Shown here: piece by piece, positions 1 to 64,000 of the stretch
Layout of the letters: each line of letters starts with the position of its first letter
How positions within the stretch are numbered: position 1 is the first letter of the stretch
Assembly (NCBI GenBank): GCA_028718125.1
Contig: JAQUMN010000017.1
Coordinates: 8,401 to 72,400, forward strand
DNA from: Kiritimatiellia bacterium
Lineage (GTDB): Bacteria > Verrucomicrobiota > Kiritimatiellia > JAAZAB01
DNA: 64,000 nucleotides
Direction: 5' to 3'
Made by a program: the position numbers and the translations under genes
The notes under the pieces: generated by a model
Seen by the model: the letters and a program-made list of their open reading frames with translations, nothing else
Told to the model about the DNA's origin: nothing
Databases searched by the model: none

Positions 1-371
1 CGTCCTTTGTCGGCAAAGTCGTGGGCGCGCTGGCTTACGGCGATCAGGTCGAGATCCAGCAAACGCAGGGCGCCTGGTCGAAGGTCGCCGGCGCGGGCGT
101 GTCCGGTTGGATGCACACCTCGGCGCTGTCCTCCAAGAAGATCGTGCTCGCGGCGGGCCAGAAACAGGCCAACGTGGCCGCCTCCGGCGACGAGCTGGCG
201 CTGGCCGGCAAGGGCTTTAACTCGGACGTCGAGGCCCAGTTCAAGGCCGGGCATAAGGACATTGATTTTACGTGGATCAACCGGATGGAAAAAATCCGCA
301 TTTCCGCGGCGGAAATGCAGGTCTTCCTTCAAAACGGCGGCGTAACGCCGAAGGAAGGAGGCGCGAAATGA
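1..371 (+). CDS. SH3 (bacterial SH3b)-domain protein, C-terminal fragment; 5' end lies outside the window
   Basis: Frame +3 is open from position 3 to the stop at 369-371. 'GDQVEIQQTQGAWSKVAGAGVSGWMHTSAL' is SH3b-like. The stop overlaps the next gene's ATG (ATGA). Confidence 0.5.
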   Translation, partial: SFVGKVVGALAYGDQVEIQQTQGAWSKVAGAGVSGWMHTSALSSKKIVLAAGQKQANVAASGDELALAGKGFNSDVEAQFKAGHKDIDFTWINRMEKIRISAAEMQVFLQNGGVTPKEGGAK

Positions 372-1288
372 ACATGCTCTACCGCGCTGCCATTTTGCCC
401 TTATGCGCCTTGGCCCTGGCCGGCTTGCCGGCCTGCCAGACCATGGATACGCTTTCGGAAGTCGGCGCCGGCGTGGCCGTGGCCACGGGTGTGGCCACCC
501 CCCAACAGGGGCAATCCATCAAGAAAGCTGGTTCGGCGGTCGGCAAGACGTTTGAATCCATTACGCCGGAACAGGAATACTATATTGGCCGGACGGTGGG
601 CGCCATGGTGCTCAACCAGTACAAGCCCCTGGACAACAAGGCGGCCAACAATTACCTGAACGTGCTCGGCCAGACGCTCGCCCAGTTCTCGGATAGGCCG
701 GAAACATTTGGCGGGTATCATTTCCTGGTCATGGAAACGGAGGATGTGAACGCCTTTTCCGCGCCGGGCGGTTTGATTTTCATCTCGCGTGGAATGATCC
801 GCTGCTGCCAGAACGAGGATGCGCTGGCCGCCGTGTTGGCCCATGAAATCGGGCACGTGGAACTTCAGCACGGCTTGCAGGCCATAAGTAAAAGCAGGAT
901 GACTTCGGCCCTGACGATCCTGGCCACCGAGAGCGCCAAGTCGTTTGGCGGGCAGGAGCTGGCCCAGCTGACGGAAGCGTTCGAAGGCTCGATTACCGAC
1001 ATCACTTCGACCATGATGAACAACGGGTATTCTCGCGGGTTCGAGCGCCAGGCCGACAGCGCCGCCGTGACGATCCTTCAACGTTCCGGCTATGACCCGA
1101 ACGGATTGATCGCCATGCTGACCCAGATGAAGAAACAACTCAAGCCCGGCGGGCATGATTTTGCCAAGACCCATCCCTCGCCGGACAGCCGCATTGAGGA
1201 TATCGCGAAGTTGGTTGGTCCGGCCACGCCGATAGTTTCCCCCGCAGCCCGTCAGGCAAGGTTTCAAGCGGCGGCAGGAAAAATCTAA
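368..1288 (+). CDS. M48-family zinc metallopeptidase, lipoprotein
   Basis: N-terminal signal peptide with lipobox 'LAGLPAC'. HExxH motif 'HEIGHVELQH' sits in an M48/Ste24-like context. ATG at 368 overlaps the upstream stop. Confidence 0.8.
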   Translation: MNMLYRAAILPLCALALAGLPACQTMDTLSEVGAGVAVATGVATPQQGQSIKKAGSAVGKTFESITPEQEYYIGRTVGAMVLNQYKPLDNKAANNYLNVLGQTLAQFSDRPETFGGYHFLVMETEDVNAFSAPGGLIFISRGMIRCCQNEDALAAVLAHEIGHVELQHGLQAISKSRMTSALTILATESAKSFGGQELAQLTEAFEGSITDITSTMMNNGYSRGFERQADSAAVTILQRSGYDPNGLIAMLTQMKKQLKPGGHDFAKTHPSPDSRIEDIAKLVGPATPIVSPAARQARFQAAAGKI

Positions 1289-2337
1289 TGGGCATGCGAA
1301 TAAAACCTCTTCATATAGTGCTTCTGTATAATGCGAGCATCCTGGGGGCGCCTGATCAGCCCGATGACACCAGCAGCACAGATGAACTGCGTCGCATGAT
1401 TCGGCGCATGGCGCGCGTGTTGCGGGGGCTTAATCACCGGGTAACGATCATGCCCCTGGCCCAGGACCTGCTGGCATTCCAACATCGCCTGCGGCATTTG
1501 CGGCCCGATGTGGTCTTCAATCAGTATGACGACGTTGTCCACGGGGCGCTCTATGAAATGCGCGTGGCAGCGCTGGTGCGCATGCTGGGCTACCCGATGA
1601 CCGGGTCGCCGGCTTTGGCATTAGGCCTGACCCGTTCCAAATATATGACCGCCAGTCTGCTTCACGGCGTCGGTATTTTGATTCCACCCAAAACCGAACT
1701 CCTCGAGCAAATTGGCGACGTGGACCGCTACGCTTGGCAATTTCCGCTGATTGTGCAAGCCAGCCAGGAGCATGCCGGCATCGGCCTGGAGCGCGATTCG
1801 GTGGTTTATTCCAAGAAGGCGCTCCGGCACAAGGTGCGGCATATCCTCAAGACGTACCTGCAGCCGGCGCTGGCCCAGCGGTTTTTACCTGGCCGGGAAT
1901 TCAACGTGGGCATCCTCGGTGGACGCAAGCCGTGTGTCCTGCCGTTGGCCGAGGTTAATTATTCTGAGTTGCCCTCTGATATTCCGCCGATCATGTCGTA
2001 TGCCGCCAAGTGGCTGGAGAACACTGTGGAATATAAGAAAACCAGCGTGATCTGCCCGGCACTGGTCGAACCCGAGTTGGCGCGCGAGATCGGGCGGACA
2101 GCTTTACGGTCGTTTCGCGCCGTCAGCGGCTGGGGATATGGGCGCGTGGATATCCGCCTGGACGCCTCCGGACAACCCCGTGTCCTGGAAGTGAATTGCA
2201 ATCCATCGCTGGAGGAAGGTGTGGCTCTGGCACGCTCCGCCCAGGCCGCAGGCATTCAGTATCCCCAGCTTTTACAGATGGTCATCAAGGCGGCGTTGGA
2301 ACACTCGCCCTTCGACGTCGAAGTTCCCATGCTGTAA
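1288..2337 (+). CDS. ATP-grasp domain protein (D-alanine-D-alanine ligase / RimK-like fold), cytoplasmic
   Basis: 349 aa with an ATP-grasp C-terminal half ('EFNVGILGG...GYGRVDIRLDASGQPRVLEVNCNPSL'). The start overlaps the M48 stop by 1 nt (TAATG), so the two genes are translationally coupled. Confidence 0.7.
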   Translation: MGMRIKPLHIVLLYNASILGAPDQPDDTSSTDELRRMIRRMARVLRGLNHRVTIMPLAQDLLAFQHRLRHLRPDVVFNQYDDVVHGALYEMRVAALVRMLGYPMTGSPALALGLTRSKYMTASLLHGVGILIPPKTELLEQIGDVDRYAWQFPLIVQASQEHAGIGLERDSVVYSKKALRHKVRHILKTYLQPALAQRFLPGREFNVGILGGRKPCVLPLAEVNYSELPSDIPPIMSYAAKWLENTVEYKKTSVICPALVEPELAREIGRTALRSFRAVSGWGYGRVDIRLDASGQPRVLEVNCNPSLEEGVALARSAQAAGIQYPQLLQMVIKAALEHSPFDVEVPML

Positions 2338-2350
2338 CGGCACAAGGGAA

Positions 2351-2534
2351 GGTGTTCAGTGTTCGGTGTTCAGAACCGGAAGAATCAGGTTGCCGACGTA
2401 ATAACATCCCCCCTTGGTGCGCACATCTCAATTGAAATATAAAATGTTGCGACACGTTTTAATCAAGCAGGCCCGCAGGATTACTGGATTTCAACCTGAA
2501 TCCCGAACCCTGAACACCGAACACCCCTGAACAG
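2351..2534. repeat. Imperfect ~25-35 bp inverted repeats (GGTGTTCAGTGTTCGGTGTTCAG / CTGAACACCGAACACCCCTGAACAG) flanking ~135 bp of AT-richer sequence between convergent genes; candidate small MITE or bidirectional terminator structure
   Basis: Read directly: left arm 2351-2373, right arm 2510-2534, sharing the 15-mer GTGTTCGGTGTTCAG in inverted orientation. Confidence 0.4.
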
Positions 2535-2540
2535 TCTCCC

Positions 2541-3578
2541 TTATTCCGTGAACCGGCCCATGTAGGTGACATCCATTGCCAGTGCGGTGGCCAGCGCGGT
2601 TACATCCATGAGGCGGTCTGTTTCCGTTGCACGGGGGAAGACCAGGCCCAACGCCCGTGTGCGATCTTCCAATTTGGTGATAATAGTGCCGACGTCTTCA
2701 CTGCCTAAGCCCGACCAGTGCGCAACCCGGGCCAATAGGTTGTCATGGTTCCGGTTGAGCAGTTCGTGCGCCGGCATGCGATTGTGGCCGCGCGTGCGCC
2801 GAAATATATCGCGGAGCTTGTCGTCCACATAACCTTGAGCGGCGGCGCGATAACGTTCCGCGCGCTGGCCGTAGTGCTCCGCCAGGAGCATCGTCATTTC
2901 CGAAATGGGATTTTCCAGCTTGCCGCCCAGGCAGCGCGCCGGCCGGCTTCGTATATGTCGCATCAGCGAATCCACATAACGGAGCTTGCGCAAGGCCGGC
3001 CATTGGCCATATTTCCGGCGCCAGGCCGAGCGTGGGGTCAACCATACGGCAAACGTTTCTGCAAAGTCCTCGTCAGGATGCTTTTGCGCATAATGACGGC
3101 CGTATTGGCTATGGGGAATATGCCAGACAAACTCGCGACTGGCTAGGTTGGGCTGGAAGCTGTCGCGATAGGGCTTGGAAAACCGACCGAACATATCCGT
3201 CCAGTCAGTGCGCTCCCACAGGCGATAGGCATAGTTGATGGCGTGGCCTGCTTCGTGGCGCAGAAACATCATCAAAAGCTGATCATCTTCCACTTCGCCG
3301 GTCTGCTCTTCCTCTATTTGACGTAAGCGCTTATCGGCTAAATAGAAAGGAATGCCGATCACCGGCACCTCGTCCGGGCAACCCCACGAATCCGTTAGAT
3401 AGAAGGATGGCTGAAAACGAAGGTCGCGGGCCGTAAACTCCCGGCGAATACGTTCCGCGGGAGCATCGAGGGGGGAGCCCTCGATAGTCAGGCCCAAGTC
3501 ACAAACCCTGGTATTGAGCAGTTCATACCGGATGGTATCCCAGCTGTTGATAAGCGATGACGTGCGGGCCGCTGACAT
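2541..3578 (-). CDS. Putative zinc-dependent peptidase (HExxH 'HEAGHAINYAY'), uncharacterised family
   Basis: 345-aa ORF with an HEAGH motif and no signal peptide. It is convergent with the ATP-grasp gene. Confidence 0.5.
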   Translation of the reverse strand: MSAARTSSLINSWDTIRYELLNTRVCDLGLTIEGSPLDAPAERIRREFTARDLRFQPSFYLTDSWGCPDEVPVIGIPFYLADKRLRQIEEEQTGEVEDDQLLMMFLRHEAGHAINYAYRLWERTDWTDMFGRFSKPYRDSFQPNLASREFVWHIPHSQYGRHYAQKHPDEDFAETFAVWLTPRSAWRRKYGQWPALRKLRYVDSLMRHIRSRPARCLGGKLENPISEMTMLLAEHYGQRAERYRAAAQGYVDDKLRDIFRRTRGHNRMPAHELLNRNHDNLLARVAHWSGLGSEDVGTIITKLEDRTRALGLVFPRATETDRLMDVTALATALAMDVTYMGRFTE

Positions 3579-3878
3579 TTTGTATGCCCTTTATATTAAA
3601 TGGTTGCGCAATAAGGACATTTGATGTAAAATGTATTGCAATGTTTAGGTGACGTTGTCCGCATTCTGGAATTTACACATGCGTTGCGGACGGCAATACT
3701 ACTCTGGGGCTGATGGAGTTCAAGACTAATCGGCGGGGGAAAAAGCGCGGGCGAGAAAACTACGAAATATGCGAAAAGCGCTAAAATTGGAGAAAGCGAT
3801 AAAATTTTGGTGCCCAACGGTTACCTGCCAGAGTTCACCACACCTATCCATTTCGCGTGTTTTGCGTTGTTTCGTAGT

Positions 3879-4077
3879 TAAATGTATAGGAATTTTCCGC
3901 CGGAGGCGGATCCGCCTATGGCGGACAATCCGTCTTTGTTGTCATTCCGAGCGTAGCGAGGAATCTCGCCGCGAGAGATCCCTTCGACTTCGCTCAGGGC
4001 AGGCTCTTCATTGCGTTCAGGATGACAATCCGAACAGAATAAAAGTCGCCCCGCCTTGCGGGGCCTAATTTGAAAAA
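3879..4077 (+). repeat. Interspersed repeat family 1, copy A (~200 bp, hairpin-rich MITE/REP-like element)
   Basis: About 95% identical to 8521-8706 and 22111-22310. Contains the palindrome GGCGGATCCGCC and the hairpins ATTCCGAGCGTAGCGAGGAAT and GCCCCGCCTTGCGGGGC. TTGTCATTCCGAGCG pairs with GCGTTCAGGATGACAA. Confidence 0.75.
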
Positions 4078-4113
4078 GGCCTGAATACTTGCTGTCAATG
4101 AATCGGAAATGCC

Positions 4114-6168
4114 ATGAATGATTATGCTTTTCTTACTGATCTTGCCGTTGTCATTGCTCTGGCTGGCGCCGCGGCGCTGATATGCCAGTGGCTGAAGCAA
4201 CCCCGGGTCATAGGCTATATATTGGCCGGTATTTTCATTGGCTTGCCAACCAATTTGACTCCGGTGCTGACCAATCAGGCATCCATTCATACGTTGGCGG
4301 AGCTTGGCCTGATTTTCCTCCTGTTTTCCCTCGGCTTGGATTTTAACCTGCGCAAGCTCCGCGACGTCGGTTTCGCGGCTCTGGGGATTGCCGTCGTGGA
4401 CGTTGCCGTCATGCTTTGGCTGGGGTACATGATTGGCCAGGCGCTTGGCTGGAATCTGGTGGAAAGTCTCTTCCTGGGCGCAATCATTTGCGATTCCTCC
4501 ACCGCAATTGTTGCCAAGATGTTGGGGGAAACGGATCAGCGGCGGGAAGCATATGCCAAGTTGATTCTGGGCACTACGATTGTCGAGGACCTGCTGGCGG
4601 TGGTCCTGATTGCGCTGCTAACCGCGATTGGCATTAGCGGCAATGTGCAGGCAAGCATGGTGTTCTCGCACCTCGGGAGCTTGGCAGTCTTTTTGGTGGT
4701 CTTGATAGTCGGCGGTCTGCTTTTTGTGCCCCGTCTGTTAAATATCGTCGGTCGGTCGCGGAGTGATGAATTGCTGATCGTAACGGTTACCGGTCTTTGT
4801 TTTGCCGTGGTCCTTCTGGGCATTCAGCTGGATTTTTCACTGGCGTTGAGCGCTTTTGTAATCGGGGCCATCATGTCCGAGAGCCGCCAACATGTGCGCA
4901 TTGAAATGCTGACCGATCCGCTGCGGGATGTATTTGCCGCGGTGTTTTTCGTGGCGGTAGGGCTGTTGGTGAACCTGCAGATCATCTATACCCACATAGG
5001 TGCGTTGTTGCTGTTGACCTGCGTGGTCATCCTGGCAAAATTTACGACGTGTTCGATCGGGGCCTTTGTCATGGGCAATGATCGGGATACGGCTGTCAGG
5101 ATGGGGTGCGGCATGGCCCAGGTTAATGAATTTGCGCTAATTATTGCGGCTTTGGGTGTGACCCTGAATGTGACCCGCGAGGTTGTCTATCCGCTGGCAG
5201 TGGGGGTGGCGGTGCTGACGACCTTCATCAATCCCTACATATTGCGCCATGCGGACATAATTACGCGCGGGTTGGATGCCGTCCTGCCGCGCTCGTTCCA
5301 GGCTGCCCTGGCGAACTATACGCAGTGGGCGTCGCGCTTCGAGCCGCGCGACGCGCCGGATGCGGTGCGCAAGGCCGTGAAGCGATGCCTGATGATCATC
5401 ATGATCAATGCGGGTTGGATCGCGGCAATTTTTATCATTACGGCCTACCTGGCCCGGCGGTTTCCATACTTGCTTGCCGGTGTCCCGGCGGCGTTGGGCG
5501 GTCCTAACGCCATTTTCTGGTTCGGGGCGGCGCTGGCCATCATTCCATTCCTGGTGGCCTCCTTGCGGAAACTTCAGGCGCTCGGCATGATCCTTGCGGA
5601 AATAAAATTTCCCCAGGCCCCCCATGGCAGCCGCATATCCATTCCGCGCATGCTCACCGAACTGGCGGTTCTCCTTTCGGGGTGCGTGGCGCTGATATTG
5701 TTTGTCCTCATGTTGAGTTCGGCCATTCTGCCGCCCTGGCCGGTCTTGCTGTTGTTGATTCTGGTCATTGCGCTTATCACCAGCCTGATGTGGACATTCA
5801 ATATCCGGATATATGCCAAAGCCCAGACGGCGTTACGCGAGGTGTTTGCCGGCGCGCACGAATGGTTCAGCCTGCATCCCATCGGCGCCATGGCTTATTT
5901 TTTCAAGGATGCGCGTCTCGGCAGCGTTGTCGTGGTGCGGGAATCCAGGGTGGTGGATAAGATTGTACGCGAATTGAATCTGCGCGCGCAAACAGGGGCA
6001 ACTATTATCGGCATTGAACGGCAGGGCATTATGATCATTAACCCGGAAGCAGATGAGACTTTTCAGCCGGGGGATCGCGTGATGTTGCTGGGAACCGGCG
6101 GGCAGATCGAAAACGCCCGTGCGTGGCTGAGTGAACATCCTGCCGGCGAGTCCGGCGCCGGGCGCTGA
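4114..6168 (+). CDS. CPA2-family cation:proton antiporter (Na+/H+ or K+/H+ exchanger) with C-terminal TrkA-C/RCK_C domain
   Basis: 684 aa. The N-terminal ~400 aa are polytopic and membrane-spanning. The C-terminus 'VVVRESRVVDKIVRELNLRAQTGATIIGIERQGIMIINPEADETFQPGDRVMLLG' is RCK_C-like. Confidence 0.8.
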   Translation: MNDYAFLTDLAVVIALAGAAALICQWLKQPRVIGYILAGIFIGLPTNLTPVLTNQASIHTLAELGLIFLLFSLGLDFNLRKLRDVGFAALGIAVVDVAVMLWLGYMIGQALGWNLVESLFLGAIICDSSTAIVAKMLGETDQRREAYAKLILGTTIVEDLLAVVLIALLTAIGISGNVQASMVFSHLGSLAVFLVVLIVGGLLFVPRLLNIVGRSRSDELLIVTVTGLCFAVVLLGIQLDFSLALSAFVIGAIMSESRQHVRIEMLTDPLRDVFAAVFFVAVGLLVNLQIIYTHIGALLLLTCVVILAKFTTCSIGAFVMGNDRDTAVRMGCGMAQVNEFALIIAALGVTLNVTREVVYPLAVGVAVLTTFINPYILRHADIITRGLDAVLPRSFQAALANYTQWASRFEPRDAPDAVRKAVKRCLMIIMINAGWIAAIFIITAYLARRFPYLLAGVPAALGGPNAIFWFGAALAIIPFLVASLRKLQALGMILAEIKFPQAPHGSRISIPRMLTELAVLLSGCVALILFVLMLSSAILPPWPVLLLLILVIALITSLMWTFNIRIYAKAQTALREVFAGAHEWFSLHPIGAMAYFFKDARLGSVVVVRESRVVDKIVRELNLRAQTGATIIGIERQGIMIINPEADETFQPGDRVMLLGTGGQIENARAWLSEHPAGESGAGR

Positions 6169-6194
6169 TTATTCTGCGAAGCCGAGATTCTTCG

Positions 6195-6278
6195 TAAAGC
6201 TCGGAATGACATAATCCTTACACGCGAGCTGTCATATAACAGTTTGTCATTTAGAGCATAGCGAGAAATCTCAAGTTC
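6195..6278. terminator. Long imperfect inverted repeat (GAGATTCTTCGTAAAGCTCGGAATGACA ... TGTCATTTAGAGCATAGCGAGAAATCTC) between convergent CPA2 and CDF genes; probable bidirectional terminator, related to the family-1 'TGTCATTCCGAGCGTAGCGAGGAATCTC' module
   Basis: Read directly. The arms are ~28 nt with a ~35 nt loop, and both contain the GTCATT/AATGAC core. Confidence 0.4.
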
Positions 6279-6294
6279 GTTCTCCAGTTGCTGT

Positions 6295-7230
6295 CTATGT
6301 CATCTGGCGTCTGGTGTTCGGCGTCTGCCCTATGTCCTCCGCCCTCCGGGCTCGGGTGGTGGGGGCGATCAGAACGTGACAGCCCGGAATGCTCCGTTCG
6401 AGAGCGGTCTCCATGCGGTTGATAATTTCCTGGACCTCGGCCATTTTTTTGTCGCCCTCAAATTCCAGCATGAGGTCCACGTATATATGGCTCCCGGACC
6501 GGCGCGAGCGGATGCCGTGAATTTCCTTGTAGTGATCGAAATAGGTTGTTAACTCCTTGACGATGACCAGTTGCAGGGATTCATCCAGCGTGCGGTCCAG
6601 TAAATCGTAGAATGAGTTGGACAGCATGCCCCAGATGGAATGCAGAATAAACCCGCCGATAAACAATGAAGCGGCCGGATCAATGTAAATGGCCCAGGTT
6701 TGAGTTCGCAGGGTCATGCTCAGAATCAGTGCCAGCAGCACGATCAGGTCGGAAAACGCCTTAGTCCGAAACATGCGCCACTGGGCCTCGATAATGGGTG
6801 AAAACTGCTGGCGACCCACCTGGTAATTCTTGATCCAGAGAGTAGTGTTGGCAATCACGCCAACCGTCATCAGGAATATGGCCAGCCATACCCCGCCGGG
6901 ATGCATATCCATCGGATGCCGGAGCCGTTCGAAGGCGCTGTGCAGGACAATGAACAGGGAAATAAACATTGCGCCGGCCACTATCACGCCGGTGATATTT
7001 TCCAGCTTACCCAAGCCGTAGTCGAACCGGACCTTTCGGCTGCGGCGCACCATGCGCAGGGCCAGCCAGGAAAGAAATGTGGCCAGCAGTTCATTGCCGC
7101 ATTTCAGCACATCCGCCCAAAGCGTGATCGAGTTGGCCATTAAGGCCGCGACGACGTCCGGGATAAAGAGCAGGAAATCCGTGACCAGGCTGATAAATAC
7201 GGATTTTTCCTTGTCATGGTGTATGGTCAT
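6295..7230 (-). CDS. Cation diffusion facilitator (CDF) family metal efflux transporter
   Basis: 311 aa with 6 predicted TM helices and a C-terminal cytoplasmic domain, resembling CzcD/FieF. Confidence 0.8.
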   Translation of the reverse strand: MTIHHDKEKSVFISLVTDFLLFIPDVVAALMANSITLWADVLKCGNELLATFLSWLALRMVRRSRKVRFDYGLGKLENITGVIVAGAMFISLFIVLHSAFERLRHPMDMHPGGVWLAIFLMTVGVIANTTLWIKNYQVGRQQFSPIIEAQWRMFRTKAFSDLIVLLALILSMTLRTQTWAIYIDPAASLFIGGFILHSIWGMLSNSFYDLLDRTLDESLQLVIVKELTTYFDHYKEIHGIRSRRSGSHIYVDLMLEFEGDKKMAEVQEIINRMETALERSIPGCHVLIAPTTRARRAEDIGQTPNTRRQMT

Positions 7231-7253
7231 AATTGTCCATGAGAATACGCAGG

Positions 7254-8276
7254 CTAAAAATAACCGGAATATGAAATCGTTTCAATGAGTTCTGTCGGCT
7301 CATGGCGGTAATCGGCCAGGTGCTTCAGCACCCAGTTGGCCAATGCCAGCAGCTCGGATCGCCCTTGGTCATCCTTCGCCAGGTTGCGGCGTGCCAGCGC
7401 ATTGAGCAGGAACTGGCGCGCCGCCGTGAGTGGAACTTCCGTGCGCTGGAGCGTCCAAACCAGGACGGTGCCCTTGACCTTGATTTTGCCGGCAGAATCA
7501 TACGTTGTAAAAGGGGGCTGCTCCATGGACGCGCGTTGGATTTCACCGACAATGCCGCCGGCCAGCCAGGTTTCCACCAGGACAGGCACTTCCGATCCAT
7601 GCCGGCGCACATCGAGACCGGGCGCCCAGTGGCTGGCCTGCGCCAGAACATCCAGGTAGCGCTGGGCCGCGGCGCGCGAATAGCATTTGAAACCGCTTTG
7701 CAGGTCTGGCGGCAGGTCATAGGCCGCGCTGAACTGCGTATTGAGCGCACCGCCGGCGCGCGAGACGGCGAACCGGACGGCGTCCATGATGACCTCGTTC
7801 ATCAGGGTCTCGTATTCGCCGCGCGCGAAACCCAGGTGGCGATGAATGCTCTGGCGTCGGCCGATGACAACCGTCATTTCTGTCCCGGCTTGGGACTGGA
7901 TATGCGCGGAGAGCCGCACCAGGTTCAGCGCGTCGTTGGCCAGATGGTCGTTGTCGTGGTCGCGGATGACAATAAACCGGATGGCGGGATTGGCAAGCAG
8001 CCGTTGGATGCCCTGCGCTACAGCGCCGCCTTTGCCCTCGTTGCGTTCGCCGGCGATTGTCCTGAATGTGCCCAGCCGTTTTTCCAGCCGGCGCAAAGGC
8101 TCGCGCAGGTAAGGGGCGCCGTCCACGATGGCCAGAACGTTATCGCTTGCTGCAAACGGCGCCGCATCCGCCAGGCAGGCGGCCAATAATTTTTGGACCT
8201 CGCCTGCCGGCAAACTTTTCGGATACCAGATCGGGATAATCATGCCGGTGGCGGCTTGGACTTGGGATAAATGCAT
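7254..8276 (-). CDS. Glycosyltransferase, GT2/GT81-like (glucosyl-3-phosphoglycerate synthase-like)
   Basis: 340 aa. 'ERNEGKGGAV' and a nucleotide-sugar-binding-like N-terminal half are present. Family assignment is tentative. Confidence 0.45.
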   Translation of the reverse strand: MHLSQVQAATGMIIPIWYPKSLPAGEVQKLLAACLADAAPFAASDNVLAIVDGAPYLREPLRRLEKRLGTFRTIAGERNEGKGGAVAQGIQRLLANPAIRFIVIRDHDNDHLANDALNLVRLSAHIQSQAGTEMTVVIGRRQSIHRHLGFARGEYETLMNEVIMDAVRFAVSRAGGALNTQFSAAYDLPPDLQSGFKCYSRAAAQRYLDVLAQASHWAPGLDVRRHGSEVPVLVETWLAGGIVGEIQRASMEQPPFTTYDSAGKIKVKGTVLVWTLQRTEVPLTAARQFLLNALARRNLAKDDQGRSELLALANWVLKHLADYRHEPTELIETISYSGYF

Positions 8277-8344
8277 GGGCTAATTTATCGGCAGTGATTG
8301 CCGGAATGCAAGCAAATTGCAGGGAGACCTGAAAGCCAGTCTTG

Positions 8345-8506
8345 CAGGAGTTCCCGCCGTCGTCCGGCAACTGCCGGACTATGGCGGGCAGGCTGCCCCT
8401 CCATGAATGCCGCTTTTTTCGCAATATTGGAGGGCGTCCTGATCACGCCGTGGGCGGGTATCGGGACTGCGACGCCGCTGCTTTCGACATGGATGACACA
8501 GCCGTG
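8345..8506 (+). repeat. Interspersed repeat family 2, copy 1 (~165 bp)
   Basis: Shares ~90% identity with 62690-62850 and, inverted and internally deleted, with 12181-12290. Contains the CCGGCAACTGCCGG hairpin and a CCTCCA...TGGAGG stem. Confidence 0.7.
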
Positions 8507-8520
8507 AAGCCGGCCATAAT

Positions 8521-8706
8521 TAAATGCATAGGAATTTTCCGCCGGAGGCGGATCCGCCTATGGCGGACAATCCGTCTTTGTTGTCATTCCGAGCGTAGCG
8601 AGGAATCTCGCCGCAAGAGATCCCTTCGACTTCGCTCAGGGCAGGCTCTTCACTGCGTTCAGGATGACAATCCGAACAGAATAAAAGCCGCCCCGCCTTG
8701 CGGAGC
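8521..8706 (+). repeat. Interspersed repeat family 1, copy B (immediately abutting family-2 copy)
   Basis: Near-identical to 3879-4077. A degenerate additional 'CCGGCCGGAGGCCTGGCGGCTATGG' module follows at ~8740-8770. Confidence 0.75.
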
Positions 8707-8762
8707 TTGATTAAATTAATATACAGGCAAACTCGAGTGGACCCCGGCCGGAGGCCTGGCGG

Positions 8763-9689
8763 CTATGGAAGCGCTTGCCGCCGATAGCCTGGGCGTAGCG
8801 TTCCGGCTATTACCTTGTTCAGGAAAGCGACATCACGGCGGAGCCGGTCTGTGCCAGTCATGTCGGGGGTGAAGTCCTCGATGATAATGGGCGCCTTGAC
8901 GCCGGCTGCATGCAGGGCGTTCAGCCAGGTGGGAATGTGCAGGTCGGAGTTCTCGAATGCCGAAAACTGCACGGTGACCACGTTGCACCCTAATGCATCC
9001 ACCTTGTCGACCACGCGCCGGGAGCCGCCCAGATGAACGCAGTCAATGTAGTCGCGGAGCACCGATACAGCCAGGTTTGGGTGCAGTTCGCCTTCGCGCG
9101 TGAAATTGGCGATATCGAAAATAACACCCAGCTCGCGCGGATCGAAGTGGCGGCAAATGGCCCAGGCCAGTCCCGGCGAGGTGACAAGCGAACGGCAATG
9201 AGTTTCAATGATGATTTTGATCCCCAGAGGACGCGCCATTGTCCGGACGATGATATCGTAACGGCGGATCATGCGTTCCAGAAGCTCCGCGTAATTGAAT
9301 GGCTTGTCGGGGCAGGGCGGGGGATCCACGCGCACACAGCGCGCTTGCGCTTTCGCCGCGCCTTCCAAGTGCAGACGCAGCGTTTCATCCGGATCATCAA
9401 TGTTTGCGCTGGGCAACGCGCCCCAGGGTTCCAGACCGGCCTTGCGCAACTGGGCGGTAATCACGGCGCCTTCCCGGAGAAATATTTGCGGTGTTAGATC
9501 GAACTTGTGGTTGCCCCAGTTGCTGTAGGGCTTGCTGCGCTGGGCTTCCGGGATGATCCGCGGACGATACTGGTAATAATGCAACCCCAATTCAGCGCAC
9601 AGCGCAATCTGTTCCTCAAAATCCAGTTCCGGCAACATGACCGCGGTAACGCCAAGGTCCATAATGGCCTCCGAAAAACATGGCTGCAT
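8763..9689 (-). CDS. Sugar phosphate isomerase/epimerase (xylose-isomerase-like TIM barrel)
   Basis: 308 aa with AP-endonuclease-2/xylose-isomerase-like TIM barrel hallmarks and no signal peptide. Confidence 0.65.
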   Translation of the reverse strand: MQPCFSEAIMDLGVTAVMLPELDFEEQIALCAELGLHYYQYRPRIIPEAQRSKPYSNWGNHKFDLTPQIFLREGAVITAQLRKAGLEPWGALPSANIDDPDETLRLHLEGAAKAQARCVRVDPPPCPDKPFNYAELLERMIRRYDIIVRTMARPLGIKIIIETHCRSLVTSPGLAWAICRHFDPRELGVIFDIANFTREGELHPNLAVSVLRDYIDCVHLGGSRRVVDKVDALGCNVVTVQFSAFENSDLHIPTWLNALHAAGVKAPIIIEDFTPDMTGTDRLRRDVAFLNKVIAGTLRPGYRRQALP

Positions 9690-9705
9690 TCAATCAGTTA
9701 TAGTC

Positions 9706-10809
9706 TCAGGCGTCGCCGAAACTGGTGCCCACCGCACGCGCCGCCATGACCTTCTGGGTCTGGGGCGTGACTAATTTCAGGTGCGCGATGGCATCCTTGA
9801 TCGGCACGGCTTCCACTTTGTTGCCATGCAGGGCAACCATCTGGCCGAACTTGCCTTTCATCGCCAGCCAGCATGCCCCCACGCCGAACCCCGTGGCCAG
9901 AATACGGTCGAAGGACGTAGGCGAGCCGCCGCGCTGTAGATGCCCCAGCACGGTGACGCGCGTTTCAAGTTCGGTGCTTTTCGTGATTTGCTTGGCCACG
10001 TATTCGCCGACCCCGCCTAATTGCTTGGCATCGGTGCGTTTCTCATCATAGGACTTAACGATTTCACCGCAGTCGGGAACGCGCGCACCTTCCGCCACGC
10101 AAATGATGCTGAAGCGTTTGCCATGCCGGCTGCGCTCAATGAGCTTGTGAAACACATGCTCCCATTGGAATGAAATTTCCGGGATCAGGATGACGTCGGC
10201 CCCGCCGGCCAGCCCGGCGGAAAGTGCAATCCAGCCGGCATAACGGCCCATGAGTTCGATGATCATGACCCGGTGGTGTGAGGACGCTGTGGTGTGCAGG
10301 CGGTCAATGGCTTCGGTGGCGACGCTTACGGCAGAATCGTGACCGAAGGTAAGGTCGGTGGCCGCCAGGTCGTTATCAATGGTCTTGGGCACACCTACAA
10401 TGTTGGCGCCCAGTTCCATGAGTTTGCTGGAGATGGTCATCGTGCCGTCGCCGCCGACGGTGATCAGCGCATCCAGTCCCCATTCCCGGTAATGATCCAT
10501 GGCTTTTCGGGATGTATCCTGGATCGTGACCTTGCCGTCCGCTCCTTTGACCGGGTAATGCCAGGGATCGCCCTTGTTGGAGGTACCCAGGATTGTGCCG
10601 CCTGTGGTGAGAATCCCGGAAACATCCGTGTTGTGCAGACGGCGCATCCGGCCTTCCACGAGACCTTCGAATCCATCCTCAACGCCAATGACCTCATAAC
10701 CCCCTTCGTTCATGGCCGACTTGGCCACCGCGCGTATTACCGCGTTCAGGCCCGGACAATCCCCGCCGCCGGTTAAAATGCCCAGTCGTTTCGTTTTGCT
10801 GTTGCTCAT
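9706..10809 (-). CDS. pfkA: 6-phosphofructokinase (ATP- or PPi-dependent)
   Basis: 'LTGGGDCPGLNAVIRAV', 'GGDGT' and 'MGRYAGW' motifs are diagnostic of the PFK-A family. Confidence 0.85.
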   Translation of the reverse strand: MSNSKTKRLGILTGGGDCPGLNAVIRAVAKSAMNEGGYEVIGVEDGFEGLVEGRMRRLHNTDVSGILTTGGTILGTSNKGDPWHYPVKGADGKVTIQDTSRKAMDHYREWGLDALITVGGDGTMTISSKLMELGANIVGVPKTIDNDLAATDLTFGHDSAVSVATEAIDRLHTTASSHHRVMIIELMGRYAGWIALSAGLAGGADVILIPEISFQWEHVFHKLIERSRHGKRFSIICVAEGARVPDCGEIVKSYDEKRTDAKQLGGVGEYVAKQITKSTELETRVTVLGHLQRGGSPTSFDRILATGFGVGACWLAMKGKFGQMVALHGNKVEAVPIKDAIAHLKLVTPQTQKVMAARAVGTSFGDA

Positions 10810-10925
10810 CGTCGTCTCCCGTATTATTAATCAATGATCAGTTCTTTATCCTGAGCTATACACTACACGCCGGACGCTCCACACTCAACGTGTTTTTGCG
10901 CCGTTCGTTGCATTTTCAATGTCTG

Positions 10926-12152
10926 TCACGTCATCCGTCGTCGGTCGAAAGTCATCTGGCCGCCGACGCCAAGATCTTTGCCGTAAATCGCGAAATAGAC
11001 CGTACCCAACAGGCCGCAGGCGCATGCCGTAATAAAATTAGTCGCCGGCGATACCATCCAGAGCAAGGCGCCGCCAAACGCGGCCACGGAAACAATCACG
11101 TCCCGGATCAAATAATACAGGCCGAACATTCCGGCTTTCTGGTCTTCCGGCGCCAGGTCCATGATCAACGCCTTGCGGGTCGGCTCGCCGAATTCCTTCA
11201 ATCCCCGGATCACAAACGCCGCCGCCATCATGGCAAACGAGTGCGAAAACAGCAGGATGAGCGGGAACAGGGCGAAGTTGAAAAACGTGATGACCACGAA
11301 CGGCTTCTTGGCGCTGCGGTCGGCCAGCCACGCCACGGGCACATAAATCAGCATGGCGGTGATCATTTCAATAGCCGTCAGCACGCCGAACTGAACGGCC
11401 GATAATGTGTTGTTTTTTAGGCACCAGATGACGACGAAGGCGTAGGGGATCTGCTCGGCAAATCGCACCAGGATATCGGAAACCAGTAATTGCTTCAGCG
11501 CCGGCGCCATACGGGCCCAGAGTGCGAACGGATTTTTTTCAGCCGCTCGGCGGCGCGGAGCATCCTCCCTGATCATGGCTTGCTGGAGCGCCATTGATAC
11601 CACCGCCAGTGCCAGGGCGATGCCAAAGGAAAGCCGCACCCCCGTACGTTCACCGAAGCTCTGAATCATGACGCCGCCCAGGAGCGGTCCTAAAGCCATC
11701 GGCATACGCCGCACCAGGGAATGCATGGAAACGCCCATGGTGCGTTTGTTGGCCGGCAGAACCTGGGCCACCAGGCTCATGGTCGCCGGCAGGGAAATGG
11801 CGGTCCAGGAAAGGAAGAAAACGGAGCCGACTATGACCGCCTGCCAGTAGGGAAACAGGATGACAATTGCATAGCCCAGCATGGCGATTCCGTTGAACAG
11901 CGCCAGGGCGCGCTTGGTGCCCAGCCGGTCGCTGATATATCCGCCTGGAAATGAATAGAGCGCCGAGAGCAGGTTATCCATGCCGTTGAGCACACCGACA
12001 GTCATGATTCCGCCGCCCAGGGCCAGCAGGTAAATTGGCAGAAACCGCTCAGCCATCTTTTCGCCCAAGCCGATCAGGACGACCATGGCCAGCAGTGCCA
12101 CCATGCTTTGTTTGAGCGCGAAAAAATGAATGACCTTATTTATTGCGGTCAT
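10926..12152 (-). CDS. MFS transporter
   Basis: About 12 TM helices. Start moved to the ATG (rc) at 12150-12152 ('MTAINKV...') because the first 34 codons of the track ORF are translated from the family-2 repeat. Confidence 0.7.
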   Translation of the reverse strand: MTAINKVIHFFALKQSMVALLAMVVLIGLGEKMAERFLPIYLLALGGGIMTVGVLNGMDNLLSALYSFPGGYISDRLGTKRALALFNGIAMLGYAIVILFPYWQAVIVGSVFFLSWTAISLPATMSLVAQVLPANKRTMGVSMHSLVRRMPMALGPLLGGVMIQSFGERTGVRLSFGIALALAVVSMALQQAMIREDAPRRRAAEKNPFALWARMAPALKQLLVSDILVRFAEQIPYAFVVIWCLKNNTLSAVQFGVLTAIEMITAMLIYVPVAWLADRSAKKPFVVITFFNFALFPLILLFSHSFAMMAAAFVIRGLKEFGEPTRKALIMDLAPEDQKAGMFGLYYLIRDVIVSVAAFGGALLWMVSPATNFITACACGLLGTVYFAIYGKDLGVGGQMTFDRRRMT

Positions 12153-12180
12153 AAAAATGCCATGCGGGCAATGTTTCGGC

Positions 12181-12290
12181 ACGGCTGTGTCATCCATGCC
12201 AAAACCAGCGGCGGCGCGGAGCTCCTCCCTCCAATATCGCGAAAACATTGGCATTCATGGAGGGTCGAGCTCCCGCGAGACCGTTCTTGA
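12181..12290 (-). repeat. Interspersed repeat family 2, copy 2 (inverted orientation, ~50 bp internal deletion)
   Basis: Reverse complement of the family-2 consensus: 'ACGGCTGTGTCATCCATG...GGCATTCATGGAGGG...GCGAGACCGTTCTT'. Confidence 0.65.
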
Positions 12291-12407
12291 CGCAGCCCTG
12301 AATGTTCCGGTTTCGTTTCTTGTTTTTTATGGCGATTTTGCGTTGAATAAGGTAATATATATCCAACCATGAAACCGCACACAAGGCAAATGGGAGCCGG
12401 CCCCGAC

Positions 12408-13715
12408 ATGACCCGGCGGCATTTCGTATTGCTTTCGGCAGCGGGGGCCGTAGCGGTGCTGACCGGCTGTGCTACTGACCCGGTAACGGGCAAAAAGCAG
12501 TTCATGCTGATGTCGGAAGCGGGCGAGGTGGGGGCGGACAAGGAAAATTCTCCCCACCAGATCTCGGCCGATTACGGCGCTTTGCAGAATACCGGTCTCA
12601 ACCGGTATATCACCACCGTTGGTGATTTGCTGGCCTCCAAATCCCACCGGCCGGCTATGCCTTATACATTTCGAGGCGTCAATGCCGTATATGTGAATGC
12701 CTATGCCTTTCCGGCGGGCACCATTGCCGTGACGCGCGGGATGCTGGTCGATCTGCAGAGCGAGGCCGAGCTGGGCGCCCTGCTGGGTCACGAGATCGGG
12801 CATGTTTGCGCCCGGCATGCCGCCGAGCAGGCCACCAAAGGCATCGTGTCCTCCGTGGTAGTGACGGGCCTGGCCGCATTCGTTCAGTATCAGTTCGACG
12901 GCTACGGCGACTTGACCTCCGGGCTGGGCATTGTGGCCGCCGGCGCGCTCCTGGCGCGCTACAGCCGCGCGGACGAGCGCGAGGCCGATGCCCTTGGCCT
13001 GGAATACATGACCCGCGTCGGCTATAATCCCGAAGGCTCGGTTGGCCTCATGGATATACTGCGCAAACTTTCCAAGGATAAACCCAACGCCATTGAAATG
13101 CTGTTTGCCACGCATCCCATGAGCGAGGAGCGCTATCAGACCGCCGTCGAGGCGGTGCGCACGAAATATGCGGCCGCTAAAAACAACCCCCTGAACCGCG
13201 AGCGTTACATGGATACAACCGCTTCGCTACGGGCCATCAAGGGTGCGATTGACCAGATGCAGAACGGCGAAAAGGCCATGAGCGCCGGCAAGTATGACGA
13301 GGCTGCCGCCTGTTATGCAAACGGCTTGCGTCAGGCGCCCAATGATTATGCCGGCTTGTTGATGCTGGCCCGCTGCCGGCTGATGCAGAAACAGGCTGCC
13401 GAAGCCGTTCGCCTGGCCCGCGAGGCCCAGGCTGTTTATCCCGGCGAAGCCCAGGCGGTCTATATTTCCGGAATGGCCAATCTGCAGACGCAAGCCTTTG
13501 ATGCCGCCTTTCAGGAATTTTCCAGCTACGAGAAACTTTTGCCCGGCAACCCGAACACGACTTATTTCAAGGGGTATGCCATGGAAGGTGCGGGCCAACG
13601 CCAGGCGGCCGCCGATAACTACATGCGCTACCTCAATTCCGTTCGCCAGGGCGAATATGCCGAGCACGCCCGGAGCAAGCTGGTCGAGTGGGGCTATATC
13701 AAGAAAGGCACATGA
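12408..13715 (+). CDS. M48-family peptidase with C-terminal TPR repeats (BepA-like periplasmic protease/chaperone), lipoprotein with Tat-like signal
   Basis: HExxH motif 'HEIGHVCARH'. 'TRRHFVLL' followed by the lipobox 'LTGCATD'. The C-terminal ~170 aa are TPR-like (alanine-rich helical repeats). Confidence 0.8.
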   Translation: MTRRHFVLLSAAGAVAVLTGCATDPVTGKKQFMLMSEAGEVGADKENSPHQISADYGALQNTGLNRYITTVGDLLASKSHRPAMPYTFRGVNAVYVNAYAFPAGTIAVTRGMLVDLQSEAELGALLGHEIGHVCARHAAEQATKGIVSSVVVTGLAAFVQYQFDGYGDLTSGLGIVAAGALLARYSRADEREADALGLEYMTRVGYNPEGSVGLMDILRKLSKDKPNAIEMLFATHPMSEERYQTAVEAVRTKYAAAKNNPLNRERYMDTTASLRAIKGAIDQMQNGEKAMSAGKYDEAAACYANGLRQAPNDYAGLLMLARCRLMQKQAAEAVRLAREAQAVYPGEAQAVYISGMANLQTQAFDAAFQEFSSYEKLLPGNPNTTYFKGYAMEGAGQRQAAADNYMRYLNSVRQGEYAEHARSKLVEWGYIKKGT

Positions 13716-13853
13716 CGCCGGGCGGGCGCCGGATGAAGGCAACGCTCGCGCAGGTTGCGCCGGGCGCGGAGGCCGCCGGCCGGCGCGGGAGATTTTGCGG
13801 ACCCGGCAACGGGCTGCGGCCAATCCGGCGCCCAACCCGCGGCACCGCCGCGC

Positions 13854-16811
13854 TCAAGCGAATATGATCGTTCCCAGGCGGGCGGTATCGTTGCGATAGT
13901 CATAGCCCTGGCACCACGCGCCGAAGGTGTTAATGCCCGCCGCCGGATTGGAGAGCACGTTGACCCGCCAGACGTCGTGGCGTTTCGGCTTGCCGCCGAG
14001 CTGGGACCATGGAATCACCACGTCGATTCGCCAGCTTGTATCGGTGTGCTCGAAGTGCGCGTGATACCCGGGGATTGGCTCCGGTGTGGTCATTTCCGAC
14101 AGGGTGCCGGACCGGTCGCGGAACAGCCGCCGTATTCCGCCTTTGCCCTCGTAAAAAATGCGGTAATCGAACACGCGCTCGCCCGTGTTGCCGGCGTCGA
14201 TAAAAATCTCCATGAACTCGTTCTGCTGGACCGTGCCGCGCTTCTGTTCCCAGGTGGCCCGGCGCCGGGCGAAGTTGATGTCGAACTCCCGCAGCGCCAG
14301 CTTCAGTCCGGCGCCGGTGTGCGTGATGCGCAGTTGCGTGTGAACGTCGCGGTCAAAATTAACCCGCCGGAAAAACGACGCGAAATCTTCAAGCGACGAT
14401 TCTCCCCAGCGGTAGTGCTGGTCGTGCACCATGGCGCGGAAACCGGAGTCGCGCCCGACGGCGTCGTCGGCAAAACATTGCATGGCCGGCGGGGTCGCCC
14501 CGTCGATCTCCGCCCGGACGTAATTGCGCCATGCCCGCACGTTGTCGTAATACACCGCGAGCTTCGCCGAGTTCGCCAGCTTCGCCAGCGCTTGTTCGGC
14601 CGCGGCCAGCGACGCCTTCAGCAGCTTCAGGTTGCGCGCCATGATCGGCCCGCGCACCGAGACATAGGGGCGGCTCATGCGGCGGATTTCGTTATAGCGT
14701 TCATGCGAACCCAGATACGCGGTCAGGGCCGCGGCGGGATAATCGGCCTTGGACGCGGCGAGAATCGCGGTGATGGCGTCGGCATCCTTTTGCGGCTGCC
14801 AGCGGGCGTGGAAGTTGGGCATGCAGAAATCGTCGGTCGCATGCAGATGCGGGCCCAGGACGTTGATGGCGTCCAGCAGGATAGACCGCGCGTTCGCCAG
14901 GTGCCTGCGGAACGCCGCCTTGCTGCCGGCAAAATAGCAGGCGCCCAGTTCGCGCGCGACGGCGATCTCGCGCCAGATGCGCTCCCCGCGCCGGCAGTTT
15001 TGGGCGACCGCGCCGATCAAGGCCTTGTCGGCCCCGGGGCCGACGAGCTGCCGCAGCCGTTTGACCGCCGCTTGCGACGCGGCGATATATGTCTGCAACT
15101 GCCGGATCATGTACCGCGGTCCGCGCGCCGCCTTCCGTTTAATCGCGGGATTAACCGAATCGATCGGGGCCTGCGTGTCGTCCGGCACGACCTTGGTCAC
15201 CTTGTCGCGCACAACCCATGTGCGCCAGCGCACGTTCGGGCGGATCGCGCCGAAGCGGTTCATGAACGACATCGGGTAGTAGAAAAAAGGCTCCTGGTAA
15301 TGCGAGAAGCGCCCGGGATGGAATCCACCCTCGGCGGCCGAGCCGTAACAGAACTGCTGGTAGCCCAGGAGCACGATCTGGCTCGATTTGAAAATCGCAT
15401 CGCGAATGGCCCGGCCCGCCGCCGGCGTTGTCCCGAACCAGGCCGCATAGCGCTGGGCCCATGCCTGCGGCGCGGGTGCTTCGCCGCGGACGTAATCGAC
15501 GACGGCCTCAACGTGCCCGCGGTTCATGCGCGCGTGAGACTGCAGCCATTTCCGGAAGATCGTTTTGCCCGGAAGCGCGTCCAGCAGCAGTTCGTGGCTC
15601 GACTGGCAGGAAATCGAGTCGGCGCCCCTGGCCTCGATGCTGGCCAGCAGGGCCTGGATGTAGGCCGGATCGGTCCATAGTTTCTGGGTGATATTCGCCG
15701 CGCAGTTGTGGCACGGCCCGAGGCTGAAGGTAAACTCCACTTCCGGCATGGCCTTCTTCCACACGGCCACCCGCGCGTCGGCGACGGGATAGAAATAAAA
15801 ATCGCTCGTGTCGTGGCTCTTGTGCACCAGGGCCTTGGGGCCCCGGTAGCTGCGCAGCAGTTGCGTCATGCCCGCGACATCCGACACCCCCCAGAGGCGG
15901 AAGAAAAGCACCGGTTTTTTTGCGAGCGCGTTCGCCACCCGCACCAGCGTCTTCTGCATGTACGGCACCGCGTTGCCCGACGATTCGAAGTTGATGTAAT
16001 ACCCGTCCAGTTCCGGCAGCACCTCGCGCGTGCGGCGATATATATAGCGGTTGTATTCTTCAACCACCGGGTGCTCGAAATTCGCCAGGAGGCTGCCGCG
16101 CGCCGATATCCCCAGTTTCAAATGGTCCGCCAGCGCCTGCGTGAAGTGCGTGGCGTAATGGTGCAGGAAAGTGCGCAGCCCGTACTTCTGCGCCCAGCCA
16201 AACAGGCGGCGCAACGCCGCGCGGGTTAGCTTGCGCTCGGCGGCGGGAATATGCGTCGCGTGCGCGAACCCCGCGTAGTCCAAAAAAAATTCGAACGGAT
16301 GATACCCGCAATAGACGACAAAACCGTTAAAGTGCCGCGCGGCCAGTTCCTGGAAAAACGCCTCCATTAACCGGTCCGTATACCCGCCCAGCCATGGCGG
16401 CGCATTCGGCGGCGCGGCGCCCACGCGCAGGTTCACTTCGTGCTTGTAGTTGCGCGACTTGAATTTAAGCGTGCATGCAAAATCTTCGAACTTGCCCGCC
16501 GCCGTCCGCCGGGCCAGCTCCAGCAGCGCGCCGATCGTGCCGGTGGCGGTGGCCGCGTCAATCGTGACGTTCTGTTCCGTCCACGCGACGGCGAACGCGT
16601 CGCCGGCCGGCTTATCCGGCGTTCTGAATATTAAGCGGCGCTTGCCCAGCGTGAAATTCCCGGCGTCTTGGACCATGCCCGGGACCCGCCCGGCCGCCCA
16701 GCGCACGCCGTGCGCTGCCGGGCCGAACCGTTGTTCCAATAGTTTGCTCTTTGCCATGGCATCTCCTCCTCTTTTAGCGGAAGCGGGCTTGCCGCCGGAT
16801 TGCAGGTTCAA
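13854..16811 (-). CDS. Large conserved hypothetical protein (985 aa), possible glycoside hydrolase-like catalytic core plus C-terminal carbohydrate-binding-like domain; no signal peptide
   Basis: Long ORF with a protein-like composition. Start uncertain: 'MAKSKLL' at ~16760 is plausible. The antisense ORF 13755..15680 is taken to be a GC shadow. Confidence 0.5.
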   Translation of the reverse strand: MNLQSGGKPASAKRGGDAMAKSKLLEQRFGPAAHGVRWAAGRVPGMVQDAGNFTLGKRRLIFRTPDKPAGDAFAVAWTEQNVTIDAATATGTIGALLELARRTAAGKFEDFACTLKFKSRNYKHEVNLRVGAAPPNAPPWLGGYTDRLMEAFFQELAARHFNGFVVYCGYHPFEFFLDYAGFAHATHIPAAERKLTRAALRRLFGWAQKYGLRTFLHHYATHFTQALADHLKLGISARGSLLANFEHPVVEEYNRYIYRRTREVLPELDGYYINFESSGNAVPYMQKTLVRVANALAKKPVLFFRLWGVSDVAGMTQLLRSYRGPKALVHKSHDTSDFYFYPVADARVAVWKKAMPEVEFTFSLGPCHNCAANITQKLWTDPAYIQALLASIEARGADSISCQSSHELLLDALPGKTIFRKWLQSHARMNRGHVEAVVDYVRGEAPAPQAWAQRYAAWFGTTPAAGRAIRDAIFKSSQIVLLGYQQFCYGSAAEGGFHPGRFSHYQEPFFYYPMSFMNRFGAIRPNVRWRTWVVRDKVTKVVPDDTQAPIDSVNPAIKRKAARGPRYMIRQLQTYIAASQAAVKRLRQLVGPGADKALIGAVAQNCRRGERIWREIAVARELGACYFAGSKAAFRRHLANARSILLDAINVLGPHLHATDDFCMPNFHARWQPQKDADAITAILAASKADYPAAALTAYLGSHERYNEIRRMSRPYVSVRGPIMARNLKLLKASLAAAEQALAKLANSAKLAVYYDNVRAWRNYVRAEIDGATPPAMQCFADDAVGRDSGFRAMVHDQHYRWGESSLEDFASFFRRVNFDRDVHTQLRITHTGAGLKLALREFDINFARRRATWEQKRGTVQQNEFMEIFIDAGNTGERVFDYRIFYEGKGGIRRLFRDRSGTLSEMTTPEPIPGYHAHFEHTDTSWRIDVVIPWSQLGGKPKRHDVWRVNVLSNPAAGINTFGAWCQGYDYRNDTARLGTIIFA

Positions 16812-16927
16812 CTGCGGCCCGGCGGGGCGCCACGCATCCTGTGCAAAGCCGCCCGTTTTCCAGGCTGTGTCGATGCATCAATCATTTGCTTCGCAGCTCG
16901 GTGTCTGCCGGCCGGGGTGCCGGCTGC

Positions 16928-19567
16928 TTAGAAATAAAGGGTTATTTCGGCCTTGCCCGCGAAGGGCGCGATGCGCACGGTTTCACTGGCCGCGTCATAG
17001 ACGCCGCCTTGCGCCCTGACGGCCCGGCGCCCCTCGGGATGCGGCAGGCGCAGCAGCACGGTCTTGGGTTTGCGCCCTCCGTCGCACTTCACCTGCGCGC
17101 TGATCCGGTTGCGGCCAAGCTGCGATTCGACCGCGAGCGTCAGCGGCCCGAAATAGGTGGCCACCTGGTCGAGCCGGACGGTTTGACCGTCCGCGAGCCA
17201 TGCGCGCGGGATGGCGCTTAACAGGCGCAAGTCATTGCCATCCTCCAGCCAGAGCATCCAGCGCGTCTGCATCAGGAACCAGGCCTGTTCATGGGTCTTG
17301 TGTTCGCTGGCGTGATGGTAATGTTCCCAGAATGTGTAGGTCTCGCGGTCCTGCAGCGCGGTGATCTGGTTGTAATAAGTTTTGAGGAACGCCGCGACCT
17401 CGCCGCGCCGGATATGCGCATAATCATGCCGGCAGTAATAAGGCTGGCTCAGCGCGGCGTTTTCCAGGGTCACGGGATATTGATTGGTCTTGAGCATGAA
17501 CTTCGCGCCGATTTCAGCGGGATCGAGCGCCTCGCTGATGACCAGCCACAGCGGGCCGGTCAAACAACTGCGCGCAGCGAAGGCGCCATGGGTGAACCAA
17601 TTGCCGCCATCGGCATAGAAACTGATCCCGCCGGTATATTCCACCCACGGCGGCATGAGCGGCGCCCAGGAGCCGTCGGCCAGCGGTATGAGCGGCGCGC
17701 GCGCCTGCGCGTGATAAAACCCGGCGCGAATGTCTTTTAAATATTCCGGCAATTCGCCCGCGAGCATCCGGGCATATTCCGGATCAACATCGCGCAGGAT
17801 TTCCGCCACGCGCTTCAGGCCGACATAAGTGCCGGCATTCAGGAAAAAAGAGTGATAAAAATCGTTGCAATCGGCCACCTTGCCGTTGACCATGCCGTAA
17901 AATCCCTTGGCGCGGTATTCCTCCAGCTTGTTGCGTTCCCGCCATTGCAGGAGGTAATCGGCGGCTTTCCTGATGTTAGGCAGTACGCGCTTGAGCCAGG
18001 CCGCATCGCGCGTATAGCGGAAATGCTCGCCGGCGGTCCAAAGCAATGGGCCGGTCTCGCTTTCATACTTGCCGAAGTTCTGAATGAACCCGTCGGGCCG
18101 CTGGCGCACGAAGAAGAAGTCAAGGCAGCGCTCGGCTAATTTGTGCCAGCCCATGGAATCGAAGAATTGAATAATCGGCGCGCTTTCGGTCCCGATGGGC
18201 GCGTACCAGCCGATCGTGGCCAGCACCGGCCCATCCGGCTCGCGTCCCAATGCCACGAGGTCGCAGTGTAACAGTCCTGCCTGGATGTTCTCCTGAATCG
18301 GCTTTTCCGGCACGGTAATTTTTGCTGCCGAGGCCAGGCGCGCGCGCCAATATTCGCGGCAGGCATCCAGATGTGCGTTAAAATCCAGTTTCAGCAAGGC
18401 TTGGGCGCGCGCCGCATCCAGGGGCGAGTGCGGGATCAGGATGTCGAATTTCACGGTCTGGCCCGGTTGCAGCAAAACAGCCATTTCCTCTTCCGGCAGG
18501 GCCTGGTCGTCAAGCCGGTTGACGGCATAAACCGTGCCGGCGGATTCCAAGACGGAAAAGCCGTTCTTGAATTGATGTTTATCCGGCGTCGCACGCCCGG
18601 GAAAACCGCATATGTGCCCGGCTTTGAACCAGGCATAGCGCGGCGTCTTGCCGGTGTTGACGGCTTCCACGCGCAGGCAACAGACAACTTCCTGCTCGCG
18701 CTGCCGCATCTCGGCTTGTAGCCGATCATACATTGCCGTTTTTTGTTCAGCGGTCAGCATATTGCCGCCGGCATTGGCATAGCAAGCATCCCACTCCGAT
18801 CCGCGGACGGCGTCCGCGCTGAGCGGTGCTTTTTCCAGCGAGGCAAATAGAACGAGATTGTAATGGACATCCTGCTCGACCTGGGTGGAGCGTAAAATGG
18901 GCAAGACGCCATCTTCCTGGCGCCGTGTGATTTGCGGGCGGCAGGAAGTCCCCTGGCCGATTTCAAAATTCACCTGGTAGGCCGTGGGGGGAGTGCGTTC
19001 CATTATCGGTGTCCGGCTTACGGGAATATATTGCGGGATGCTGTGATAACATGGTTGAATCTGTCCCCAATATTCGTAGCGTTCCTGATATCCCACGCGA
19101 AACATGCGCATATCGCGGCCAAGTCCCAGCCAGGTCGAACAATATTGCCTGCGATTCAAGCGCGCCGCATGGGCGTAAGATTCTTCCGGAGCGTTGTCAA
19201 ACCGCGTGAAGTCGGAAATCAAGCCGCGGGCGGCAACATCTCCGGCTACCTGCGCATAATCGCGCGCGTCACCTCCGGGAACCACCGCCGCCTGGAATTC
19301 CGGAATAAAAACGGGAGTGGCGGAATTGACGTCGCGCAAATTGAAGGCAAACGGATTTTCATCCGTAACGACATTGCAGATTGTCGGGAACGCCCCGCAT
19401 TTCAAGGTGAATTCCGAAAACGAAATTTCCAGCCGCCCGCCCTGCGGCAACTGGAAGCGATTTTCGGCGCTATTGCCGCCTGGCGCATGCAAACGCCCGA
19501 CTTTCCCGTTGCGCGCCATGATCGTGCCGTTGACATTATTCCGGCCGAACAATACTGTGATCTTCAT
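16928..19567 (-). CDS. Large hydrolase-like protein, paralog 1 (probable (alpha/alpha)6 six-hairpin glycosidase-like), cytoplasmic
   Basis: About 880 aa and roughly 60% identical over its full length to 25158..27782 (e.g. 'GWYAPIGTESAPIIQFFDSMGWHKLAERCLDFFFVRQRPDGFIQNF'). Start placed at 'MKITVLF'. Confidence 0.55.
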   Translation of the reverse strand: MKITVLFGRNNVNGTIMARNGKVGRLHAPGGNSAENRFQLPQGGRLEISFSEFTLKCGAFPTICNVVTDENPFAFNLRDVNSATPVFIPEFQAAVVPGGDARDYAQVAGDVAARGLISDFTRFDNAPEESYAHAARLNRRQYCSTWLGLGRDMRMFRVGYQERYEYWGQIQPCYHSIPQYIPVSRTPIMERTPPTAYQVNFEIGQGTSCRPQITRRQEDGVLPILRSTQVEQDVHYNLVLFASLEKAPLSADAVRGSEWDACYANAGGNMLTAEQKTAMYDRLQAEMRQREQEVVCCLRVEAVNTGKTPRYAWFKAGHICGFPGRATPDKHQFKNGFSVLESAGTVYAVNRLDDQALPEEEMAVLLQPGQTVKFDILIPHSPLDAARAQALLKLDFNAHLDACREYWRARLASAAKITVPEKPIQENIQAGLLHCDLVALGREPDGPVLATIGWYAPIGTESAPIIQFFDSMGWHKLAERCLDFFFVRQRPDGFIQNFGKYESETGPLLWTAGEHFRYTRDAAWLKRVLPNIRKAADYLLQWRERNKLEEYRAKGFYGMVNGKVADCNDFYHSFFLNAGTYVGLKRVAEILRDVDPEYARMLAGELPEYLKDIRAGFYHAQARAPLIPLADGSWAPLMPPWVEYTGGISFYADGGNWFTHGAFAARSCLTGPLWLVISEALDPAEIGAKFMLKTNQYPVTLENAALSQPYYCRHDYAHIRRGEVAAFLKTYYNQITALQDRETYTFWEHYHHASEHKTHEQAWFLMQTRWMLWLEDGNDLRLLSAIPRAWLADGQTVRLDQVATYFGPLTLAVESQLGRNRISAQVKCDGGRKPKTVLLRLPHPEGRRAVRAQGGVYDAASETVRIAPFAGKAEITLYF

Positions 19568-19591
19568 TACATCTCCCTGTATTTGCACTGT

Positions 19592-20419
19592 TTATATCCT
19601 TTGCAGCACCCATGACAACCCCTGCTTATCGTGAAGCGGCGAGTCATGATCGCCGCCAGGGATTTCATGATAGAAAAAGTTTTTTTTATCACGCAACAGT
19701 TCTGCCAGGATGCGCGACTGCTCCACGGGAATGATTCGATCGGCACCTCCATGCGTCAGATAAACCGGCATAGCAAGCCGGTTGACGTTGGCTTGAGCGG
19801 AGTGGCGGCGATAAATTTCCGGCGCATGGTCGGGATCGGCGCCGTAGGCCGTGAGGATGGCATCGGCAATTTCGCGCAGGATCGGCAGGGTTTGCGTTGT
19901 GCACCACCGGTAATAGCTGCCCACGTCGGACGCGACCCCCCGCGCCACAATTCCGGCGACGTCGCCCGGATATAAAACGCCGTAAATTAAATTGCCGGTT
20001 CCGCCCATTGACCCGGAGCAAAAAATAGTTTTTTGCATGCCGAATTCCGCGCGTAAAAAATCCAGAACGGCATGCATGTCGGCTGCAGCCGCCGGACACA
20101 TCCAGGCGTTGTCGCGCAAATTCAGGGTTATGATGCCGGCTCCGGTGTCCAGAAAATCCGGCAGCCATTTTTCGCGCACATCGCGCCGTGTATAAAGCTG
20201 GTCGCCGTGCGAGCCGTGTCCATGCAGCACCACGGTCCAAAGCTCGTGCCGTTTACCCGGCCGCAACAGGGCCCAATCCGGCGCGTCATCCACAGCGCTC
20301 GCATAATCCAGACGCTGCATACCTGCAGGAAAAAACGCGCCGGATACCGGCTGTAATTGCAAAATTTTAATTTTGTGTATCTTCCCTGCGTGGTTATTTT
20401 GCCATTCCGGCATTCTCAA
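19592..20419 (-). CDS. Alpha/beta-hydrolase (esterase/peptidase S9-like), paralog A
   Basis: GxSxG elbow 'GSMGG' and a conserved 'HGGADRIIP' near the C-terminus. Paralogous to 22547..23365 and 23368..24204. Confidence 0.65.
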   Translation of the reverse strand: MRMPEWQNNHAGKIHKIKILQLQPVSGAFFPAGMQRLDYASAVDDAPDWALLRPGKRHELWTVVLHGHGSHGDQLYTRRDVREKWLPDFLDTGAGIITLNLRDNAWMCPAAAADMHAVLDFLRAEFGMQKTIFCSGSMGGTGNLIYGVLYPGDVAGIVARGVASDVGSYYRWCTTQTLPILREIADAILTAYGADPDHAPEIYRRHSAQANVNRLAMPVYLTHGGADRIIPVEQSRILAELLRDKKNFFYHEIPGGDHDSPLHDKQGLSWVLQRI

Positions 20420-22013
20420 GAATTTTCCGCATGTTGGCGCCCAACCCGGGGATCAAGTCGGCATCCGGCAGCGGCATGGAAAGGTAGCGCCCAAGTTCCC
20501 AGGCCTGATCGTGCGCGGCGGTATCGGAGCCGAACAAAACGCGGTTTTTGCCGACCAATTGCAGCGAGGTTTCGAACGGCCGCGGCGTGGTGAAAGTACC
20601 GCAGAATTCCAGATAAACGTTTGGGTGCGCCTGGGCCAAGGCCTCGGCTTCCAGGCGGCCTGCGGTGCCGCCGCCGGAATGTCCCAGGATGAACGTTGCG
20701 TGCGGATATTGCATCACAATATCCTTTAACAGTGCGGGTGAATTGTATTTGTCATCCCAGGTATGCAGCAGAATCGGCCGTTGATGCCGGTCCGCATGTT
20801 CCCATACCGGCTGGTAACGCGGGTCGGTGGCGGGAATCTTCCAATAGGATGGCAGCAGTTTGAATCCCACAAAAAAACCGCGCTGGAAAAACTCGTCCAG
20901 CCGGGGGATCATCTCCCCGGCATATAACGGATTGAAAACCAGGTAACCCGAAAACCGGTCGCCGTGCTTTAACAGGATATCTTCCACCTCGCGATTGCCT
21001 CGATAGTTTTCGCCAAACAAGGCGGCTTCGGGAGAAAGGATCAGGCGCCGGACGCCCAAGCGATCCATCTGGGCAATCAGGGCGGCAATCCCGCTTTGGT
21101 AATCTTGCTGCCGGATGACCCATCCGCGCGTATGCGGCGGCGAATGGCCATGGGCATCAATGATTTCAACGTCCTTAATCGGCTTGCCTTCGCGCAAAAC
21201 ATTCCACAGCGGCTTTTGTTGCAGCAGCGCCGGGGGCCGGGTTATTTTCCCTGTGAGCGGGTCAAGCTTCAACAGGCGCTCGATATTGCCGTGCGCAATC
21301 TCATCGCGCTGGGCATCATCCAGCCGCGCATGCATGAGGGCGGCAATGGCGGCGCCGTAGTGCGATTTATAACCAATGCCGAAAAGCACGCGTGTGGCGC
21401 CGAAATTTTCGGTCAGAAGTTCAATTGTGTCGCGCATATGCAGCCAGGAAGTATCCACATAGACATTCGGACAGCGCCACATCAGGTCCAGGACGCTGCC
21501 GAACCCGCCCCACATTTTTTGGGTTATCACGAAGGAAATTTGCGGGAAGGTCCGCGCCAGGTGTTCCATGTCGCGGATGTCCAGCTCGTCATGGCCATGC
21601 CGGCAATCCCAGAACAGCGCCGGCTTGAATTGCGCCAGCTCGGAGAGCACCCGCTCAATCTCGCGGATCGGAAAGCGCGACATGTCCGGGGTGATGCGCA
21701 GGGCCCGCACCCGGCCTGCGCCAAATTGCGCCCGCAGAAAATCCGAAATTCCGTTTTCAAAAAAACAAGCCGGGGTGACGATAAACGTCGGCAAAAGGCG
21801 TTGTTCCAGGCCCGCCTCCGCGATTTCCTGCAGCAAACGCCGGTTGCCCAGCATGGGATTAAGATCGCGCGCCGCGACATGCCACACGAGCGAGCGGTCA
21901 ATCCCTAGATAATCCAAATGCGCCGCAAACGATGCCGCCGTTGGAAACTGGGGCTCCTCATAAGCGCCGCGCCCGATATGGCCATTGACATTGAACAAAG
22001 ACAGGTTTTTCAT
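20394..22013 (-). CDS. Amidohydrolase-2 family protein (two tandem metal-dependent TIM-barrel hydrolase domains)
   Basis: 539 aa with 'HxH...H...D' style motifs repeated in the N- and C-halves ('IDAHGHSPPH', 'ILGHSGGG'). Confidence 0.6.
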   Translation of the reverse strand: MKNLSLFNVNGHIGRGAYEEPQFPTAASFAAHLDYLGIDRSLVWHVAARDLNPMLGNRRLLQEIAEAGLEQRLLPTFIVTPACFFENGISDFLRAQFGAGRVRALRITPDMSRFPIREIERVLSELAQFKPALFWDCRHGHDELDIRDMEHLARTFPQISFVITQKMWGGFGSVLDLMWRCPNVYVDTSWLHMRDTIELLTENFGATRVLFGIGYKSHYGAAIAALMHARLDDAQRDEIAHGNIERLLKLDPLTGKITRPPALLQQKPLWNVLREGKPIKDVEIIDAHGHSPPHTRGWVIRQQDYQSGIAALIAQMDRLGVRRLILSPEAALFGENYRGNREVEDILLKHGDRFSGYLVFNPLYAGEMIPRLDEFFQRGFFVGFKLLPSYWKIPATDPRYQPVWEHADRHQRPILLHTWDDKYNSPALLKDIVMQYPHATFILGHSGGGTAGRLEAEALAQAHPNVYLEFCGTFTTPRPFETSLQLVGKNRVLFGSDTAAHDQAWELGRYLSMPLPDADLIPGLGANMRKILENAGMAK

Positions 22014-22110
22014 GAAAAATCCTGAATATCATACGTATGCGTGCTTTGCAAGCAATCCGATAAATTCCAAGTTCCACAATCAAAATTCCAGGGAATATTC
22101 AAATTCTAAT

Positions 22111-22310
22111 TAAATGCATAGGAATTTTCCGCCGGAGGCGGATCCGCCTATGACGGACAATCCGTCTTTGTTGTCATTCCGAGCGTAGCGAGGAATCTCG
22201 CCGCGAGAGATCCCTTCGACTTCGTTCAGGGCAGGCTCTTCATTGCGTTCAGGATGACAATCCGAACAGAATAAAAGTCGCCCCGCCTTGCGGGGCCTAA
22301 TTTGAAAAAA
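22111..22310 (+). repeat. Interspersed repeat family 1, copy C; an inverted partial copy of its 5' module lies at 22436-22492
   Basis: Near-identical to copies A and B. The downstream inverted 'GATAGGAAACAGGAATTTTTCCGCCCTGGCGGATGCGCACAGGCGGAAC' (rc) resembles the element's 5' end. Confidence 0.75.
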
Positions 22311-22546
22311 TGAATCCTGGTTTTATTTCTGTTTTGTTCCCTTTGCCTTAATCGATTGCATTTCCTTGGAATTTGAAACTTGGATTCGGGAGTTTCGGCC
22401 GTGTGACCGATCCTAGCCCATTCCATATCCGTGCCATCCGTAGTTCCGCCTGTGCGCATCCGCCAGGGCGGAAAAATTCCTGTTTCCTATCGCAGATCAC
22501 TATCCTTTCGTTGCTTCTGTGCGCTCTGCCTGCTCTCCGCGCCTTA

Positions 22547-23365
22547 TCATGACCGGATGCGCAACGTATCCAGGTCGATGTCCACCCAGAGGGCCGAATC
22601 ATGATTGCCCTGCGGTACCTCGTGGTAGACAAAATTTGGCTTTCCTTTCATGGCGGCGGCGATCTTGCGTGTTTCCACAACCGGGATCAGGGGATCGTTT
22701 CCGCCCATAGTGAGAATGATCGGCATGGTCAATTTGTTGATATGGGCCAATACGGAGCGCTCTTCGTACAGGTGTGGTTTTTCCTCCGGCGTTCCGCCGT
22801 AAGCGCTAAAGACGGTTTTTGTAAGCTCTTGGAGCACCGGCTTATTGCTGTTGCGTGCGAAATCCAGCCGCTGGAGGATGTCGCACATGCCCATGGCAAT
22901 GACCCCGTGAATGTTTTCCGGATGGATCACGGCGTAGGCCATGGCGCTGGAGGCCCCGCCCGAGCCGCCCAGCAATACGATATTCACGCATCCCAGTTTG
23001 TTCCGCGCGTAATCAAGCAAATCGGTCATGTCCGCTGTTACCGCCGGGTTCATGTAGGCGGTGCCCCGCATATTGAGCGACAGAAGAGGATGGCCGCCGT
23101 TCATTATCCGGGTAAGCCAGAAGGCGCGGACATCCTTGCGCGTAAATATCTGGTCAGCGTGTGAAAATGATCCGTGCAGGTAGACAATCGTATTCCTACG
23201 CTTATCACCGGGCAGGAAGAGCGCCCAGTCCTCTGCACCGTCGAAGGTGCTCTTGTACGTCAGCCGTATCGTCCCCGGCGGGTACTCGGCTCCGGCAACC
23301 GGCTGCGTGGATACGGCAATCATTTGCTTGCCCGCTTTCTGCTCCATAGCAATGGCCTTATTCAC
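22547..23365 (-). CDS. Alpha/beta-hydrolase, paralog B
   Basis: 'LLGGSGGAS' nucleophile elbow and 'MGGNDPLIP'. The N-terminus is similar to paralog A. Confidence 0.65.
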   Translation of the reverse strand: MNKAIAMEQKAGKQMIAVSTQPVAGAEYPPGTIRLTYKSTFDGAEDWALFLPGDKRRNTIVYLHGSFSHADQIFTRKDVRAFWLTRIMNGGHPLLSLNMRGTAYMNPAVTADMTDLLDYARNKLGCVNIVLLGGSGGASSAMAYAVIHPENIHGVIAMGMCDILQRLDFARNSNKPVLQELTKTVFSAYGGTPEEKPHLYEERSVLAHINKLTMPIILTMGGNDPLIPVVETRKIAAAMKGKPNFVYHEVPQGNHDSALWVDIDLDTLRIRS

Positions 23366-23367
23366 TT

Positions 23368-24204
23368 TTAGTTCTGTTCCCGGCCGCTGTTTCCGTATGC
23401 CTTGAAAATGAATTCAAGGGCCTGGGTGGTGTCTTCGTAGTTGGTTGTGTGTCCGGTGTCCTTGCGGTCAATCAACAGTGCTTCCCGCTTCATTGCCCGC
23501 AAGCGCTCCGCCAAACGACGGACGCTGTCCGGCGGGACGGATGTATCCTTGCCGCCCACGGTGAAGGCAACCGGCATGGTGAACTTGTCCGGAACCAGTT
23601 CCGGACTGCGTTTCCGGTATTCTTCCGGTTGCTCCTGCTTGTTGCCGCCGTATGCGACGGCAATTGCTGCCTGGAAGTTCAGATAATCCAGCATGTTGGC
23701 CGTGCCGTTTTGCGCACTGATCCCGGCCACCAGTTCGGGGTGCAGCGCGGCAAAAATCAGTGCCGAAGTTCCGCCCATGGACCCGCCCGCCAGGAAAACC
23801 TTGCGGACGCGGTGCTTGTTGCGGAGCAAGGCAATGATCTGCAACAGGTCGGCCTCGGCTTTCGGCCCCATCCACGAAGTGGATGCCCGGTAGTCCGGCG
23901 ACACCATGATCATCGCGTGCCGGGCGGCAAAATCGCGAACCGCCTTGCACTCGCTACGCTCATCCTTGATGTATTGCCAGCGATCGGAACCATGCCCATG
24001 CAAGGCGATCACGACGTCGTAAGGCATGGATGGCCGGAAATCTTTGGGGAGTATTTCCACGTAACGTTGCGCGGTCCCGTCCACGTCAGCCTTGAACTCC
24101 ACGTCCACAGGCTTCCCAGGATCGCCCGCCGTGAGGGAGGTCCCGATTGGGGCCTTTGAGCCGAAAATGGTCATAATAACAGACCATGATAGCGCTAATT
24201 TCAT
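23368..24204 (-). CDS. Alpha/beta-hydrolase, paralog C
   Basis: 'LAGGSMGGTS' elbow and 'VGGKDTSVP'. Only 2 nt separate it from paralog B. Confidence 0.65.
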   Translation of the reverse strand: MKLALSWSVIMTIFGSKAPIGTSLTAGDPGKPVDVEFKADVDGTAQRYVEILPKDFRPSMPYDVVIALHGHGSDRWQYIKDERSECKAVRDFAARHAMIMVSPDYRASTSWMGPKAEADLLQIIALLRNKHRVRKVFLAGGSMGGTSALIFAALHPELVAGISAQNGTANMLDYLNFQAAIAVAYGGNKQEQPEEYRKRSPELVPDKFTMPVAFTVGGKDTSVPPDSVRRLAERLRAMKREALLIDRKDTGHTTNYEDTTQALEFIFKAYGNSGREQN

Positions 24205-24211
24205 AATAAAA

Positions 24212-25024
24212 TCAGTCCTTCAGGTGCGTCAGCGTCCGGCGCAGGCTTTCGGATGGTTCCAGCGTCGGCGTGTATTCCAGCGCGAAAATGCCCTTGTAGC
24301 CCATGGCTTCAATCTGGCGGACCAGGAAAGGATAATTGGTTTCGCCCAGCCAGAGCTCGTGCCGGCCGGGATAGCCCGCTGAATGAATATGGCCGATCAC
24401 ATCCAGGTTTTTGCGGATGTGGCCGGTCAGGTCGCCTTCCATGATTTGCATGTGGTAGCAATCGAACAGCAATTTCATGCGCGGCGAATTGACTTCGCGG
24501 CACATGGCGGCGCCCTCGTCGGAGCTGGTCAGGAAATAATTGGCATGGTCCACCTTGTCGTTGAGCACTTCAAGCAACAGCGTGATGTCGGCCTTTTCAG
24601 CCCGCTCCGCCGTGGCTTTCAGGCCATCCAGAACGTTCTTTTGCATTTGCGCGCGCGCGAGGCCCTTGACCAGGTTGCCGGTGCAGATTATCGCGGCGCC
24701 GATATTGGCCTCCTTGCAATATGCCAGCGTGGCATCGGTCTGTTTTAACCATTCCGTGCGGTGGGTGGCATCAGTTAGCCCGCCTCCCAGTTTGCCGTCC
24801 GGAGACCCGATCACAACGTTGGTCATGGTAACCCCGGCTTTTTCAGCGGCGGCGCGGATTTTTGCCGCGCGCTTAAATTTCCTGGCGTCATCCGCGCCCT
24901 TTGCAGGCGCGAGGTCGCCGAACCACATCTCGGCGAATGTAAAGCCAGCATTCGCGGCCAATTGGATGCGATCGAGGAACGGACGATCCGTGAAAACCAT
25001 TTCCAGACAAACGCCATAGTTCAT
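24212..25024 (-). CDS. Hydroxypyruvate isomerase-family protein (xylose-isomerase-like TIM barrel)
   Basis: 270 aa; 'LEMVF...FAEMWF' and 'LLLEVLN...EY' hallmarks of the Hyi/IolE-like family. Confidence 0.6.
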   Translation of the reverse strand: MNYGVCLEMVFTDRPFLDRIQLAANAGFTFAEMWFGDLAPAKGADDARKFKRAAKIRAAAEKAGVTMTNVVIGSPDGKLGGGLTDATHRTEWLKQTDATLAYCKEANIGAAIICTGNLVKGLARAQMQKNVLDGLKATAERAEKADITLLLEVLNDKVDHANYFLTSSDEGAAMCREVNSPRMKLLFDCYHMQIMEGDLTGHIRKNLDVIGHIHSAGYPGRHELWLGETNYPFLVRQIEAMGYKGIFALEYTPTLEPSESLRRTLTHLKD

Positions 25025-25157
25025 TGCATGCCTCCTTTTTTTATTGTTAGGAATTTCAAAATCACGCGGCTACAGTAGAAACTTTTCAGAATGTAACTAC
25101 CACTCGGTTGGGGCGTCTGCAAAGTTAACCCGTTCCTCGGGGCTTAATTTAATCTGA

Positions 25158-27782
25158 TCAGAAATATATTACCACATCAGCCTTGCCCTTGAAGGGCGTG
25201 ATGCGCACCGTTTCATGTTTTGCGTCGTAAACGCCGCCTTCAACTTTTATGGCTTTGCGTCCTTCGGGATGCGGCACACGAATAAGCACTGTCTTCGGCT
25301 TGCGGTTGCCGTCGCACTCCACGTGGGCGCTAATCCGGTTGCGGTTAAGCTGCGATTCGACGGCGAACGTCAGCGGCCCGAAATAGCTGGCCACCCGGTT
25401 TAGCCGGATTGCTTGGCCGTCCGCGAGCCATGCGCGCGGGATGGCGCTTAACAGGCGCAAGTCCTTGCCATCCTCCAGCCAGAGCATCCAGCGCGTCTGC
25501 ATCAGAAACCAGGCCTCTTCGTGGGTCTTGTGCTGACTGGCGCCAAGGTAATGTTCCCAGAATGTGTAGGTTCCCCGGTCTTGGAGGGCGGTGAATTGAT
25601 TATAGTAAGTTTTGAGGAACGCCTTGACTTCACCGCGCTTAAGGTGGATGTAGTCATGGCGGCAATAGTAGGGCTGGCTCAAGCCGGCATTGCGCACAGT
25701 CATCAGTGCCTGGTGCGACTTCAGCGGGAATTCCGTGCCAAGCTCATTCGCATCGAGCACCTCCGAAATAACCAGGTACAGGGAGCCGATAAGCGAGTCC
25801 CGTCCGCTGAATGTTCCGTGGGTGAACCACTTGCCGCCCTCGGCATAAAGCGCCAGCGCCCCGGGGTATTCGGTCCAGGGCGGCGCCGATGAAACCCATG
25901 TCCCGTCCCCGATGGGAACAACCGGCGACCGGGCAAGGGCCTCGTAAAAAGCCGCCCGGATATCCTGCTTGAACTCGCGCGCTTCCCGGGCCAGGCGCCG
26001 GGATGCTTGCGGATCGATGTTAGCCAGCATTTCCGCAACACGCTGGATGCCGACATAAGAAAGGCCGTTCAGCATGAAGGAATGGAAAAAATCCTGGGGG
26101 TCGGCGACCTTGCCGTCAAGCAACCCGTAACCCTTGCCGCGCAGTTCCGGCTTCTTGTTCCGTTCCCGCCAGGCGAGCAGGTATTCGCAGGCCTTGAGCA
26201 GGTTCGGCCGGATTCGCTTCACCCAGGCAATGTCGCGGGTGTAGCGGAAATGTTCGCCCATGGTCCAGAGGGCCGGCCCGGTTTCCAGTTGATACCCGTT
26301 AAAATTCTGGATGAAACCATCCTCCCGCTGGCGGTTGAAAAAAAACTGTAACGCGCGCTCGGCCAGGTGATGCCAGCCCATCGAATCGAAAAACTGGATG
26401 ATGGGCGCGCTTTCCGAGCCGATCGGCGAGTACCAGCCGATCGTGGCCAGCGCGGCGCCATCCGGCTCCTTGCCAAGTGTGGTAATGTCGCAGTGCAACA
26501 GGCCCGCCTGGATGCGTTCGTTGATCGCCCGCTCCGGGACGTGGATTGATGCGGCAGCGGACAGCTTGGCGCGCCAGAATTTCCGGCAGGCATTGAGGTG
26601 TGCGTCAAAATCGAGCTTGGACAGTTTGGCGGCGCGCGCGCGCGGCAGCGGTTGATGGGGAATCAATATTTCAAATATGGCTGTCTCCCCCGGCTGGAGC
26701 AGAACCGCCATTTCCTCTTCGGGCATGGGCGCGCCATTGAGGCGATGGATGGCGAACACGCGTCCTGATTCCAGGATGCCATAGCCGTTTGCGCTTTGAT
26801 AGCCCGCCGGTTTAAGCAGACGCGCTCCATAGAAAGACCCGCCTTTGAACCATGCGTATTGCGGAGTGCGCTCCGTGTTCACCGCCGCGATGCGGATGAC
26901 ACAGACTGTTTCCTCGTCGCGCGCGCGCATTTCAGCGCGCAATAGATCCTTAAGTTTCTCCCGTTCCTCCGGCGTAAGCATGTTGCCGCCGGTATTGGGA
27001 TAACATGCGGTCCATTCGGAACCGCGCACGGCATTGGCCGAGAGCGGGCGATTTTCCAGGGTACAGAAGACGGTAAGATGATAATGGACATTTTCTTCGC
27101 GCTGCGTCGAGCGCAGGATGGGCAGGACGCCATCCTCCAGGCGCCGCGTGATGTCATACCGGCAGGAATTGCCCGGGCCAACCACGAATCCGATACTATA
27201 AGGCTTGTCGCCCGATTCCGGAATATTTTGAAGCGTGGAGTGATAGCGCGGCTGGACATATCCCCAGTAACCCAATTTGGGGTCGTAGCCTACTTCGAAA
27301 AAACGCATGTCGCGGCCAAGTCCCAACCAGGTAGGACACATCAGGTCCCGATTGCCGCGGCAGGCATTTTCGTAAGTTTCCTCCGGCTCCAGCTCGATTT
27401 GTTGAGATTTGCCTACAAAGCCCAGTTCGCGAATTTCCGCTTCGATTTCGGTATAAGATCGCCGATCAGCAGCTTCCGTGATCATGACGCCGTAGGCAGG
27501 AATATAGATCGGATGATCCCGGTTGATATCCCGCACAAAGCATGTGAACGCGTGCGGTTTGCCGGTAACGGTCAGACGGGTGGCAAATGCCCCGGCCTTC
27601 AATTGGGCATCGGCTATCCGGCATTCCAGCCGCACGGGACCTTTAGCCTGAATCCTGCCTTTTCCCGAAACGCGCCCCTTGCCTTGGACAATCCGGACTG
27701 ACTGTAATTGCCCATGCACAACGGTCAGTTCCGCTTGCACCGGCCCCGATTGCCACTCAAGGGCAATACATTTGGTTTTCAT
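25158..27782 (-). CDS. Large hydrolase-like protein, paralog 2
   Basis: Paralog of 16928..19567. Start placed at 'MKTKCIALEWQ' (27780-27782), immediately after the upstream gene's stop. The longer track ORF would overlap that gene by 134 nt. Confidence 0.55.
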   Translation of the reverse strand: MKTKCIALEWQSGPVQAELTVVHGQLQSVRIVQGKGRVSGKGRIQAKGPVRLECRIADAQLKAGAFATRLTVTGKPHAFTCFVRDINRDHPIYIPAYGVMITEAADRRSYTEIEAEIRELGFVGKSQQIELEPEETYENACRGNRDLMCPTWLGLGRDMRFFEVGYDPKLGYWGYVQPRYHSTLQNIPESGDKPYSIGFVVGPGNSCRYDITRRLEDGVLPILRSTQREENVHYHLTVFCTLENRPLSANAVRGSEWTACYPNTGGNMLTPEEREKLKDLLRAEMRARDEETVCVIRIAAVNTERTPQYAWFKGGSFYGARLLKPAGYQSANGYGILESGRVFAIHRLNGAPMPEEEMAVLLQPGETAIFEILIPHQPLPRARAAKLSKLDFDAHLNACRKFWRAKLSAAASIHVPERAINERIQAGLLHCDITTLGKEPDGAALATIGWYSPIGSESAPIIQFFDSMGWHHLAERALQFFFNRQREDGFIQNFNGYQLETGPALWTMGEHFRYTRDIAWVKRIRPNLLKACEYLLAWRERNKKPELRGKGYGLLDGKVADPQDFFHSFMLNGLSYVGIQRVAEMLANIDPQASRRLAREAREFKQDIRAAFYEALARSPVVPIGDGTWVSSAPPWTEYPGALALYAEGGKWFTHGTFSGRDSLIGSLYLVISEVLDANELGTEFPLKSHQALMTVRNAGLSQPYYCRHDYIHLKRGEVKAFLKTYYNQFTALQDRGTYTFWEHYLGASQHKTHEEAWFLMQTRWMLWLEDGKDLRLLSAIPRAWLADGQAIRLNRVASYFGPLTFAVESQLNRNRISAHVECDGNRKPKTVLIRVPHPEGRKAIKVEGGVYDAKHETVRITPFKGKADVVIYF

Positions 27783-27792
27783 GAGACTCTGA

Positions 27793-29112
27793 TTACACCT
27801 TGGCCAGCACCTTGTTAATGCCCTCGGCAATGGCGCGGCAATCCGCGGCGGAATAATTGGCGCTGATGCCGATACTGACCACCCGCGAGAGATAATCGAG
27901 CGTCTGCGGGCACATATCCGGCGCATAAGCCGGCAGTTCCGACTTCTTTACGCCGCTCCAGGGCAGCCCGTCCGGGGCGACCGCTTTCTGTTCCATGATA
28001 TGGTCCCAGTGCGTGTAAATGTGCCAGTTCTTGATCTTGGCGTCGTAAATGCCGCCGGCCGGGACGCCTTCGGCCACCATGGCCTTCGTGGCCCACTTGG
28101 TTTTTTCCACGTCAGGCATAAACATCACCAGGGTCGTGCCGACAACGCCGTCAGGATCGGACAAACGCTGGAGCTTGACACCCCGGGGCAACTCCAAGGC
28201 GTTCATGATTCGTCCGAATGCCGTGCGGTAGCCCTTGACAATCTTGGCGGCCTTGCGGATTTGCGCCAGGGCCACCGCCCCCTGCAGTTCGCTCATGCGA
28301 TAATTTTCGCCGCAGAAAAGCTCGCCCTCGCGCCGTTCCGAGGCGAACCGGTTCGGGCGCCAGCAAGCGGCGCAATCGTGCCAGGACTGCGCGCGGGTGT
28401 GGAGCCACTCGTTGCTGGTCGTGATGAAGCCGCCTTCGCCGCTGTTCAAAACCTTGTAATAGTCAAAGCTGAAACAGCCGATTGTGCCGATGCTGCCCAG
28501 CATTTTGCCGCGATAGGATCCGCCCGCCGCCTGGGCCACGTCCTCGATCAGCGCAATCTTATTTTTGTCGGCCAGCGCTTTCAGTTCGGCCATCTGGGCC
28601 GGAAGCCCAAGCATATGCACGACGGCGATAGCCTTCGTGCGCGGCGTGATCCGTCGCGCGACATCTTTCGGGTCGAGGGTCAGCGTGTCATCCACGTCGG
28701 CGATCACGGGGATGGCGTTGCAGGCGCCCACCGCGGCGGCCGTGGCAAAAAACGTGTAGGCCGGCACGATGACTTCGTCGCCCATGCCGACGCCCACGGC
28801 CCGCATGGCGGCAATCAGGGCCGAGGTGCAGGAGTTAACGGCCAGGCAGTAGGGAACACCAATGTATTTGCCAAACGCCTTTTCGGCCGCCTCCACTTTG
28901 CTCGGGCGCGGGTTGTAATAGCGGAAGAGATGCGGCCCCTTGATATCCTTGGCCGATTTGCGAATGGCTGTCTCAACCGTTTTGCGTGCGGGCGCCGGGA
29001 GTTCCCAGAGATCGAGCACTTCCAGCAGTTCGTCCACGTGAATCTTGGTGGGGTGGGGCCCCATTTTACCAACAGCCTTTGCGCCGCCTTCGATGGCCAG
29101 TTGCTTGCTCAT
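27793..29112 (-). CDS. DegT/DnrJ/EryC1/StrS-family PLP-dependent sugar aminotransferase/dehydratase
   Basis: 439 aa. 'AVNSCTSAL', 'DEVIVPAYTFFAT' and 'SFDYYKVL' (PLP-lysine region) are characteristic. The SD 'GGGAGA' sits 8 nt upstream of the ATG. Confidence 0.8.
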   Translation of the reverse strand: MSKQLAIEGGAKAVGKMGPHPTKIHVDELLEVLDLWELPAPARKTVETAIRKSAKDIKGPHLFRYYNPRPSKVEAAEKAFGKYIGVPYCLAVNSCTSALIAAMRAVGVGMGDEVIVPAYTFFATAAAVGACNAIPVIADVDDTLTLDPKDVARRITPRTKAIAVVHMLGLPAQMAELKALADKNKIALIEDVAQAAGGSYRGKMLGSIGTIGCFSFDYYKVLNSGEGGFITTSNEWLHTRAQSWHDCAACWRPNRFASERREGELFCGENYRMSELQGAVALAQIRKAAKIVKGYRTAFGRIMNALELPRGVKLQRLSDPDGVVGTTLVMFMPDVEKTKWATKAMVAEGVPAGGIYDAKIKNWHIYTHWDHIMEQKAVAPDGLPWSGVKKSELPAYAPDMCPQTLDYLSRVVSIGISANYSAADCRAIAEGINKVLAKV

Positions 29113-29124
29113 GGTGTGATCTCC

Positions 29125-29187
29125 CGATTTCCGATTTCTAATTTCTAATTTCTAATTTCTAATTTCTAATTTCTAATTTCTAATTTC
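29125..29187. repeat. Heptanucleotide microsatellite: 7 perfect AATTTCT units plus degenerate flanking units (GATTTCC, GATTTCT at the 5' end; AATTTCA at the 3' end); fills the divergent aminotransferase/AraC promoter region
   Basis: Read directly. It begins 13 nt from the aminotransferase start codon and ends ~25 nt before the AraC ORF. Confidence 0.9.
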
Positions 29188-29213
29188 AACCTACTCTATT
29201 TCGCTGGGTTAAA

Positions 29214-30236
29214 ATGGCAATGGACGGGCAGGTAAATTATTTGTATTATCTTGCAATGGCTAAACAAGCGATTGCTGCGAATGCGAAGGGGTATGGTTGG
29301 ACTTGGCTGACGGTGCCGGCGGAGATGCCTGTGCTGGTCAACGCGACTCGCGCGGTTGGGATGGCGTCGCATTCGAGCCGGGGTGTCCGGCACAGCAATC
29401 CATACTGGGTGCTTGATTACAGTTTATCGGACTTGGGGTTGTTCAAGGTGGGACGGCGGACGGCTCCCTGGCTTCGTCATGCGGCCGGCGAAGCCCTGTT
29501 GTATCCGCCGCATACGCCCTACTGGGAGGACATGAGTTCAGTCAAGCCGCCGATTCGCAATGCCTGGCTGATGTTCTGCGGCGGTCCGGGCGCGGGTCTG
29601 GATACGCTGGTGAGGAGCGCGGCCGGCTATGCGCGATTTGTAGATCCCGAAGGCCGCTTGGGGCGTCTGATTGAGCAGGCGGCTGAAGTCGGGCAGCTTG
29701 AAGGGGACGGCGGTTTCTGGAAGGCCATGGGATTATTGTGCGAGGCTCTGGATTTGCTGCGGCATAGTGTGCCGATCAATGTTGATACCTACCGGATCCC
29801 GGCGACTATTTTGCCGGAGACGCCGACGCTGGCCACGGCAGTAACGGCCTACCTGCGCGAGCATATGGCCCAACGTCTTTCGCTGGGGATAATGGCGGGG
29901 CATCTGCATGTCAGCGTCTCGACGCTTTCGCATAGGTATCGCGCCGAAACGGGCGAGTCGCCGATCGCCACGCTCATTCGCCTGCGTATTCAGCAGGCCC
30001 GGAATCTCTTGATGAAAGGCCAGCGCCTTAAAACGATTGCCGCAACGCTCGGCTTCAGCGACGTCTATCACCTTTCCAAAATGTTCAAGCGCGTGGAAGG
30101 CCGCTCTCCCCGTCAATTTGTGAAAGCGATCAATGCGCCGCCCGGTCCGCAGCGCCCGGCTGCCGCGCGTGCAGGTCGTGTATGCGCAAGCGCGGGAAGC
30201 CCGCAGACGACCCGGGATCGCCGCCGAATTTTGTGA
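29214..30236 (+). CDS. AraC-family transcriptional regulator
   Basis: C-terminal AraC HTH ('IATLIRLRIQQARNLL...IAATLGFSDVYHLSKMFKRVEGRSPRQF'). The N-terminal domain is ligand-binding-like. The start could instead be 29259. Confidence 0.8.
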   Translation: MAMDGQVNYLYYLAMAKQAIAANAKGYGWTWLTVPAEMPVLVNATRAVGMASHSSRGVRHSNPYWVLDYSLSDLGLFKVGRRTAPWLRHAAGEALLYPPHTPYWEDMSSVKPPIRNAWLMFCGGPGAGLDTLVRSAAGYARFVDPEGRLGRLIEQAAEVGQLEGDGGFWKAMGLLCEALDLLRHSVPINVDTYRIPATILPETPTLATAVTAYLREHMAQRLSLGIMAGHLHVSVSTLSHRYRAETGESPIATLIRLRIQQARNLLMKGQRLKTIAATLGFSDVYHLSKMFKRVEGRSPRQFVKAINAPPGPQRPAAARAGRVCASAGSPQTTRDRRRIL

Positions 30237-30309
30237 ACCGAATGTGTGCCACGAACCACTTGGAACAAAAATACGACGAAGGAAGTAGACAATCATCATA
30301 GGAGGCGCC

Positions 30310-31488
30310 ATGAATAAGAACCTGGATTACACCATCACGCGCGATGTTCTCTCCGAAGGCTCCGATGGCCGCACCCAATGGTTCCAGCCCCGCGCGGCCA
30401 TCCTGCCGCCGAATTCGGCGGTGATCATGATGACTCGGTCCATCCTGTCGGGCAGTGATTTATTTACCGCCATCCAGTCCATGCAGTCGGATGACGGGGG
30501 CCGGACCTGGTCAAAACCGGTGGCGCATCCGGCCACTCTGGGCCGGCACCTCGAACCCGAGGGCACCGAAGTGGTGCCGTGCGATATGACCCCCGCCTGG
30601 CACGCGGCTTCGGGAAAACTGCTGGCCACGGGACATACGTGCCGCTATTTAAACGGCAAACATGCCCCGCCCCCGCAGCGCCGCGAAACCCCATATGCCA
30701 TCTATGATCCTGACACCCGCGCCTGGTCGCCCTGGCGCCACCTGGATCTGCCCGACCGTGACGGAAAGTTCTTCAATGCGGGCGCCGGCTGTACCCAGCG
30801 CGTCGACCTGGCGAACGGTGACATCCTGTTGCCCATTTATTTTATACCTCGCGCGGCGACGCACGACTCCAGGCATAACTGCTATTACGCCACCGTGGTG
30901 CGCTGTGGTTTTGACGGCGCCACCCTCCGCTACCTGGAACAAGGCGACGAACTGACTTGTCCGGATCCGCGCGGCTTTTGTGAGCCGTCCCTGGTCCGTT
31001 TCCAGGGTCTTTTTTATCTGACCTTGCGCAATGACGTGCGCGGCTATGTGACCGTGGGTGAAGACGGACTTCACTTCCAGCCGCCCCGGCCGTGGACGTT
31101 TGACGACCGCCAGGAACTGGGCAGTTACAACACCCAGCAACACTGGGTGGCCCACAGCGAAGGATTATTTCTGGTTTACACCCGGCGCGGCGCCGACAAT
31201 GACCATGTTATCCGGCATCGCGCGCCGCTGTTCATGGCGCGCGTGGATACCGAGCGCCTGTGCGTGTTAAGGGAAACCGAGCGAATCCTTTTGCCGGAAA
31301 AGGGAGCTCAGTTCGGTAATTTCGGGACCGTGAACGCCTCCGCAGACGAATCATGGGTCACTGATGCCGAGGGACTGCAAGGCGACGCAAAAAAGCCCAT
31401 GGACATTGCACGCACGATCCAACGGGGCGCTGCCAACCGGCTTTACCTCTGCCGGTTGCGATGGAACCGGCCCAATCGCCTGGCATAA
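30310..31488 (+). CDS. BNR/Asp-box repeat protein, sialidase (exo-alpha-sialidase)-like six-bladed propeller, cytoplasmic
   Basis: Asp-box 'SDDGGRTW' with no signal peptide. A 'GGAGG' SD lies upstream. Confidence 0.6.
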   Translation: MNKNLDYTITRDVLSEGSDGRTQWFQPRAAILPPNSAVIMMTRSILSGSDLFTAIQSMQSDDGGRTWSKPVAHPATLGRHLEPEGTEVVPCDMTPAWHAASGKLLATGHTCRYLNGKHAPPPQRRETPYAIYDPDTRAWSPWRHLDLPDRDGKFFNAGAGCTQRVDLANGDILLPIYFIPRAATHDSRHNCYYATVVRCGFDGATLRYLEQGDELTCPDPRGFCEPSLVRFQGLFYLTLRNDVRGYVTVGEDGLHFQPPRPWTFDDRQELGSYNTQQHWVAHSEGLFLVYTRRGADNDHVIRHRAPLFMARVDTERLCVLRETERILLPEKGAQFGNFGTVNASADESWVTDAEGLQGDAKKPMDIARTIQRGAANRLYLCRLRWNRPNRLA

Positions 31489-31611
31489 AACAGGAAAACA
31501 AAACCGGTTGGATAGTCGCTCATAGGTAACAGTTAAACAAGCGATCGTGAAGCTAACTGTTACATGAAAAATCGGCACGTTTTACGTGCAGGTGGCGGGA
31601 AGTGACGCTTT

Positions 31612-32442
31612 TTACCGCCGGCGGAACGCCAGCGACAGAATAAAAAACAACATGGCCCACAGGACAATGGTGGCGCCGGTGGCCGTCCCCCAATAGAATG
31701 AAGTTATCAATCCCAAAACGCCGGCCAGCGCGCTGATGACCACCGCGCCCAGCACGTAAGCTGCCATGTTGCGCGCCATGTTGCGCGAGGCCGCGGCCGG
31801 CACGATCAGCAGGGCGTTGATCACCAGCAGGCCGACCAGGGGAATGGTGATGGTCACCGCCAGCGCGACGATTACGGCAAAAAAAGTTTCCAGACGCCAG
31901 ACAGGAAATCCGCGCGCCTTGGCCAATGAGCGATTCAAACAGGCAAAAAATAGCGGGTTAAAAAAGGTCAGCCACACACCGGCCACCAATACGAGCAAAA
32001 GCACAAGCCGCAGGATCTCAAACGGGGTAATTGTCAGCAGATCGCCGATCAGGTAACGGGAATAACGCGCAAATCCTCCGCCCCGCGACAGCAGGACCAC
32101 GCCCAGCGCCACGGCAAACGCCATCATGAGCGCGATAATAGTATCGGTTGAAGCAGAACTGTAGCGGCGCAAAACGGAGACGAGGATGGCCAGCACAGTG
32201 GCAAAGGCCAGCATGGTCCAGAGCGGATCAGCCAGCCCCGCCAGCGCGCCGATGGCAATGCCCGTCAGGGCCGCATGCCCGATAGCGTCGGAAAAAAACG
32301 CCATCTGGTTGCTGATGACCAGGCATCCGATCAGCGCAAAGAGCGGCGCGATCAAAAGCACGGCCAGCAGGGCATTCTGCATGAACGTGAATTGCGCCCA
32401 CTCAAGCGGCAAATACGCGATGATGTGATAACACAATGTCAT
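31612..32442 (-). CDS. Metal ABC transporter permease (ZnuB/MntB/TroCD 'ABC-3' family)
   Basis: 276 aa with ~8 TM helices. It overlaps the upstream ATPase gene by 4 nt. Confidence 0.75.
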   Translation of the reverse strand: MTLCYHIIAYLPLEWAQFTFMQNALLAVLLIAPLFALIGCLVISNQMAFFSDAIGHAALTGIAIGALAGLADPLWTMLAFATVLAILVSVLRRYSSASTDTIIALMMAFAVALGVVLLSRGGGFARYSRYLIGDLLTITPFEILRLVLLLVLVAGVWLTFFNPLFFACLNRSLAKARGFPVWRLETFFAVIVALAVTITIPLVGLLVINALLIVPAAASRNMARNMAAYVLGAVVISALAGVLGLITSFYWGTATGATIVLWAMLFFILSLAFRRR

Positions 32443-33263
32443 GGATGGTGTTGCACCGGCTGCTCAAACCGGTTTCCCAGTTGTTGAATAGCCGCGTTGG
32501 TCAGGTCAATTCCGAAAGTCTGGCGGATGCACGGGCCCGCGAGCACTTCATGCGGCGATCCGTCGCATAGAATGGTGCGGTTCAAAAAAATCATACGGTC
32601 GGCAAAACGGGCCGCCGTCGGGATGTCGTGCGAAACAAGCAGGATCGAAAGATCGAAGGTCCGGCGCAATTCGGAAACCATGCGGTAGAAAAGGTCAATG
32701 CCCGCAGGATCCACGCCCGATACCGGCTCGTCCAGGAGCAGGAGGTCGGGAACCGGTATCAAGGCCAGGGCCAGCAGGACCCGCTGGAGCTGGCCGCAGG
32801 AGAGTTGGCCCAGGCGCTGGTCGAGCAGGGCATGGGCGTTGACCACGGAGAGCATGTCGGAAGCTTTCATGCGGATCGCGGCGGAATGGCCCAGCCAGAT
32901 CGGACGGCGCGCCAGGGCTCCGGCAAACAAATCCAACACGGTGACCGGCGCCAGGGGGTCAATATCGAGCTTCTGGGGAACATACCCGATCCGCGGATGA
33001 ATAAAGCGTTCTTCGCTGCTCGCGTGAACAAAATGGAGCGCTCCGGTATAGGGCAACTCGCCCAGCATGGCGCGGAACAGCGTGGTTTTCCCGGCGCCGT
33101 TTGGGCCAAGGAGCACGGTCAGTTCGCCGCAATGCACGTGCAGGTTGATGGCTTCCAGGATCACGCCCCCCCCAAGCTGCACGCCGAAGTTGATCAGCCG
33201 CGTGCAACATCCGCCGCAGGAGGACCCCGAGACGACTGACTCTTGTTTGAGTGCCGATATCAT
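32439..33263 (-). CDS. Metal ABC transporter ATP-binding protein (ZnuC-like)
   Basis: Walker A 'GPNGAGKTT', signature 'LSCGQLQR' and Walker B 'LLLLDEP'. Confidence 0.8.
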   Translation of the reverse strand: MISALKQESVVSGSSCGGCCTRLINFGVQLGGGVILEAINLHVHCGELTVLLGPNGAGKTTLFRAMLGELPYTGALHFVHASSEERFIHPRIGYVPQKLDIDPLAPVTVLDLFAGALARRPIWLGHSAAIRMKASDMLSVVNAHALLDQRLGQLSCGQLQRVLLALALIPVPDLLLLDEPVSGVDPAGIDLFYRMVSELRRTFDLSILLVSHDIPTAARFADRMIFLNRTILCDGSPHEVLAGPCIRQTFGIDLTNAAIQQLGNRFEQPVQHHP

Positions 33264-33537
33264 GACTGCAAAAAGAATGCGGGATTCAGCGCCGATTTAC
33301 AAACATTTTTAGTAACTACCGAACTACCCGCAATTGTTAACTACGAAACACGCGAAAATCGCGAAAGATACTCCTGCAAAGCGCAGGAGGATTGGTAGAC
33401 CTCCAAACAGGTCCCGACTATTCGACAGCTTTTCTTCTTAAACAGAATTCCTGTTCCCATTTTCGTGCCTTTCGCGTATTTCGTAATTTTCTTCCCTGAT
33501 GGCAGGCGCTGCGTAGTTGACGTTTTTATTCAGGGGC

Positions 33538-34416
33538 CTATTTACCGAGCGCCTGCTCCAGTGTCTGCAGGTTGGCCTGCATTATGGCAAGATAAGCGTC
33601 GGCCGTCATCGGGCCGGTGACCACGGGATCAAGGCGATACACGCTGGCGCCCGTTTCGCGGGCGATGGCGTCCGCCGCCTTGGCCGAATACTGGGGTTCG
33701 GCAAAAATGGCTTTGACGCCGGTCTTCTTCACAAGAGTTATGGCTTGGGCCAGCTCGCGGGCGCTCGGTTCCGAGCCCGGCTCGCGCTCGATCACGGCTA
33801 CTACAGTCAATCCGAATTCCCGGGCGAAGTAGGGGAAGGCTTCGTGAAAAGTGATGATGTCGCGGGTCTTGACGTTCTGTAACCCCGCGTGCATGGTCGC
33901 GCGGAGCGTTTCCAGTCTGGCAAGGTAAGCGGAAGCATTCTTTCGATACAAGTTTACGTGATCCGGATCGAGGCGCTCCAAGCCCGCGGCAATGTTCTCC
34001 ACCTGTTGCATGTGCAGTTTCACGCTGACCCACACGTGCGGATTGGCAACGCCCGCGGTGGACATTAAGGAAATTCCCTCGCTGGCCTGGATTAGCTTAA
34101 GCCTTGGGACCTGCTGGATGGCCTTATCCAGAAAAGTCTCCATGCCCGCCCCGTTGACAACGAAAATGTCTGCCTTCTCCAGTGTGACGAGGTCCCCCGG
34201 GGTCATCTGGTAATCATGCAGGCATCCCGTAAAAGGCCGGGTCATGTTTATCACCTCAACTCCGGGGATGTCCCGGGCCACATTGAGCGTTGCCAGGTAG
34301 ATGGGGTAAAACGAGGTGACGATTCTCAGTCCGGCTGCGTTTGCGCTGCCGGCCAGGGATAGAAGGCAGGCGGCAGCTATGGCCGGCCAATATCGGTAGA
34401 GCAACCCTGAATTCAT
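33538..34416 (-). CDS. Metal ABC transporter substrate-binding protein (ZnuA/TroA family)
   Basis: Start placed at 'MNSGLLYRYWPAIAAACLLSLAGSANA' (signal peptide). 'TSFYPIYLATLNVA' and the 'HVW' motif are typical. Confidence 0.7.
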   Translation of the reverse strand: MNSGLLYRYWPAIAAACLLSLAGSANAAGLRIVTSFYPIYLATLNVARDIPGVEVINMTRPFTGCLHDYQMTPGDLVTLEKADIFVVNGAGMETFLDKAIQQVPRLKLIQASEGISLMSTAGVANPHVWVSVKLHMQQVENIAAGLERLDPDHVNLYRKNASAYLARLETLRATMHAGLQNVKTRDIITFHEAFPYFAREFGLTVVAVIEREPGSEPSARELAQAITLVKKTGVKAIFAEPQYSAKAADAIARETGASVYRLDPVVTGPMTADAYLAIMQANLQTLEQALGK

Positions 34417-34632
34417 AAAGCCATACAATAAACGTATTGGCCGCAAAGGGACACAAAAAAATTCAAGAGTTGGAGTGGCCGAAAAGCTGATTGCCCTGCC
34501 TGACCGCCAAAAATTCTCGCTATGGCGCAACCATGTCGCTATGTTTAACAGACACATCAGGCTCGGTGCTTTGCCGGGTGCAGGCGCCCATTGAAAGTGG
34601 CGTGGAAAAGACAACAACCAGATAGAAGGAAA

Positions 34633-35886
34633 ATGAACATGTCCGTCAGCCGGCATGATCGGGATGTTTTAAGGCGGCTTGCGAGGCGAAAGGCTGAAAT
34701 CGCGGCTTTGCCCATTCAGCAGGTGCGCAGGAAAATGTGGACGCGCCTTAACCAGCTTGAAAAAGCCAGGCCCATGGTTTGGATATTTGAGGTGCCCTGG
34801 CACGAGATGAACGTGAATGACGAATTAACGCTTCAATGCGAGAGTGAGTTCTGCCGGAAATTTGAGTTCGGCCTGCGCAAAGAGCTATATCAATGGGACC
34901 ATATGCAGGGCGACATGGTGGTCCATCCGGTCATTCCGGTAAATCCGGTGGTGCAGGATACCGGCGTCGGGTTAGTCGAAGAGGTTGATGTTGTGCAGAC
35001 GGATACGGCCAGCGACGTTGTTTCCCGTCACTTTCACGTCCAAATTCAGAATGAAGATGATATCCGGAAAATTAAAATGCCCGAGGTCACGCTGGACCAG
35101 GACGCCTGGGATCGTAACTATAGCCTGGTCAACGGGATTTTTGACGGCATTATTCCCGTGGTGAAGACCGGCATCAACGGAACAACTATTGCCCCGTGGG
35201 ATTTTCTGGTCCGCCTGACGGGGGTTGACAACCTTCTCATGGATCTGAGTATGCGACCGGACTATGTGCACAAGCTCATTGACCGGATGACCCAGGCATG
35301 CATTTGCAGGCTGGAACAATACGAGGCCCTTAACCTTCTGGCGCTTAATAATGAAACGTGGCTAGGCGGCGGCCCTCAGTTCACGGATGAACTGCCGCAA
35401 GCGGACTGGAATCCCGCAAAGATCAGGCCGATTGACATGTGGGGGCGCACCATGTCGCAAATCTTCTCCGCGGTATCGCCGGCCATGCATGAGGAGTTTG
35501 CGCTCCAGTATGAATGCCGTTGGCTCAGTCGGTTCGGGCTGACGTATTACGGGTGCTGCGATCCGCTGGATAGAAAGGTCGGCATTCTGCGCAAGCACGT
35601 GCCGAACCTGCGGAAAATCTCGATGAGCCCGTGGATCAATCTCGACGTGGCGATTGAAAACGTCGGGACGGATTATGTGTTTTCGCTAAAAACCAGCCCG
35701 GCGGTCCTCGCCGAAAACACCTGGCATCCCGATGCCGTCCGGCGCGACCTGGAGCTGACGCTCAGCCGTCTTAAGGGGCTCCACGTGGAGATCATTATGA
35801 AGGACATCAGCACGGTCTGTTATAAACCGCAGCGCCTTTGGGAATGGGCGGAAATAGCAATGGCTGCAGCGGCCAAATACGCATGA
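34633..35886 (+). CDS. Hypothetical protein, possibly uroporphyrinogen-decarboxylase (URO-D/MtaA)-like TIM barrel
   Basis: SD 'AGGAAAATGAAC' precedes the ATG. The family call is a weak fold-level resemblance only. Confidence 0.35.
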   Translation: MNMSVSRHDRDVLRRLARRKAEIAALPIQQVRRKMWTRLNQLEKARPMVWIFEVPWHEMNVNDELTLQCESEFCRKFEFGLRKELYQWDHMQGDMVVHPVIPVNPVVQDTGVGLVEEVDVVQTDTASDVVSRHFHVQIQNEDDIRKIKMPEVTLDQDAWDRNYSLVNGIFDGIIPVVKTGINGTTIAPWDFLVRLTGVDNLLMDLSMRPDYVHKLIDRMTQACICRLEQYEALNLLALNNETWLGGGPQFTDELPQADWNPAKIRPIDMWGRTMSQIFSAVSPAMHEEFALQYECRWLSRFGLTYYGCCDPLDRKVGILRKHVPNLRKISMSPWINLDVAIENVGTDYVFSLKTSPAVLAENTWHPDAVRRDLELTLSRLKGLHVEIIMKDISTVCYKPQRLWEWAEIAMAAAAKYA

Positions 35887-36017
35887 CAATTAATTTGCTG
35901 CGGAGGTCCGGTGATAAGCCGCCATGCAGACGGAGTGCGAAGCCCCGAATTGCATGCTCCCGGGGTTCTCCGTTGGCAGCATTTATGATCATATTGCCTG
36001 GCGATCATTTAACATCC

Positions 36018-37271
36018 ATGTTTAAATTTTTGCATTTCCTGCACCACAAACGCAAACCGGTTCTCGGCGCACTGGAGATATTGAAATATATCGGACCGGG
36101 GTTGCTTGTTACTGTCGGGTTTATCGACCCGGGCAATTGGGCGGCCAACCTGGCCGCCGGCGCCGGCTATGGGTATAGCCTCCTCTGGATGGTGACGCTT
36201 TCCACCCTCATGCTGGTTTTATTGCAGCATAACGTGGCTCACCTTGGCATTGCCACGGGGCTTTGCCTTTCGGAAGCGGCAACCTTGCATTTACCACGCC
36301 GGGCTTCGGTGCCGGTGCTTGTTTCTGCCATGGCCGCATCGGTTTCCACATCGCTGGCGGAAATACTGGGGGGTGCTATAGCCTTGGGCATGCTCTTCGA
36401 TATGCCGCTGAAGATTGGCGCCGTGATCATGCTGATAACGGTAGCGACGCTTATCTTTAGCAATTCCTATAGACGGCTGGAAAAATGGATCATCGGGTTT
36501 GTTTCCATCATCGGCCTTTCTTTTGTATATGAGCTGTCGATGGTGACTATCGATTGGGGCCAGGCGGCAGCGGGCTGGGTAAAACCTTTCATCCCGGAAG
36601 GATCCATGCTTGTAATCATGAGCGTACTTGGCGCCGTGGTGATGCCGCATAATCTTTTTCTGCATTCGGAGATTATTCAGAGCCGCCAATGGAATCGCGA
36701 AGACGAGGCGGTGATAAAGAAACAGCTCAAATACGAATTTCTTGATACGTTCTTTTCGATGATGGTTGGCTGGGCCATCAACAGCGCCATGATCCTGATG
36801 GCTGCCGCTACATTCTTTCACCATGCCATACCGGTAACGGAACTGCAGCAGGCCCAGCAAATGCTGGCGCCATTGCTGGGTCAGAGTGCATCGGCCATAT
36901 TTGCCATCGCTTTACTCTTCGCGGGGATAGCCTCGAGCATTACTTCGGGAATGGCCGGCGGCTGCATATTTTCGGGCTTTTTCCGCGAGCCGCTCGACCT
37001 GAAGGACAACCACAGCCGCTTGGGCGTATGTATTTCGCTCGTCTTTGCCGCGGCGATTGTCTTTTTGATCAGCAATCCATTCAAAGGCTTGATTATCTCG
37101 CAGATGATCCTGAGCATCCAGTTGCCGTTTACAATTTTCCTGCAAATTTACCTCACTTCATCCCGGAAGGTTATGGGCAAATACGCAAATTCAAGATGGT
37201 TTAACTTTGTGCTTTTACTGGTGGGAATGGTCGTTACTTGTCTCAATATCCGTTTGTTGATGAGTTTTTGA
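36018..37271 (+). CDS. mntH: Nramp-family divalent metal (Mn2+/Fe2+):H+ symporter
   Basis: 'GPGLLVTVGFIDPGNWAANLAAGAGYGYSLLWMV' is the Nramp DPGN signature. Start placed at 'MFKFLHF'. Confidence 0.8.
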   Translation: MFKFLHFLHHKRKPVLGALEILKYIGPGLLVTVGFIDPGNWAANLAAGAGYGYSLLWMVTLSTLMLVLLQHNVAHLGIATGLCLSEAATLHLPRRASVPVLVSAMAASVSTSLAEILGGAIALGMLFDMPLKIGAVIMLITVATLIFSNSYRRLEKWIIGFVSIIGLSFVYELSMVTIDWGQAAAGWVKPFIPEGSMLVIMSVLGAVVMPHNLFLHSEIIQSRQWNREDEAVIKKQLKYEFLDTFFSMMVGWAINSAMILMAAATFFHHAIPVTELQQAQQMLAPLLGQSASAIFAIALLFAGIASSITSGMAGGCIFSGFFREPLDLKDNHSRLGVCISLVFAAAIVFLISNPFKGLIISQMILSIQLPFTIFLQIYLTSSRKVMGKYANSRWFNFVLLLVGMVVTCLNIRLLMSF

Positions 37272-38265
37272 CAAGGGATATGAAGTTCAAGGGGGTAGGG
37301 ATAGACAGCCTGTCCGCGCGTTAGACGCTTCCCCATTACGATACACGTTTTTGCATGTATAAATATAAATATAAGTTCGAAATGCTTGTTGCGGAGATCG
37401 TTAAACGTTGCCTTATCCTCCCCTTCTAACGAAGGCAACTGGGCGGCATGCAACCGTGTGGCGAATTTGGTTTCCGCCGGAGGCGGATTCGCAAAAGCAA
37501 GGCAAGCTTGGGCTGGATGTGGGTGCGCCGCGCGAAGCATAGGACTTAACTCCATGCGAGCGCGGCAAACTCGCAGGCGGCCCAAGATCGCCGCCGCCCT
37601 TTGCGAACCTAATTCGCCACACTGCCGAGGGAAGAAACATAATTGGATTGCGGGCGCTTAGCCCGCCTTAAGGCATTAAGTGCATTACCGTAAAATCCTG
37701 CGGCACAGGGCGGCTGAAACAAAATCTTGAAAAGGCCGGCTTGGGTGATATCCTGATTGACGTGAAGCATACCCCTATTTTAACCGGGAGTTTTCTTTTA
37801 CTCCTGTTTGCCATCGGTATCGTTCTGTTACCGGTCTGGCATAAAGCCAACCTGGGCGCTTTCTCCGCCATGCTAACGCAAGGCGCCTCGAATGCGCCGA
37901 TCAAGAAAAACAACGAAAGCGGAAAAGCTTCCCGCACGGAACACAACACGGCGACATGCATGATTTGCCGTGTGGCAAGCATGGCCTTTGCATCGCCAAC
38001 GCCGGCGGTTATCCCCGCCATTGGAACGTTATTCATTCTTGGATTTATTCATCCGTCTAACGTTGTCGCGTCCCGCGTCTTTCTTGCCCTGCCTCCCGTT
38101 CGCGCTCCGCCGCCCGCACATTCCTGACGGTCATTCGGCAACATCGTTCGGTGGACATATTCATCAATCCCGGGAGTGTTTGTTCGTGGTCAAGAAATCG
38201 GTTGTTTTGTTCGACCGAATTGATCGGAAACGGGCCGGCGCACCTTCATGGGTTAATGGGCAAGC

Positions 38266-38277
38266 AATAATTGATTA
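38266..38277. promoter_or_regulatory. Candidate Fur/metalloregulator box (ATAAT-TG-ATTAT palindrome) ~77 nt upstream of feoA
   Basis: AT-rich inverted repeat 'AATAATTGATTATCG' in a GC-rich background. feoAB is classically Fur-controlled. Confidence 0.3.
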
Positions 38278-38353
38278 TCGCGACGACAATAGCTCCTTGA
38301 ACGCACTCAGCTTGGGCGTGGGGATTAATGCGCGCTTCTAATGGTAACTTGCC

Positions 38354-38590
38354 ATGAATGAAACAACGCTCGCGCTGCTGAAACAGGGTGACAAGGCAAC
38401 CGTCGTGGCCTTGCAAGGCGGTGGCGGCTTTCAACACCGAGTTCGAAGCGTTGGTTTGAAAGAGGGCAAACTGCTCCGCGTGGTCGCCAGGCATCATTTT
38501 TCAGGCCCGTTGGTTGTGGAAATCGAGCGGCGCCATATCACCATCGGACGGGGAATGGCTCGGAAAATTGTTGTTGCGCAGGTGCCATGA
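38354..38590 (+). CDS. feoA: Ferrous iron transport protein A
   Basis: 78 aa, SH3-like FeoA ('KGDKATVVAL...GLKEGKLLRVV'). Its stop overlaps the feoB start. Confidence 0.8.
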   Translation: MNETTLALLKQGDKATVVALQGGGGFQHRVRSVGLKEGKLLRVVARHHFSGPLVVEIERRHITIGRGMARKIVVAQVP

Positions 38591-40293
38591 AAACCATCCT
38601 CCTTATCGGCGATCCCAATGTCGGCAAGAGCGTGCTTTTTTCCCGGCTGACGGGCGTGGACGTCATCGCTTCGAATTATCCCGGCACGACAGTGGACTAC
38701 TTGAAGGGGCGGATGAATCTTCACGGAGAATCCGTGGAAATTCTCGATGCCCCAGGCACGTATTCGTTGGCGGCGACCAACAAGGCGGAGGAAGTGGCCG
38801 TCTCCCTGCTGGGTCAAGCCGACGTGATCGTGAATGTCGTGGACGCCACGAGTCTCGAACGCTGCCTGCTCCTGACGGTCGAACTGCTGGAGAAGCGCAA
38901 GGCGGTCATCGTGGCGTTGAACATGTGGGATGAAGCCCAACACCTGGGCATCCATATTGATGTTCGCGAATTGGAAAATATCCTGCAGGTTCCTGTCGTT
39001 CCCACGGTGGCTATCACGGCTGAAGGCATCAAAGAGCTGGTCCTCCGCCTGGATGAAGCGCGGGTTTCCGAGCGGCCCAGGCTGAAAGACAATGACCAGG
39101 TCTGGGCGGAAGTCGGGCATATTGTCCGCAAGGTGCAGACCGTGGCCCACCGGCATCATAGCATCTGGGATCGGCTGACGGATGCCACCGTCAAATCCGG
39201 CACGGGCTGGCTGTCGGCCCTGGTGATTCTGTTCGCGCTCTTCTGGATGGTCCGGCTCGTGGGGGAGGGACTTATTCGATATGGCGCTGAGCCGTTATTC
39301 GAGTTGTGTCGCGCGCCGCTCATGGCGTTGAACGATTGGCTGGAACCCGGATTTCTCCACGATGTTTTGATCGGCAAGCTGATTGACGGTAAAGTGGATT
39401 TTATCCAGTCCATGGGCATTCTGACCACCGGCCTTTTTATGCCGTTTGGCATGGTGCTGCCCTATATCGCGGCCTTCTATTTTGCGCTGGCGCTGTTGGA
39501 GGACACGGGCTATCTGCCACGGCTTGCCACAGTCACCGACAACCTGTTTCATCGGTTGGGGATGCATGGCCACGGGATCATTCCCGTCTTGCTTGGATTA
39601 GGGTGCAAGGTTCCGGGAATATTGTCGGCGCGAGCGCTGGAGACGCGCAAACAGCGTTTTATTGCCGCGACGCTCGTGGGCATTACAATTCCCTGCACCG
39701 CGCAGACCGCCATGATCTTCGGGATTCTTGGACACTACGGCGCAAAATATGTCCTGATCGTTCTCGGAACGATGGCGGCCGTGTTCCTGCTCCTGGGATT
39801 GATTCTTAACCGGACATCGCATGAGGAATGCCCGGAACTGTTCCTCGATATTCCTCCCTATCGCATGCCAAGCCTGTTGGCCGTCTTAAAAAAAACCTGG
39901 ATGCGTATCCGTTGGTTCCTGTCGGAGGCGTTGCCGCTCCTGTTTCTGGGTGTCCTGGCCGCTTGCATTTTCGATGCGGCGGGCTTAACCGCAAAACTAG
40001 CCGATCATGCGGCGCCGTTCATGCAAGGCTGGTTTGGATTGCCCGGTGCGGCTGTGCCGGCTTTGTTGAGCGGTTTTCTGCGCAAGGAGATGGCCGTGGG
40101 GATGCTGGTTCCCCTGGCACTCACGCCCGCGCAACTGACCGTTGCCGTGACGGTTTTTGCCTTTTTCCCCTGTATCGCCGCCCTGGCCGTCATGCTCAAG
40201 GAGCTGGGTATAAAGGATATGATGAAAGCCTTGGCGGCCATGATTTTGACGTCGCTGATTGTGGGCGGCATCCTGCGGCTGATGCTCATCTAA
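38587..40293 (+). CDS. feoB: Ferrous iron transporter B (N-terminal G-protein domain plus membrane permease)
   Basis: G1 motif 'GDPNVGKS' and G4 'NMWD', followed by a polytopic membrane domain. Confidence 0.85.
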   Translation: MKTILLIGDPNVGKSVLFSRLTGVDVIASNYPGTTVDYLKGRMNLHGESVEILDAPGTYSLAATNKAEEVAVSLLGQADVIVNVVDATSLERCLLLTVELLEKRKAVIVALNMWDEAQHLGIHIDVRELENILQVPVVPTVAITAEGIKELVLRLDEARVSERPRLKDNDQVWAEVGHIVRKVQTVAHRHHSIWDRLTDATVKSGTGWLSALVILFALFWMVRLVGEGLIRYGAEPLFELCRAPLMALNDWLEPGFLHDVLIGKLIDGKVDFIQSMGILTTGLFMPFGMVLPYIAAFYFALALLEDTGYLPRLATVTDNLFHRLGMHGHGIIPVLLGLGCKVPGILSARALETRKQRFIAATLVGITIPCTAQTAMIFGILGHYGAKYVLIVLGTMAAVFLLLGLILNRTSHEECPELFLDIPPYRMPSLLAVLKKTWMRIRWFLSEALPLLFLGVLAACIFDAAGLTAKLADHAAPFMQGWFGLPGAAVPALLSGFLRKEMAVGMLVPLALTPAQLTVAVTVFAFFPCIAALAVMLKELGIKDMMKALAAMILTSLIVGGILRLMLI

Positions 40294-40300
40294 GCCAGCA

Positions 40301-41044
40301 TCAATGCGGGTGCAGGTGCCGCAGGCTGTGCGGGCGTTCCAGGCCGTGGGCCAGCATCAGGGCTTCGTCGTTCAGGAGTTCCACGGTCGGGCCTTCGGCC
40401 ATGACTTTCCCGTCGTCAAGTACGATCACGCGGGAACATAGCTCGACAACAAATTCCAAATCATGGGTGGCAATAATCTTGGTGTGCTTAAATGACGCGA
40501 GCAGTTCAATCAGGCGCCGACGGCCGCGTGGATCGAGATGCGCGGAAGGCTCGTCCATGACCAGGACATCGGGTGACATGGCCAGTACCGTGGCAATGGC
40601 CACGGCGCGTTTCTCGCCTGCCGAGAGCTTGTAAGGCGGGCGGTTTCTCAGATGAGACATACCCACCCGCTCCAGCGCCGAGACTACGCGATGTTCAATT
40701 TCATTCGGAGGCAGGCCGGCGTTCAAAGGGCCAAACGCAACATCCTCAAACACGGTTGGCATGAAAAGCTGGTCATCGGGGTCCTGGAAGACCATGCCGA
40801 CAGCGCGGCGCGCCGAAACAACCGTCGCGCGCGTCAGCGGCGCGTCGCCGATGCGCACTTCGCCGCGCGTGGGCGTCAAATAACCGTTCAAATGCAGGAG
40901 CAGCGTGGATTTGCCGGCCCCGTTGGCCCCGACCAGGGCCACCGATTCGCCATGCGTGATCCGGAAAGAAACGCCTTTCAGCACATCCGTGCCGTCGGGA
41001 TAGGTGAAATGCAAGTCGCGGACTTCAACAAGATGGTGGCTCAT
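40301..41044 (-). CDS. ECF-transporter ATPase component (NikO/CbiO)
   Basis: Walker A 'GANGAGKST', signature 'LSAGEKRAV' and Walker B 'VLVMDEP'. Start taken at 'MSHHLVEV', overlapping the upstream stop (ATGA) per the ORF track. Confidence 0.8.
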
Positions 41045-41877
41045 GAACCGCCTCCTGCCACCATACGTCCCAAGGCATTGGCGAGATTCCATATGCGAGC
41101 CACGGCAAAAAACGCCGTCCAACCCCCTATAAATGCCCAATCGGTCCACCGAAAGGAAGTCTGGCACAAAACCCGGATCTCGCCATTTCCGCCGCTGGCG
41201 GATCCGCCTACGGTGGAAAAACCGCGGGATACCATAGCGCGATAAACGCGATCCGCGCGATCCATGGAGCGCAGGAAAAGATGCCCCACGAGCGAGCCAT
41301 ACACGCGCAAGCGCAAAGACCGCGGTCCGGCGGAACGGAGTTCCATGCTGCGCATCATCCGGGCGCCTTCGTCGGCGACAACGAACAGGTAGCGGTAGAG
41401 GAACAGCAGTTGGACCACAAACACCTGCGGCACGCACATCCGTTCCAAACCCGCACCAAGCCGGTGAATGCCGGTGCAGGCTATCAGCGCCAGGGCCGCG
41501 CTGACCGTCAAAAAGAAGCGGAGCATGATCGAGGCGAACGAAAGCCACCCGCCCGAAATGCTCCATGCCCCAACGCTGGCGATCGTCTGGCGGTCCAGCA
41601 AAGGATTGAACATGCCTATGACCAATGCAAACGGCACGGCGATTAGAATTTTTCGAAAAATATATCCGAACGGAATCCGTCCCAATGCAAGCAATGTGAA
41701 CGGATAGAGAAAAAAAGGCATTAGGGCGGACACTTCATAACGCGGGAACGACATGACGACCACTATGAAAATCAGGGTTGTGATGACCTTGGCCCGAGCA
41801 TCGAGACGATGCACGGGCGTGTCCAGTCGCCCCAGTTCATCCATGCGGCCAATTTCAATCCATTGTCCTATTCCCAT
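41041..41877 (-). CDS. ECF-transporter transmembrane T component (NikQ/CbiQ)
   Basis: 278 aa, CbiQ-like membrane protein. Confidence 0.75.
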   Translation of the reverse strand: MGIGQWIEIGRMDELGRLDTPVHRLDARAKVITTLIFIVVVMSFPRYEVSALMPFFLYPFTLLALGRIPFGYIFRKILIAVPFALVIGMFNPLLDRQTIASVGAWSISGGWLSFASIMLRFFLTVSAALALIACTGIHRLGAGLERMCVPQVFVVQLLFLYRYLFVVADEGARMMRSMELRSAGPRSLRLRVYGSLVGHLFLRSMDRADRVYRAMVSRGFSTVGGSASGGNGEIRVLCQTSFRWTDWAFIGGWTAFFAVARIWNLANALGRMVAGGGS

Positions 41878-41886
41878 CCGGTTAAT

Positions 41887-42930
41887 TTATACTCCCGCGT
41901 GCCGCGCTTTCAAGGCGAAACCGATCAGGCCGGCCAAGCCCAGCGTGATCAGGCCGCCCGCAATGCCTGATAAGGACGTTCCGGCGCTGATGGCTGGCCA
42001 TGGTTCAGGCTCAGCCGCGGTTTTTTCCGCAGGCGCGGCTTCGGGTTCCGTGGATTTAAAACCATAGTCCGGCAGGAAGGCGGTTTTTTCCTGTATCCGG
42101 CCTAATCCCTTGTGCAAGTTGTCTTCCGTGCCGGAGACCTCTTCTTTACCGGAGACCTTGACGATGGACCATTCCAATCCGTCAGGGTGGGTCGAGGCAA
42201 ACCAGCTTGCGGCCCCGCCGACAATCACGGTGGCGATCAATAGACCGATCAAGACCGGCCGCAGGCTATTTTGCGATTCCTCGTCCGCTCGTGCCGCAAA
42301 CAGGGCTTCCGGCCGCGCTCGGGCTACAAATGCAACCACTGCGGCCGTTGCCAGGCCTTCCACTATGCCGATGGCCAGATGAATGGGCTGCATCAGCAGA
42401 ACAAAGGCGCCAAACGGCAGTTCCGAGATGCCGGAGGCCTTGGTCTCCAGCACGACGCCGAATGCGCCCAATTGCAGTCCCACGACAGCGGCGACAATTG
42501 CGGCGATCCATGCGCGCAGGGTGCCGTGCTCATCCCGGGCAATCGCACGGTAAATGAACGGATAGGCGATAAACGCGGGAAAAAAACCAAGATTGAAAAT
42601 ATTGCACCCCAGCGCCAGCAGGCCGCCATCGGCGAAGAAAAAAGCCTGCACCACCAGGACCGACGAGATCGCTAAAAAGGCGGCGTAGGGTCCTAACAGA
42701 ATCGTCAGAATCAGGCCGCCTCCCAGGTGTCCGCTCGAGCCCGTGCCGGGGATCGAAAAATTGATCATCATGGCCGCAAAGATAAACGCGCCAAGCACGC
42801 CCATCATCGGGACCAATTTATCGTTCATGGTTTGCTTGACTTTGCGCGCGCAATACGCGATCAGTCCGGCGGTTACAATCCACATCGTCCCGCCAACGGC
42901 GGGGTTAATCAAAGCATCGGCCATATGCAT
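41887..42930 (-). CDS. Nickel/cobalt ECF transporter substrate-capture component, CbiM/NikM fused to CbiN/NikN-like C-terminus
   Basis: N-terminus 'MHMADALINP' is characteristic of CbiM/NikM. The C-terminal extension carries the 'PDGLEW' NikN/L-like motif and a final TM helix. Confidence 0.75.
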   Translation of the reverse strand: MHMADALINPAVGGTMWIVTAGLIAYCARKVKQTMNDKLVPMMGVLGAFIFAAMMINFSIPGTGSSGHLGGGLILTILLGPYAAFLAISSVLVVQAFFFADGGLLALGCNIFNLGFFPAFIAYPFIYRAIARDEHGTLRAWIAAIVAAVVGLQLGAFGVVLETKASGISELPFGAFVLLMQPIHLAIGIVEGLATAAVVAFVARARPEALFAARADEESQNSLRPVLIGLLIATVIVGGAASWFASTHPDGLEWSIVKVSGKEEVSGTEDNLHKGLGRIQEKTAFLPDYGFKSTEPEAAPAEKTAAEPEPWPAISAGTSLSGIAGGLITLGLAGLIGFALKARHAGV

Positions 42931-42960
42931 GTTACTTCTCCTATATTTGTTTGATTTCTA

Positions 42961-43764
42961 CTACTTACTTTCTTCCTGTGCAAACCCGAATGTCCATGTC
43001 AAGCCGGCCGTTGCCGTGAAATCCGGCGCGTCACCGGCAATGCGCGAGCCGGCGGCGATGTCGGCGACCAGGCTGTCGAGAATGCTGTAGCGCAAACCGG
43101 TGTTGAACATGACGACGGTATTTACCCCGCGGCGCAACTCGTCTTCCGCATATACTTCACCCACCCACTGCAGGGGATCAACGATCTTGTAGTCGAACGC
43201 TAATCCGTAGTGCAGAATATCGCCTGCATCCTCATCCGCCGGTTCGCCGATCCAGGAATAACCGACGTTGATATGCCCGCCCATCTTCTCGCAAAAGGAT
43301 TTTGAAGCGATCCAGGTGAGATCGTAATCCGTTTTGCCGCTTCCCAATCCCTTGTCTTTGTCGGACGTGGGGAACTTGACCGCGGGAACTATGGCTTGGC
43401 GGGGCAACCACGTCGTTTCAACCCAAAACTGCCATTTTACGTTGACGACCAAATCGCCGATACCGTTCTCGGAAGAGGTGCATTCCCCGCCGCTGTTTTC
43501 GTCAATTTCGGTCCGTTCCTCGAATTGTCCGCCGAACCCGGCGCCGAGTTCCACAGAGGGGATGATGCCGCATCCCACCGCGAAGGGGACATCCCAGTGT
43601 TTGCACCCGGAATCTTTCTCATACCAGCCGCCGCCTTCTATTTTGAAATCCTTGAACTCCAGCGGATCGGCGTCGTCGATGATCAACGGCCGGGCGGCAA
43701 ATGCGCCGCTTGCCGCCAGGACTATGGCGGTAACCAAAACGCCGACTATTTTTCTCTCGCTCAT
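42961..43764 (-). CDS. Outer-membrane beta-barrel protein (MetA-pathway/'transporter' PF13557-like) heading the nik operon
   Basis: Signal peptide 'MSERKIVGVLVTAIVLAASGAFA', alternating amphipathic strands and a C-terminal '...TWTF' aromatic terminus. Confidence 0.6.
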   Translation of the reverse strand: MSERKIVGVLVTAIVLAASGAFAARPLIIDDADPLEFKDFKIEGGGWYEKDSGCKHWDVPFAVGCGIIPSVELGAGFGGQFEERTEIDENSGGECTSSENGIGDLVVNVKWQFWVETTWLPRQAIVPAVKFPTSDKDKGLGSGKTDYDLTWIASKSFCEKMGGHINVGYSWIGEPADEDAGDILHYGLAFDYKIVDPLQWVGEVYAEDELRRGVNTVVMFNTGLRYSILDSLVADIAAGSRIAGDAPDFTATAGLTWTFGFAQEESK

Positions 43765-43844
43765 GTTTCGCGCTCCTTTCGTGTTTTTGCGTCGGCAAAT
43801 CCTGGGTTGCGCGTTACGGTGTCCGGCCGACACTTACGGCGTCG

Positions 43845-43869
43845 TAATACGATTTGTAAAAACGTGTTA
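43845..43869. promoter_or_regulatory. Putative NikR operator 1 (TAATAC-N13-GTGTTA)
   Basis: A 6-N13-6 palindrome with one mismatch, lying inside the first copy of a ~70-bp direct repeat upstream of the OMP-nikMNQO operon. Confidence 0.4.
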
Positions 43870-43987
43870 TCAATAGACCGAAAAAAGCAGCCGACTTTAA
43901 TCGCGCATGACTTTAACTCCTTTCCCCATTGTTGAGGCGGCAACCGTTGTTTGGTCATGGTGGCGCTTGGCCACCCATACGGCGCCA

Positions 43988-44012
43988 TAATACGATTTAT
44001 AAATAAGTATTA
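43988..44012. promoter_or_regulatory. Putative NikR operator 2 (TAATAC-N13-GTATTA, perfect)
   Basis: A perfect 6-bp inverted repeat with a 13-nt AT-rich spacer, inside the second copy of the direct repeat and just downstream of the nikR stop. Confidence 0.45.
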
Positions 44013-44050
44013 CCGATAAACTAAAAAAACACCACCAACCGAATAACATA

Positions 44051-44464
44051 TTATTTCGATGCCTGGCCGGAGGCGGTGATTGTCAGGCCGCCATGCTTGA
44101 CGCCCCGCAGGGCGATCAGGCGGTCGGCCAGAACCTTTACCCGCGATGCGGGTCCGCGGACCATGATGACCTCCAGGCAGTTATCGTGGTCCAGGTGGAC
44201 GTGAGTTGTGCTGAGGATCAGGTCGTGGTCCTCGTGCTGCAAATCGGTCAAATGATCCTGCAATTTGTGTTGTTGATGTTCATAGGCCAGGGAGATCACG
44301 CCGACCACATTACCTTGCGCGCTGCGCCACTGTTCGTCCACCAGGTTCTTGCGGATCAGGTCGCGCACGGCTTCCGAACGGTTCTGATACTCATGCCGGC
44401 TGATAAACTGGTCGAAGGCGGCCAGCAGATCCTGCTCCAAGGCGGTGGAAAATCGGGTGATCAT
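44051..44464 (-). CDS. nikR: Nickel-responsive transcriptional regulator NikR
   Basis: N-terminal ribbon-helix-helix domain. The C-terminal ACT-like domain carries His/Cys nickel ligands ('HEHQQHKLQDH...THVHLDHDNCLEV'). Confidence 0.85.
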   Translation of the reverse strand: MITRFSTALEQDLLAAFDQFISRHEYQNRSEAVRDLIRKNLVDEQWRSAQGNVVGVISLAYEHQQHKLQDHLTDLQHEDHDLILSTTHVHLDHDNCLEVIMVRGPASRVKVLADRLIALRGVKHGGLTITASGQASK

Positions 44465-44536
44465 TGTAACACTATTGTTCCTTTCGTATTAATCTACGAC
44501 CCGGACACCGCCATGTCAAATAAAAAAACAAGAAAA

Positions 44537-44947
44537 TTACGGAGCCGGGTCCGGCGGGTTTTTAGGCGCGAACTGCTTGCAGGTATCTGTGGCTTCCACC
44601 TCCCGGTTGGATCGGCTACAACGCTGGAGGAAGGGGTTGACCACGTAATGGGCGCAATGGCGGCACAGCCGGCTGACCGTTTCGAGCACCTCCCGCTCGT
44701 CAAATACCTTGGGCGGCGGCGGCAGGTCCTGGCGCCCGAAGCCCGGCACAACTTTTTTTGCCTTGAACGAAACCGCGGCTTCGTCGGGAAATACATGGCC
44801 GCAGGCGGTGCAGGACAATGTTTCGCCCGCGCGCTTGAATCCCTCGTATACGGGTTCGCGTCTTAAAAGCGTGTCCTTCCCGCAGGACGAACACATGATG
44901 GCAACCGGCCGCGAACCCGTTTTGCGATCCATTTTTTCCATGGCCAT
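44537..44947 (-). CDS. Small Cys-rich zinc-ribbon protein (CxxC x2 plus CxHC...C), unknown function
   Basis: 136 aa. 'CSSCG...CTACGH' and 'CRHCAHYVVNPFLQRC' are present. It runs co-directionally 72 nt upstream of nikR. Confidence 0.45.
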   Translation of the reverse strand: MAMEKMDRKTGSRPVAIMCSSCGKDTLLRREPVYEGFKRAGETLSCTACGHVFPDEAAVSFKAKKVVPGFGRQDLPPPPKVFDEREVLETVSRLCRHCAHYVVNPFLQRCSRSNREVEATDTCKQFAPKNPPDPAP

Positions 44948-45153
44948 CAGTCTGGGAAAAAAGCGTTGTGAATGTCAAGAATGGAAATGCGCCGCGTTGG
45001 AAATGCGCCGCGGAGAAGAGTGATCCGGCTGTCGTTTTGTGCTTGCGATGGACGCCGGCCATGTTATGTTCTTTCATTTCTATTTAAATTACCGGTTTGC
45101 CTGGGTGAAGAGCTTCGGCAAAGATGGAATAGTATAAAAGAGGAACTGCTTGT

Positions 45154-46335
45154 ATGACAAAAGACGCCGTTCAGGGCAAATCGATTACATTTTCAATCGA
45201 GAAGAAGGCATGCGTGGTGCCGGAGCATCCGATCATTCCGTTCATTGAAGGCGACGGCACGGGGCCGGACATCTGGCGGGCTGCTGTGCGTGTGTTGGAT
45301 GGAGCCGTCGCCAAAGCCTACGGCGGGCGGCGGCAGATCTGCTGGCGGGAATTGCTGGCGGGCGAAAAAGCGTTCAAACAGACCGGCAACTGGCTGCCGG
45401 ACGAAACGGTTGCCGCCTTCAAGCAATATCTGGTCGGCATCAAGGGGCCGCTCACCACCCCGATCGGCGGCGGGCATCGCAGTTTAAACGTCGCCTTGCG
45501 CCGGCTGCTCGATCTTTACGTTTGCCTGCGGCCGGTGCGCTGGTTCGAGGGCGTCCCGAGCCCTGTCAAGGAACCCGGCAAGGTGGATATGGTCGTGTTC
45601 CGCGAAAACACGGAAGACGTTTATGCCGGCTTGGAAGTCAGTGCCGGTAGCCAGCAAGCTCAAAAACTCATTGGCTTCCTGAAAACAGAATTCGGCTGGA
45701 ACATTCGTCCGGATTCGGGCATCGGCGTCAAGCCCATCAGCGAGACCTGCAGCAAACGCCTGGTCCGGGCCGCCATCGAGTATGCCATCCAAAACAAGCG
45801 CCGAAGTGTGACGCTCGTCCACAAGGGCAATATCCAGAAATTTACGGAGGGCGCCTTCCTGGCCTGGGGCTATGAAGTGGCCAAAGAATATAGCGGCCGC
45901 ATTGCGGTCAAAGACGCTATAGCGGACATCTTCTTCCAGCAGGCCCTGACCCGGCCCGGGGAATTCGATGTTATCGCCACCATGAATCTGAACGGGGACT
46001 ACATGTCCGATGCGCTGGCGGCGCAAGTCGGCGGCATTGGCATTGCCCCGGGCGGCAACATCAACTATCAGACCGGGCACGCTATTTTCGAGGCTACGCA
46101 CGGTACGGCGCCTAAGTATGCCGGCCAGGACAAGGTCAACCCCGGCTCCGTAATCCTCTCCGGCGAAATGATGTTCCGCTACATGGGCTGGGCGGAAGCG
46201 GCCGACCTGATTATCCGCGGCCTCGGCGAGGCCATCCGGCGCCGGAAAGTGACCTACGATTTCCACCGGCTGATGGACCATGCGACGCTGTTAAAATGCT
46301 CGGAATTTGCCGACGAAATCATAACCCACATGTAA
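45154..46335 (+). CDS. icd: Isocitrate dehydrogenase (NADP-type, homodimeric IDH/IMDH family)
   Basis: '[14 protein letters not shown]', '[19 protein letters not shown]' and '[25 protein letters not shown]' motifs. Confidence 0.85.
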
Positions 46336-46348
46336 AATCCGCGGCCCA

Positions 46349-47578
46349 ATGCAACAAATCACCGAACTGACATTTTTAACGCAATTGGCCAAGCGGTCTA
46401 AACTGCCGACGCCGGAATATGCCGTCACGCCTTTGGACCGCAAAGCCCTGAAGGGCCTGCTGGATACATGGCAGAAAGCCGTGGTCAAGCCGGATATCCT
46501 GGCCGGCAAGAAAGGGAAAGCCGGCCTGGTCAAGGTTGTGGACGATCCCGCGCGCGCCCTGCAGGAAATCAACCGCCTGCTCAACGCCGATTTCGGCGGC
46601 AAAATACCGCGCACGGTGTATCTGACGCGCTATATTCCCGCCGAGTTGGAAATCTACACGGCCATCACGTATAACTCCAGTTTCCTGGGGCCGTCGCTGA
46701 CCCTTTCGCTGAAGGGCGGCATGGACATCGAAACCGTGGAAGACACATACAAGCGCACGATCCCGGTGGACGTCTACAAGGGACTGGATGCCTACCAGGC
46801 AAGCCAGATCTTATCGGATTTGCAATGCCCCAAGAAAATTGTCAGCGCATTTTCCCGCTGCCTGGTAAATTTCTGGGATTTCTTCATTACCAGCGGCATG
46901 CGGATGTGCGAAATCAATCCATGGCGGGTGACGCCGGCCGGGGAATTTTATGTCTGCGATTTCAAGGCCGTCCCGGACGAGTCCAATTTCAAAGCCGGGA
47001 ACCTGGCGATCACGTTCCCGGAATATCCGGAGACCATTACGCCGTTCGAGGAGGAAATGAAGGAACTGGCCGCCTCCTCTTACCAGGGCCAGCTGCATAT
47101 ATCCGACCTGCATGGCGACCTGATCCTGCCGATTCTGTTTGGCGGCGGCGCCTCGACGATCATCACCGAAACGCTCTGCACCTGCGGCGGCAGTCCGATC
47201 TTTCTTTCCGATTTCGGCGGTAATCCGACCTACGAGCGCATGCGCCAGGCCACCGCCGTGTGTTTTAAACATCATCTGAAGAAGGCGGCGCTGCTGCTCA
47301 TTCTGGGCGGGAAAGCCAATAATACGCTGATCGACGTGACTTTTCAGGCGATCGGTGATGCCCTGACCCATTACGTGGAAGAGCACGGCCCCGTCTTTCT
47401 GCCGGTCGTGATCGGCCGCGGCGGGCCGCGCCTGGCCAAAGGCCTGATGATCATGAAAGAAATCATGGAGACCTTGAAACTGCCGTATGTCATCTTCGGT
47501 TACGATACGCCGGTGACCCTGGTGGCCGAATATGCCGCCCGCCTGGCCAAGGCGTTTGCGCCGATGAGGAAACCATGA
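46349..47578 (+). CDS. aclB: ATP-citrate lyase small subunit (SucC-like ATP-grasp; AclB-type) or citryl-CoA synthetase large subunit
   Basis: 409 aa with a succinyl-CoA synthetase beta-like ATP-grasp. Its stop overlaps the next gene's start. Confidence 0.65.
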   Translation: MQQITELTFLTQLAKRSKLPTPEYAVTPLDRKALKGLLDTWQKAVVKPDILAGKKGKAGLVKVVDDPARALQEINRLLNADFGGKIPRTVYLTRYIPAELEIYTAITYNSSFLGPSLTLSLKGGMDIETVEDTYKRTIPVDVYKGLDAYQASQILSDLQCPKKIVSAFSRCLVNFWDFFITSGMRMCEINPWRVTPAGEFYVCDFKAVPDESNFKAGNLAITFPEYPETITPFEEEMKELAASSYQGQLHISDLHGDLILPILFGGGASTIITETLCTCGGSPIFLSDFGGNPTYERMRQATAVCFKHHLKKAALLLILGGKANNTLIDVTFQAIGDALTHYVEEHGPVFLPVVIGRGGPRLAKGLMIMKEIMETLKLPYVIFGYDTPVTLVAEYAARLAKAFAPMRKP

Positions 47579-49695
47579 AAGCCACACAACTCGCGGATTT
47601 ATTGAGCAAAGGCGACCGGGTGGCGGTATCCAACATCACGGGGCGCGAATCCAGCATGGTCACCATTGTCTCGCATCGTTACTGCGGCAACATCGTGGGC
47701 GGCTGGGCGCTCGGCAAAGGCGGACAGACGATCGAATACGAACCCGGTAAGACCATTCCGGTGTTTGCGACCTTCGATGAATTGCTCAAAAGCCTGCCGG
47801 CCAAAAAACACCCCAACAAGGTCATTGTCTATTCGCCGCCGGAAGCCGTCTATGGCGAGGTGAAGGAAGTGGTTTCCTTTGGCAAGAAACACATCAAGAC
47901 GATTTTTATCATTACCGAGCATGTCGCCATTGAGGTGACCGCCAAGATCGCCTCGCTGGCGCGCGAAGCCGGCATAGATGTGATCGGCTGTAATACCCTG
48001 GGGATGATCAACACCTATGACGGCGTTCGCGTGGGCGCCGTGGGTGGAGACAACCCCGGTGAAAGTTTCAAAAAGGGCAGTGCCGCAATTATATCCAACA
48101 GCGGCAACATGGTCACAACCATGGCCACGTACCTGATGTCGGCGGGCATCGGCACCTCGTTCGGCCTTTCCACGGGCAAAGACGCGCTGATCCTGACGCC
48201 CTTGAAGGACCTGCTGGCACTGGCGGACAAGGATCGTCACACCCGGATCATCGTGCTCTACATCGAGCCGGGCGGCCTTTACGAGAAAGAGGCCGTGGAT
48301 CTGCTCAAGCGGGCGAAAAATGCCAAGCCTGTGATTGTCTATGTGGCCGGTAAAATCCTCGAAACCCAGAACGTGTCGCTCGGCCATGCCGGTGCCGTGG
48401 TGGAAGGCGCCTTTACCACGGCCTCGGCCAAAATGCAGCTGTTTGACGACTATTTCGGGGTCGAGGCCTTCGATCCCCAGAAACGCTATGAACACACCCC
48501 GAAATTGCGGCAGGCCCTGCTGCGGGGCATCCGCATTCAAACCTTGCACACCCTGCCGCAGGCCGCCAGCCTGGTGTATCGCGTCTGCGAATGGGAGCGC
48601 GATTTCAGTCCCCACGAAACCCTCCAGTTGAATCCCTGGTTTGTCAACCTCGGCGAACTGGGCAAGAAACTGCCGGCGCCGCTCATCTTGACGCCGGGCA
48701 AGATCGCCGAACCCTACGCCACGCAATTTGCCTCCCTGGCCGAGAGGAAACTGGGCAAAATGGCAACCCAGCGGTCCATGCGTAACGCCAGCTACGCCTC
48801 CGGCAACGACGGGCAGGCCGCATCCATTTACGGCTATGCGGTGGCCGATCTCATGCAACGCGGCAATTTTGCCGAAGCGCTCATTCTGCAGTGGTTGGGC
48901 GAATTACCCCAGCATGCCTTCGAAGCGCGGCTCGTGGAAATGTGCCTGATCGCATCGTTGAGCAACGGGCCGGGCACCATTTCCGCCCAGGCCGCCAAAT
49001 TATCGGCTTCGGCCGGCAACTCCCCCCATACGGGCATGATTGCCGCGCTGGCCAGTGTGGGTGACGTGCATGGCGGCAACGGCCGGGAAGCGATTGAATA
49101 CCTGCTGAAGGTGTTCGGGAGCACGGACCTGGTCGATCCCTACAATCCAAAAGCCTCCAGCGTGAACCTGGAAAGCCTCGTGTTGCAGGAGGCGGAAGCG
49201 TTCAAAACCCGGAAAGCCATTGCCCAGGAATCCGGGACCGGCTACATTAAAATTCCGTGCCTTGGGCATCCGGTGTTCAAGGACAAGGACGTTAATTTTG
49301 ATCCGCGCGAAGAGGCCATTTATGCCTATCTGCAGGAGCAGGGCCTCTACAACATATTCCTGGATTTTTATCGCCGGCTGGCGCAGACCATGAAACACAT
49401 CGGCGCCACATCCAAGGTGCTGGCGGTGAACGTGGATGCCGCCATTGCCTGTATCTGGCTGGGAATCTGCTGGAAACTGCTGAAGGACAGGCGCATTACC
49501 CTGAAGCGTGCCATAGACATCCCCCTGGTTGCTTTTGCCTTGGGCCGCGCTGCCGGCGCCGCCGGGGAATTTCTGGATCACCATGATCATGGCACCGACA
49601 TGGACATGCGCGTGCCTGCTGCGGAATGTGAAATATTGACCAAGCCTCGGGACCTGGCGCCGGCGGGTAAAAAAGCAGGTCGTAGCCGCGTCTAA
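47575..49695 (+). CDS. aclA: ATP-citrate lyase large subunit (CoA-binding plus SucD-like phosphohistidine domain plus citrate-synthase-like C-terminal domain; AclA-type)
   Basis: 706 aa. 'GHAGAVVEG' is the phospho-His loop. The C-terminal ~250 aa resemble citrate synthase / citryl-CoA lyase. Confidence 0.65.
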   Translation: MKATQLADLLSKGDRVAVSNITGRESSMVTIVSHRYCGNIVGGWALGKGGQTIEYEPGKTIPVFATFDELLKSLPAKKHPNKVIVYSPPEAVYGEVKEVVSFGKKHIKTIFIITEHVAIEVTAKIASLAREAGIDVIGCNTLGMINTYDGVRVGAVGGDNPGESFKKGSAAIISNSGNMVTTMATYLMSAGIGTSFGLSTGKDALILTPLKDLLALADKDRHTRIIVLYIEPGGLYEKEAVDLLKRAKNAKPVIVYVAGKILETQNVSLGHAGAVVEGAFTTASAKMQLFDDYFGVEAFDPQKRYEHTPKLRQALLRGIRIQTLHTLPQAASLVYRVCEWERDFSPHETLQLNPWFVNLGELGKKLPAPLILTPGKIAEPYATQFASLAERKLGKMATQRSMRNASYASGNDGQAASIYGYAVADLMQRGNFAEALILQWLGELPQHAFEARLVEMCLIASLSNGPGTISAQAAKLSASAGNSPHTGMIAALASVGDVHGGNGREAIEYLLKVFGSTDLVDPYNPKASSVNLESLVLQEAEAFKTRKAIAQESGTGYIKIPCLGHPVFKDKDVNFDPREEAIYAYLQEQGLYNIFLDFYRRLAQTMKHIGATSKVLAVNVDAAIACIWLGICWKLLKDRRITLKRAIDIPLVAFALGRAAGAAGEFLDHHDHGTDMDMRVPAAECEILTKPRDLAPAGKKAGRSRV

Positions 49696-49699
49696 AAGC

Positions 49700-49737
49700 A
49701 ATGTGGCCGCGACTTCTGTGTCGCGGCCACATGCTAA
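49700..49737. terminator. Bidirectional rho-independent terminator hairpin (AATGTGGCCGCGAC-ttctgt-GTCGCGGCCACAT)
   Basis: A perfect 13-bp GC-rich stem between convergent genes, with a U-tract on the minus-strand side. Confidence 0.6.
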
Positions 49738-49763
49738 CATACGATCCGTGAATTCAAGTCAGG

Positions 49764-50579
49764 TTACCAATTCGCGTTAACAATGGGGAGAATTTTCCAG
49801 ATGCTTTCTTTGCCCCACGCGATATTGAGAACGCCGATCTGCAGGCCATTCAATATGGATGTGTAGTTGATCACGCCAAGCTGGAGCCCCTTGACTTCAT
49901 TGGCGAAATTCAAGCCCACCCACTGGGCGCCATCCAACTTGTCGGCCCAGTTAATCAATCCCGTCTGCCAACAGGCTTCTTCCATAGCTGCGTTGATGAT
50001 GCCGAACTGAGCATCAATCGCACTGCCGGCGGCATTAATGCCACCCACCTGGCCGCCGGCCACGCTGCCGCTGTTCAAGTTGATCAAGCCGACTTCCAAG
50101 CCCTCAGCATTTCCGCCAACCATGTTCAGGATGCCGTAATCATAGCCGGACAAATTCCCGCTGGTCAAGTTGATCAGGCCTGCTTCCGCGCCGGAGACAT
50201 TGCCGCCGACCAGGTTGATGAACGACACCGTTGAGCCGGACACGTTCCCGGCCACAAAGTTGATGGCGCCCAATTGACCGCCGGTCACGTTGCCGCCGAC
50301 CAGGTTAATGATACCAAGTTGCAGACCTCTCTGGTCCTTGTTCACTTGGTTCGCAATACCCAGGTCAACGCCGGTCACATTTTCATTGGCCCCGTAGATC
50401 AGGTTGATCCGCAGGCCGTTGACCGAGGAACTGTCGCTGAGAATAGCAACCGGGCTGACGAGTGAGAGTTGGAACGGATAGGCTTTTTCGGTTACTGTCG
50501 CTTTTGGAGCCTGCGCAACCGCACTGCTGACCAGCCCGATTACACACGCGAGACTGAATAATATCGAATAACGTTTCAT
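49764..50579 (-). CDS. Secreted protein built of ~13-aa tandem repeats (G-x-I-N-x-V-G-G-N-V-x-G), beta-solenoid-like
   Basis: Signal peptide 'MKRYSILFSLACVIGLVSSAVAQA'. At least 10 consecutive 'GLINL/GIINLVGGNVTG'-type repeats follow. Confidence 0.6.
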   Translation of the reverse strand: MKRYSILFSLACVIGLVSSAVAQAPKATVTEKAYPFQLSLVSPVAILSDSSSVNGLRINLIYGANENVTGVDLGIANQVNKDQRGLQLGIINLVGGNVTGGQLGAINFVAGNVSGSTVSFINLVGGNVSGAEAGLINLTSGNLSGYDYGILNMVGGNAEGLEVGLINLNSGSVAGGQVGGINAAGSAIDAQFGIINAAMEEACWQTGLINWADKLDGAQWVGLNFANEVKGLQLGVINYTSILNGLQIGVLNIAWGKESIWKILPIVNANW

Positions 50580-50887
50580 TTCTTTTCCCTTCATTGCACG
50601 TCATGATTGAGACGAAATAACCGTTTGTTTAGTAAACCCAGCACCACTCACATGTCGTTCAATCACCTCCTTCCGGATTTGTAATCATTTTGAGTATACA
50701 CAAACATGCAATATATATTTGAATTATTACAAGCACCTGCTGCTTTGTCAATATATTTTTAAAATAGTCAACGGGCGGGGACATCATTCAATGATTACGT
50801 GCTTGTCAACTGGTGTGATCTCATGAAATAATTACAAAAGTTAAACGGTTAAAGGGCGAGTTGAAATGTCGATCGTGATTACGCGCC

Positions 50888-51460
50888 ATGGCCATTCGCA
50901 TCACAGCTGGGGAGTGGCGGGGACGGCAAATCAAGGTGCCGTGCAGGGACGTTCGCCCCTCGCAGGACCGGGTGCGGCTGGCGGTTTTTTCTTCGCTGGC
51001 CGACCGGGTGGCCGGCGCGCGGGTGCTGGACCTGTTTGCCGGCACGGGAGCTTACGGGCTGGAGGCCTTGAGCCGCGGCGCTGCTGCGGCCACCTGGGTG
51101 GAAAGCGACCGCCGGGTCCTGGCGATACTTCGCGAGAATGTCGCTACCCTCTGCGGTCCCGATCCGGCTGCGGGCGTTGTGTCCGCGGAGGCCCTGCGAT
51201 TTCTGGAGCGGGGTGGGGGCGATGCGCCTTACGACCTGATTTTTGCCGATCCGCCTTATGACCGGGACGGCGGCTGGTTGAAAAAAATCTTGTCAGTGCT
51301 GACCGGGCGGTCTATCTTAAAAAGCAATGGATTACTGGTCATGGAACAGTCTGTGCATGTTCCGGCGGTAAGCCATGAAGGTTGGCAACATCTCAAGCGC
51401 CGGGTTTATGGTGAAACGCAAATTGACTATATGGCGCCGTTGCAGCCAGACGTCAGATGA
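50888..51460 (+). CDS. rsmD: 16S rRNA (guanine966-N2)-methyltransferase
   Basis: 'LDLFAGTGAYGLEALSRGA' SAM-binding site and an 'ADPPY' motif. Confidence 0.8.
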   Translation: MAIRITAGEWRGRQIKVPCRDVRPSQDRVRLAVFSSLADRVAGARVLDLFAGTGAYGLEALSRGAAAATWVESDRRVLAILRENVATLCGPDPAAGVVSAEALRFLERGGGDAPYDLIFADPPYDRDGGWLKKILSVLTGRSILKSNGLLVMEQSVHVPAVSHEGWQHLKRRVYGETQIDYMAPLQPDVR

Positions 51461-51517
51461 CGGACGCCAGACGCCGGATGCCGGAGAGCAGATGACAGGC
51501 GAAAATCAGGAGTCAGA

Positions 51518-52000
51518 ATGAAAAAACTGGCGGTCTATCCGGGTACGTTTGATCCCTTGACCCTGGGACACGTTGATGTGGTGCATCGCGCCGCGCGGCT
51601 GTTTGATCGGTTAATATTGGCAGTGGCGGTGGGCAAGCGGAACGACACTCTGTTTTCGATCAAGGAGCGCATGGCGATGGCCCGCAGTCTTGCGGGAACA
51701 ATGCCAAACGTGGAGGCGATCCAGTTCAACGGCCTGCTGGTGGATTATGTCCGGCATATCGGAGCGCGCGTGATAATCCGCGGTTTGCGGGCGTTTTCCG
51801 ATTTCGAGTATGAGTTTCAGATGGCCTTGACCAACCGAAAAATGGCTCCGGACGTGGAGGTCCTGTTCATGATGCCGCGCGAAAGCTATAGTTACATCAG
51901 CTCCAGCGTGGTCCGTGAGATTGCGTCCCTGGGCGGAGATACCAGCAAGTTTGTGCAACCCTACGTTCATGCGGCGCTTAAGCGGAAATTTGCTCCGTGA
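51518..52000 (+). CDS. coaD: Phosphopantetheine adenylyltransferase
   Basis: 'AVYPGTFDPLTLGHVDVV' nucleotidyltransferase motif; 160 aa. Confidence 0.85.
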   Translation: MKKLAVYPGTFDPLTLGHVDVVHRAARLFDRLILAVAVGKRNDTLFSIKERMAMARSLAGTMPNVEAIQFNGLLVDYVRHIGARVIIRGLRAFSDFEYEFQMALTNRKMAPDVEVLFMMPRESYSYISSSVVREIASLGGDTSKFVQPYVHAALKRKFAP

Positions 52001-52036
52001 TGGACCATTCTGTTCCCTTGCGGGAAAAGAAGGTTT

Positions 52037-52507
52037 ATGAATATCGAAACCGGCCAGGTGCATAAATTTCCCAAGCGGTTTTCCGGCGAGGAGCCCGCTG
52101 CCATCCTGGAACTGAATCAAGATAGCCAATTCCAGGTAGTCGGCAATGTGCGCTATGCGTTGACCGCCCAGCGCTTTGACACCGACCTACTGGTGCGCGG
52201 CATTCTGGAGGTTGATGTCCGCAGTCGCTGTGCGCGGTGCGGGGAGCGCTGTGCCCAGACCATTCGGGATGAAGATTTTGTGCGCTCATATCCGTTATCT
52301 ACCGCCAATGAATTAATAAACTTGACCGCCGATATCCGCGAAGCTATCCTCCTCGCTCTTCCGATGAATTACGTGTGTTCGTCGGCGTGCCGGGGACTGT
52401 GCGTCAAATGCGGGGCCAATTTAAACAAGACATCCTGCAAGTGCGGACGGATTCGGCAAGAGACACCGTGGGGAATGCTGGACCAAGTGAAGATTGAGCG
52501 GAAATAA
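52037..52507 (+). CDS. yceD: DUF177/YceD-family protein (23S rRNA accumulation factor)
   Basis: C-terminal Cys cluster 'CSSACRGLCVKCGANLN...CKC', conserved in position upstream of rpmF. Confidence 0.65.
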   Translation: MNIETGQVHKFPKRFSGEEPAAILELNQDSQFQVVGNVRYALTAQRFDTDLLVRGILEVDVRSRCARCGERCAQTIRDEDFVRSYPLSTANELINLTADIREAILLALPMNYVCSSACRGLCVKCGANLNKTSCKCGRIRQETPWGMLDQVKIERK

Positions 52508-52562
52508 ATTGCCCGGCCTGCGCGGCACTATGCGGGGCTTGGGTTTGGCTAGGAGATATCCG

Positions 52563-52745
52563 ATGGCAGTACCGAAAAGGAAAACGTCGAAAAGCAGGAT
52601 TCGCATACGCCGGCGGTCCCATAAAGCAACCCTGACAGCGACGAAAGCGTGCCCTAACTGCGGCGAACCGCAACAGTCACACCGGGTGTGTCCTTCATGC
52701 GGCCACTACAAGGGACGGCAAGTCCTGACCATTGTTGCCAAATAG
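52563..52745 (+). CDS. rpmF: 50S ribosomal protein L32
   Basis: 'MAVPKRKTSKSRIRIRRRSH' with the zinc-ribbon CxxC...CxxC. SD 'AGGAG' sits 7 nt upstream. Confidence 0.85.
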   Translation: MAVPKRKTSKSRIRIRRRSHKATLTATKACPNCGEPQQSHRVCPSCGHYKGRQVLTIVAK

Positions 52746-52832
52746 CCGGGCGCACAGGAATTTCAATCCATGCGGGAGCGGCTTTATGCCACGATAGGAT
52801 CGGGAGGCCGAACCGTCTCCTGTATAAAACAG

Positions 52833-52854
52833 CCCCGCTTCGGGGTCTAATTTT
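52833..52854 (+). terminator. Hairpin (CCCCG-cttc-GGGG) plus T-tract between rpmF and plsX; attenuator or terminator
   Basis: Read directly: 'AGCCCCGCTTCGGGGTCTAATTTT' immediately precedes the plsX ATG. Confidence 0.4.
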
Positions 52855-53853
52855 ATGCATATTGCAGTAGATGCCATGGGCGGTGATTTCGCTCCCCGCG
52901 AGATCGTACGAGGAGCGGTCGAGGCGGCTAAGTCCTTGCCGGGCTTGGATAAGATCACGCTGGTCGGGGATGAGGCGGCCATCCGTCGGGAATACGCAGT
53001 TTGCGGGACGATTCCCGGCATTCTGGATATTCTCCGTACCACGGAAGTTGTGGGCATGGAGGAAAGCCCGGCCAACGCCATCCGCCGCAAAAAAGACAAC
53101 TCCATCAGCCGTGCCGTCGATCTTGTGAAAAGAGGCGATGCGGACGCCATGATTTCCGCCGGCAATACGGGCGCCGTGGTGGTGGCCGCCACGCTAAAAT
53201 TGCGCACCCTTCGGGGGATTGATCGTCCTGCCATTGCCACGGTCATGCCGACACCGGAAAAGCCGTTTGTGCTGATTGATGCCGGCGCGAATACTGATTG
53301 CTCCGCGCGGATGATGCTCCAGTTTGCCGTTATGGGTCATGTCTACGCGAAGAAAATTCTCGGGTGTTCCAATCCCCTGGTGGGTTTAATGAGCGTCGGG
53401 ACGGAGGACTCCAAGGGAAACGAGGTCACCAAGGAGGCTTTTCGCCTGATCAGCGAATCCAAACTTAATTTTTACGGCAATATTGAAGGCCATGATCTCT
53501 ATAAGGGCCACGTGGATGTTGCCGTCTGCGACGGGTTTGTAGGCAATGTGATCCTGAAGACGAGCGAAAGCGTGGTGCACGCTGTCGGTCATTGGATCAA
53601 ACAGGAATTCAGCCGCTCGCCGGTGCGCGTCCTGGGCGCACTGATGCTGACCAGGGCGCTCCAGGATATGAAAAAGCGGGTTGACCCGGATCTCTCCGGC
53701 GGAGCTCCGCTCCTGGGAGTCAACGGGGTGTGCATCATTTCGCATGGCGCGTCCAGCGCGCGTGCCATCTACCATGCCATCCGCGTGGCGCAGGATTCCG
53801 TCAATTCCCGTATCAACGAGTTAATTACTCAAACAATCAGCAGTGCCTTATGA
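52855..53853 (+). CDS. plsX: Phosphate acyltransferase
   Basis: 'MHIAVDAMGGDFAP' and 'ISAGNTGA' PlsX signatures. Confidence 0.85.
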   Translation: MHIAVDAMGGDFAPREIVRGAVEAAKSLPGLDKITLVGDEAAIRREYAVCGTIPGILDILRTTEVVGMEESPANAIRRKKDNSISRAVDLVKRGDADAMISAGNTGAVVVAATLKLRTLRGIDRPAIATVMPTPEKPFVLIDAGANTDCSARMMLQFAVMGHVYAKKILGCSNPLVGLMSVGTEDSKGNEVTKEAFRLISESKLNFYGNIEGHDLYKGHVDVAVCDGFVGNVILKTSESVVHAVGHWIKQEFSRSPVRVLGALMLTRALQDMKKRVDPDLSGGAPLLGVNGVCIISHGASSARAIYHAIRVAQDSVNSRINELITQTISSAL

Positions 53854-54977
53854 AAACAAAATTTGTTGCTCACGAAAGTGTTCCTAAAACGCTGAGATCG
53901 GTATCCATCGTTGGCACCGGTTCCTATCTGCCCAAGCGCGTCCTGACCAATGCAGATCTTGCCAAGGTGATGGATACTTCCGATGAATGGATTACTACGC
54001 GCACCGGCATCAAGGAGCGTCATATTGCCGCCGTCGATCAAGCCACCTCCGACCTGGCTGCCGAAGCCGCCCGCCGGGCGCTCCGCCATGCCGGCTTGAC
54101 GGCCGAGGAACTGGATATGATCATTATTGCCACGGTCACGCCGGATATGTTTTTTCCCAGCACCGCCTGCTTTGTGCAAAAGGCCATCGGCGCCAGCAAT
54201 GCCATTTGCTTTGACATTGAGGCTGCCTGTTCCGGGTTCCTGTTCGCGCTGGAAACGGCCCGTCAGTTTGTGGGTTCGGGCGCCATCACGACGGCGCTCG
54301 TTATCGGCGCCGATAAATTGACCGCTATAACGGACTGGGAAGACCGTGCCACCTGTGTCCTGTTTGGCGACGGCGCCGGCGCCGCGATCGTCCGGAGTCG
54401 GCCGGGCGTGCGCGGCATTATTGCCACGGCCATGGCTTCGGACGGCAACCTGGGCCATTTGCTCTTTATGCCCGGCGGCGGCAGCCGTAATCCGGCCACG
54501 GCCCAGACAGTCAAAGACCGCCTTCATTTTCTGAAAATGGCCGGCAAGGAAGTCTTCAAATACGCGGTCGGCTCCATGTTGAGCGCGTCCAAGGCGGCGC
54601 TGAAGAAAGCCAATATGACGATTGACGACGTGGATTGCGTCATTCCCCATCAGGCTAATATGCGGATTATCAATGCCATCGGGGAGCGCCTGGGCGTGCC
54701 CTTGGAAAAATATTATATTAACCTTCCGAGCACCGGCAACATGTCGGCCGCCTCGATTCCCGTGGCGCTGGATGAAGCGGTGCGTGCAGGCTTTGTCAAG
54801 GACGGCGCCGTCGTCCTGATGATGGCTTTTGGCGGCGGATTTACCTGGGGCGCCACCCTGATGGAGTGGCGCAAGCCGGAGCCATCCCAGCGAAGCAGCG
54901 CGAAAGATATCAGCCGCGCGCGTGTAGCCAACGCCCAGAAACGCCGGTTTTCAACCAACGCCAGCAACCTGTGGTAA
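53850..54977 (+). CDS. fabH: 3-oxoacyl-ACP synthase III (with unusual ~37-aa basic C-terminal extension)
   Basis: Active-site 'AACSGF' (Cys), 'HQAN' and 'GNMSAASIP'. The start overlaps the plsX stop. Confidence 0.8.
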   Translation: MKTKFVAHESVPKTLRSVSIVGTGSYLPKRVLTNADLAKVMDTSDEWITTRTGIKERHIAAVDQATSDLAAEAARRALRHAGLTAEELDMIIIATVTPDMFFPSTACFVQKAIGASNAICFDIEAACSGFLFALETARQFVGSGAITTALVIGADKLTAITDWEDRATCVLFGDGAGAAIVRSRPGVRGIIATAMASDGNLGHLLFMPGGGSRNPATAQTVKDRLHFLKMAGKEVFKYAVGSMLSASKAALKKANMTIDDVDCVIPHQANMRIINAIGERLGVPLEKYYINLPSTGNMSAASIPVALDEAVRAGFVKDGAVVLMMAFGGGFTWGATLMEWRKPEPSQRSSAKDISRARVANAQKRRFSTNASNLW

Positions 54978-55082
54978 CCGTTGCCCGTTCTTCGTTCCCG
55001 GTTCCTCGTTTGTGATGCTTGATTTCAATGCATCGGGATGCCGAACAAAAAACGAATAACCAAGAACGGTCCTGTTAATATC

Positions 55083-56006
55083 ATGAATACACTTCTTTTT
55101 GCCGGGCAGGGGGCGCAGGCGGTTGGCATGGGTCGCGACTTGGCCGAAGCGTATCCGGAATGCAAGGAGTTCTACACCAAGGCCAATGAAATTCTGGGTT
55201 ACGATCTGGCCAGGATTTGCTGGGAAGGACCGGAAAGCGAACTGGTCAAGTCCAACCATTGTCAGCCGGCGATTTTTATAACCAGCGCGGTCTGCTGGCA
55301 GGCCCTGCGGCGCGAGCGGAAGGCCTTGGCCATCCAGTCAACAGCGGGGCTGAGCCTGGGCGAATGGACCGCGCTCTGGCTGGCGGAAGCGGTTTCGTTC
55401 GAAGGAACCTTGCGCATTCTGGAAGCCCGCGGCCGGTTTATCCAGGAAGCCTGCGAGGAGCGCGAAGGCGCCATGCTGAGCGTCATCGGGCTTGAGCCGG
55501 AAAAACTTAAAGCGGTTGCGGCGGATGCCGGCGTGGAGATCGCCAATTATAATTCGCCCGAGCAAACCGTGCTTTCCGGTGCGCGCGCGGGCATTCAAAC
55601 GGCCGAAAAGCTGGCTAAGGAAGCCGGCGCCAAGCGCGCCATCCTGCTGAACGTGGCCGGCGCCTACCATTCCACGCTCATGGCGTCGGCCGCCCGACGT
55701 CTGGAAGCGTTCATTCACGATGTGCCCATTCGCCCACCATGCCTCCCGGTAGTATCTAACGTGACCGGCCAGCCGCACGGAACTCCCGAGGACATTCGGC
55801 GCCAGATGGTGCTCCAGGTAACCTCGCCGGTCCAGTGGATTGCCTGCGTGCAGGGGCTCAAAAAGCAGGGAGTGACGCGCTATATCGAGTGCGGGCCGGG
55901 CCGCGTGCTGTCGGGCCTGGTTAAGCGCATCCATCCCGAGGCCGAACTCTGTAATGTACAGGACGGCCCCTCCCTGGCCAAAACCATCGCTATTCTGCCG
56001 GCCTGA
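55083..56006 (+). CDS. fabD: Malonyl-CoA:ACP transacylase
   Basis: 'FAGQGAQAVGMG' and 'GLSLGEW' (active Ser) motifs. Confidence 0.85.
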   Translation: MNTLLFAGQGAQAVGMGRDLAEAYPECKEFYTKANEILGYDLARICWEGPESELVKSNHCQPAIFITSAVCWQALRRERKALAIQSTAGLSLGEWTALWLAEAVSFEGTLRILEARGRFIQEACEEREGAMLSVIGLEPEKLKAVAADAGVEIANYNSPEQTVLSGARAGIQTAEKLAKEAGAKRAILLNVAGAYHSTLMASAARRLEAFIHDVPIRPPCLPVVSNVTGQPHGTPEDIRRQMVLQVTSPVQWIACVQGLKKQGVTRYIECGPGRVLSGLVKRIHPEAELCNVQDGPSLAKTIAILPA

Positions 56007-56034
56007 CCAGTGACCGGCATATGGCGGGACAATT

Positions 56035-56925
56035 ATGAACCAGATCCATTTGGGCTACCTGCTGGCCATCATCACGACCCTGGCGTGGGGACTGGTAGTC
56101 ATTCCCGTAAAAAAAGCCCGTTCGCCCGGTTATCTAGGCGTGGCGATCAGCATGCCGGCCGGCATTCTGGCGCTGTTGCCCGTCCTGCTGTTGCTGAAGC
56201 CGGCTGACTGGATGCTGTCGGGGATTAATTGGCAAACGGGTTTGCTCATCGTGCTTGCGGGTCTGTGCCAATTTCCCCTGGCGACACTGTTTTATTACGA
56301 AGCCATTCGTCGGGCCGAGATTTCCACCGTGACGCCGCTGAAGTGCGTGAAGAGCATCATGGTTATTGGGCTGGTTATTCTGCTGGGCATCGAGGCCATT
56401 ACCGGGCGCATGATTGCCGCGGCGCTGATCGGCGTCATGGGGGCGATTATCCTGACCTGGTCGAAGCGCGGGGAGAATACCGGCCCAGGCGGCGTCGAGC
56501 GCTACAAAGGCATTGTGTGCGCGCTTGTGGCCTGCCTTTTCTGGAGCCTGGGCGATATTCTCATGCGCCAGGCCGTTCGCGAGGTGAACGCCCTGCTGGC
56601 AACGCCACTGGCGCTGTTGGCCGGGGCCGTGGTTTTTTACGTCTGGTTGGCGGTGCGGCGCCAAGGTCGCGCGGTACTGGCCATGCCGCGGCACGACAAG
56701 CTTTGTTATGCCACGCATGGCGTGGTGAGTTTTGCCGTGGGTTATTGCGCTTTTTTTACCGCCATGCAATATATCGGCGTGACGCGGGCCGTGATCATTA
56801 CGAGCGCCTGGCCGATTATTTCGTTTATCGTGGGACTCTGGCTGTACCGGGAACACCTGAGTGTTCAGAAAGTGCTGGGTCTGCTCCTGCTGGTAGCCAG
56901 CGTGTATCTGGTGATGGCGAAATGA
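56035..56925 (+). CDS. EamA/DMT-family transporter
   Basis: 296 aa with 10 TM helices in two EamA repeats. Confidence 0.7.
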   Translation: MNQIHLGYLLAIITTLAWGLVVIPVKKARSPGYLGVAISMPAGILALLPVLLLLKPADWMLSGINWQTGLLIVLAGLCQFPLATLFYYEAIRRAEISTVTPLKCVKSIMVIGLVILLGIEAITGRMIAAALIGVMGAIILTWSKRGENTGPGGVERYKGIVCALVACLFWSLGDILMRQAVREVNALLATPLALLAGAVVFYVWLAVRRQGRAVLAMPRHDKLCYATHGVVSFAVGYCAFFTAMQYIGVTRAVIITSAWPIISFIVGLWLYREHLSVQKVLGLLLLVASVYLVMAK

Positions 56926-57002
56926 ACCGGAAAAAATCCGGGCGCTCTCCCGGCACGGTTACCGCGCGTTGCTGTTCCTGGAACAGGGCAGCGTGGGGCA
57001 AG

Positions 57003-57911
57003 TCAATCCGTTGTGAATAGGCCCGGGCGGCAGGCATAGTGCCGCAGAGCCTCGGCGGTTTGCGGGGAGCGGCTTTCGAGTATGCTGCCGATGCAAGCTT
57101 GGGCTTGCGGTGCGATGATCGTTTGCGACACGACCTCGACCGTCACATCGGTCCGGTCAAACCGGCCAACGGGCGCGCCAGCCAGAACAACCGATGCCAT
57201 CTGCATGGTCGGATCGAGCACGGGTTCCACCGCCACGCCGTGCGCCCTGAATGCGGCCTTGAACAGCGGGAGCGCGAAGCCGAAATGGGTGCATAGCAAG
57301 GCCGCCACGCGCGGCTTACACCTGTCCGACGCCTTCGCCACGGCCTCGGCGACGGATCGATCAATCAGCGCGCGCGCCTCCTGCGCGCCGCTTTCAATCA
57401 GATTCGGCAAGGCCCCGCAATCCTGATAGATCGCCTGCTCCGCGGAATATCCCCGCTTTGCAAGCCGCTTGCGATGGATGCCCGATTGGACCGTGGTGGG
57501 TGCGGCGAACATCAGGATATAGTCGCCGGGATGGTTTTGCAGATGGCTCACCATCAGGTCCACGCCGATTTCCATCAGGCCGATGACCGGTCCATGCGCC
57601 ACGCGCGCGAAGGCCGTTTGATCGAATAGGACGGATAAAGTATTGCAGGCGATCAAAATCACGTCCGGAGTAAATTCGCGCACCATGGCGTCCAACGCGT
57701 TTGAAAAGACGCGATACCGGCGCTCCGGGGTGGTCATGGTGTCGAACCCGAACGTTTCCGCCGGCCGGCAGTTGAAAAAAGCGACATGGGCCCGACAGAA
57801 TAGGCCGTTCATTTTCAAGCGTTCCACGAGGTCGGCGGTAACCGCCAATCCGCCCAGGCCGGAATCGGTGGCTACCACCCGGATGGCTTCGCCTTCAAAT
57901 AGCGAATGCAT
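57003..57911 (-). CDS. Glutamate/aspartate racemase-family enzyme (two-Cys, MurI-like)
   Basis: 'VVATDSGLGGLAV', 'IACNTLS' and 'LLCTHFG' match MurI catalytic motifs. At 302 aa it is longer than a typical MurI. Confidence 0.6.
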   Translation of the reverse strand: MHSLFEGEAIRVVATDSGLGGLAVTADLVERLKMNGLFCRAHVAFFNCRPAETFGFDTMTTPERRYRVFSNALDAMVREFTPDVILIACNTLSVLFDQTAFARVAHGPVIGLMEIGVDLMVSHLQNHPGDYILMFAAPTTVQSGIHRKRLAKRGYSAEQAIYQDCGALPNLIESGAQEARALIDRSVAEAVAKASDRCKPRVAALLCTHFGFALPLFKAAFRAHGVAVEPVLDPTMQMASVVLAGAPVGRFDRTDVTVEVVSQTIIAPQAQACIGSILESRSPQTAEALRHYACRPGLFTTD

Positions 57912-57914
57912 GCT

Positions 57915-59078
57915 TCAGCTTTCCCGGAGATAATCGAGGTTGAGCAGGAGGTTGGCCGTCAAAACGATGCGCTGGAACAGCGATTCCGTGACAATGTATT
58001 CCTGGTCGGTAAAGTCGTTGGCGCCGATGGGGCCGAGTCCGTCAATGGATTGAATGCCGGCATAGGCCAGCCAGCTGGCGTCAGACCCGCCACCGCGCTC
58101 TTCCGGCGGCAGGCTCTGGCCCAGGGAGGCGGCCACGTCCTGGGCCAGTCGGAATAACTTTTTGGCGTTGGCATCCGGCCGCATCGGCGGGCGGAAGGTC
58201 CGACGTTTAAGGGTGAGGCTGCATCCCGGCACCGACGGCTGCGTGACCATCTGTTGGACTTCGTTCATTACTTTTTCGCCGACAGCCGGATCCCAATAGC
58301 GAAGCTCAAACGTAACCGTGGCGTCTTCCGGAATGGCGTTATAGGCAATCCCGCCATTGATCATACCCACATGCGCGCGCACACTGCCGTCAGGCCGGTT
58401 CAGCGATTCGATGGCCATGACTTTGTTGGCGGCTTCCTTAATGGCGCTGACTTTGGCGCCTTGGTAAAGGCCGGCATGTCCCGGCTGGCCCTTGATGGCC
58501 AGGTCATAGACAAGGATGCCCCGCCGGGTGGTTACGGCCGAGTTGTTAAGTCCCGCGCATTCAAAGATGATTCCGGCGGAAGCCTTGCCCCGCATACCGG
58601 CAAACAGATCGCTGGAGGTTGGCGAGTTGATTTCCTCGTCTGAATTGAAGATGCAGACCACGGGGATATTTTCCAGCAGGCCCTCTTGTTCCAGAACCTT
58701 GAGCGCCCATATCAGGACAACCAGCCCGCCTTTCATGTCGGCCGTGGCTGGCCCCCGCAAGCGATCGCCGTCCGGCGTAAGCTGTTCAAACCCGGGTGGA
58801 CAAATCGTGTCCATGTGGCCGCCCAGGACCACGGGCAGGCGCGGTGGACGAAGGCGGGAAAAAATCAGGTGGTTGCCATAGATGTCCTGACGAACCACGT
58901 CCCGCGTGAAGCCCCGGGGCATTTCGCGCGTGATGCGCTCGCCGATCCAATCGACGCCGGCTTTGTCGACGCTGGCGCTGGAGTGCTCGACAATGGCTTT
59001 CAGGAACTCCAGAATACGGGTCCGGTTGGCGAGCACGGCATGCGCAATGCGGTTATCAATTATAATCGGCATACCCAT
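57915..59078 (-). CDS. M20-family metallopeptidase (ArgE/DapE/carboxypeptidase G2-like)
   Basis: 'GGHMDT', 'ATADMKGG' and 'NSDEE' metal-ligand motifs. Start placed at 'MGMPIIID'. Confidence 0.7.
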   Translation of the reverse strand: MGMPIIIDNRIAHAVLANRTRILEFLKAIVEHSSASVDKAGVDWIGERITREMPRGFTRDVVRQDIYGNHLIFSRLRPPRLPVVLGGHMDTICPPGFEQLTPDGDRLRGPATADMKGGLVVLIWALKVLEQEGLLENIPVVCIFNSDEEINSPTSSDLFAGMRGKASAGIIFECAGLNNSAVTTRRGILVYDLAIKGQPGHAGLYQGAKVSAIKEAANKVMAIESLNRPDGSVRAHVGMINGGIAYNAIPEDATVTFELRYWDPAVGEKVMNEVQQMVTQPSVPGCSLTLKRRTFRPPMRPDANAKKLFRLAQDVAASLGQSLPPEERGGGSDASWLAYAGIQSIDGLGPIGANDFTDQEYIVTESLFQRIVLTANLLLNLDYLRES

Positions 59079-59258
59079 GTGCTCCGTTTTAGAAATTTGA
59101 TCCGCTTGTAGGGCGGGCACTTCCCCGATGCGGCAACGGGGAATGCCCGCCGGGTTGGATCGCAGAACGGCGGGCAATCAAAGCAGTATTCCTGCCCTAC
59201 ATAAGTAACAATAACGCCGTTCCTCGGGGTTAATTCAATGTTAAGTCAAAGTTTGAAC

Positions 59259-59387
59259 TGGATTCCCGCTTTCGCGGGAATGACCCCGCTTCGCTCGGAG
59301 GCTGCGCAGGGCAGGCAGAATGGATGGACATTGTTTGTCATTCCCGACCTGACTCGCCTCGGCGGAGCCAGGGTCGGGAATCCAGGA
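59259..59387. repeat. REP/MITE-like element with two ATTCCC...GGGAAT hairpins (ATTCCCGC-tttc-GCGGGAAT and ATTCCCGACC-N22-GGTCGGGAAT) downstream of glnA
   Basis: Read directly. The ends are inverted (TGGATTCCCG ... CGGGAATCCAGG). Confidence 0.55.
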
Positions 59388-59415
59388 TTTTGGGCGCGGC
59401 GTTATCCGAACAGGC

Positions 59416-60840
59416 TCAGATGTCGTAATACAGCGTGAATTCCCAGGGATGCGGCCGCAGGTCCAGGGCCAGAACCTCATTCTTCATCTTGTAATCAATC
59501 CAGGTTTCGATGACATCCTGAGTGAAGACATCGTTCTTCATCAGGAAGGCATGATCTTTTTCCAGGGCCATCAGCGCCTCGCGCAACGATCCGGGGGTCT
59601 GCGGCACCTTGGCCAGCTCTTCCGGCGGCAGGTCGTAAAGATCCTTGTCAAAGGGCTCGCCCGGATCAATTTTGTTGAGGATGCCGTCAACCGCAGCCAT
59701 CAGGATGGCCGCGAATGCCAGGTACGGATTACAGCTCGGATCCGGACAGCGAAACTCGACGCGCTTGGACTTAGGCGACGTTGAATACATGGGAATGCGC
59801 ACCGCGGCGCTACGGTTCCGCCGGGAATAGGCCAGGTTAACCGGAGCCTCGTAACCCGGAACCAGGCGTTTATAGCTGTTAGTCGTGGGGCTGGTCAAGG
59901 CCAGGAGCGACGCGGCATGTTTCAGAATGCCGCCGATCGCAAACATGGCGGTTTCCGACATGCCCGCGTAGCCCTCTCCCGAAAAAAGGTTCTTATCCCC
60001 TTTCCACAGCGAAAGATTCACGTGCATGCCGCTGCCATTGTCGCCGAAAAGCGGCTTGGGCATGAAAGTTGCCGTTTTGTTATATTTGCGCGCCACGTTC
60101 TTGATTACATATTTGTACTTAAGCATGGCGTCGGCCATGTGCAACAAGGTCCCAAAGCGCATGTCAATTTCGCACTGTCCCCCCGTGGCCGCCTCGTGAT
60201 GCTGGGCTTCGATGGGTATGCCGATGCGCTCAAGGATCAGCATCATTTCACTGCGGATATCCTGGAGCGTATCCGTGGGGGGCACGGGAAAATAGCCTTC
60301 CTTGTACCTGATTTTGTATCCCGAGTTGGGGTTTTCGATCCGGCCGGTGTTCCATTGTCCTTCGTTGGAATCAATATGATAATATCCTTCGTGGGAATTT
60401 TGATCGAAACGCACATCGTCGAAAATAAAAAATTCAGCCTCGGGCCCAATGGAGGCAACGTCGGCCAAGCCGGTGCTCTTGAGATAGGCTTCCGCCTTGC
60501 GGGCGATATTGCGGGGGTCACGCGTGTAGTCCTCGCCGGTAATCGGATCGCAGATATTGCAGATCAACACCAGGGTTTTATCCTTAAAAAACGGATCCAC
60601 GAATGCCGTTTCCGGCACGGGTTTTACAAGCATGTCCGATTCGTTGATTACCTGCCAGCCGCGGATGCTGGAGCCGTCGAACCCCAACCCTTTTTCGAAC
60701 GTTTCCTCTTTCATCTCGCGTGCCGGCACGGAAAAGTGCTGCCAGAGACCCGGGAAATCCATGAACCGCAGATCCACAACCTCAACCTTTTCTTTCTGGA
60801 TAAACGTGACGATGTCGCGGGGTGTTTTAATGCCATTCAT
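59416..60840 (-). CDS. glnA: Glutamine synthetase type I
   Basis: 474 aa with full-length GS-I similarity ('DGSSIRGW', '[10 protein letters not shown]', '[14 protein letters not shown]', '[14 protein letters not shown]'). Confidence 0.9.
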
Positions 60841-60949
60841 ATGCCAACCTCCTGTGTTGAACCAATCCCGTTAGTCCCCAACAAATTATTTCCAAAAGTA
60901 TTGCACGAAACGTTCCGGATGCGCAAAACATTATTAAACCAAAAAAAGT

Positions 60950-62530
60950 CTAACCGAAATCGTAACAAAACGCGGACAGTGCCCGAATCTTCCGGCTGAT
61001 GTTATCCATGACCTGCGCCGGAACTGGCTTGTTGATCCGCATTATGACCAGCGATTCGTTGACCTTCAGGTGATGCGGGTTGCGCACGTCCTCGATATTG
61101 ATTTTGGCCATGGCCAGGGCCGAGCCGATCTGACCCAGGACGCCGGGGCGGTCCTCGTAAATGAAAAATACGGTGGGCCCCTTTGGCTCAAAATACAGCC
61201 TGTCGAAGTCGTTGATCCGCGCAATCATGAGCGCTCCTTCCACGACCGTGCCGCGCACGCTGATCCGACGCAGGCTTCCGGCATCCAGCGTGCCGACCAG
61301 GTCAATGGTCATGGAATTCTCAAAGTGCTTGTTGGGATCGGTTGTGCGGTTGGCCACCTCGATCCCCATATCCTTCAGAAACTTACGTGCTGATTTGTTG
61401 TCCATAGGCTGGTCAATCCGATCGCCCAGCGCGGTGACCACGGGGATCATCAGCCAGTCGCTGAATGGTTCCAGCAACCCGTAAAAGCTGGTTTCGAGGC
61501 TCGCCAACTTGGCGGTCGGGCCCAGCAGATGGCGACAGAGCTTGGTAATTGTAAAGGCCAGCTTGCCGTAGGCTTCATTCAGGCCCTCGGGCACCTCGCG
61601 GTTGACGATGAAGCTGGTAATTCCCTTCTCATCCAGTTCAATCAGTTCCTCGGCGGCGCGGCGCGCGGCGTTGGTATTGGCTTCCACCGTACTGGCGCCC
61701 AGGTGGGGCAACATGATGTCGGCAATGTCGGCCACGCTTTTGAGGCCCTCGGCGTCCTTGGGATAGACATCGTTAAGGAACCGGATATTTTTCGCCGCCT
61801 TGACCTGACGTAGCGCCGCCTCATCCAGAATGCCGGCCCGGGCGCAATTGATCAGGGTAGCGCCTTCTTTCATCCGGCTGATGAGTGCCAGGTTAATCAG
61901 TCCGCGGGTTTCTTCGTTTTCCGGGATGTGCAGGGTGATATAATCGGCCTGAGCAAAAAGCACGGGGAGTTCGACCAGTCCCACTGCCATGGCATCGGCG
62001 CGTTCCTGGGAGATGAGGGGGTCGTAGCCCAGCAACTTGACATCAAACCCCGCCAGGCGCTTGGCAACCAGTTGGCCGATATTGCCCAGGCCGACAATTC
62101 CGATTGTTTTACCCGTGAGTTCGCGGCCCATTAATTTTTTCTTTTCCCATTTGCCCTCGCGCGTGGTGATGTCGCCCGCGATAATGTGGCGGGCGTCCGC
62201 CAGCATGAGCGCGACGACTTCCTCGGCCACGGCGTTGGAGTTGGCGCCGGGAGTGTTCATGACGTCAATGCCCTTCTTGCGGGCGTGCTTGATGTCGATT
62301 GTGTCATATCCCGTACCGGCGCGAACGATCACCTTGAGATGAGGTAGGGCGTTCATTAGCGCGGGGGTCACTTTTTCACTGCGCACGATAAGCGCATAGG
62401 TGTCGGCATGCTGGCCGACCAGCGCAAGAATGTCGGTTTTATCGTCTTGAATGACCGTGTAGTGCCCGTTGGCTTCCAGGAGCTTGCGCGCTCCGCTTTC
62501 TAGCTTGGTAGGGATTAATACTTTTTTCAT
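60950..62530 (-). CDS. serA: D-3-phosphoglycerate dehydrogenase with C-terminal ACT domain
   Basis: 'GIVGLGNIGQLVAKR' NAD-binding motif. Long SerA form (526 aa) with ASB and ACT domains. Confidence 0.85.
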   Translation of the reverse strand: MKKVLIPTKLESGARKLLEANGHYTVIQDDKTDILALVGQHADTYALIVRSEKVTPALMNALPHLKVIVRAGTGYDTIDIKHARKKGIDVMNTPGANSNAVAEEVVALMLADARHIIAGDITTREGKWEKKKLMGRELTGKTIGIVGLGNIGQLVAKRLAGFDVKLLGYDPLISQERADAMAVGLVELPVLFAQADYITLHIPENEETRGLINLALISRMKEGATLINCARAGILDEAALRQVKAAKNIRFLNDVYPKDAEGLKSVADIADIMLPHLGASTVEANTNAARRAAEELIELDEKGITSFIVNREVPEGLNEAYGKLAFTITKLCRHLLGPTAKLASLETSFYGLLEPFSDWLMIPVVTALGDRIDQPMDNKSARKFLKDMGIEVANRTTDPNKHFENSMTIDLVGTLDAGSLRRISVRGTVVEGALMIARINDFDRLYFEPKGPTVFFIYEDRPGVLGQIGSALAMAKINIEDVRNPHHLKVNESLVIMRINKPVPAQVMDNISRKIRALSAFCYDFG

Positions 62531-62689
62531 AGATTTCGCCTTCTGGTATGGTGAACTGGATGATCGTCATCATTTTATTGTTTTTGTGAACTTTTGTGCT
62601 TTTGTGAGTGCAAATATACGCATCTTGGGCCATATACACAAGCCGTGTTTTGTTCCAGGGCTGTGTCAAGAACGGTCTCGCAGAAGAGC

Positions 62690-62850
62690 CCTCCTTCGTC
62701 CGGCAACTGCCGGACTATGGCGGGCAGGCGGCCCCTCCATGAATGCCAATGCTTTCGCGATATTGGAGGGCGTCCCGATCACGCCGCGAGGGCGGGTTAT
62801 CGGGCGGGACTGCGACGCCGCTGGTTTCAGCATGGATGACACAGCTGTGC
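62690..62850 (+). repeat. Interspersed repeat family 2, copy 3
   Basis: About 90% identical to 8345-8506. An additional ~25 bp on its 5' side (from 62668) matches the 3' end of inverted copy 2 at ~12266-12290, so the element boundaries are fuzzy. Confidence 0.7.
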
Positions 62851-62947
62851 ACTTGACAAGCCATGGCCTGGGATTAATTTTGATTGACATGAGTTCCATT
62901 AAATCGGAATATATACATATAAATATTAAATTAAGGGAATCATTCGC

Positions 62948-63130
62948 ATGAATAAGCCGGTCTGCAAGGGTTCGCATAAAGGGCACCTATGCGTGCTTGC
63001 CAGCGATGAACGGTTTGAGGAGATCAAGGCGCTTGTGGCCAAGCCGAAGGTCATCTGCTTCAACTGCGGACGGGTCGCCAATTCCCGGAAAAACCTCTGT
63101 AATCCCATGCCGTTGAAAGAAAAGAAATAA
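62948..63130 (+). CDS. Small (60 aa) Cys/His-containing hypothetical protein
   Basis: SD 'AAGGGA' ~10 nt upstream. 'CKGSHKGHLC' and 'CFNCG...C'. Confidence is low. Confidence 0.35.
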   Translation: MNKPVCKGSHKGHLCVLASDERFEEIKALVAKPKVICFNCGRVANSRKNLCNPMPLKEKK

Positions 63131-63205
63131 TTTGACGTTGACATAATATCGCCCGTGGTTTATAAAAAAAATAAATTAAGGTTTAACCGTTGCGCAGGAG
63201 GTATA

Positions 63206-63490
63206 ATGAAGATAGGTATCATGGGAATGATGGTCGGCGTGCTGTTGGCCGGGAGCACCCTGACGGCGTCGGCAATGAATGAAAGTCGCGGCGGCCTGAT
63301 GGGCTTTATTGCCGGATGCTGTTTCGGCATGCGCGCCGGCGCGGCTTATAATGACGGCAAGGAAGTTCACTGGCGCGAATGGATCTCCTTGATTATCCCG
63401 ATTATTCCCCCGGTGTGGGCCGGTGTTGACGGCGCCAACGGCATGACTACATCTGATTATGCGAAGAAATACGGCGCAATCTTTTATTAA
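63206..63490 (+). CDS. Small secreted/membrane protein, tandem paralog 1 (unknown family)
   Basis: Strong SD 'AGGAGG' and signal peptide 'MKIGIMGMMVGVLLAGSTLTASA'. The conserved core 'NESRGGLMGFIAGCCFGMRAGAAYNDGKEVHWREW' is shared with the next gene. Confidence 0.6.
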   Translation: MKIGIMGMMVGVLLAGSTLTASAMNESRGGLMGFIAGCCFGMRAGAAYNDGKEVHWREWISLIIPIIPPVWAGVDGANGMTTSDYAKKYGAIFY

Positions 63491-63528
63491 ATGTATTAGT
63501 CGGTAACCAATAAAAAGGAGGGGTTTAG

Positions 63529-63819
63529 ATGAAAAAGCTGATTGCCGGTTTAATGGTCGGACTGATGCTGTTGTGCGCGGTGAGCACATCCTCGGCGTTG
63601 AATGAAAACCGCGGCGGCCTGATGGGCTTTATCGCCGGATGCTGCTTTGGCATTCGCTCCGGCGCGGCCTATAATGACGGCAAGGAAATTCACTGGCGCG
63701 AGTGGGTTCTGCTGATTCCGGTGGCTAATATCGTGTTTGCCATCTGGAACGGTGTTGACGGCGCCAATGGAATGACCTCGACCGATTATCAGAAAGCATA
63801 TGGCACGGCGTTCTTTTAA
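63529..63819 (+). CDS. Small secreted/membrane protein, tandem paralog 2
   Basis: SD 'AGGAGG' and signal peptide 'MKKLIAGLMVGLMLLCAVSTSSA'. About 65% identical to paralog 1, including 'GVDGANGMT' and 'DY.K.YG..F' at the C-terminus. Confidence 0.6.
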   Translation: MKKLIAGLMVGLMLLCAVSTSSALNENRGGLMGFIAGCCFGIRSGAAYNDGKEIHWREWVLLIPVANIVFAIWNGVDGANGMTSTDYQKAYGTAFF

Positions 63820-64000
63820 ACGTCCGACGCGCCCCGAGCGCGAAGCCCTCCTGCCCCGAGCTAAGCCAAAGGGCAGGGATGGCTATGCATGAATAAATCA
63901 GGTAAGCCGGGACGGTAAAGTTATTGTTAAAAAGAGATTCCAGGCCGTTGGCTTGGAATCTCTTTTTGCTTCAGGCTGGCGGGAACGAAAAATGCGAGTT

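Follow-up and report, generated by a model that had tools for sequence, protein, structure and literature searches.

A dispersed family of short intergenic repeats, three copies of which lie in the 64-kb stretch of DNA analyzed here (the window), is best read as a MITE, probably derived from the ISAs1 family and probably old, that occurs in forms of 187 to 194 bp and of 121 bp; we put the probability of this reading at roughly 0.7. The element is regarded as a transposon-type element because it has terminal inverted repeats, shows 10-bp target-site duplications at two of the four known copies, and is absent from the orthologous sites of relatives. It represents an ordinary kind of parasitic DNA and conceals no micro-protein gene. 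The original prediction had described a dispersed intergenic repeat carrying a pseudo-ORF, and both parts of that description are borne out; the terminal inverted repeats, the 10-bp duplications, and the absence from orthologous sites had been overlooked.

Copies, ends, and target-site duplications

The three copies in the window, as detected with nhmmer, are listed in Table 1. Matches to a 36-nt core pattern in the 64-kb window fell exactly on these three sites (chance expectation, 0). A fourth copy, of the short form, was the one true match in a pattern scan of metagenomes, on a single contig, and these four (three in the window of this genome and one metagenomic) are the only copies known. 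The related copies were thus found near the positions first proposed for them, while the left limits given at that time were too short. All four copies share their boundaries, CAGG at the left and CGTG at the right, and the DNA flanking them is unrelated. Identity between copies is 77 to 87% overall, with 82% between copies 1 and 2, and reaches 88 to 91% in the best blocks only, which is below the 90 to 95% originally suggested. The left-terminal ~50 nt of copy 1 are degenerate.

The inverted copy 3 had been thought to carry one internal deletion of ~50 bp. It lacks instead two internal blocks, of 41 nt and 32 nt (25 to 32 nt across copies), that flank the central hairpin, and comparison of the long and short forms shows that 66 to 73 nt of the element interior are dispensable. 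The metagenomic copy is 85 to 87% identical to copy 3 over the full 121 nt, with ends identical in position. Because the same-ended short form recurs in this independent contig, it represents a subfamily and not a one-off. The central hairpin (38 nt) is almost invariant across copies; CCGGCAACTGCCGG, first described for every copy, was found in the two long copies only and is absent from copy 3.

The repeated unit begins and ends precisely with a 13-nt terminal inverted repeat, CAGGGCTGTGTCA...TGACACAGCCGTG, of the pattern CA(G/C)GGCTGTGTCA. Its two halves match at 11 of 13 positions in copies 2 and 3, at 9 of 13 in the metagenomic copy, and at 5 of 13 in copy 1; the chance of an end match of at least 11/13 in a random segment is ~3.5e-5 per site. 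When the window was searched for the 13-mer with up to two mismatches, all five matches were element ends (1.05 expected). The left end reads CAGGG in three of the four copies and CAGGT in the metagenomic one, and the right end reads CACGG or CACAG. Directly abutting the element are 10-bp direct repeats, matching at 9 of 10 positions, at both copy 3 (CCGGAACATT/CCGAAACATT) and the metagenomic copy (ATTCATCTGC/ATTTATCTGC). Since an abutting 9/10 repeat has a chance of ~7e-5 per site, duplications at two of four copies have a probability of ~3e-8. No recognizable abutting duplication was found at the long copies 1 and 2, and their flanks, compared by eye for duplications swapped between the two copies (a postrecombination pattern), did not match. 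Loss of the target duplication is expected in older MITE copies (PMC10969869). The level of identity between copies, the single mismatch in each surviving duplication, and the loss of duplications at two copies suggest that the insertions are old and that the family may be inactive.

Table 1. Coordinates of the repeat copies and their features in the window
Feature	Position	Strand	Remarks
Copy 1, long form	8320..8506	+	187 bp; nhmmer E=5.7e-59, full model length
Copy 2, long form	62656..62849	+	194 bp; nhmmer E=1.2e-58
Copy 3, short form	12180..12300	-	121 bp; nhmmer E=2.8e-33
Left terminal inverted repeat, CAGGGCTGTGTCA	62656..62668	+	Equivalents at 12288-12300 (-) in copy 3 and 8320-8332 (degenerate) in copy 1
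Right terminal inverted repeat, reverse complement CACAGCTGTGTCA	62837..62849	-	Copy 2
Right-end equivalents, both CACGGCTGTGTCA	8494-8506; 12180-12192	-; +	Copy 1; copy 3
Target-site duplication of copy 3, first copy AATGTTTCGG	12170..12179	+	Abuts element; 9/10 match to 12301-12310
Target-site duplication of copy 3, second copy AATGTTCCGG	12301..12310	+	Abuts other element end
Conserved central imperfect hairpin, CCCTCCATGAATGCC...GCGATATTGGAGGG	62733..62770	+	All copies; also 8397-8434 and 12227-12264 (-)
Long-form-only hairpin, GTCCGGCAACTGCCGGAC	62696..62717	+	Also ~8360-8381; absent from copy 3 and the metagenomic copy

Insertion sites in the window and in relatives

Each window copy sits in a promoter-proximal spacer, 27 to 125 bp from gene starts; for two of the copies the flanking genes diverge, and the third precedes a single gene. 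The spacers are AT-rich, and the element itself is GC-rich (61 to 64% GC). Copy 1 precedes the start of a minus-strand ORF (7254-8276) by 43 bp and lies 10 bp from a repeat of family 1 (8517-8719), within a block (7254-9689) that is variable throughout among relatives; the adjacent ORF was considered as a transposase candidate, without support from Pfam or NCBIfam. This single juxtaposition of the two repeat families may reflect an insertion hotspot, as originally suggested, or may equally be coincidental. The divergent genes on either side of copy 2 are serA-like (starting at 62530) and a 60-aa ORF (starting at 62948); those on either side of copy 3 code for an MFS protein (true start at 12152) and an M48 protease (start at 12369).

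The spacers of copies 2 and 3 were compared with their orthologs. Copy 3 was absent from the orthologous spacer in six related loci, and the spacer between the MFS and M48 genes measures ~21 to 42 bp in contigs of at least five related assemblies or runs and 216 bp in the window. Copy 2 was absent from the orthologous spacer in three related loci; in one of these, the spacer between the serA-like gene and the 60-aa ORF is 195 bp long, compared with 417 bp in the window, and the flanking motifs are conserved on either side of the insertion point. The element therefore accounts for intergenic spacers that are ~200 bp longer in this MAG than in its relatives. These empty sites are not base perfect, because the flanking proteins of the relatives are only 81 to 91% identical to those of the window and, at the copy 3 site, because the window spacer carries ~70 bp of additional sequence beyond the element. 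In line with the empty sites, a profile built from the four copies found no match in 137 kb of related loci and three in the 64-kb window. The element can thus serve as an insertion-polymorphism marker for this uncultured Kiritimatiellae lineage.

Wider searches returned no additional copy. The exact pattern of the core hairpin had no match among the GTDB representative genomes, a collection without the source genome, and five matches there to a 19-mer from the right end were set aside as chance, since similarity stops at the 19-mer itself. Two exact patterns had no match in viral contigs, and BLAST hits in a plasmid collection were limited to two partial alignments at chance level (37 nt, 87% identity, E 0.2).

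Reading frames and alternative explanations

Mechanical ORF calling produces frames at 8342..8710, 12149..12541, and 62469..62951, as well as a 442-aa MFS ORF at 10926..12254. The deposited MFS protein (MDD5678019.1) has 408 aa and its orthologs have 407 to 412 aa, starting at the codon equivalent to 12152, which confirms that the N-terminal extension of the called ORF is false, as had been predicted. The MAG that encodes MDD5678019.1 also encodes MDD5678062.1 (locus tags PHW60_*). Two other deposited proteins, MCG2658800.1 and MBU4212129.1, share at least 90% identity with the MFS protein of the window. The prediction was also right that the apparent peptide is a pseudo-ORF giving rise to spurious ORF calls, none of which appears in the public annotation. 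Recognition of the element clears the three spurious ORFs and the false 34-residue MFS extension, and its main value lies in annotation; it opens no long-standing question.

A real micro-protein, read in the frame MAGR..PLHEC..CFR..IGGR..MDDTAV, is favored by the similar peptide strings that are readable in all copies, and one frame had been said to give the same peptide in each of them. However, copy 1 (8320) is the only one in which the segments MAGR..HEC..IGGR and MDDTAV can be read in a single frame; in the other two window copies their frames differ. Every indel between copies breaks the frame: 7 nt between copies 1 and 2, 41 and 25/32 nt between the long and short forms, and 2 and 1 nt between copy 3 and the metagenomic copy, none a multiple of 3. 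The proposed check for a synonymous bias likewise failed to reveal a protein, with substitutions distributed 14/11/8 over the codon positions, which is no bias, and with 3 synonymous versus 16 nonsynonymous codon differences between copies 1 and 2 in the predicted frame. Six-frame translations of all copies matched none of 5.8 billion proteins, and the spurious ORFs are missing from the public protein collection. The "peptide" common to the copies simply follows from conservation of the nucleotides, and we give a genuine micro-protein practically no credence. A structured noncoding RNA gene or cis-regulatory leader, duplicated upstream of several genes and with functional hairpins, would fit the promoter-proximal position of all three window copies, the retention of the central hairpin in every copy, and the folding of copy 3, which is better than that of its shuffles (z, -2.8 to -3.6). 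Against such an RNA, the folding of the metagenomic copy does not exceed that of its shuffles (z, +0.1 and +1.1), the folding of copy 2 is marginal (z, -1.7 and -2.2), the covariation term of the consensus fold is positive (unfavorable), and just 1 of 45 pairs has changed on both sides, a pair that distinguishes long copies from short ones. Rfam gave no match at the gathering score in the whole window and two chance-level matches at E values up to 1. Moreover, much of the interior is dispensable, the element contains no promoter-like or terminator-like sites, the neighboring genes have no function in common (serA-like, M48 protease, MFS, and a protein of unknown function), and the target-site duplications and terminal inverted repeats would be left without explanation. 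We therefore consider an RNA or leader very unlikely. An outward-facing promoter, suggested by TTGACA in the left end, was also considered, and no promoter-like site passed the scan; for this idea, two copies alone have an informative orientation with respect to genes. There is a slim chance that the element is more than a passive parasite and that its 38-nt central hairpin has been recruited as a portable module for protein binding or RNA-based regulation.

REPs are short (~20 to 40 nt) single imperfect palindromes that are associated with RAYT and form no target duplication. A palindromic repeat, REP/BIME-like or otherwise, that owes its spread to recombination or to a RAYT-type (IS200/IS605-like) enzyme and not to a DDE transposase acting on terminal inverted repeats would suit a GC-rich and hairpin-rich element that sits in AT-rich spacers, unlike the AT-rich typical MITEs, and that has no flanking duplication at two of four copies; REP/BIME elements, too, are GC-rich palindromic intergenic repeats that produce spurious ORFs. 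The present element is, however, much longer (121 to 194 bp), has inverted termini, and is abutted by 10-bp duplications at two independent copies. It also shows no RAYT association, and no IS200/IS605-type gene is present among the Pfam-annotated neighbors in the related loci. A REP/BIME-like origin is thus highly improbable. Closer to the preferred reading is a MITE whose parental and mobilizing elements belong to an IS family outside ISAs1, such as a subgroup of the IS4 family. In some IS4-family subgroups, the ends begin with CA and the duplications measure 8 to 12 bp. This alternative gains from the right end, which is CACGG and not CAGGG, from a terminal inverted repeat that at 13 nt falls just under the 14 to 22 nt of ISAs1 (PMC11946415), and from the search for a parent: tblastn with E. 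coli YhhI and a search for the terminal inverted repeat, both covering the window and the 137 kb of related loci, turned up neither a transposase gene nor a full-length element with the same ends. Nevertheless, the first 8 nt of the left end, CAGGGCTG, are identical (8/8) to those of the ISAs1-family element ISArsp11, for which an IRL of CAGGGCTGATGCAAAGTCG and a 10-bp DR of GGAACAGCAC are reported (PMC6305408, Table 3), and a duplication of exactly 10 bp is also what the ISAs1 family produces (PMC11946415). We consequently regard a parent outside ISAs1 as unlikely.

Proposed mobilization and comparison with known elements

A MITE of ISAs1 descent suggests the following mechanism. A DDE transposase encoded elsewhere would bind the terminal inverted repeats (13 nt, perhaps more), would excise or copy the element, and would then insert it at a 10-bp staggered cut, the repair of which would yield the 10-bp target-site duplication. 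The mobilizing enzyme may be an ISAs1-family transposase, to which the CAGGG ends and the 10-bp duplication point; we infer both the mobilization in trans and the ISAs1 parentage from these features. The element hints that a transposase of the ISAs1 type is, or formerly was, active in this Kiritimatiellae lineage. In the literature searched, no paper was found that links ISAs1-derived MITEs with Kiritimatiellota, and it is conceivable, if improbable, that this is the first MITE of ISAs1 descent to be described and that no MITE family had been described for Kiritimatiellota before it.

Elements of the ISAs1 family have terminal inverted repeats of 14 to 22 bp that begin with CAGGG and generate a 10-bp target duplication (PMC11946415). 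The CAGGG left end, read in three of the four copies, and the length of the duplication are common to these elements and to the repeat described here. They differ in that ISAs1-family elements measure ~1.2 to 1.3 kb and encode a transposase, whereas this element has 121 to 194 bp and no transposase gene, and in that the inverted repeat of this element is 13 nt long, with CACGG at its right end. In E. coli K-12, yhhI of the H-repeat encodes a protein with the Pfam domains DDE_Tnp_1_assoc and DDE_Tnp_1, the domain pair of ISAs1-type transposases (PF13808 and PF01609); CAGGGAAAGATCATC occurs upstream of yhhI and CAGGGCAAGATTACG, read as the reverse complement, just after it, and these are taken to be the ends of the E. 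coli H-repeat.

Among the prokaryotic MITEs described to date, no sequence similarity to this element was found, and typical MITEs are AT-rich, whereas this element is GC-rich. In its organization, the element resembles Chunjie of Geobacter uraniireducens and QMITE1/2 of Coxiella burnetii (PMC10969869), which are likewise smaller than 500 bp, noncoding, and bounded by terminal inverted repeats. Here, the noncoding character is reflected in the lack of both a conserved frame and protein homologs. Small size, intergenic placement, and size variants have been described for prokaryotic MITEs (PMC10969869), the element falls within the range of about 50 to 500 bp usual for MITEs, and the element shares with them its intergenic location, target duplications that decay with age, size variants arising by internal deletion, and the potential to form hairpins.

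Extent, size forms and distribution of the family 2 repeat

Reading and aligning the three sites in the 64-kb window confirmed the repeat family, and a 36-nt core pattern (CCTCCATGAATGCC-N5-TTTCGC-N-ATATTGGAGG) has exactly 3 matches there, against 0 expected. The original prediction had placed the three sites about correctly but made the copies too short: an extra 26 nt at the left (CAGGGCTGYGTCAAGAACGGTCTCGC) is common to c2 and c3, with a degenerate version in c1, and profile alignment gave the limits listed in the table. Pairwise identity is 77 to 87%, with 88 to 91% reached in the best blocks only. The inverted copy, c3, had been described as carrying one internal deletion of about 50 bp; what is missing is a pair of blocks, of 41 nt and 25 to 32 nt, one on each side of the central hairpin. 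The CCGGCAACTGCCGG stem, which had been ascribed to all copies, is consequently missing from c3 and present in c1 and c2 only.

Family 2 copies in the window
Copy	Position	Strand	Basis
c1	8320-8506	+	end-to-end alignment to all-copy profile
c2	62656-62849	+	end-to-end alignment to all-copy profile
c3	12180-12300	-	end-to-end alignment to all-copy profile

Exact-pattern scans found no true copy in 185,579 representative genomes and one among 241 million metagenome records, on the minus strand of contig Ga0247841_10200621 (positions 591-710; here L001). Because diverged copies escape exact patterns, this census is a lower bound. The L001 copy is of the short form; it is 85 to 87% identical to c3 throughout its length and shares both ends with it. 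The short form thus constitutes a subfamily. As for the host, the M48 protease gene adjoining c3 shows 100% identity to a protein encoded on a 79-kb contig of "MAG: Kiritimatiellae bacterium," and the window's MFS protein (MDD5678019.1) and 60-aa protein (MDD5678062.1) both come from that Kiritimatiellae MAG.

Ends, target duplications and sites in relatives

Similarity begins at CAGG and ends after CGTG in 4/4 copies, and the flanks are unrelated. The ends are inverted repeats (left, CAGGGCTGTGTCA; right, as reverse complement, CACGGCTGTGTCA) that match at 11/13 positions in c2 and c3, 9/13 in L001, and 5/13 in c1. When the 13-mer was allowed up to 2 mismatches, the element ends were its only matches in the window (5, versus 1.05 expected). 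Each of the two short copies, c3 (CCGGAACATT/CCGAAACATT) and L001 (ATTCATCTGC/ATTTATCTGC), is bracketed by 10-bp direct repeats that abut its ends and differ at one position. Random window segments put the chance at ~7e-5 per site for a repeat of this kind and at 3.5e-5 for terminal inverted repeats of this kind; two duplications of the same length in 4 copies cannot be chance. No abutting duplication was found at either long copy (c1 or c2). Around c2, a 10-bp direct repeat (ACAAGCCGTG/ACAAGCCATG, 62640-62649 and 62857-62866) is offset outward from the ends by 8 and 6 nt; its left member belongs to TCAAGCTGTGTTTTG, a motif that relatives conserve upstream of serA, and is also similar to the right end of the element itself (ACACAGCCGTG). 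This pair may be coincidental, reflect a preference for end-like targets, or remain from an older insertion.

The insertion sites were compared with those on syntenic contigs taken from metagenomes and from MAGs of uncultured Kiritimatiellae/Verrucomicrobiota-labelled relatives, whose flanking proteins are 81 to 91% identical to those of the window. At the c3 site, both sides are alignable and the element is absent in L009, L010, L011, L013, L014, and L015, where the MFS and M48 start codons lie ~21 to 42 bp apart, versus 216 bp in the window. A further ~70 bp of the window's spacer, within 12153-12179 and 12311-12368, is also absent from the relatives, so that they do not offer a base-perfect empty site for c3. 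The right part of this extra spacer (TTCTTGTTTTTTATGGCGATTTTGCGTTGAATAAGG) looks as if the MFS start region had been duplicated and had then degenerated, and it resembles a remnant in L012, a relative without any MFS gene. At the c2 site, the spacer from serA to the 60-aa ORF measures 195 bp in L016 versus 417 bp in the window. Two conserved motifs flank the insertion point: to its left TCAAGCTGTGTTTTG, and to its right TTAAT...TTGACA. In relatives, the block around c1 (7254-9689) is either missing or otherwise arranged. Besides c1, it holds a 340-aa ORF without a family match, a family 1 copy, and a xylose-isomerase-like TIM-barrel gene; the possible insertion hotspot suggested in the original prediction (8.3 to 8.7 kb) falls within it. 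The block is missing from L009, in which the cation-efflux gene adjoins the PFK gene. The stretch from the Na/H exchanger gene to the M48 gene differs in gene content in almost every relative. A profile search of related loci (137 kb) found no family 2 copy, versus three in the 64-kb window.

Other repeats in the window

Family 1 is a separate 203-bp repeat (3875-4077, 8517-8719, and 22107-22309), with partial relatives at 37471-37509, 41186-41224, and, inverted, 6183-6211. Its copies are 94 to 98% identical, and it is therefore much younger than family 2. It contains internal inverted repeats (TGTCATTCCGAGC.../...GTTCAGGATGACA) and, near its right end, a terminator-like minus-strand hairpin (GCTCCGCAAGGCGGGGC) with a T-run. 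One segment of 30 nt has matches at three sites, annotated "transposase," on a Trichlorobacter lovleyi plasmid, and a search of ~105 kb of related loci (those other than L016 to L019) yielded no full copy.

Tandem paralogous small ORFs of 111 and 96 aa (63155-63490 and 63529-63819), each preceded by similar upstream sequence, have DNA repeats 71 to 89% identical, a hydrophobic N terminus, and a conserved GGLMGFIAGCCFG motif; the 111-aa ORF has no NCBIfam family match. Two large paralogous minus-strand ORFs of 886 and 922 aa, 8.2 kb apart, were compared over 16924-18203 and 25154-26430 (DNA identity, 70 to 79% over compared blocks). An AT-rich 14-bp tandem repeat (ATTTCTAATTTCTA, ~5 units, 29127-29196) sits in the spacer that precedes the gene with its start at 29214. 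A 45-nt periodicity at 50054-50311 (five overlapping 78-nt units, 60 to 73% identical) inside the minus-strand ORF 49764-50594 suggests that this ORF encodes a 15-residue repeat protein.

Nature of the element

The original prediction had reported one peptide in the same frame of every copy; only in c1 are MAGR..HEC..IGGR and MDDTAV in a common frame. A micro-protein was rejected, as the frame is not kept, indels between copies (7, 41, 25/32, 2, and 1 nt) break it, and nonsynonymous codon differences in the proposed frame outnumber synonymous ones (16 to 3). Substitutions between c1 and c2 number 14, 11, and 8 over the three codon positions, without positional bias, and the concatenated six-frame translation of all copies had no match among 5.8 billion proteins. 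The accompanying claim, that the repeat creates spurious ORFs and falsely extends the MFS transporter, held up: ORFs 8342..8710, 12149..12541, and 62469..62951 and the 442-aa MFS form are absent from the public protein collection, so that they and the 34-residue extension are confined to a mechanical ORF list, whereas the 408-aa MFS form is present in that collection. An RNA gene found no support either. Rfam gave no match at gathering score in the window, with chance-level matches alone at E up to 1; in the four-copy consensus fold, the covariation term is unfavourable and both sides change in only 1 of 45 pairs. Folding is uneven: c3 forms a long hairpin (z about -3), c2 is marginal, and shuffled sequences fold as well as the L001 copy. 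The element contains no promoter-like or terminator-like site, and its palindromic character is that expected from inverted ends and internal inverted repeats at the DNA level.

Family 2 is a new MITE family (MITEs being small non-coding mobile repeats) in an uncultured Kiritimatiellae genome, an ordinary feature and neither a micro-protein nor an RNA gene; we put the probability that it is a MITE of some family at roughly 0.87. Divergence among the copies, one mismatch in each remaining duplication, and the disappearance of the duplication from two copies point to old insertions. Prokaryotic MITEs are defined by small size, lack of coding, sharp inverted-repeat ends, a constant-length target duplication, insertion polymorphism, and size variants (PMC10969869, sections 1-2); likewise, family 2 is small, has no coding capacity, and shows sharp inverted-repeat ends, a constant 10-bp duplication, polymorphism, and size variants.

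The end signature points to the ISAs1 family, a parentage we favour slightly. Neither an ISAs1-like transposase nor a full-length element with these ends was found in the window or related loci, so that the parentage is an inference. Around yhhI, the gene of the H-repeat in E. coli K-12 (Pfam DDE_Tnp_1_assoc and DDE_Tnp_1), CAGGGAAAGATCATC lies upstream and CAGGGCAAGATTACG (reverse complement) just after the gene; we take these to be the putative ends of the H-repeat. ISArsp11, an ISAs1 family member, has the left inverted repeat CAGGGCTGATGCAAAGTCG and 10-bp direct repeats (PMC6305408, Table 3), and CAGGGCTG is common to that inverted repeat and the family 2 end.

Follow-up and report, generated by a model that had tools for sequence, protein, structure and literature searches.

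Eleven consecutive genes in a 64,000-nucleotide stretch of a Kiritimatiellia MAG (the window) include six families whose order is kept across phyla, and we propose with moderate confidence that they form a composite cluster for glycan catabolism, mainly cytoplasmic and under AraC control, in which a multi-phylum operon core would encode a stepwise route. The genes and enzyme classes listed in the initial annotation agreed with our ORF check and Pfam/NCBIfam domain calls: all 11 ORFs, nine on the minus strand and two on the plus strand, were located where they had been placed (Table 1), and the Pfam content included three alpha/beta-hydrolases, Amidohydro_2, AP_endonuc_2, DegT_DnrJ_EryC1 and an AraC HTH. 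None of the three large proteins, shortened by revised starts to 967, 879 and 874 aa (ATG at 16757, 19567 and 27782), matched Pfam, and their NCBIfam matches were sub-threshold only.

Table 1. Genes of the cluster and associated repeats, by position in the window.
Feature	Coordinates	Strand	Description
Second repeat family copy	12179..12300	.	Inverted relative to 8339-8506 and 62656-62850
X985	13854..16757	-	967 aa; NCBI MDD5678021.1; GAGGAGG upstream of ATG 16757
G886	16928..19567	-	879-aa G880-family member; terminal gene of the conserved operon
abh275	19592..20419	-	Alpha/beta-hydrolase, serine esterase type (GSMGG); start codon uncertain, 20320-20419
amido539	20394..22013	-	Tandem Amidohydro_2 (PF04909, 114.8 bits)
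MITE-like repeat	22107..22309	.	203 nt, family D1; in the 533-nt abh272/amido539 gap
abh272	22547..23365	-	Alpha/beta-hydrolase; paralog of abh275, 40% identity
est278	23368..24204	-	Esterase less closely related to abh275 (33% identity); Pfam matches Esterase and Peptidase_S9
hyi270	24212..25024	-	Xylose-isomerase-like TIM barrel, Hyi/OtnI-like; PF01261 (AP_endonuc_2), 119 bits
G922	25158..27782	-	874-aa second G880-family paralog; PHW60_08585 (P0030)
degT	27793..29112	-	DegT-family PLP sugar aminotransferase; PF01041 (DegT_DnrJ_EryC1), 249 bits; first gene of the operon
Microsatellite	29134..29187	.	(ATTTCTA)x7.7, perfect heptanucleotide repeat; degT/araC intergenic region
araC	29214..30236	+	AraC-family regulator (AraC HTH), divergent from degT; conserved operon partner
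bnr392	30310..31488	+	Sialidase-like BNR beta-propeller, downstream of araC

Enzymes of the cluster

The alpha/beta-hydrolases, described initially as triplicated, are all three present and paralogous. Pfam matches of abh275 were Hydrolase_4, BD-FAE and Abhydrolase_1, and peptidase families S9 and S33 were also matched by hydrolases of the cluster. A gene of the abh275 type stands directly upstream of G880, the family of the ~875-aa proteins, in many loci and is thus a conserved partner, while an ortholog of abh272 (65% identity) holds the same operon position in locus L003. Signal peptides had been reported as absent from every product; by a heuristic reading of N-termini this held for most, but est278, alone among the cluster products, has a signal-like N-terminus and probably carries a signal peptide, a clear one being present in its ortholog in L010.

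The two-domain amidohydrolase proved to be a tandem of two Amidohydro_2 domains, of which the N-terminal is degenerate and the C-terminal alone retains the DxHxH and FGSD metal-site motifs; 16 of 16 orthologs likewise have a single DxHxH near residue 285 and a single FGSD near residue 493. The Amidohydro_2 family includes lactonases, decarboxylases and hydratases, and both PF04909 and Hyi-type enzymes act on small non-sugar acids too. The hyi270 product fell below equivalog cut-offs (NF043033 and TIGR03234, ~146 bits against 325 and 353), and its top PDB matches were 3ngf and YgbM (1k77), with YcjR (6wn6) also among the PDB matches.

Among solved structures the degT product was by far closest to KdnA (5k8b; E 1e-64, residues 77-438), the Shewanella 8-amino-3,8-dideoxy-D-manno-octulosonate (Kdo8N) transaminase, which it matched over its full length with the SFDxxK PLP-lysine motif aligned. 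All NCBIfam equivalogs were far below their cut-offs, the best being LegC and PseC (~160 bits against 420). The substrate of KdnA is a free sugar acid and not a nucleotide sugar, and because this nearest relative uses a free sugar, a catabolic role fits the degT product. The two differ in context: KdnA belongs to LPS core biosynthesis, whereas degT lies in an AraC-regulated operon with hydrolases, and the KdnA partner oxidase, KdnB, is missing here.

Conserved gene order and remodelling of the locus

We compared gene neighbourhoods across 82 related loci, with neighbour counts taken from 80 genome loci in which the window itself was counted. The six families most commonly found beside G880 were those of the window's DegT, Hyi-like, alpha/beta-hydrolase, tandem amidohydrolase, ~875-aa and divergent AraC proteins, so that six of the eleven gene families are top neighbours whose order is kept across phyla, in support of the functionally linked catabolic unit initially proposed. 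Over the 80 genome loci, G880 had an amidohydrolase as neighbour in 16, a hydrolase in 12, DegT in 12, Hyi in 11 and AraC in 10 loci, the amidohydrolase being the commonest (16 of 77 loci); divergent AraC genes were found in 10 + 6 loci. From a divergent AraC gene, the core runs DegT, Hyi-like, alpha/beta-hydrolase(s), tandem Amidohydro_2, second alpha/beta-hydrolase and the ~875-aa G880, in identical order in Kiritimatiellia, Lentisphaeria/Victivallaceae and Planctomycetota, and in one Acidobacteriota locus (L079) these families are present but less strictly ordered. Independent precomputed Pfam calls also placed the operon on 5.1-Mb and 365-kb contigs. At least one core partner was present in 15 of the 43 loci having at least 8 kb upstream, and only about one third of G880 genes lie within this operon, with the remainder in other glycan contexts. 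A second recurrent module combines G880, DegT and a ceramidase-like amidase, to which one locus (L136) adds ThuA; GFO oxidoreductases and ThuA are found near G880 in other genomes.

Co-conservation was limited to this core. Neither the GH138-like nor the sialidase-like protein was co-conserved with it in the 82 loci, nor was the MFS transporter, and no transporter, kinase or dehydrogenase was conserved alongside the operon in the loci compared. The MFS transporter had been placed, with a second sugar-phosphate isomerase, just upstream; instead, the genes for MFS, PFK and the second TIM barrel follow the minus-strand cluster beyond its 3' end, separated from it by a convergently transcribed lipoprotein-type M48 peptidase gene, and locus comparison identified them as conserved backbone outside the cluster. 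Other loci contain a sulfatase between the hydrolase and G880 (L002, L003), a PIG-L deacetylase (L032, L079) or YdjC (L078), and these accessory genes would fit the deacylation and desulfation of a decorated amino glycan.

Relative to the close relative L014 the region is remodelled, as had been suspected. The window's version of the operon combines two variants in rearranged form, degT-hyi-G880 and abh-amido-abh-G880, beyond which it has an added esterase, the GH138-like glycosidase and the sialidase-like protein. MITE-like repeats reported at 12.2 kb and 22.1 kb were both found, but they are not one family. The 22107-22309 element has further copies at 3875-4077 and 8517-8719 (94-98% identical) and bears a GC-rich terminator-like hairpin on the minus (transcribed) strand (22296-22280), with which it may split the operon into two units. 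The 12179-12300 element borders the backbone genes on their left side, where it runs into the 5' end of the MFS ORF as annotated. The promoter microsatellite was confirmed; it sits between a promoter-like site and the degT start codon and is missing from the homologous intergenic regions compared.

The large proteins

G886 and G922 share 60% identity over 854 aa. The duplicated giant genes of the initial annotation are thus paralogs but not a recent duplication: each is closer to orthologs elsewhere (74% and 85%) than to the other, and we therefore regard them as old paralogs. They belong to different subclades, G922 having orthologs at 85% (L014) and 82% (L044). Neither matched Pfam, NCBIfam (at threshold) or PDB sequences, and the G880 family profile also retrieved no PDB sequence. 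A confident AlphaFold model consists of a beta-sandwich, an (alpha/alpha)6 barrel and a further beta-sandwich, a glycosidase/phosphorylase fold. Its nearest folds were GH15, GH65 and GH95, with GH139 also among the fold matches. This fold is common to clan GH-L-type and related (alpha/alpha)6 enzymes (GH15 glucoamylase/glucodextranase, GH65 phosphorylases, GH95 fucosidases and GH94), but G880 differs from them in sequence (~10% identity), in TM-scores of only 0.35-0.5, in a longer N-terminal region (~380 aa) and in having no family HMM match.

Distant G880 relatives carry NPCBM carbohydrate-binding domains and signal peptides, one homolog is found in a Bacteroidota PUL (SusC-SusD-unknown 857-aa-GH43-esterase-G880-GH27-YdjC), GH78 genes neighbour others, and a natural fusion joins an alpha/beta-hydrolase to G880 (P0330). 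Four lines, namely fold, NPCBM relatives, PUL membership and GH78 neighbours, point to a carbohydrate-active family, which is probably a new glycoside-hydrolase-like family.

The third large protein, X985, had been described as 985 aa with no recognisable family, but profile and structure model identified GH138 as a distant one. Its AF2 model (pLDDT 90.5) starts with an alpha/beta domain, continues with a TIM barrel and a helical bundle, and ends in a beta-sandwich; the top Foldseek match was GH138 6hzf (E 4e-21, TM 0.5-0.64), and within the first ~215 residues the family profile matched GH138 (E 3e-6). The first three domains are common to the GH138 alpha-galacturonidase of the Bacteroides RG-II PUL (BT0997/BPa0997), at 12-14% identity with the sequence match confined to the N-terminal part, while the C-terminal beta-sandwich is additional in X985, which is also without a signal peptide. 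An invariant GPCHNC motif was observed. We interpret X985 as a putative distant GH138-like TIM-barrel glycosidase and, with gene context variable in 55 metagenome loci, as an accessory neighbour outside the conserved operon.

In Pfam, NCBIfam and PDB sequence searches, the large proteins fitted no described pathway or family, in line with the undescribed route that had been suggested. A literature search found nothing on this operon.

Substrate and proposed route

The resemblance of X985 to an RG-II enzyme, by fold and profile, raises the possibility that the locus breaks down side chains of an acidic glycan from plants or algae, e.g. rhamnogalacturonan-II or sulfated fucan. G880 would then be a GH95-like alpha-L-fucosidase/galactosidase and X985 an alpha-galacturonidase of GH138-like type. 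The BNR protein would hydrolyse Kdo/Dha-type linkages, the esterases would act as deacetylases, and the amidohydrolase would open sugar lactones. GH95 and GH139 among the G880 fold matches, sulfatases within the operon of the closest Kiritimatiellia relatives, GH78, GH43 and GH27 neighbours elsewhere and the inclusion of fucono- and rhamnono-lactonases in PF04909 are consistent with such roles. We nevertheless consider this unlikely, since neither X985 nor the BNR protein is conserved together with the operon, G880 is structurally nearer GH15 and GH65 than GH95 (with ~10% identity to all), and the conserved transaminase and Hyi-like isomerase would be left without a role.

A nonulosonate catabolic island, toward which the initial annotation leaned, would have the sialidase-like enzyme free a sugar acid (sialic, legionaminic or pseudaminic acid, or Kdo) for deamination by DegT. 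The gene adjoining araC is named 'sialidase family protein' in NCBI, precomputed annotation gives it PF13088, and both the KdnA match and the LegC and PseC matches of the DegT protein point the same way. However, the LegC and PseC scores are sub-threshold, BNR_2 matched bnr392 weakly (24.2 bits, under the 31.4 gathering score), PDB sialidases reached only E ~0.4, and the family of bnr392, which is general and very large, was found near G880 in 0 of 82 loci. With no NanA-type lyase, NanK, NanE or nonulosonate transporter among the genes scanned (26 kb), this reading is very unlikely.

Almost every DegT-family enzyme characterised to date serves biosynthesis, as do all PDB matches of the window's DegT protein, and GH65- or GH94-fold enzymes are able to run in reverse; DegT could accordingly supply the amino sugar of a glycoconjugate or compatible solute, with the GH-like proteins as transglycosylases or phosphorylases in synthesis. 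We judge this highly improbable, as neither the locus nor the conserved operon contains a glycosyltransferase, nucleotidyltransferase, 4,6-dehydratase or flippase, an AraC regulator with esterases, sulfatases and deacetylases is a hallmark of catabolism, and G880 members occur in SusC/SusD PULs and with carbohydrate-binding modules. Chance juxtaposition of eleven genes without common function in a repeat-rich, rearranged region, suggested by the MITE and rearrangements and by the lack of co-conservation of X985, bnr392 and the MFS, PFK and TIM genes, is scarcely credible given six core families co-ordered across phyla and sometimes fused.

A catabolic cluster acting on glycans has parallels in known systems. 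Bacteroidota SusC/SusD PULs follow the same logic of a regulator with clustered glycosidases, esterases and deacetylases, but the window's locus is without a SusC/SusD pair or identified transporter, and its products seem for the most part to be cytoplasmic. Keto-glycoside operons, such as E. coli ycj (GH65 YcjT, the TIM-barrel 3-keto-glucoside epimerase YcjR and GFO dehydrogenases), Bacteroides BT2157-2160 and Agrobacterium ThuAB, likewise contain both a GH65-type enzyme and a TIM-barrel enzyme of the AP_endonuc_2 family, which in those operons acts on carbonyl sugars. By analogy, the window has a PLP transaminase in the place of the dehydrogenase, and the carbonyl would therefore come from an amine.

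Our best guess for the substrate is an esterified oligosaccharide with an amino sugar, and we infer both this class and the following order of reactions. An esterified oligosaccharide or glycoside would be imported, its acyl groups would be taken off by the serine hydrolases, and G880 would cut the glycosidic bond by hydrolysis or phosphorolysis. The KdnA-like transaminase would then replace an amino group on the sugar or glycoside so released with a carbonyl, the Hyi-like isomerase would shift this carbonyl, and the C-terminal Amidohydro_2 domain would complete the route to a central metabolite. Judged from gene content and order, the core appears to be a genuine uncharacterised catabolic operon with large enzymes outside described families.

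Gene content of the window

The window originates from a 79-kb contig of a Kiritimatiellia (Kiritimatiellae) metagenome-assembled genome (locus tags PHW60_08550, 08555, 08585). All eleven ORFs named in the initial annotation were present, with start codons chosen by inspection of ribosome-binding sites and by match to database lengths. Pfam classes were confirmed for three alpha/beta-hydrolases, an Amidohydro_2 protein, an AP_endonuc_2 (xylose-isomerase-like) TIM barrel, a DegT_DnrJ_EryC1 protein and an AraC helix-turn-helix regulator. The absence of signal peptides proposed for the whole group was borne out for the core proteins (encoded by araC, degT, hyi, abh, amido and G880), whose N-termini had no signal-like hydrophobic segment by inspection, a heuristic rather than SignalP. 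It did not extend to the esterase est278, which by the same heuristic has a signal-like N-terminus (MKLALSWSVIMTIFGSKA) and whose ortholog at locus L010 has a clear signal peptide. An Rfam scan of the whole window gave zero matches, with no riboswitch or other known RNA; promoter-like sites were rarer than the shuffled expectation, and no promoter is claimed.

The remainder of the window contained housekeeping genes, including metal transporters, isocitrate dehydrogenase, ATP-citrate lyase and glutamine synthetase. Metal-uptake genes (a ZnuABC-like transporter, Nramp, FeoB, and CbiM/PDGLE with an ABC ATPase) are packed into a run that directly adjoins the catabolic cluster on the right. After isocitrate dehydrogenase come two genes whose domains are of the ATP-citrate lyase type (ATP-grasp_2/Citrate_bind; Succ_CoA_lig/Citrate_synt), an ATP-citrate lyase-like pair in a Kiritimatiellia genome. 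In a 276-aa ORF with no Pfam match, a 45-nt (15-aa) unit is repeated head to tail in five copies that share 60-73% identity with the reference copy. At the window's right end two direct repeats lie next to each other (114 nt, 89% identity; 79 nt, 71% identity; spacing about 325 nt) and suggest tandem paralogous small genes.

Table. Positions of the cluster genes, repeats and neighboring features within the window.
Feature	Position	Strand	Remarks
degT	29112-27793	minus	DegT aminotransferase; first in transcription order
G922	27782-25158	minus	G880 family; 874 aa from the ATG agreeing with the NCBI length; PHW60_08585
hyi270	25024-24212	minus	Hyi-like TIM barrel
est278	24204-23368	minus	esterase
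abh272	23365-22547	minus	alpha/beta-hydrolase
gap between abh272 and amido539			533 nt
amido539	22013-20394	minus	tandem Amidohydro_2
abh275	about 20419-19592	minus	alpha/beta-hydrolase
G886	19567-16928	minus	G880 family; 879 aa; MDD5678022.1
X985	16757-13854	minus	GH138-like (predicted); 967 aa; MDD5678021.1
araC	29214-30236	plus	divergent from degT
bnr392	30310-31488	plus	sialidase-like BNR protein; after araC
203-nt repeat, copies	3875-4077; 8517-8719; 22107-22309		94-98% identical
203-nt repeat, partial matches	6183-6211; 37471-37509; 41186-41224
second repeat family	8339-8506; 12179-12300 (inverted); 62656-62850		88-97% identical
(ATTTCTA)x7.7 tract	29134-29187		perfect
metal-uptake run	31612-43833
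URO-D-like ORF	34591-35886		3 kb right of the cluster
isocitrate dehydrogenase, ATP-citrate lyase-like pair	45154-49695
276-aa ORF	49764-50594		45-nt repeats at 50054-50311
direct repeats	63269-63823

Conservation and remodelling of the operon

Scanning species-representative genomes for G880, the ~875-aa family to which G886 and G922 belong, returned 505 matching stretches. We kept 80 loci with flanks of up to 10 kb and grouped all of their ORFs into neighbor families by unsupervised clustering (counts include the window). The top families were the window's own genes, namely the tandem amidohydrolase (16 loci), alpha/beta-hydrolase (12), DegT (12), Hyi-like (11) and AraC (10), followed by a GFO oxidoreductase (8), a second AraC type (6), a sulfatase (5) and a PIG-L deacetylase (4). 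A conserved gene order, with a divergent AraC gene and then degT, hyi, (abh), amido, (abh), (sulfatase) and G880, was observed in Kiritimatiellia, in Planctomycetota and in Lentisphaeria/Victivallaceae, where two of the MAGs (L036, L039) are assigned to Victivallis vadensis. In Acidobacteriota, locus L079 has two G880 genes along with degT, hyi and PIG-L in a looser order, and the operon was also present on contigs of 5.1 Mb and 365 kb with independent gene calls and precomputed Pfam matches. Of 43 loci whose upstream sequence reached 8 kb or more, 15 carried one or more core partners, and no transporter, kinase or dehydrogenase was conserved with the operon.

A second recurrent arrangement around G880 (L136 12809-17081; L015, L037, L054, L058) has a different DegT together with a neutral-ceramidase-like amidase and, in the only fully annotated locus among these (L136), also ThuA and its own AraC regulator. 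This suggests that PVC bacteria hold several DegT-containing catabolic modules. Genes of the URO-D (uroporphyrinogen-decarboxylase-like) family recurred near G880 (L014 490-1674, L028, L034, L037, L050), with the L014 gene placed between degT and hyi, and the window has a distant URO-D-like ORF. In L003, the nearest relative among Kiritimatiellia, an ISL3-type transposase-like ORF (7528-8790) separates abh from the sulfatase within the operon, and L136 has an ISL3 transposase at its edge; the G880 locus therefore appears prone to mobile-element activity.

Three proteins that the initial annotation had counted within the catabolic unit or just upstream of it (X985, bnr392 and the MFS transporter) were not co-conserved among 82 G880 loci. 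Neither X985 nor bnr392 gave a tblastn match to these loci, and neither occurs within 10 kb of G880 in other loci; the X985 family's own 55 metagenome loci had no consistent partner, none recurring beyond 6 loci. The MFS, PFK and TIM-barrel genes, considered as the operon's transporter and downstream enzymes and rejected, are not co-conserved with it and lie past a convergent M48 lipoprotein-peptidase gene. In the close relative L014 (81-92% amino-acid identity) PFK and an MFS remnant come straight after M48, which abuts the G922 ortholog. Given the M48 separation and the L014 arrangement, we assigned these genes to the genomic backbone.

The two G880 paralogs share 60% identity across 854 residues. 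G922 grouped with orthologs of degT-hyi-G880 operons (L014 85%, L044 82%), and G886 with orthologs of amido-abh-G880 operons (L001-L003, 72-74%). Because each paralog is closer to orthologs in other genomes than to the other paralog, a recent tandem duplication was rejected, leaving an old duplication or acquisition of the second copy. Gene order in L014 is degT, URO-D-like, hyi, G922 and then M48; in the window hyi comes after G922, and about 11 kb of additional genes precede M48. The window's operon is a remodelled composite.

Two dispersed repeat families were found in the window. The first is MITE-like, intergenic and 203 nt long; it contains internal palindromes (TTTTCCGCCGGAGGCGGATCCGCC...) together with the motif TGTCATTCCGAGCGTAGCGAGGAATCTCG and has no Rfam match. 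Its copy in the abh272-amido539 gap has, on the transcribed strand, an all-GC hairpin of 7 bp with a T-rich tail behind it, and because of this terminator-like structure it may split the operon. One copy of the second family, at 12.2 kb, overlaps roughly 25 codons at the annotated start of the MFS ORF, whose true start may lie further downstream. With a promoter-like site on one side and the degT start on the other, the (ATTTCTA) tract lies immediately before the ribosome-binding site of that gene. Absent from 7 homologous intergenic regions, it is not a conserved regulatory element; among homologous loci only this genome has it, and slipped-strand changes of the tract might vary operon expression.

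Predicted activities of the encoded proteins

G886 and G922 had been described as six-hairpin-like hydrolases, a description that is right for the fold, but the family matched none of the sequence models and solved structures searched. Neither protein had a Pfam match at E<=0.01, and the best NCBIfam score, to TIGR01577 'oligosaccharide amylase', was 16.9 bits against a cut-off of 820.7. PDB sequences yielded nothing by phmmer or by hmmsearch with a 31-sequence family profile; with no significant match to family models or PDB sequences, membership of GH15, GH65 or GH95 by sequence was rejected. The AlphaFold2 model built on the 31-sequence alignment was confident (pLDDT 86.7, pTM 0.87) and predicted beta-sandwich domains (residues 1-380), an (alpha/alpha)6 barrel (385-772) and a C-terminal beta-sandwich, so that the predicted N-terminal beta-sandwich and barrel have the architecture of GH15/GH65/GH95. 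Foldseek matches were to GH95, dextran dextrinase, GH65, GH94 and GH78 (E 1e-11 to 1e-8), with TM 0.35-0.5 at about 10% identity. Many invariant Asp, Glu and His residues were observed in the barrel region of the family alignment.

A profile search of 1.84 billion cluster representatives (50%-identity clusters) returned 2752 relatives of G880, 578 of them at E<=1e-30. The family is present in PVC bacteria, Bacteroidota, Acidobacteriota and even Bathyarchaeia. A subfamily of ~1200 aa has only the barrel and C-terminal domain in common with G880 and carries an N-terminal NPCBM carbohydrate-binding domain and signal peptides. On a Prolixibacteraceae chromosome (L078) a G880 homolog was observed within a canonical PUL, in the order SusC, SusD, an unknown 857-aa protein, GH43, esterase, G880, GH27, YdjC and GntP, and GH78 rhamnosidases adjoin G880 homologs in two further genomes. 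Taken together, the fold, the NPCBM-bearing relatives, the SusC/SusD PUL membership and the GH78 neighbors make a carbohydrate-active role for G880 very likely. Pfam found no SusC/SusD pair in the window locus of the kind seen in L078, and a Bacteroidota-type PUL was rejected because no such pair is adjacent. In one metagenome cluster representative (P0330, 1107 aa) an abh275-type hydrolase (41% identity, E 3e-52) is joined to a full-length G880; this would be a natural hydrolase-G880 fusion or, as the sole example, possibly an artefact of gene calling or a frameshift.

The degT product matched PF01041 at 249 bits (threshold 19.8), and its PLP-lysine motif SFDYYK aligns with SFDSVK of KdnA, placing it within DegT/DnrJ/EryC1. 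KdnA (Kdo8N transaminase) was the closest solved relative, with a full-length match (E 1e-64), whereas nucleotide-sugar aminotransferases matched over the N-terminal domain only (E 1e-46 or weaker). Against NCBIfam equivalogs (LegC, PseC, WecE, ArnB and others) the best score was about 160 bits, far under cut-offs of 375-650, and no specific equivalog was assigned. The substrate of KdnA is a free sugar acid. Use of free sugars would be compatible with a catabolic DegT enzyme, since such an enzyme would never meet nucleotide sugars.

Against the Hyi/OtnI equivalog models hyi270 scored 146.4 bits (cut-off 325) and 145.5 bits (cut-off 353), with 119 bits for the wider PF01261 superfamily, to which it belongs. 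Because the equivalog scores are well under the cut-offs, hydroxypyruvate isomerase and 2-oxo-tetronate isomerase were rejected and we describe the protein as Hyi-like. Two tandem Amidohydro_2 domains were present in amido539 (PF04909, 114.8 bits, above threshold), with the DxHxH and FGSD metal-site motifs confined to the C-terminal domain in all 16 orthologs examined. Among the hydrolases, abh275 is 40% identical to abh272 and 33% to est278; they could be peptidases instead.

No relationship was found between X985 and the G880 paralogs. Its AlphaFold model was confident (pLDDT 90.5), and the top Foldseek match was the GH138 enzyme BPa0997, the RG-II alpha-galacturonidase (E 4e-21, TM 0.5-0.64, about 735 aligned columns); GH20, GH67, GH84 and GH89 folds were ten orders of magnitude weaker. 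The predicted fold is that of GH138, with an N-terminal alpha/beta domain, a TIM barrel and a helical domain. The X985 family profile matched BPa0997 (E 3e-6) within residues 29-243 (~215 residues), and the single sequence matched nothing. Judged by its model and family profile, X985 is a glycosidase distantly resembling GH138 that has a C-terminal beta-sandwich in addition. A G-P-C-H-N-C motif (residues 347-352 of 967 aa), invariant in 34 of 34 aligned family members, may be a metal or redox site.

The link to nonulosonate catabolism made initially could not be upheld. The BNR_2 score of bnr392 (24.2 bits) was below the curated gathering score (31.4), and solved sialidases in the PDB were barely matched (E about 0.4), which argues against a GH33 sialidase. 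Its family is very large (>5000 matches) and carries the NCBI name 'sialidase family protein'. Pfam matches for all genes between 8.7 and 37 kb included no NanA-type lyase, NanK kinase, NanE epimerase or sialate transporter, and a sialic-acid (nan) cluster was rejected because this gene set is absent.

Proposed pathway and its significance

The locus is a regulator-controlled glycan-catabolic operon of a known sort; its GH-like family is uncharacterised, and the placement of its DegT-type transaminase is unusual. A literature search found no description of the conserved operon. What remains of the linked, mostly intracellular and undescribed route first suggested is the co-conserved core, for which no matching described pathway was found, and not the nonulosonate link or the inclusion of X985, bnr392 and MFS.

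We infer the steps and their order as a whole. An esterified oligosaccharide or glycoside would be imported and deacylated by the serine hydrolases, and G880 would cut a glycosidic bond. The KdnA-like transaminase would then turn an amino group into a carbonyl, the Hyi-like isomerase would shift this carbonyl, and the C-terminal Amidohydro_2 domain would complete the conversion. The Amidohydro_2 family comprises lactonases, decarboxylases and hydratases. Removal of sulfate or N-acyl decorations before transamination by the sulfatase, PIG-L, YdjC and ceramidase-like genes of other versions would fit this scheme.

The closest functional analogy would be the keto-glycoside operons (E. coli ycj, Bacteroides BT2157-2160, ThuAB), which have a dehydrogenase where a transaminase is found here. 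The pyrrolamide cluster, with a GH-like dehydratase and a DegT enzyme, was rejected as a precedent, being an unrelated GDP-sugar biosynthetic cluster. Our most specific reading, which we offer tentatively and consider rather unlikely, is that the operon encodes an undescribed, transamination-initiated route for amino-sugar glycosides. The KdnA-like PLP transaminase would make the carbonyl from an amino group on a free sugar or glycoside, taking the role of the GFO/ThuB-type dehydrogenases of 3-keto-glycoside pathways, and the Hyi-like and Amidohydro_2 enzymes would process the product. G880 would found a new GH or phosphorylase family, and the route would serve PVC bacteria, together with some others, in recycling acylated amino sugars such as those of bacterial envelope glycans.

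PVC genomes often contain CAZyme-like operons that are uncharacterised, and no finding made here conflicts with current understanding. Should the substrate be an ordinary acetylated hemicellulose fragment, what would be left is a standard catabolic operon with a new GH family. G880 is a large family without a Pfam model, solved structure or named function, and its conserved operon partners provide a handle for assigning an activity, possibly defining a new CAZy family. For enzyme discovery the operon is a good target that can be tested. It is unusual to find a DegT-type transaminase as a fixed member of a catabolic operon under AraC control. Should this enzyme deaminate free amino sugars or amino-glycosides, it would give amino sugars a new way into metabolism, and would help to explain how decorated glycans are consumed in digesters, sediments and guts by Kiritimatiellia, Lentisphaerae and Planctomycetes.

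Follow-up and report, generated by a model that had tools for sequence, protein, structure and literature searches.

The question raised by this locus is whether two closely similar genes lying 5,590 bp apart on the same strand are a single gene duplicated in place, and what kind of enzyme they encode. The window, that is, the whole 64,000-nucleotide stretch analysed, comes from a Kiritimatiellae MAG and carries paralog A (16928-19567, minus strand, 879 aa) and paralog B (25158-27782, minus strand, 874 aa), both without a signal peptide. These coordinates are those of the deposited models P0075 (PHW60_08555, 879 aa) for A and P0001 (PHW60_08585, 874 aa, 100% identity) for B. A mechanical list gives longer ORFs for them, of 886 and 922 aa, through extension at the upstream end, and the extension of B would run into the preceding aminotransferase gene. 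BLASTP aligned both proteins end to end (A residues 26-879, B residues 32-874) with 509/854 identities (60%), 73% positives, 11 gaps, 1067 bits and E=0. This agrees with the initial annotation, which had described paralogs of ~880 aa, ~60% identical, 5.6 kb apart and alignable throughout, and the peptides it quoted are present. The N-terminal domains of A and B are 47% identical, the barrels 67% and the C-terminal domains 74.5%, so that the similarity is not restricted to an accessory domain, the situation which that annotation had named as contrary to its reading.

We then considered the genes surrounding the pair, all of them on the minus strand unless indicated. The first gene of the B unit encodes a DegT/DnrJ/EryC1-family PLP aminotransferase (27793-29112), separated from the start of B by 10 bp, with KdnA, the 8-amino-3,8-dideoxy-manno-octulosonate transaminase, as its best solved homologue (5k8b, E 1e-64, a near full-length match over query residues 77-438). 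B is followed by a xylose-isomerase-like TIM barrel (24212-25024), which resembles hydroxypyruvate isomerase and 2-oxo-tetronate isomerase below curated cut-offs, by the esterase-type alpha/beta-hydrolase est1 (23368-24204) and by a further alpha/beta-hydrolase, abh2 (22547-23365), which closes the unit. The A unit contains an Amidohydro_2 protein of 539 aa, made of two TIM-barrel-like halves in tandem (20394-22013; predicted structure pLDDT 94) and the alpha/beta-hydrolase abh3 (19592-20419), immediately upstream of A. Between both units, a 533-bp gap contains an intrinsic-terminator-like hairpin (GCCCCGC-AAG-GCGGGGC, 22280-22296) with a T-rich tail behind it; it matches the consensus only, and among the terminator-like hairpins of the region it is the strongest. 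The genes had been taken for a single operon-like block; this does lie on a single strand, but judging from its sequence the hairpin probably divides it into two transcription units. A divergent AraC-family regulator (29214-30236, plus strand) precedes the B unit, and regulators of this type recur at the head of related loci. Downstream of A, an ORF of 985 aa (13854-16811, probable start M19) has no recognisable family and was absent in the first 92 related loci searched. A third paralog was also sought and rejected: this ORF, an 863-aa neighbour in locus L005 and a DUF4838/CBM9 protein in locus L009 are dissimilar to A, to B and to each other.

Comparison of related loci shows that A-clade genes have partners of their own. 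Their most frequent conserved neighbour is the Amidohydro_2 gene, found in 12 of 26 A-clade loci and in 1 of 55 others (p=1.4e-6), and an abh3-type alpha/beta-hydrolase is found in 10 of 26 versus 1 of 55 (p=2.5e-5). Furthermore, abh3 matches the N-terminus of P0124 (MBP5637983.1; 41% identity, E 1e-57), a Victivallales protein in which an abh3-type hydrolase is fused to an A-type protein. The nearest solved relatives of the Amidohydro_2 protein are uncharacterised amidohydrolases and aromatic-acid decarboxylases, and at ~15% identity they give no clue to its substrate. An equivalent association of the B clade with the DegT and TIM barrel genes was not significant.

The initial annotation had explained the pair by tandem duplication inside one operon-like block, and had suggested sub-functionalisation toward two related substrates or linkages. 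Our results show instead that A and B are anciently diverged paralogs. In the tree they fall in two deep clades with 100% bootstrap support, and the A clade (27 loci, 100% bootstrap) leaves B out. Each has orthologues of 83-88% identity in other genomes, versus 59-60% between A and B (for A the nearest are found at 82-83% in P0088/L009 and at 79% in L095). Close relatives do not keep one order of genes around them: it is DegT-DUF4838-A-TIM in L009 and DegT-TIM-B in L006, and the related contig CAZYXU carries both B and A, ~21 kb apart. No other locus of the ~140 examined has a second copy within 10 kb. The common strand, the short distance and the 60% identity throughout, together with the several copies per genome that are frequent in the family, are what a duplication in place would leave, but against the evidence above it is very improbable. 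Multi-copy GH-like families are common, and the presence of a paralog pair is in itself therefore ordinary. On the other hand, the old age that had been proposed for the divergence is borne out: dN is 0.34 and dS ~1.3-1.4, near saturation, so that the dN/dS of ~0.25 shows only old divergence and purifying selection.

Whether both copies do the same thing is a separate matter. Positions conserved at ≥85% in both clades number 255, and the residue is the same in 255 of 255; between the broad clades, no position discriminates at this level. Such uniformity would be expected of redundant isozymes acting on one substrate and retained solely for the sake of dosage or differential regulation, a reading we consider unlikely. 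Indeed, both clades are maintained across PVC lineages under purifying selection, a related MAG retains both types, and the specific partners and the fusion belong to the A clade and not to B. In addition, narrower clades reveal 21 clade-specific positions, mostly conservative, among them S456T, L499S, L554M and F566Y, which flank invariant acidic residues. The differences that set A and B apart are only subtle and adjacent to the pocket. Since every invariant acidic and basic residue is common to A and B, their chemistry is probably the same, and the Amidohydro_2 and alpha/beta-hydrolase partners specific to A-clade genes make a degree of functional differentiation plausible.

To what family these enzymes belong was addressed by sequence searches. 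A and B have no Pfam, NCBIfam or PDB sequence match, in line with the earlier impression of large enzyme-like proteins that resisted assignment to any named GH family. A single-sequence search of the PDB gave chance-level matches only, and a profile search of a PDB sequence set that includes the GH176 structure 7VMA (present in the PDB fold library) gave none. Membership of GH15 was rejected on three grounds: PF00723 was matched by neither A nor B nor any of 50 relatives, even with E values of up to 10 allowed; the NCBIfam model TIGR01577 reached 16.9 bits, its cut-off being 820; and hhalign of 50 family sequences against 24 fungal GH15 sequences with PF00723 gave a probability of 0.1% and E 0.5, both alignments being shallow (Neff ~2.5) and the GH15 side consisting of non-bacterial sequences. 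The Glyco_hydro_95_cat model (PF22124) gave sub-threshold matches in 10 of 50 family members (best E 0.0044) and none in A or B, short of the GH95 cut-off. Likewise, with the same E limit of 10, A, B and the 50 relatives gave no match to a glycogen-debranching-enzyme Pfam model, one of the grounds on which GH176 membership was judged, and no GH65 or GH94 Pfam match was found in the same proteins. We found no paper on any characterised member of the family.

The predicted structure of B (pLDDT 88.2, pTM 0.90) opens with an N-terminal beta-sandwich (~1-375), continues with an (alpha/alpha)6 barrel (~390-770) and closes with a C-terminal beta-sandwich (775-874); at the level of fold, it falls within the six-hairpin (alpha/alpha)6 glycosidase superfamily. 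Counting a linker, the family as modelled is thus built from the four parts seen in six-hairpin glycoside hydrolases and phosphorylases. Its ~130 invariant positions include acidic residues of the barrel loops, and these loops also hold many invariant Arg, His and Lys. In B numbering, the topology of the model points to D432, D561 or D564 as candidate acid and to E743 as candidate base, with E457, E500, E510 and E755 as alternatives; all of them are identical between A and B.

Several known families share parts of this picture. GH95 alpha-L-fucosidases/galactosidases (for example 7KMQ and FucOB, 7ZO0) are the top Foldseek match (E 1e-9) and have the same order of N-terminal beta-sandwich, barrel and C-terminal beta-sandwich, an order which is not diagnostic of GH95, since it also occurs in GH65, GH94 and GH78. 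GH15 (clan GH-L; bacterial glucoamylase 1LF6, Arthrobacter glucodextranase 1ULV and dextran dextrinase 9JU0) shows 9-11% identity to our family, which in contrast has an additional C-terminal beta-sandwich and no recognised WEE-type catalytic motif. Compared with GH176 (TgAMY, 7VMA; clan GH-G-like), it is ~250 aa longer and includes a C-terminal domain. GH176 members, among which is the A8F5 alpha-1,2-glucosidase (bioRxiv 10.64898/2026.07.01.735942), carry the annotation glycogen debranching enzyme or amylo-alpha-1,6-glucosidase, whereas every member of our family with a source name is labelled hypothetical. Compared by spacing alone, the conserved D432, D561/D564 and E743 are set similarly to the fixer Asp, the acid Asp and the base Glu of GH176, and may correspond to them (10.64898/2026.07.01.735942).

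GH65/GH94 phosphorylases (such as cellobionic acid phosphorylase 4ZLE and kojibiose phosphorylase 3WIQ) are also among the top Foldseek matches, and the four-region architecture described for GH65 (PMC11442529) is found here too. A and B could hence be glycoside phosphorylases, using phosphate in place of water and saving ATP in anaerobes. Their predicted cytoplasmic location, hosts that appear to be mostly anaerobes from the lineages listed, and the basic residues of the barrel loops are consistent with this; yet there is no sequence match to either family, and the signal peptides of some, secreted members argue against phosphorolysis family-wide. We regard this reading as improbable. Six-hairpin barrels may also serve other chemistry (AGE-type isomerase/epimerase, lyase, cyclase) or none, and the GH15-like domains of the phosphorylase kinase alpha and beta subunits are a non-catalytic scaffold. 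That this applies here is more doubtful still: the best-ranked multi-domain Foldseek matches with an N- or C-terminal beta-sandwich are glycosidases and phosphorylases, the invariant positions argue for catalysis, and relatives carry NPCBM fusions and have esterases, sulfatases, GH20 and GH84 as neighbours, which point to glycans.

Hence, A and B are probably anciently separated members of an unnamed six-hairpin family, cytoplasmic enzymes that cleave glycosidic bonds within two adjacent functional units. By analogy with all nearest structural neighbours, an inverting acid/base mechanism would be most likely, on imported oligosaccharides or glycosides that bear ester groups and may bear amino-sugar or acid-sugar groups as well. 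The A-type protein would act with its dedicated alpha/beta-hydrolase, removing acyl groups before or after cleavage, and with the Amidohydro_2 enzyme, while the KdnA-like transaminase, the hydroxypyruvate-isomerase-like TIM barrel and the two esterases of the B unit would process the freed sugar. Since A has its own partners and B its own unit, the window would hold two functional units side by side, with the AraC-type regulator over both, rather than a gene duplicated in place.

The family comprises ~2,900 clusters at 50% identity and has 291 matches among GTDB species representatives, in anaerobic PVC bacteria, Bacteroidota, Clostridia and Bathyarchaeia. At the Bacteroidota loci neighbours are heterogeneous, and of the 123 Pfam families found there, the 25 that occur most often include no SusC/SusD family. 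Being uncharacterised and having a predicted sugar-cleaving fold, A and B are, as judged on Pfam, NCBIfam and PDB, candidates for a new glycoside hydrolase family rather than members of a known one. More tentatively, this may be a sequence family of its own within the GH-L/GH-G-like six-hairpin fold, with two or more functional subfamilies, of which one is coupled to an esterase (fused in Victivallales) and to the double-barrel Amidohydro_2 protein; it could represent an undescribed cytoplasmic route of deacylation plus cleavage for a decorated glycan or glycoside, common to PVC bacteria, Bacteroidota and Bathyarchaeia of anoxic habitats. The family combines a confident glycosidase-like predicted fold, no annotation and glycan-degradation neighbourhoods in poorly studied anaerobes, archaea included. 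With an activity assigned to it, CAZy would gain a family and the annotation of carbon cycling in Kiritimatiellia, Lentisphaeria and Bathyarchaeia would improve; this would also supply a natural A/B pair and a natural esterase fusion in which to study the divergence of specificity.

Paralog A (16928-19567, 879 aa) and paralog B (25158-27782, 874 aa) are both encoded on the minus strand, and their coordinates coincide with the deposited gene models PHW60_08555 (A) and PHW60_08585 (B) of a Kiritimatiellae MAG. BLASTP aligns the two proteins with 60% identity and 73% positives, with 11 gaps over 854 positions (E=0), confirming the initial annotation, which had described paralogs of ~880 aa, ~60% identical and alignable end to end. 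Identity rises from 47% in the N-terminal domain to 67% in the central barrel, and the C-terminal domain is the best conserved at 74.5%, so the likeness is not confined to a common accessory domain, an outcome that the initial annotation had considered. The dN/dS comparison proposed there was also performed: dN is 0.34, dS is about 1.3-1.4 (near saturation) and dN/dS is about 0.25, pointing to an old divergence and to purifying selection on both copies. GC and GC3 are similar in A and B.

The initial annotation had explained the pair by tandem duplication in place, and this is not what the wider family suggests. Ranked by HMMER score, 74 proteins from other organisms precede A among the best matches of B. 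In an identity matrix, A reaches 83% with its orthologues (P0088) and B reaches 88% with its own (P0002), compared with 59% between A and B. Neighbour joining of 83 non-redundant sequences puts the two in different deep clades, the A clade (27 sequences, B excluded) being recovered in 100% of 200 bootstraps, with Kiritimatiellia/Verrucomicrobiota and Lentisphaeria represented in each clade. Two copies within 10 kb occur at none of the roughly 140 related loci, and several MAGs have two copies on separate contigs. In the CAZYXU MAG (CAZYXU010000033.1, loci L006 and L093), one same-strand cluster runs from a B-type gene at the contig head to an A-type gene at the opposite end, and about 21 kb of genes separate the former from an Amidohydro_2 gene, an abh3-type hydrolase and the A-type N-terminus, the only part of that gene present (67% identity to A residues 1-129). 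The intervening genes encode two giant HEAT/CBM4_9/GH42M proteins, a GH20b+NAGidase protein, an FG-GAP protein and unknown proteins. Gene order around A and B also varies among close relatives, being DegT-DUF4838-A-TIM in L009, DegT-TIM-B in L006 and DegT-TIM-abh-Amidohydro_2-abh-sulfatase-A in L007. Deep separate clades, closer orthologues elsewhere, the lack of any other close pair and shifting gene order together argue that A and B are an old paralogy kept in a plastic accessory locus, not the product of a local tandem duplication. In a close relative (L133, Ga0172380_10004718) syntenic with 12152-31614 at 80-89% nucleotide identity, only remnants are left: the 5′ part of DegT is joined to an internal fragment of B, and the stretch running from the TIM gene past A and the 985-aa ORF to the M48 peptidase is missing, as are the BNR-like gene and the greater part of AraC. 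This state stems either from a collapsed assembly or from decay of the locus in a sister population.

The block begins with a DegT-family aminotransferase (27793-29112), followed on the same minus strand by B, a xylose-isomerase-like TIM barrel (24212-25024), an esterase (23368-24204) and an alpha/beta-hydrolase (22547-23365). After a gap of 533 bp come Amidohydro_2 (20394-22013), the alpha/beta-hydrolase abh3 (19592-20419), A and an orphan ORF of 985 aa (13854-16811). Of the terminator-like hairpins in the region, the strongest (22296-22280, seven G-C pairs, T-rich tail) lies in this gap, and its presence suggests two putative transcription units. The 985-aa ORF is not a third paralog; it matched nothing in Pfam, NCBIfam or PDB sequences and has no homologue among the first 92 related loci searched. 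Minus-strand ORFs at 12327-13835 were rejected as shadows of the plus-strand M48 peptidase gene. DegT and an AraC regulator are oriented divergently, and a heptamer repeated perfectly in tandem (ATTTCTA x7.7, following CCGATTT x2; 29124-29187) takes up most of the 100 bp between them; it could be a set of sites for the regulator or a promoter spacer prone to slippage. Beside the AraC gene, a 392-aa protein (30310-31488, plus strand) matches BNR_2, a sialidase-like beta-propeller, weakly; none of the related loci searched has it beside a family member. Farther on lie a metal-uptake run (31612-42930: ZnuABC-like 31612-34656, Nramp 35838-37271, FeoB 38587-40293, CbiM/PDGLE 41887-42930) and, on the plus strand at 45154-49695, an isocitrate/isopropylmalate dehydrogenase followed by an ATP-citrate-lyase-like pair (ATP-grasp/citrate-binding, then CoA-ligase/citrate-synthase domains).

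Across 81 non-redundant loci, Amidohydro_2 adjoins 12 of the 26 A-clade genes versus 1 of the 55 others (p=1.4e-6), and an abh3-type hydrolase adjoins 10 of 26 versus 1 of 55 (p=2.5e-5); the DegT+TIM pairing showed no clade specificity in the same set. A Victivallales MAG protein of 1,107 aa (P0124, MBP5637983.1) carries an abh3 homologue (41% identity to abh3, E 1e-57) fused N-terminally to a family domain whose motifs look A-type by eye. This Rosetta-stone link indicates that abh3 and the family enzyme would act in sequence on one substrate. Nearest to the DegT protein is KdnA (5k8b, E 1e-64), a transaminase whose substrate is a free ulosonic-acid aldehyde, not a nucleotide sugar, and the TIM barrel resembles hydroxypyruvate isomerase and 2-oxo-tetronate isomerase. 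For the Amidohydro_2 partner, which had no close characterised relative in our searches, the model (pLDDT 94) shows two tandem TIM-barrel-like halves; its invariant residues H288-x-H290, H417, H445 and D497, which are confined to the C-terminal half, possibly form a metal site. At an 85% threshold the two clades share 255 conserved positions, and the residue is the same in both at every one of them. Narrower clades yield 21 discriminating positions, mostly conservative, of which S456T, L499S, L554M and F566Y border invariant acidic residues. Our reading is that A and B probably share the same chemistry; their fine specificity may differ, and their pathway partners clearly do.

As the initial annotation had stated, no named glycoside hydrolase family could be assigned, Pfam-A, NCBIfam and PDB sequence searches giving no match above cut-off. 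Neither A nor B matched any Pfam-A model at E up to 1. Scanned singly at E up to 10, 50 relatives gave only sub-threshold Glyco_hydro_95_cat matches, in 10 proteins (best E 0.004). The sole NCBIfam match was faint (GH15-type TIGR01577, 17 bits where the cut-off is 820). PDB sequences gave chance-level matches with a single query (best E 0.13) and no match at all when searched with a 50-sequence profile. The AlphaFold2 model of B (50-sequence alignment; pLDDT 88.2, pTM 0.90) comprises a beta-sandwich region (about 1-375), an (alpha/alpha)6 barrel of twelve helices (about 390-770) and a C-terminal beta-sandwich (775-874). This predicted layout places A and B in the six-hairpin glycosidase/phosphorylase fold class, and its domain order matches the GH65/GH95-like four-region architecture (PMC11442529). 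The closest known kinds, GH15 (clan GH-L), GH95, GH176 and the GH65/GH94 phosphorylases, share fold and domain order with the family, but it failed sequence-level membership in them in every test run, Pfam, NCBIfam and PDB sequences among them. On these tests the family would belong to none of the sequence families within the fold class. Since literature searches found no characterised member either, it is probably a new family of a known kind.

About 130 positions are invariant among 50 aligned sequences. In the B model, the invariant polar barrel residues lie in or beside the long helix-joining loops: E457/S458 and E500; G553, G557, K558, D561 and D564; H655 and R661; N698 and Q703-P-Y-Y-x-R-H709; W742-E743, K752, H754 and E755. 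Low pLDDT coincides with near-invariance in loops 553-563 and 697-707, a combination often seen in mobile active-site loops. Putative catalytic residues were picked by loop order and spacing relative to the fixer D287, acid D427 and base E611 of GH176 (10.64898/2026.07.01.735942). By this analogy D432 would be the fixer, D561 or D564 the general acid and E743 the general base. These candidates and the listed residues are identical in A and B. To our knowledge, all glycosidase/phosphorylase families of the nearest structural neighbours are inverting, which makes an inverting mechanism most likely here; it is also stated for the compared alpha-glucosidase families (10.64898/2026.07.01.735942).

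A distant branch of 1,100-1,200 aa shares only the barrel and C-terminal domain with the family, and three of its six scanned proteins bear an N-terminal NPCBM module. These modules, the signal peptides of some members and recurrent neighbours such as sulfatases, GH2, GH20, GH84-type, GH109-type, esterases and PIG-L deacetylases support a carbohydrate-active role. No signal peptide was found in A and B. Because some family members are secreted, a hydrolase seems more likely than a phosphorylase, although the cytoplasmic A and B may, with lower probability, act by phosphorolysis.

The family gives more than 1,080 matches in a 90%-clustered database; none has a Pfam domain, and those that carry a name are all 'hypothetical'. 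An exhaustive search yielded 2,905 cluster representatives with E-values of 1e-3 or lower, of which 613 reached 1e-30 or lower. GTDB species representatives gave 291 matches, the best 80 all from MAGs or uncultured-organism assemblies of Kiritimatiellia, Verrucomicrobiota, Lentisphaeria/Victivallaceae, Planctomycetota, Bacteroidota, Acidobacteriota, Fibrobacterota and Clostridia. Archaeal hosts (Bathyarchaeia, Thermoproteota) also occur among the GTDB matches, at 46-85% identity. Full-length members with about 49-51% identity to B in archaeal MAGs of these groups (L048, L050, L053, L059 and L071) imply that the family would have moved between bacteria and archaea. The pair of paralogs is in itself ordinary; the interest lies in an unannotated family, its coupling to an esterase and its spread across bacteria and archaea.

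Follow-up and report, generated by a model that had tools for sequence, protein, structure and literature searches.

Three copies of the dyad-symmetric box TAAYAC-N13-GTRTTA, one in front of nikR and two between nikR and a nickel-uptake operon, are very probably NikR operators of a Kiritimatiellia-like bacterium. Through them, Ni-loaded NikR would shut off its own gene as well as the operon OMP-nik(MN)QO, the latter at two serial modules. The boxes combine dyad geometry, consensus half-sites, an encoded NikR, a location at promoters and a phylogenetic footprint; from knowledge of the family we infer binding by NikR, its dependence on nickel and repression. They are an ordinary regulatory element of a known NikR site type, in a little-studied phylum. 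The original prediction had proposed tandem NikR operators, and conserved operator-like boxes across relatives bear this part out; the novel motif class and the cooperative or two-threshold control that were proposed with it are not sustained. General understanding of NikR regulation is unchanged by these sites. For the Kiritimatiellia (PVC lineage) they provide a well-supported regulon seed, the predicted regulon consisting of nikR, the OMP-Nik(MN)QO importer and TonB-dependent receptors; a literature search found no paper mentioning NikR in Kiritimatiellia. All coordinates refer to the window, i.e. the whole analysed stretch of 64,000 nucleotides (64 kb), if not stated otherwise.

Organization of the nikR locus

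The genes nikR, OMP, nik(MN), nikQ and nikO follow one another in this order on the minus strand:

44051-44464, minus strand: nikR, 137 aa
43765-44050, minus strand: nikR-OMP intergenic region, 286 nt
42961-43764, minus strand: OMP gene, first gene of the operon (Pfam PF13557 Phenol_MetA_deg, 5.5e-16)
41887-42930, minus strand: nik(MN) fusion, CbiM + PDGLE/CbiN-like (Pfam CbiM 8.9e-60, PDGLE 2.3e-30)
41041-41877, minus strand: nikQ, CbiQ-type T component (Pfam CbiQ 9.7e-30; TIGR02454 above cutoff)
40301-41026, minus strand: nikO, ECF/CbiO-type ATPase (Pfam ABC_tran 7.4e-33; TIGR01166 cbiO above cutoff)

These Pfam and NCBIfam identities agree with the earlier description of nikR beside an OMP-nikMN-Q-O operon. 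NikR matches Pfam NikR_C (1.5e-32) as well as RHH_1 and reaches 178.7 bits on the NikR equivalog NCBIfam NF003381 (cutoff 105). In an ungapped alignment with E. coli NikR (1q5v/2hzv), residues H77, H88, H90 and C96 fall on the known E. coli Ni ligands H76, H87, H89 and C95. The protein is a full family member, and all four high-affinity Ni ligands are conserved. NCBIfam CbiM matches stay below their cutoffs, and it is from its context that the CbiMNQO-type transporter is presumably specific for Ni, not Co. The synteny of the OMP gene is kept in L001, L004, L005, L009, L018, L022-L024, L026-L028 and L032. Directly 5' of nikR lies a Cys-rich, Zn-ribbon-like ORF of 136 aa (44537-44947, minus strand) with sub-threshold Pfam matches only, which is found in many relatives with 71-80% identity.

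Three boxes in the window

An exact search of the 64-kb window for TAAYAC-N13-GTRTTA gives three matches, compared to 0.00 expected from 100 dinucleotide-preserving shuffles, and four result when one mismatch is allowed (0.07 expected). The exact matches are:

44467-44491: predicted operator O_R, minus-strand reading TAATAC-GAAAGGAACAATA-GTGTTA (motif match)
43988-44012: predicted operator O_A, perfect palindrome TAATAC-N13-GTATTA
43845-43869: predicted operator O_B, minus-strand reading TAACAC-N13-GTATTA

The latter two had been described before, with correct sequences and correct ranges (43845-43869 and 43988-44012), but O_R, located behind the -10 hexamer of nikR and ahead of its start codon, had been overlooked. 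On the coding strand its context reads TAGAT-TAATAC-GAAAGGAACAATA-GTGTTA-CA-ATG: the first T is shared with the -10 hexamer, the spacer holds the nikR ribosome-binding site and the box ends 2 nt from the ATG. Read as TAAYA-N15-TRTTA, all three boxes have half-site centres 20 bp apart, and the H. pylori-derived pattern TRWYA-N15-TRWYA picks O_R, O_A and O_B only in the 64-kb window.

The fourth, one-mismatch site, TAACAC-N13-GTGTTG at 32429-32453, sits on the ATPase/permease gene junction of a ZnuABC-like metal transporter operon (ZnuA 33538-34656; ABC_tran 32439-33263; ABC-3 31612-32442). Since its mismatch falls on the otherwise invariant outer T, this match was rejected as a box and is probably due to chance.

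Relation to known NikR boxes

The half-sites and spacer had been taken to define a new, lineage-specific motif. This has to be withdrawn, since a 7-mer reading fits the signal GTAACAC-[N13]-GTGTTAC and a 5-mer reading fits the H. pylori TRWYA dyad. The E. coli nikABCDE operator is reportedly GTATGA-N16-TCATAC, i.e. GTATGAT-N14-ATCATAC. Similar to E. coli, a dyad-symmetric operator of 27-28 bp would lie on the promoter of a nickel importer and NikR carries the same Ni ligands. The half-site sequence differs, however, and the E. coli operator is 1 bp longer and single; E. coli nikR is located downstream of its target, whereas nikR here is located upstream and has its own predicted operator.

For delta-proteobacteria a reversed NikR signal, GTAACAC-[N13/14]-GTGTTAC, was predicted computationally (Rodionov et al. 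2004, Genome Biol 5:R90, PMC545781), namely at Desulfotalea psychrophila nikMLKQO, at a second cluster with two tandem sites and at D. vulgaris nikK. The enterobacterial box written as 7-mers, GTATGAT-[N13/14]-ATCATAC, has the same overall length (PMC545781). In this notation the present sites read (G)TAAYAC-N13-GTRTTA(C) and match GTAACAC-N13-GTGTTAC at 5-6 of 7 positions per half-site. With the reversed signal they share the half-site core, the orientation, the 13-nt spacer and the total length of 27 bp, as well as the position 5' of ECF-type nickel transporter genes, Nik(M..)QO, adjacent to nikR. In contrast to it, position 5 of the 7-mer is mostly T (GTAATAC; 64 T vs 30 C in 94 half-sites), the outermost G/C is weakly conserved, and the host is a Kiritimatiellia-like PVC bacterium, to judge from its 95%-identical, syntenic counterparts in Kiritimatiellaeota MAGs.

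In H. pylori, footprinting gave a consensus whose half-sites are separated by a 15-nt spacer, or by 20 nt from centre to centre (Vannini et al. 2017, PMC5385501), with operators of the form TRTTA-N15-TAWTA / TRWYA dyad (PMC5385501). Read as 5-mers, TAAYA-N15-TRTTA, the present sites satisfy TRWYA exactly in both halves and agree in spacer and centre distance. A further likeness is the predicted combination of autoregulation with control of TonB-dependent receptors and inner-membrane transport. The H. pylori sites are degenerate, AT-rich and footprinted, whereas the sites described here are predicted and far more uniform (TAAYAC/GTRTTA); furthermore, H. pylori NikR has an N-terminal arm which, according to alignment offsets, the 137-aa NikR lacks.

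Taken together, forward and reversed delta-proteobacterial boxes, H. pylori boxes and the present sites suggest one self-complementary pattern, TRWYA-N15-TRWYA. Because the degenerate TRWYA is its own reverse complement, such a pattern would, in our interpretation, explain both half-site orientations in delta-proteobacteria. If true, this would be in keeping with recognition of each half-site by a two-fold-symmetric RHH domain.

Conservation in relatives

NikR-anchored scans gave 40 loci, the close ones having a NikR 69-95% identical to that of the window; these are Kiritimatiellia or 'Verrucomicrobiota' MAGs and metagenome contigs with the synteny Zn-ribbon gene, nikR, OMP, nik(MN)QO and convergent feoB. 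In all close loci (~25 Kiritimatiellia loci) but L006, a box stops 2 nt short of the nikR ATG, and a second box follows ~40 nt past the last nikR codon wherever the downstream gene is present. The comparison of orthologous intergenic regions, proposed earlier as a check, was carried out for these ~25 loci and showed half-sites nearly invariant at the same positions with drifting spacers. Of 94 pooled half-sites, all have T1, A3 and A5, 92 have A2 and 90 have C6; the base at position 4 is a pyrimidine throughout (64 T, 30 C), and 85 show an A two bases farther in. Half-site positions carry a mean information of 1.86-1.96 bits, as against 1.28 bits for spacer positions and ~1.07-1.09 bits for flanking ones. 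The relatives behind these values are mostly close ones, so that their sequences are non-independent samples. Locus L006 (5900-6411), with a nikR 89% identical to the window's and the Zn-ribbon gene upstream, has neither a downstream nik operon nor a box upstream of nikR and acts as a natural negative control.

The regulon was read from nikR-linked loci. There, the box precedes nikR, OMP-nik(MN)QO, an OMP-CbiM-type variant operon (L004) and TonB-dependent receptor genes. The last group comprises L002 (5651-7683), L003, L019 (672-2741), L025, L034 and L007 (7612-8683), in the last of which the receptor box is 4.9 kb away from nikR. These sites suggest NikR-controlled outer-membrane nickel uptake, as in H. 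pylori. Within the clade there is a second nikR paralogue locus, in which the box and an alpha-type leader (see below) precede a TonB-dependent receptor gene and not the OMP-nik operon; L001 and L002 come from the same MAG.

Outside the clade, boxes of the form GTA(A/G)CAC-N13-GTG(T/C)TAC accompany 50%-identical nikR genes of Bacteroidota and one Chromatiales MAG, and in L013 and L014 they lie directly 5' of TonB-dependent receptors. Calditrichaceae-type nikR genes (about 50% identical) have the forward box GTGTTAC-N13-ATAACAC 70-91 nt upstream of nikR (L010 5931-5957; L036 1224-1250; L038 1199-1225). The Bacteroidota/Chromatiales boxes are thus reversed relative to the Calditrichaceae type, though the RHH beta-strand motif, L(I/V)RFGVSLP, is very similar.

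Binding of the boxes by another metal regulator, e.g. a Fur/Zur-family protein, would have a point of contact in the 3' part of the site-1 spacer together with its right half-site (TAAATCGTATT), which is similar to a single half of the Zur box predicted for G. sulfurreducens, TAAATCGTAAT-n-ATTACGATTTA (PMC545781). The likeness concerns one half only, has no palindromic partner, and the corresponding spacer segment is absent from O_R. Moreover, the boxes track nikR at every locus, precede nikR itself and vanish 5' of nikR in L006, which has no nik operon; box geometry and half-sites are of NikR type. We regard a different regulator as most improbable.

It was also considered that the palindromes act as RNA hairpins, be it in attenuation, processing or masking of a ribosome-binding site, and are not protein-binding DNA. 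All three boxes are situated in or near transcribed leaders, the nikR ribosome-binding site is in the 'loop' of O_R, and a stem of 6-7 bp can be drawn for O_A and O_R. These box stems are nevertheless marginal (-4.2 and -2.5 kcal/mol), and that of O_B is unformed (-1.6 kcal/mol, empty centroid); the z-scores are -1.4, -1.6 and, for O_B, +0.6. Across 47 sites the combinations of position 4 and its partner are T/A 20, T/G 20, C/A 4 and C/G 3, so a C stands opposite A, a mismatch in the sense RNA, in four of the seven C cases, O_B among them, without covariation. Rfam has no match for the region of the boxes at E <= 10, and the invariant half-site bases are those common to published NikR boxes. 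A role as RNA hairpins is therefore very unlikely, and recognition of the boxes as DNA by NikR remains the preferred reading.

Candidate promoters, terminator-like hairpin and proposed mechanism

The following signals were located around the boxes:

44491-44519, minus strand: nikR promoter, -35 TTGACA (44519-44514), 17-nt spacer, -10 TAGATT (44496-44491)
44016-44011 and 43992-43987: candidate promoter on O_A, TCGGTA-N18-TATTAT
43873-43868 and 43849-43844: candidate promoter on O_B, TTGATA-N18-TATTAC, hexamers read straight from the sequence
44023-44078, minus strand: intrinsic-terminator-like hairpin across the nikR stop, with a U7 tract (44029-44023) behind it

The nikR promoter, which O_R abuts, scores 10/12 in a sigma-70-like consensus scan, and its TTGACA plus a TAGATT-like hexamer are kept in about 25 relatives. 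For the operon, we infer OMP promoter positions at O_A and O_B. In a relaxed scan the O_A-type register is the sole sigma-70-like arrangement recurring in a fixed position across units: the -35 hexamer (TCGG followed by TA) overlaps the left half-site, and the -10 hexamer TATTAT is the right half-site plus one base. The O_B candidate is in the same register. Both are weak, with 8-9/12 consensus positions, and the consensus scan that found the nikR promoter did not report OMP promoters at O_A or O_B. For these two reasons the operon may instead be served by read-through from the nikR promoter, with NikR as a roadblock. The hairpin at the nikR stop folds with -31.6 kcal/mol for a 96-nt stretch (z = -1.95), and its T-run is part of the repeated unit. 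It went unflagged at 44023-44078 in a simple terminator scan. Similar hairpins with a T-run occur in relatives with covarying arms, GGTCAA:TTGACC (L003) vs GGCCAA:TTGGCC (L026), which points to nikR and the uptake operon being transcribed as separate units.

With promoters at O_A and O_B, the mechanism would proceed as follows. When nickel is plentiful, a Ni(II)-loaded NikR tetramer would place its two DNA-binding domains on TAAYA(C) and (G)TRTTA, whose centres, 20 bp or two helical turns apart, could be spanned by one tetramer. At O_R, which extends from the -10 hexamer of nikR as far as its start codon, binding would result in negative autoregulation. In each 143-bp copy a candidate -35/-10 pair is covered by the operator, O_A or O_B, so that Ni-NikR would occlude both promoters, and any transcript begun at the upstream module would in addition have to run through the downstream operator. 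Two independently repressed promoters, rather than cooperative binding, are the most economical reading of this arrangement.

The tandem 143-bp duplication

Between nikR and the OMP gene a direct repeat of ~70 bp had been noted. Its real extent is the whole 143-bp nikR-to-OMP intergenic unit, arranged in tandem, in accordance with a common offset of 143-145 bp in repeat families D1, D4 and D10. In a global alignment the units 44050-43908 and 43907-43765 are identical at 91/143 positions, and each consists of a T-run, a box, a GC-rich leader, a ribosome-binding site and an ATG:

43908-44050, minus strand: unit A ('alpha'), adjoining nikR, with T-run, operator, alpha-type leader and ribosome-binding site
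43765-43907, minus strand: unit B ('beta'), adjoining the OMP gene, with T-run, operator, beta-type leader and ribosome-binding site
43897-43908, minus strand: junction mini-ORF ATG CGC GAT TAA, the unit A start codon fused to a copy of the post-nikR-stop sequence

No further copy of either unit was found in the 64-kb window, and a dispersed repeat or MITE was rejected on this basis. For reading the junction, L023, L024, L032 and the double loci L004, L018 and L023 served as references. At the mini-ORF, the unit A start codon is joined to a copy of the sequence that usually follows the nikR stop (TA-ATGCGCGATT...); the sequence past this start, ATG-CGCGATT...GTTGGCTGTATTTTTTTAG, copies the normal post-stop TA-ATGCGCGATTCTGTTGGCTGTATTTTTTTAG of L023, L024 and L032. 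The duplication thus took in all of the intergenic unit, from stop to start, in head-to-tail arrangement. A function of the mini-ORF as leader peptide was discarded: in the four double lineages it has 3, 3, 5 and 9 codons, and because of this variable length it is seen as a by-product of the duplication junction and not as a conserved peptide.

Double units are present in four other loci, L018, L023, L004 and L028, corresponding to only three further lineages because L004 and L028 share identical intergenic sequence. The sites are positioned at +40/+184 (L018), +41/+201 (L023) and +39/+181 (L004/L028), the second box of L004/L028 having an N12 instead of an N13 spacer. In L004 (5947-7698, = L028) the double unit stands before the same OMP (84% identical), which is followed by a different CbiM-type component, 37% identical and without PDGLE fusion. 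A single unit is found in eight relatives. The leaders fall into two types, alpha (...GGTTGCCGCCTCAACAA...GGAAAGGAG) and beta (...GATTTGCCGACGCAACAACACGAAAGGAG); double loci have alpha plus beta, single loci either type. Between genomes, beta copies are 76-87% and alpha copies 64-69% identical, compared to 53-66% for the two copies within one genome. Since orthologous copies are closer than within-genome copies, the duplication is old and predates the split of these lineages. Such an old duplicated whole-promoter module offers a natural case for the keeping and losing of tandem promoter/operator duplications.

Both boxes agree 12/12 with TAAYAC/GTRTTA in all double lineages, i.e. in the window, L018, L023 and L004/L028, and this perfection despite the divergence argues for selection on both. 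It has to be weighed against the idea that only O_B is functional and unit A is a decaying relic of the duplication, its box kept by chance or recent ancestry. Pointing in this direction are the faster divergence of alpha copies between genomes (64-69% against 76-87% identity for beta), the end of unit A in a junk mini-ORF of variable length, an insertion of ~20 nt in unit A of L023, a badly eroded unit A leader in L004 and the sufficiency of a single unit in eight relatives. The half-sites of the alpha box are, however, perfect in all double lineages within surroundings that are ~30-45% diverged; by our own arithmetic, the probability of a 12/12 box kept by chance in two lineages at 31% divergence is about 0.01. 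Furthermore, L001 and the TonB-receptor genes are preceded by no unit other than an alpha-type one, which shows that the alpha module works in other places. A relic is thus unlikely, and we retain two repressed modules.

Duplication of the sites had also been read as cooperative or two-threshold repression, e.g. by tetramer-tetramer contacts or DNA looping. The retention of two conserved operators together in the window and three further lineages, as well as the two tandem NikR boxes of Desulfotalea, would agree with this, and O_A as a perfect palindrome and O_B with its C variant could differ in affinity. The centre-to-centre distance of the operators, however, is 143 bp in the window, 144 in L018, 160 in L023 and 142 in L004/L028, i.e. 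13.5 to 15.2 helical turns, and no helical phasing is conserved across the four double lineages. Because the spacing varies in this way (142-160 bp, unphased), cooperative or two-threshold repression is unsupported; the duplication is module-wide and present in some relatives, many having one operator. In the E. coli NikR-DNA complex (2HZV) both DNA-binding domains of a tetramer are engaged at a single operator, which would leave none for looping. Position 4 is C or T regardless of its partner in the 47 sites, so the C variant of O_B lies within the normal consensus. We consider cooperative or two-threshold control improbable compared to two independently repressed promoters.

A conserved leader helix

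In this clade a conserved GC-rich leader comes after every NikR box; in the two tandem units it contains a predicted helix:

43936-43975, minus strand: unit A leader stem, GGTGGC (43975-43970) with GCCGCC (43941-43936)
43791-43831, minus strand: unit B leader stem, GTCGGC (43831-43826) with GCCGAC (43796-43791)

RNAalifold predicts 6 bp (columns 20-25 with 55-60 of alignment A1; 95.6% paired, 19 sequences). Independent compensatory changes occur in three pairs: GC<->UA between alpha and beta, seen also between the window's two stems as G-C in unit A and U-A in unit B; GC->AU in L004_B; and CG->UA in L034. The helix is located 3' of the boxes at both OMP and TonB-receptor genes. Rfam, compared with 43000-45200 at E <= 10, gave no relevant match, neither a B12 nor a NiCo riboswitch, and L005 and L032 lack the long-range part of the helix. 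That the conserved leader exerts a second, RNA-level control on nickel-uptake mRNAs, e.g. as a metal- or sRNA-responsive switch, is a speculative and unlikely extension of the repression by NikR proposed above. If it were true, the diverged alpha and beta modules would give the operon two differently tuned inputs. The 5' arm of the helix can also pair locally upstream (CCGCC:GGCGG), so that alternative structures are possible.
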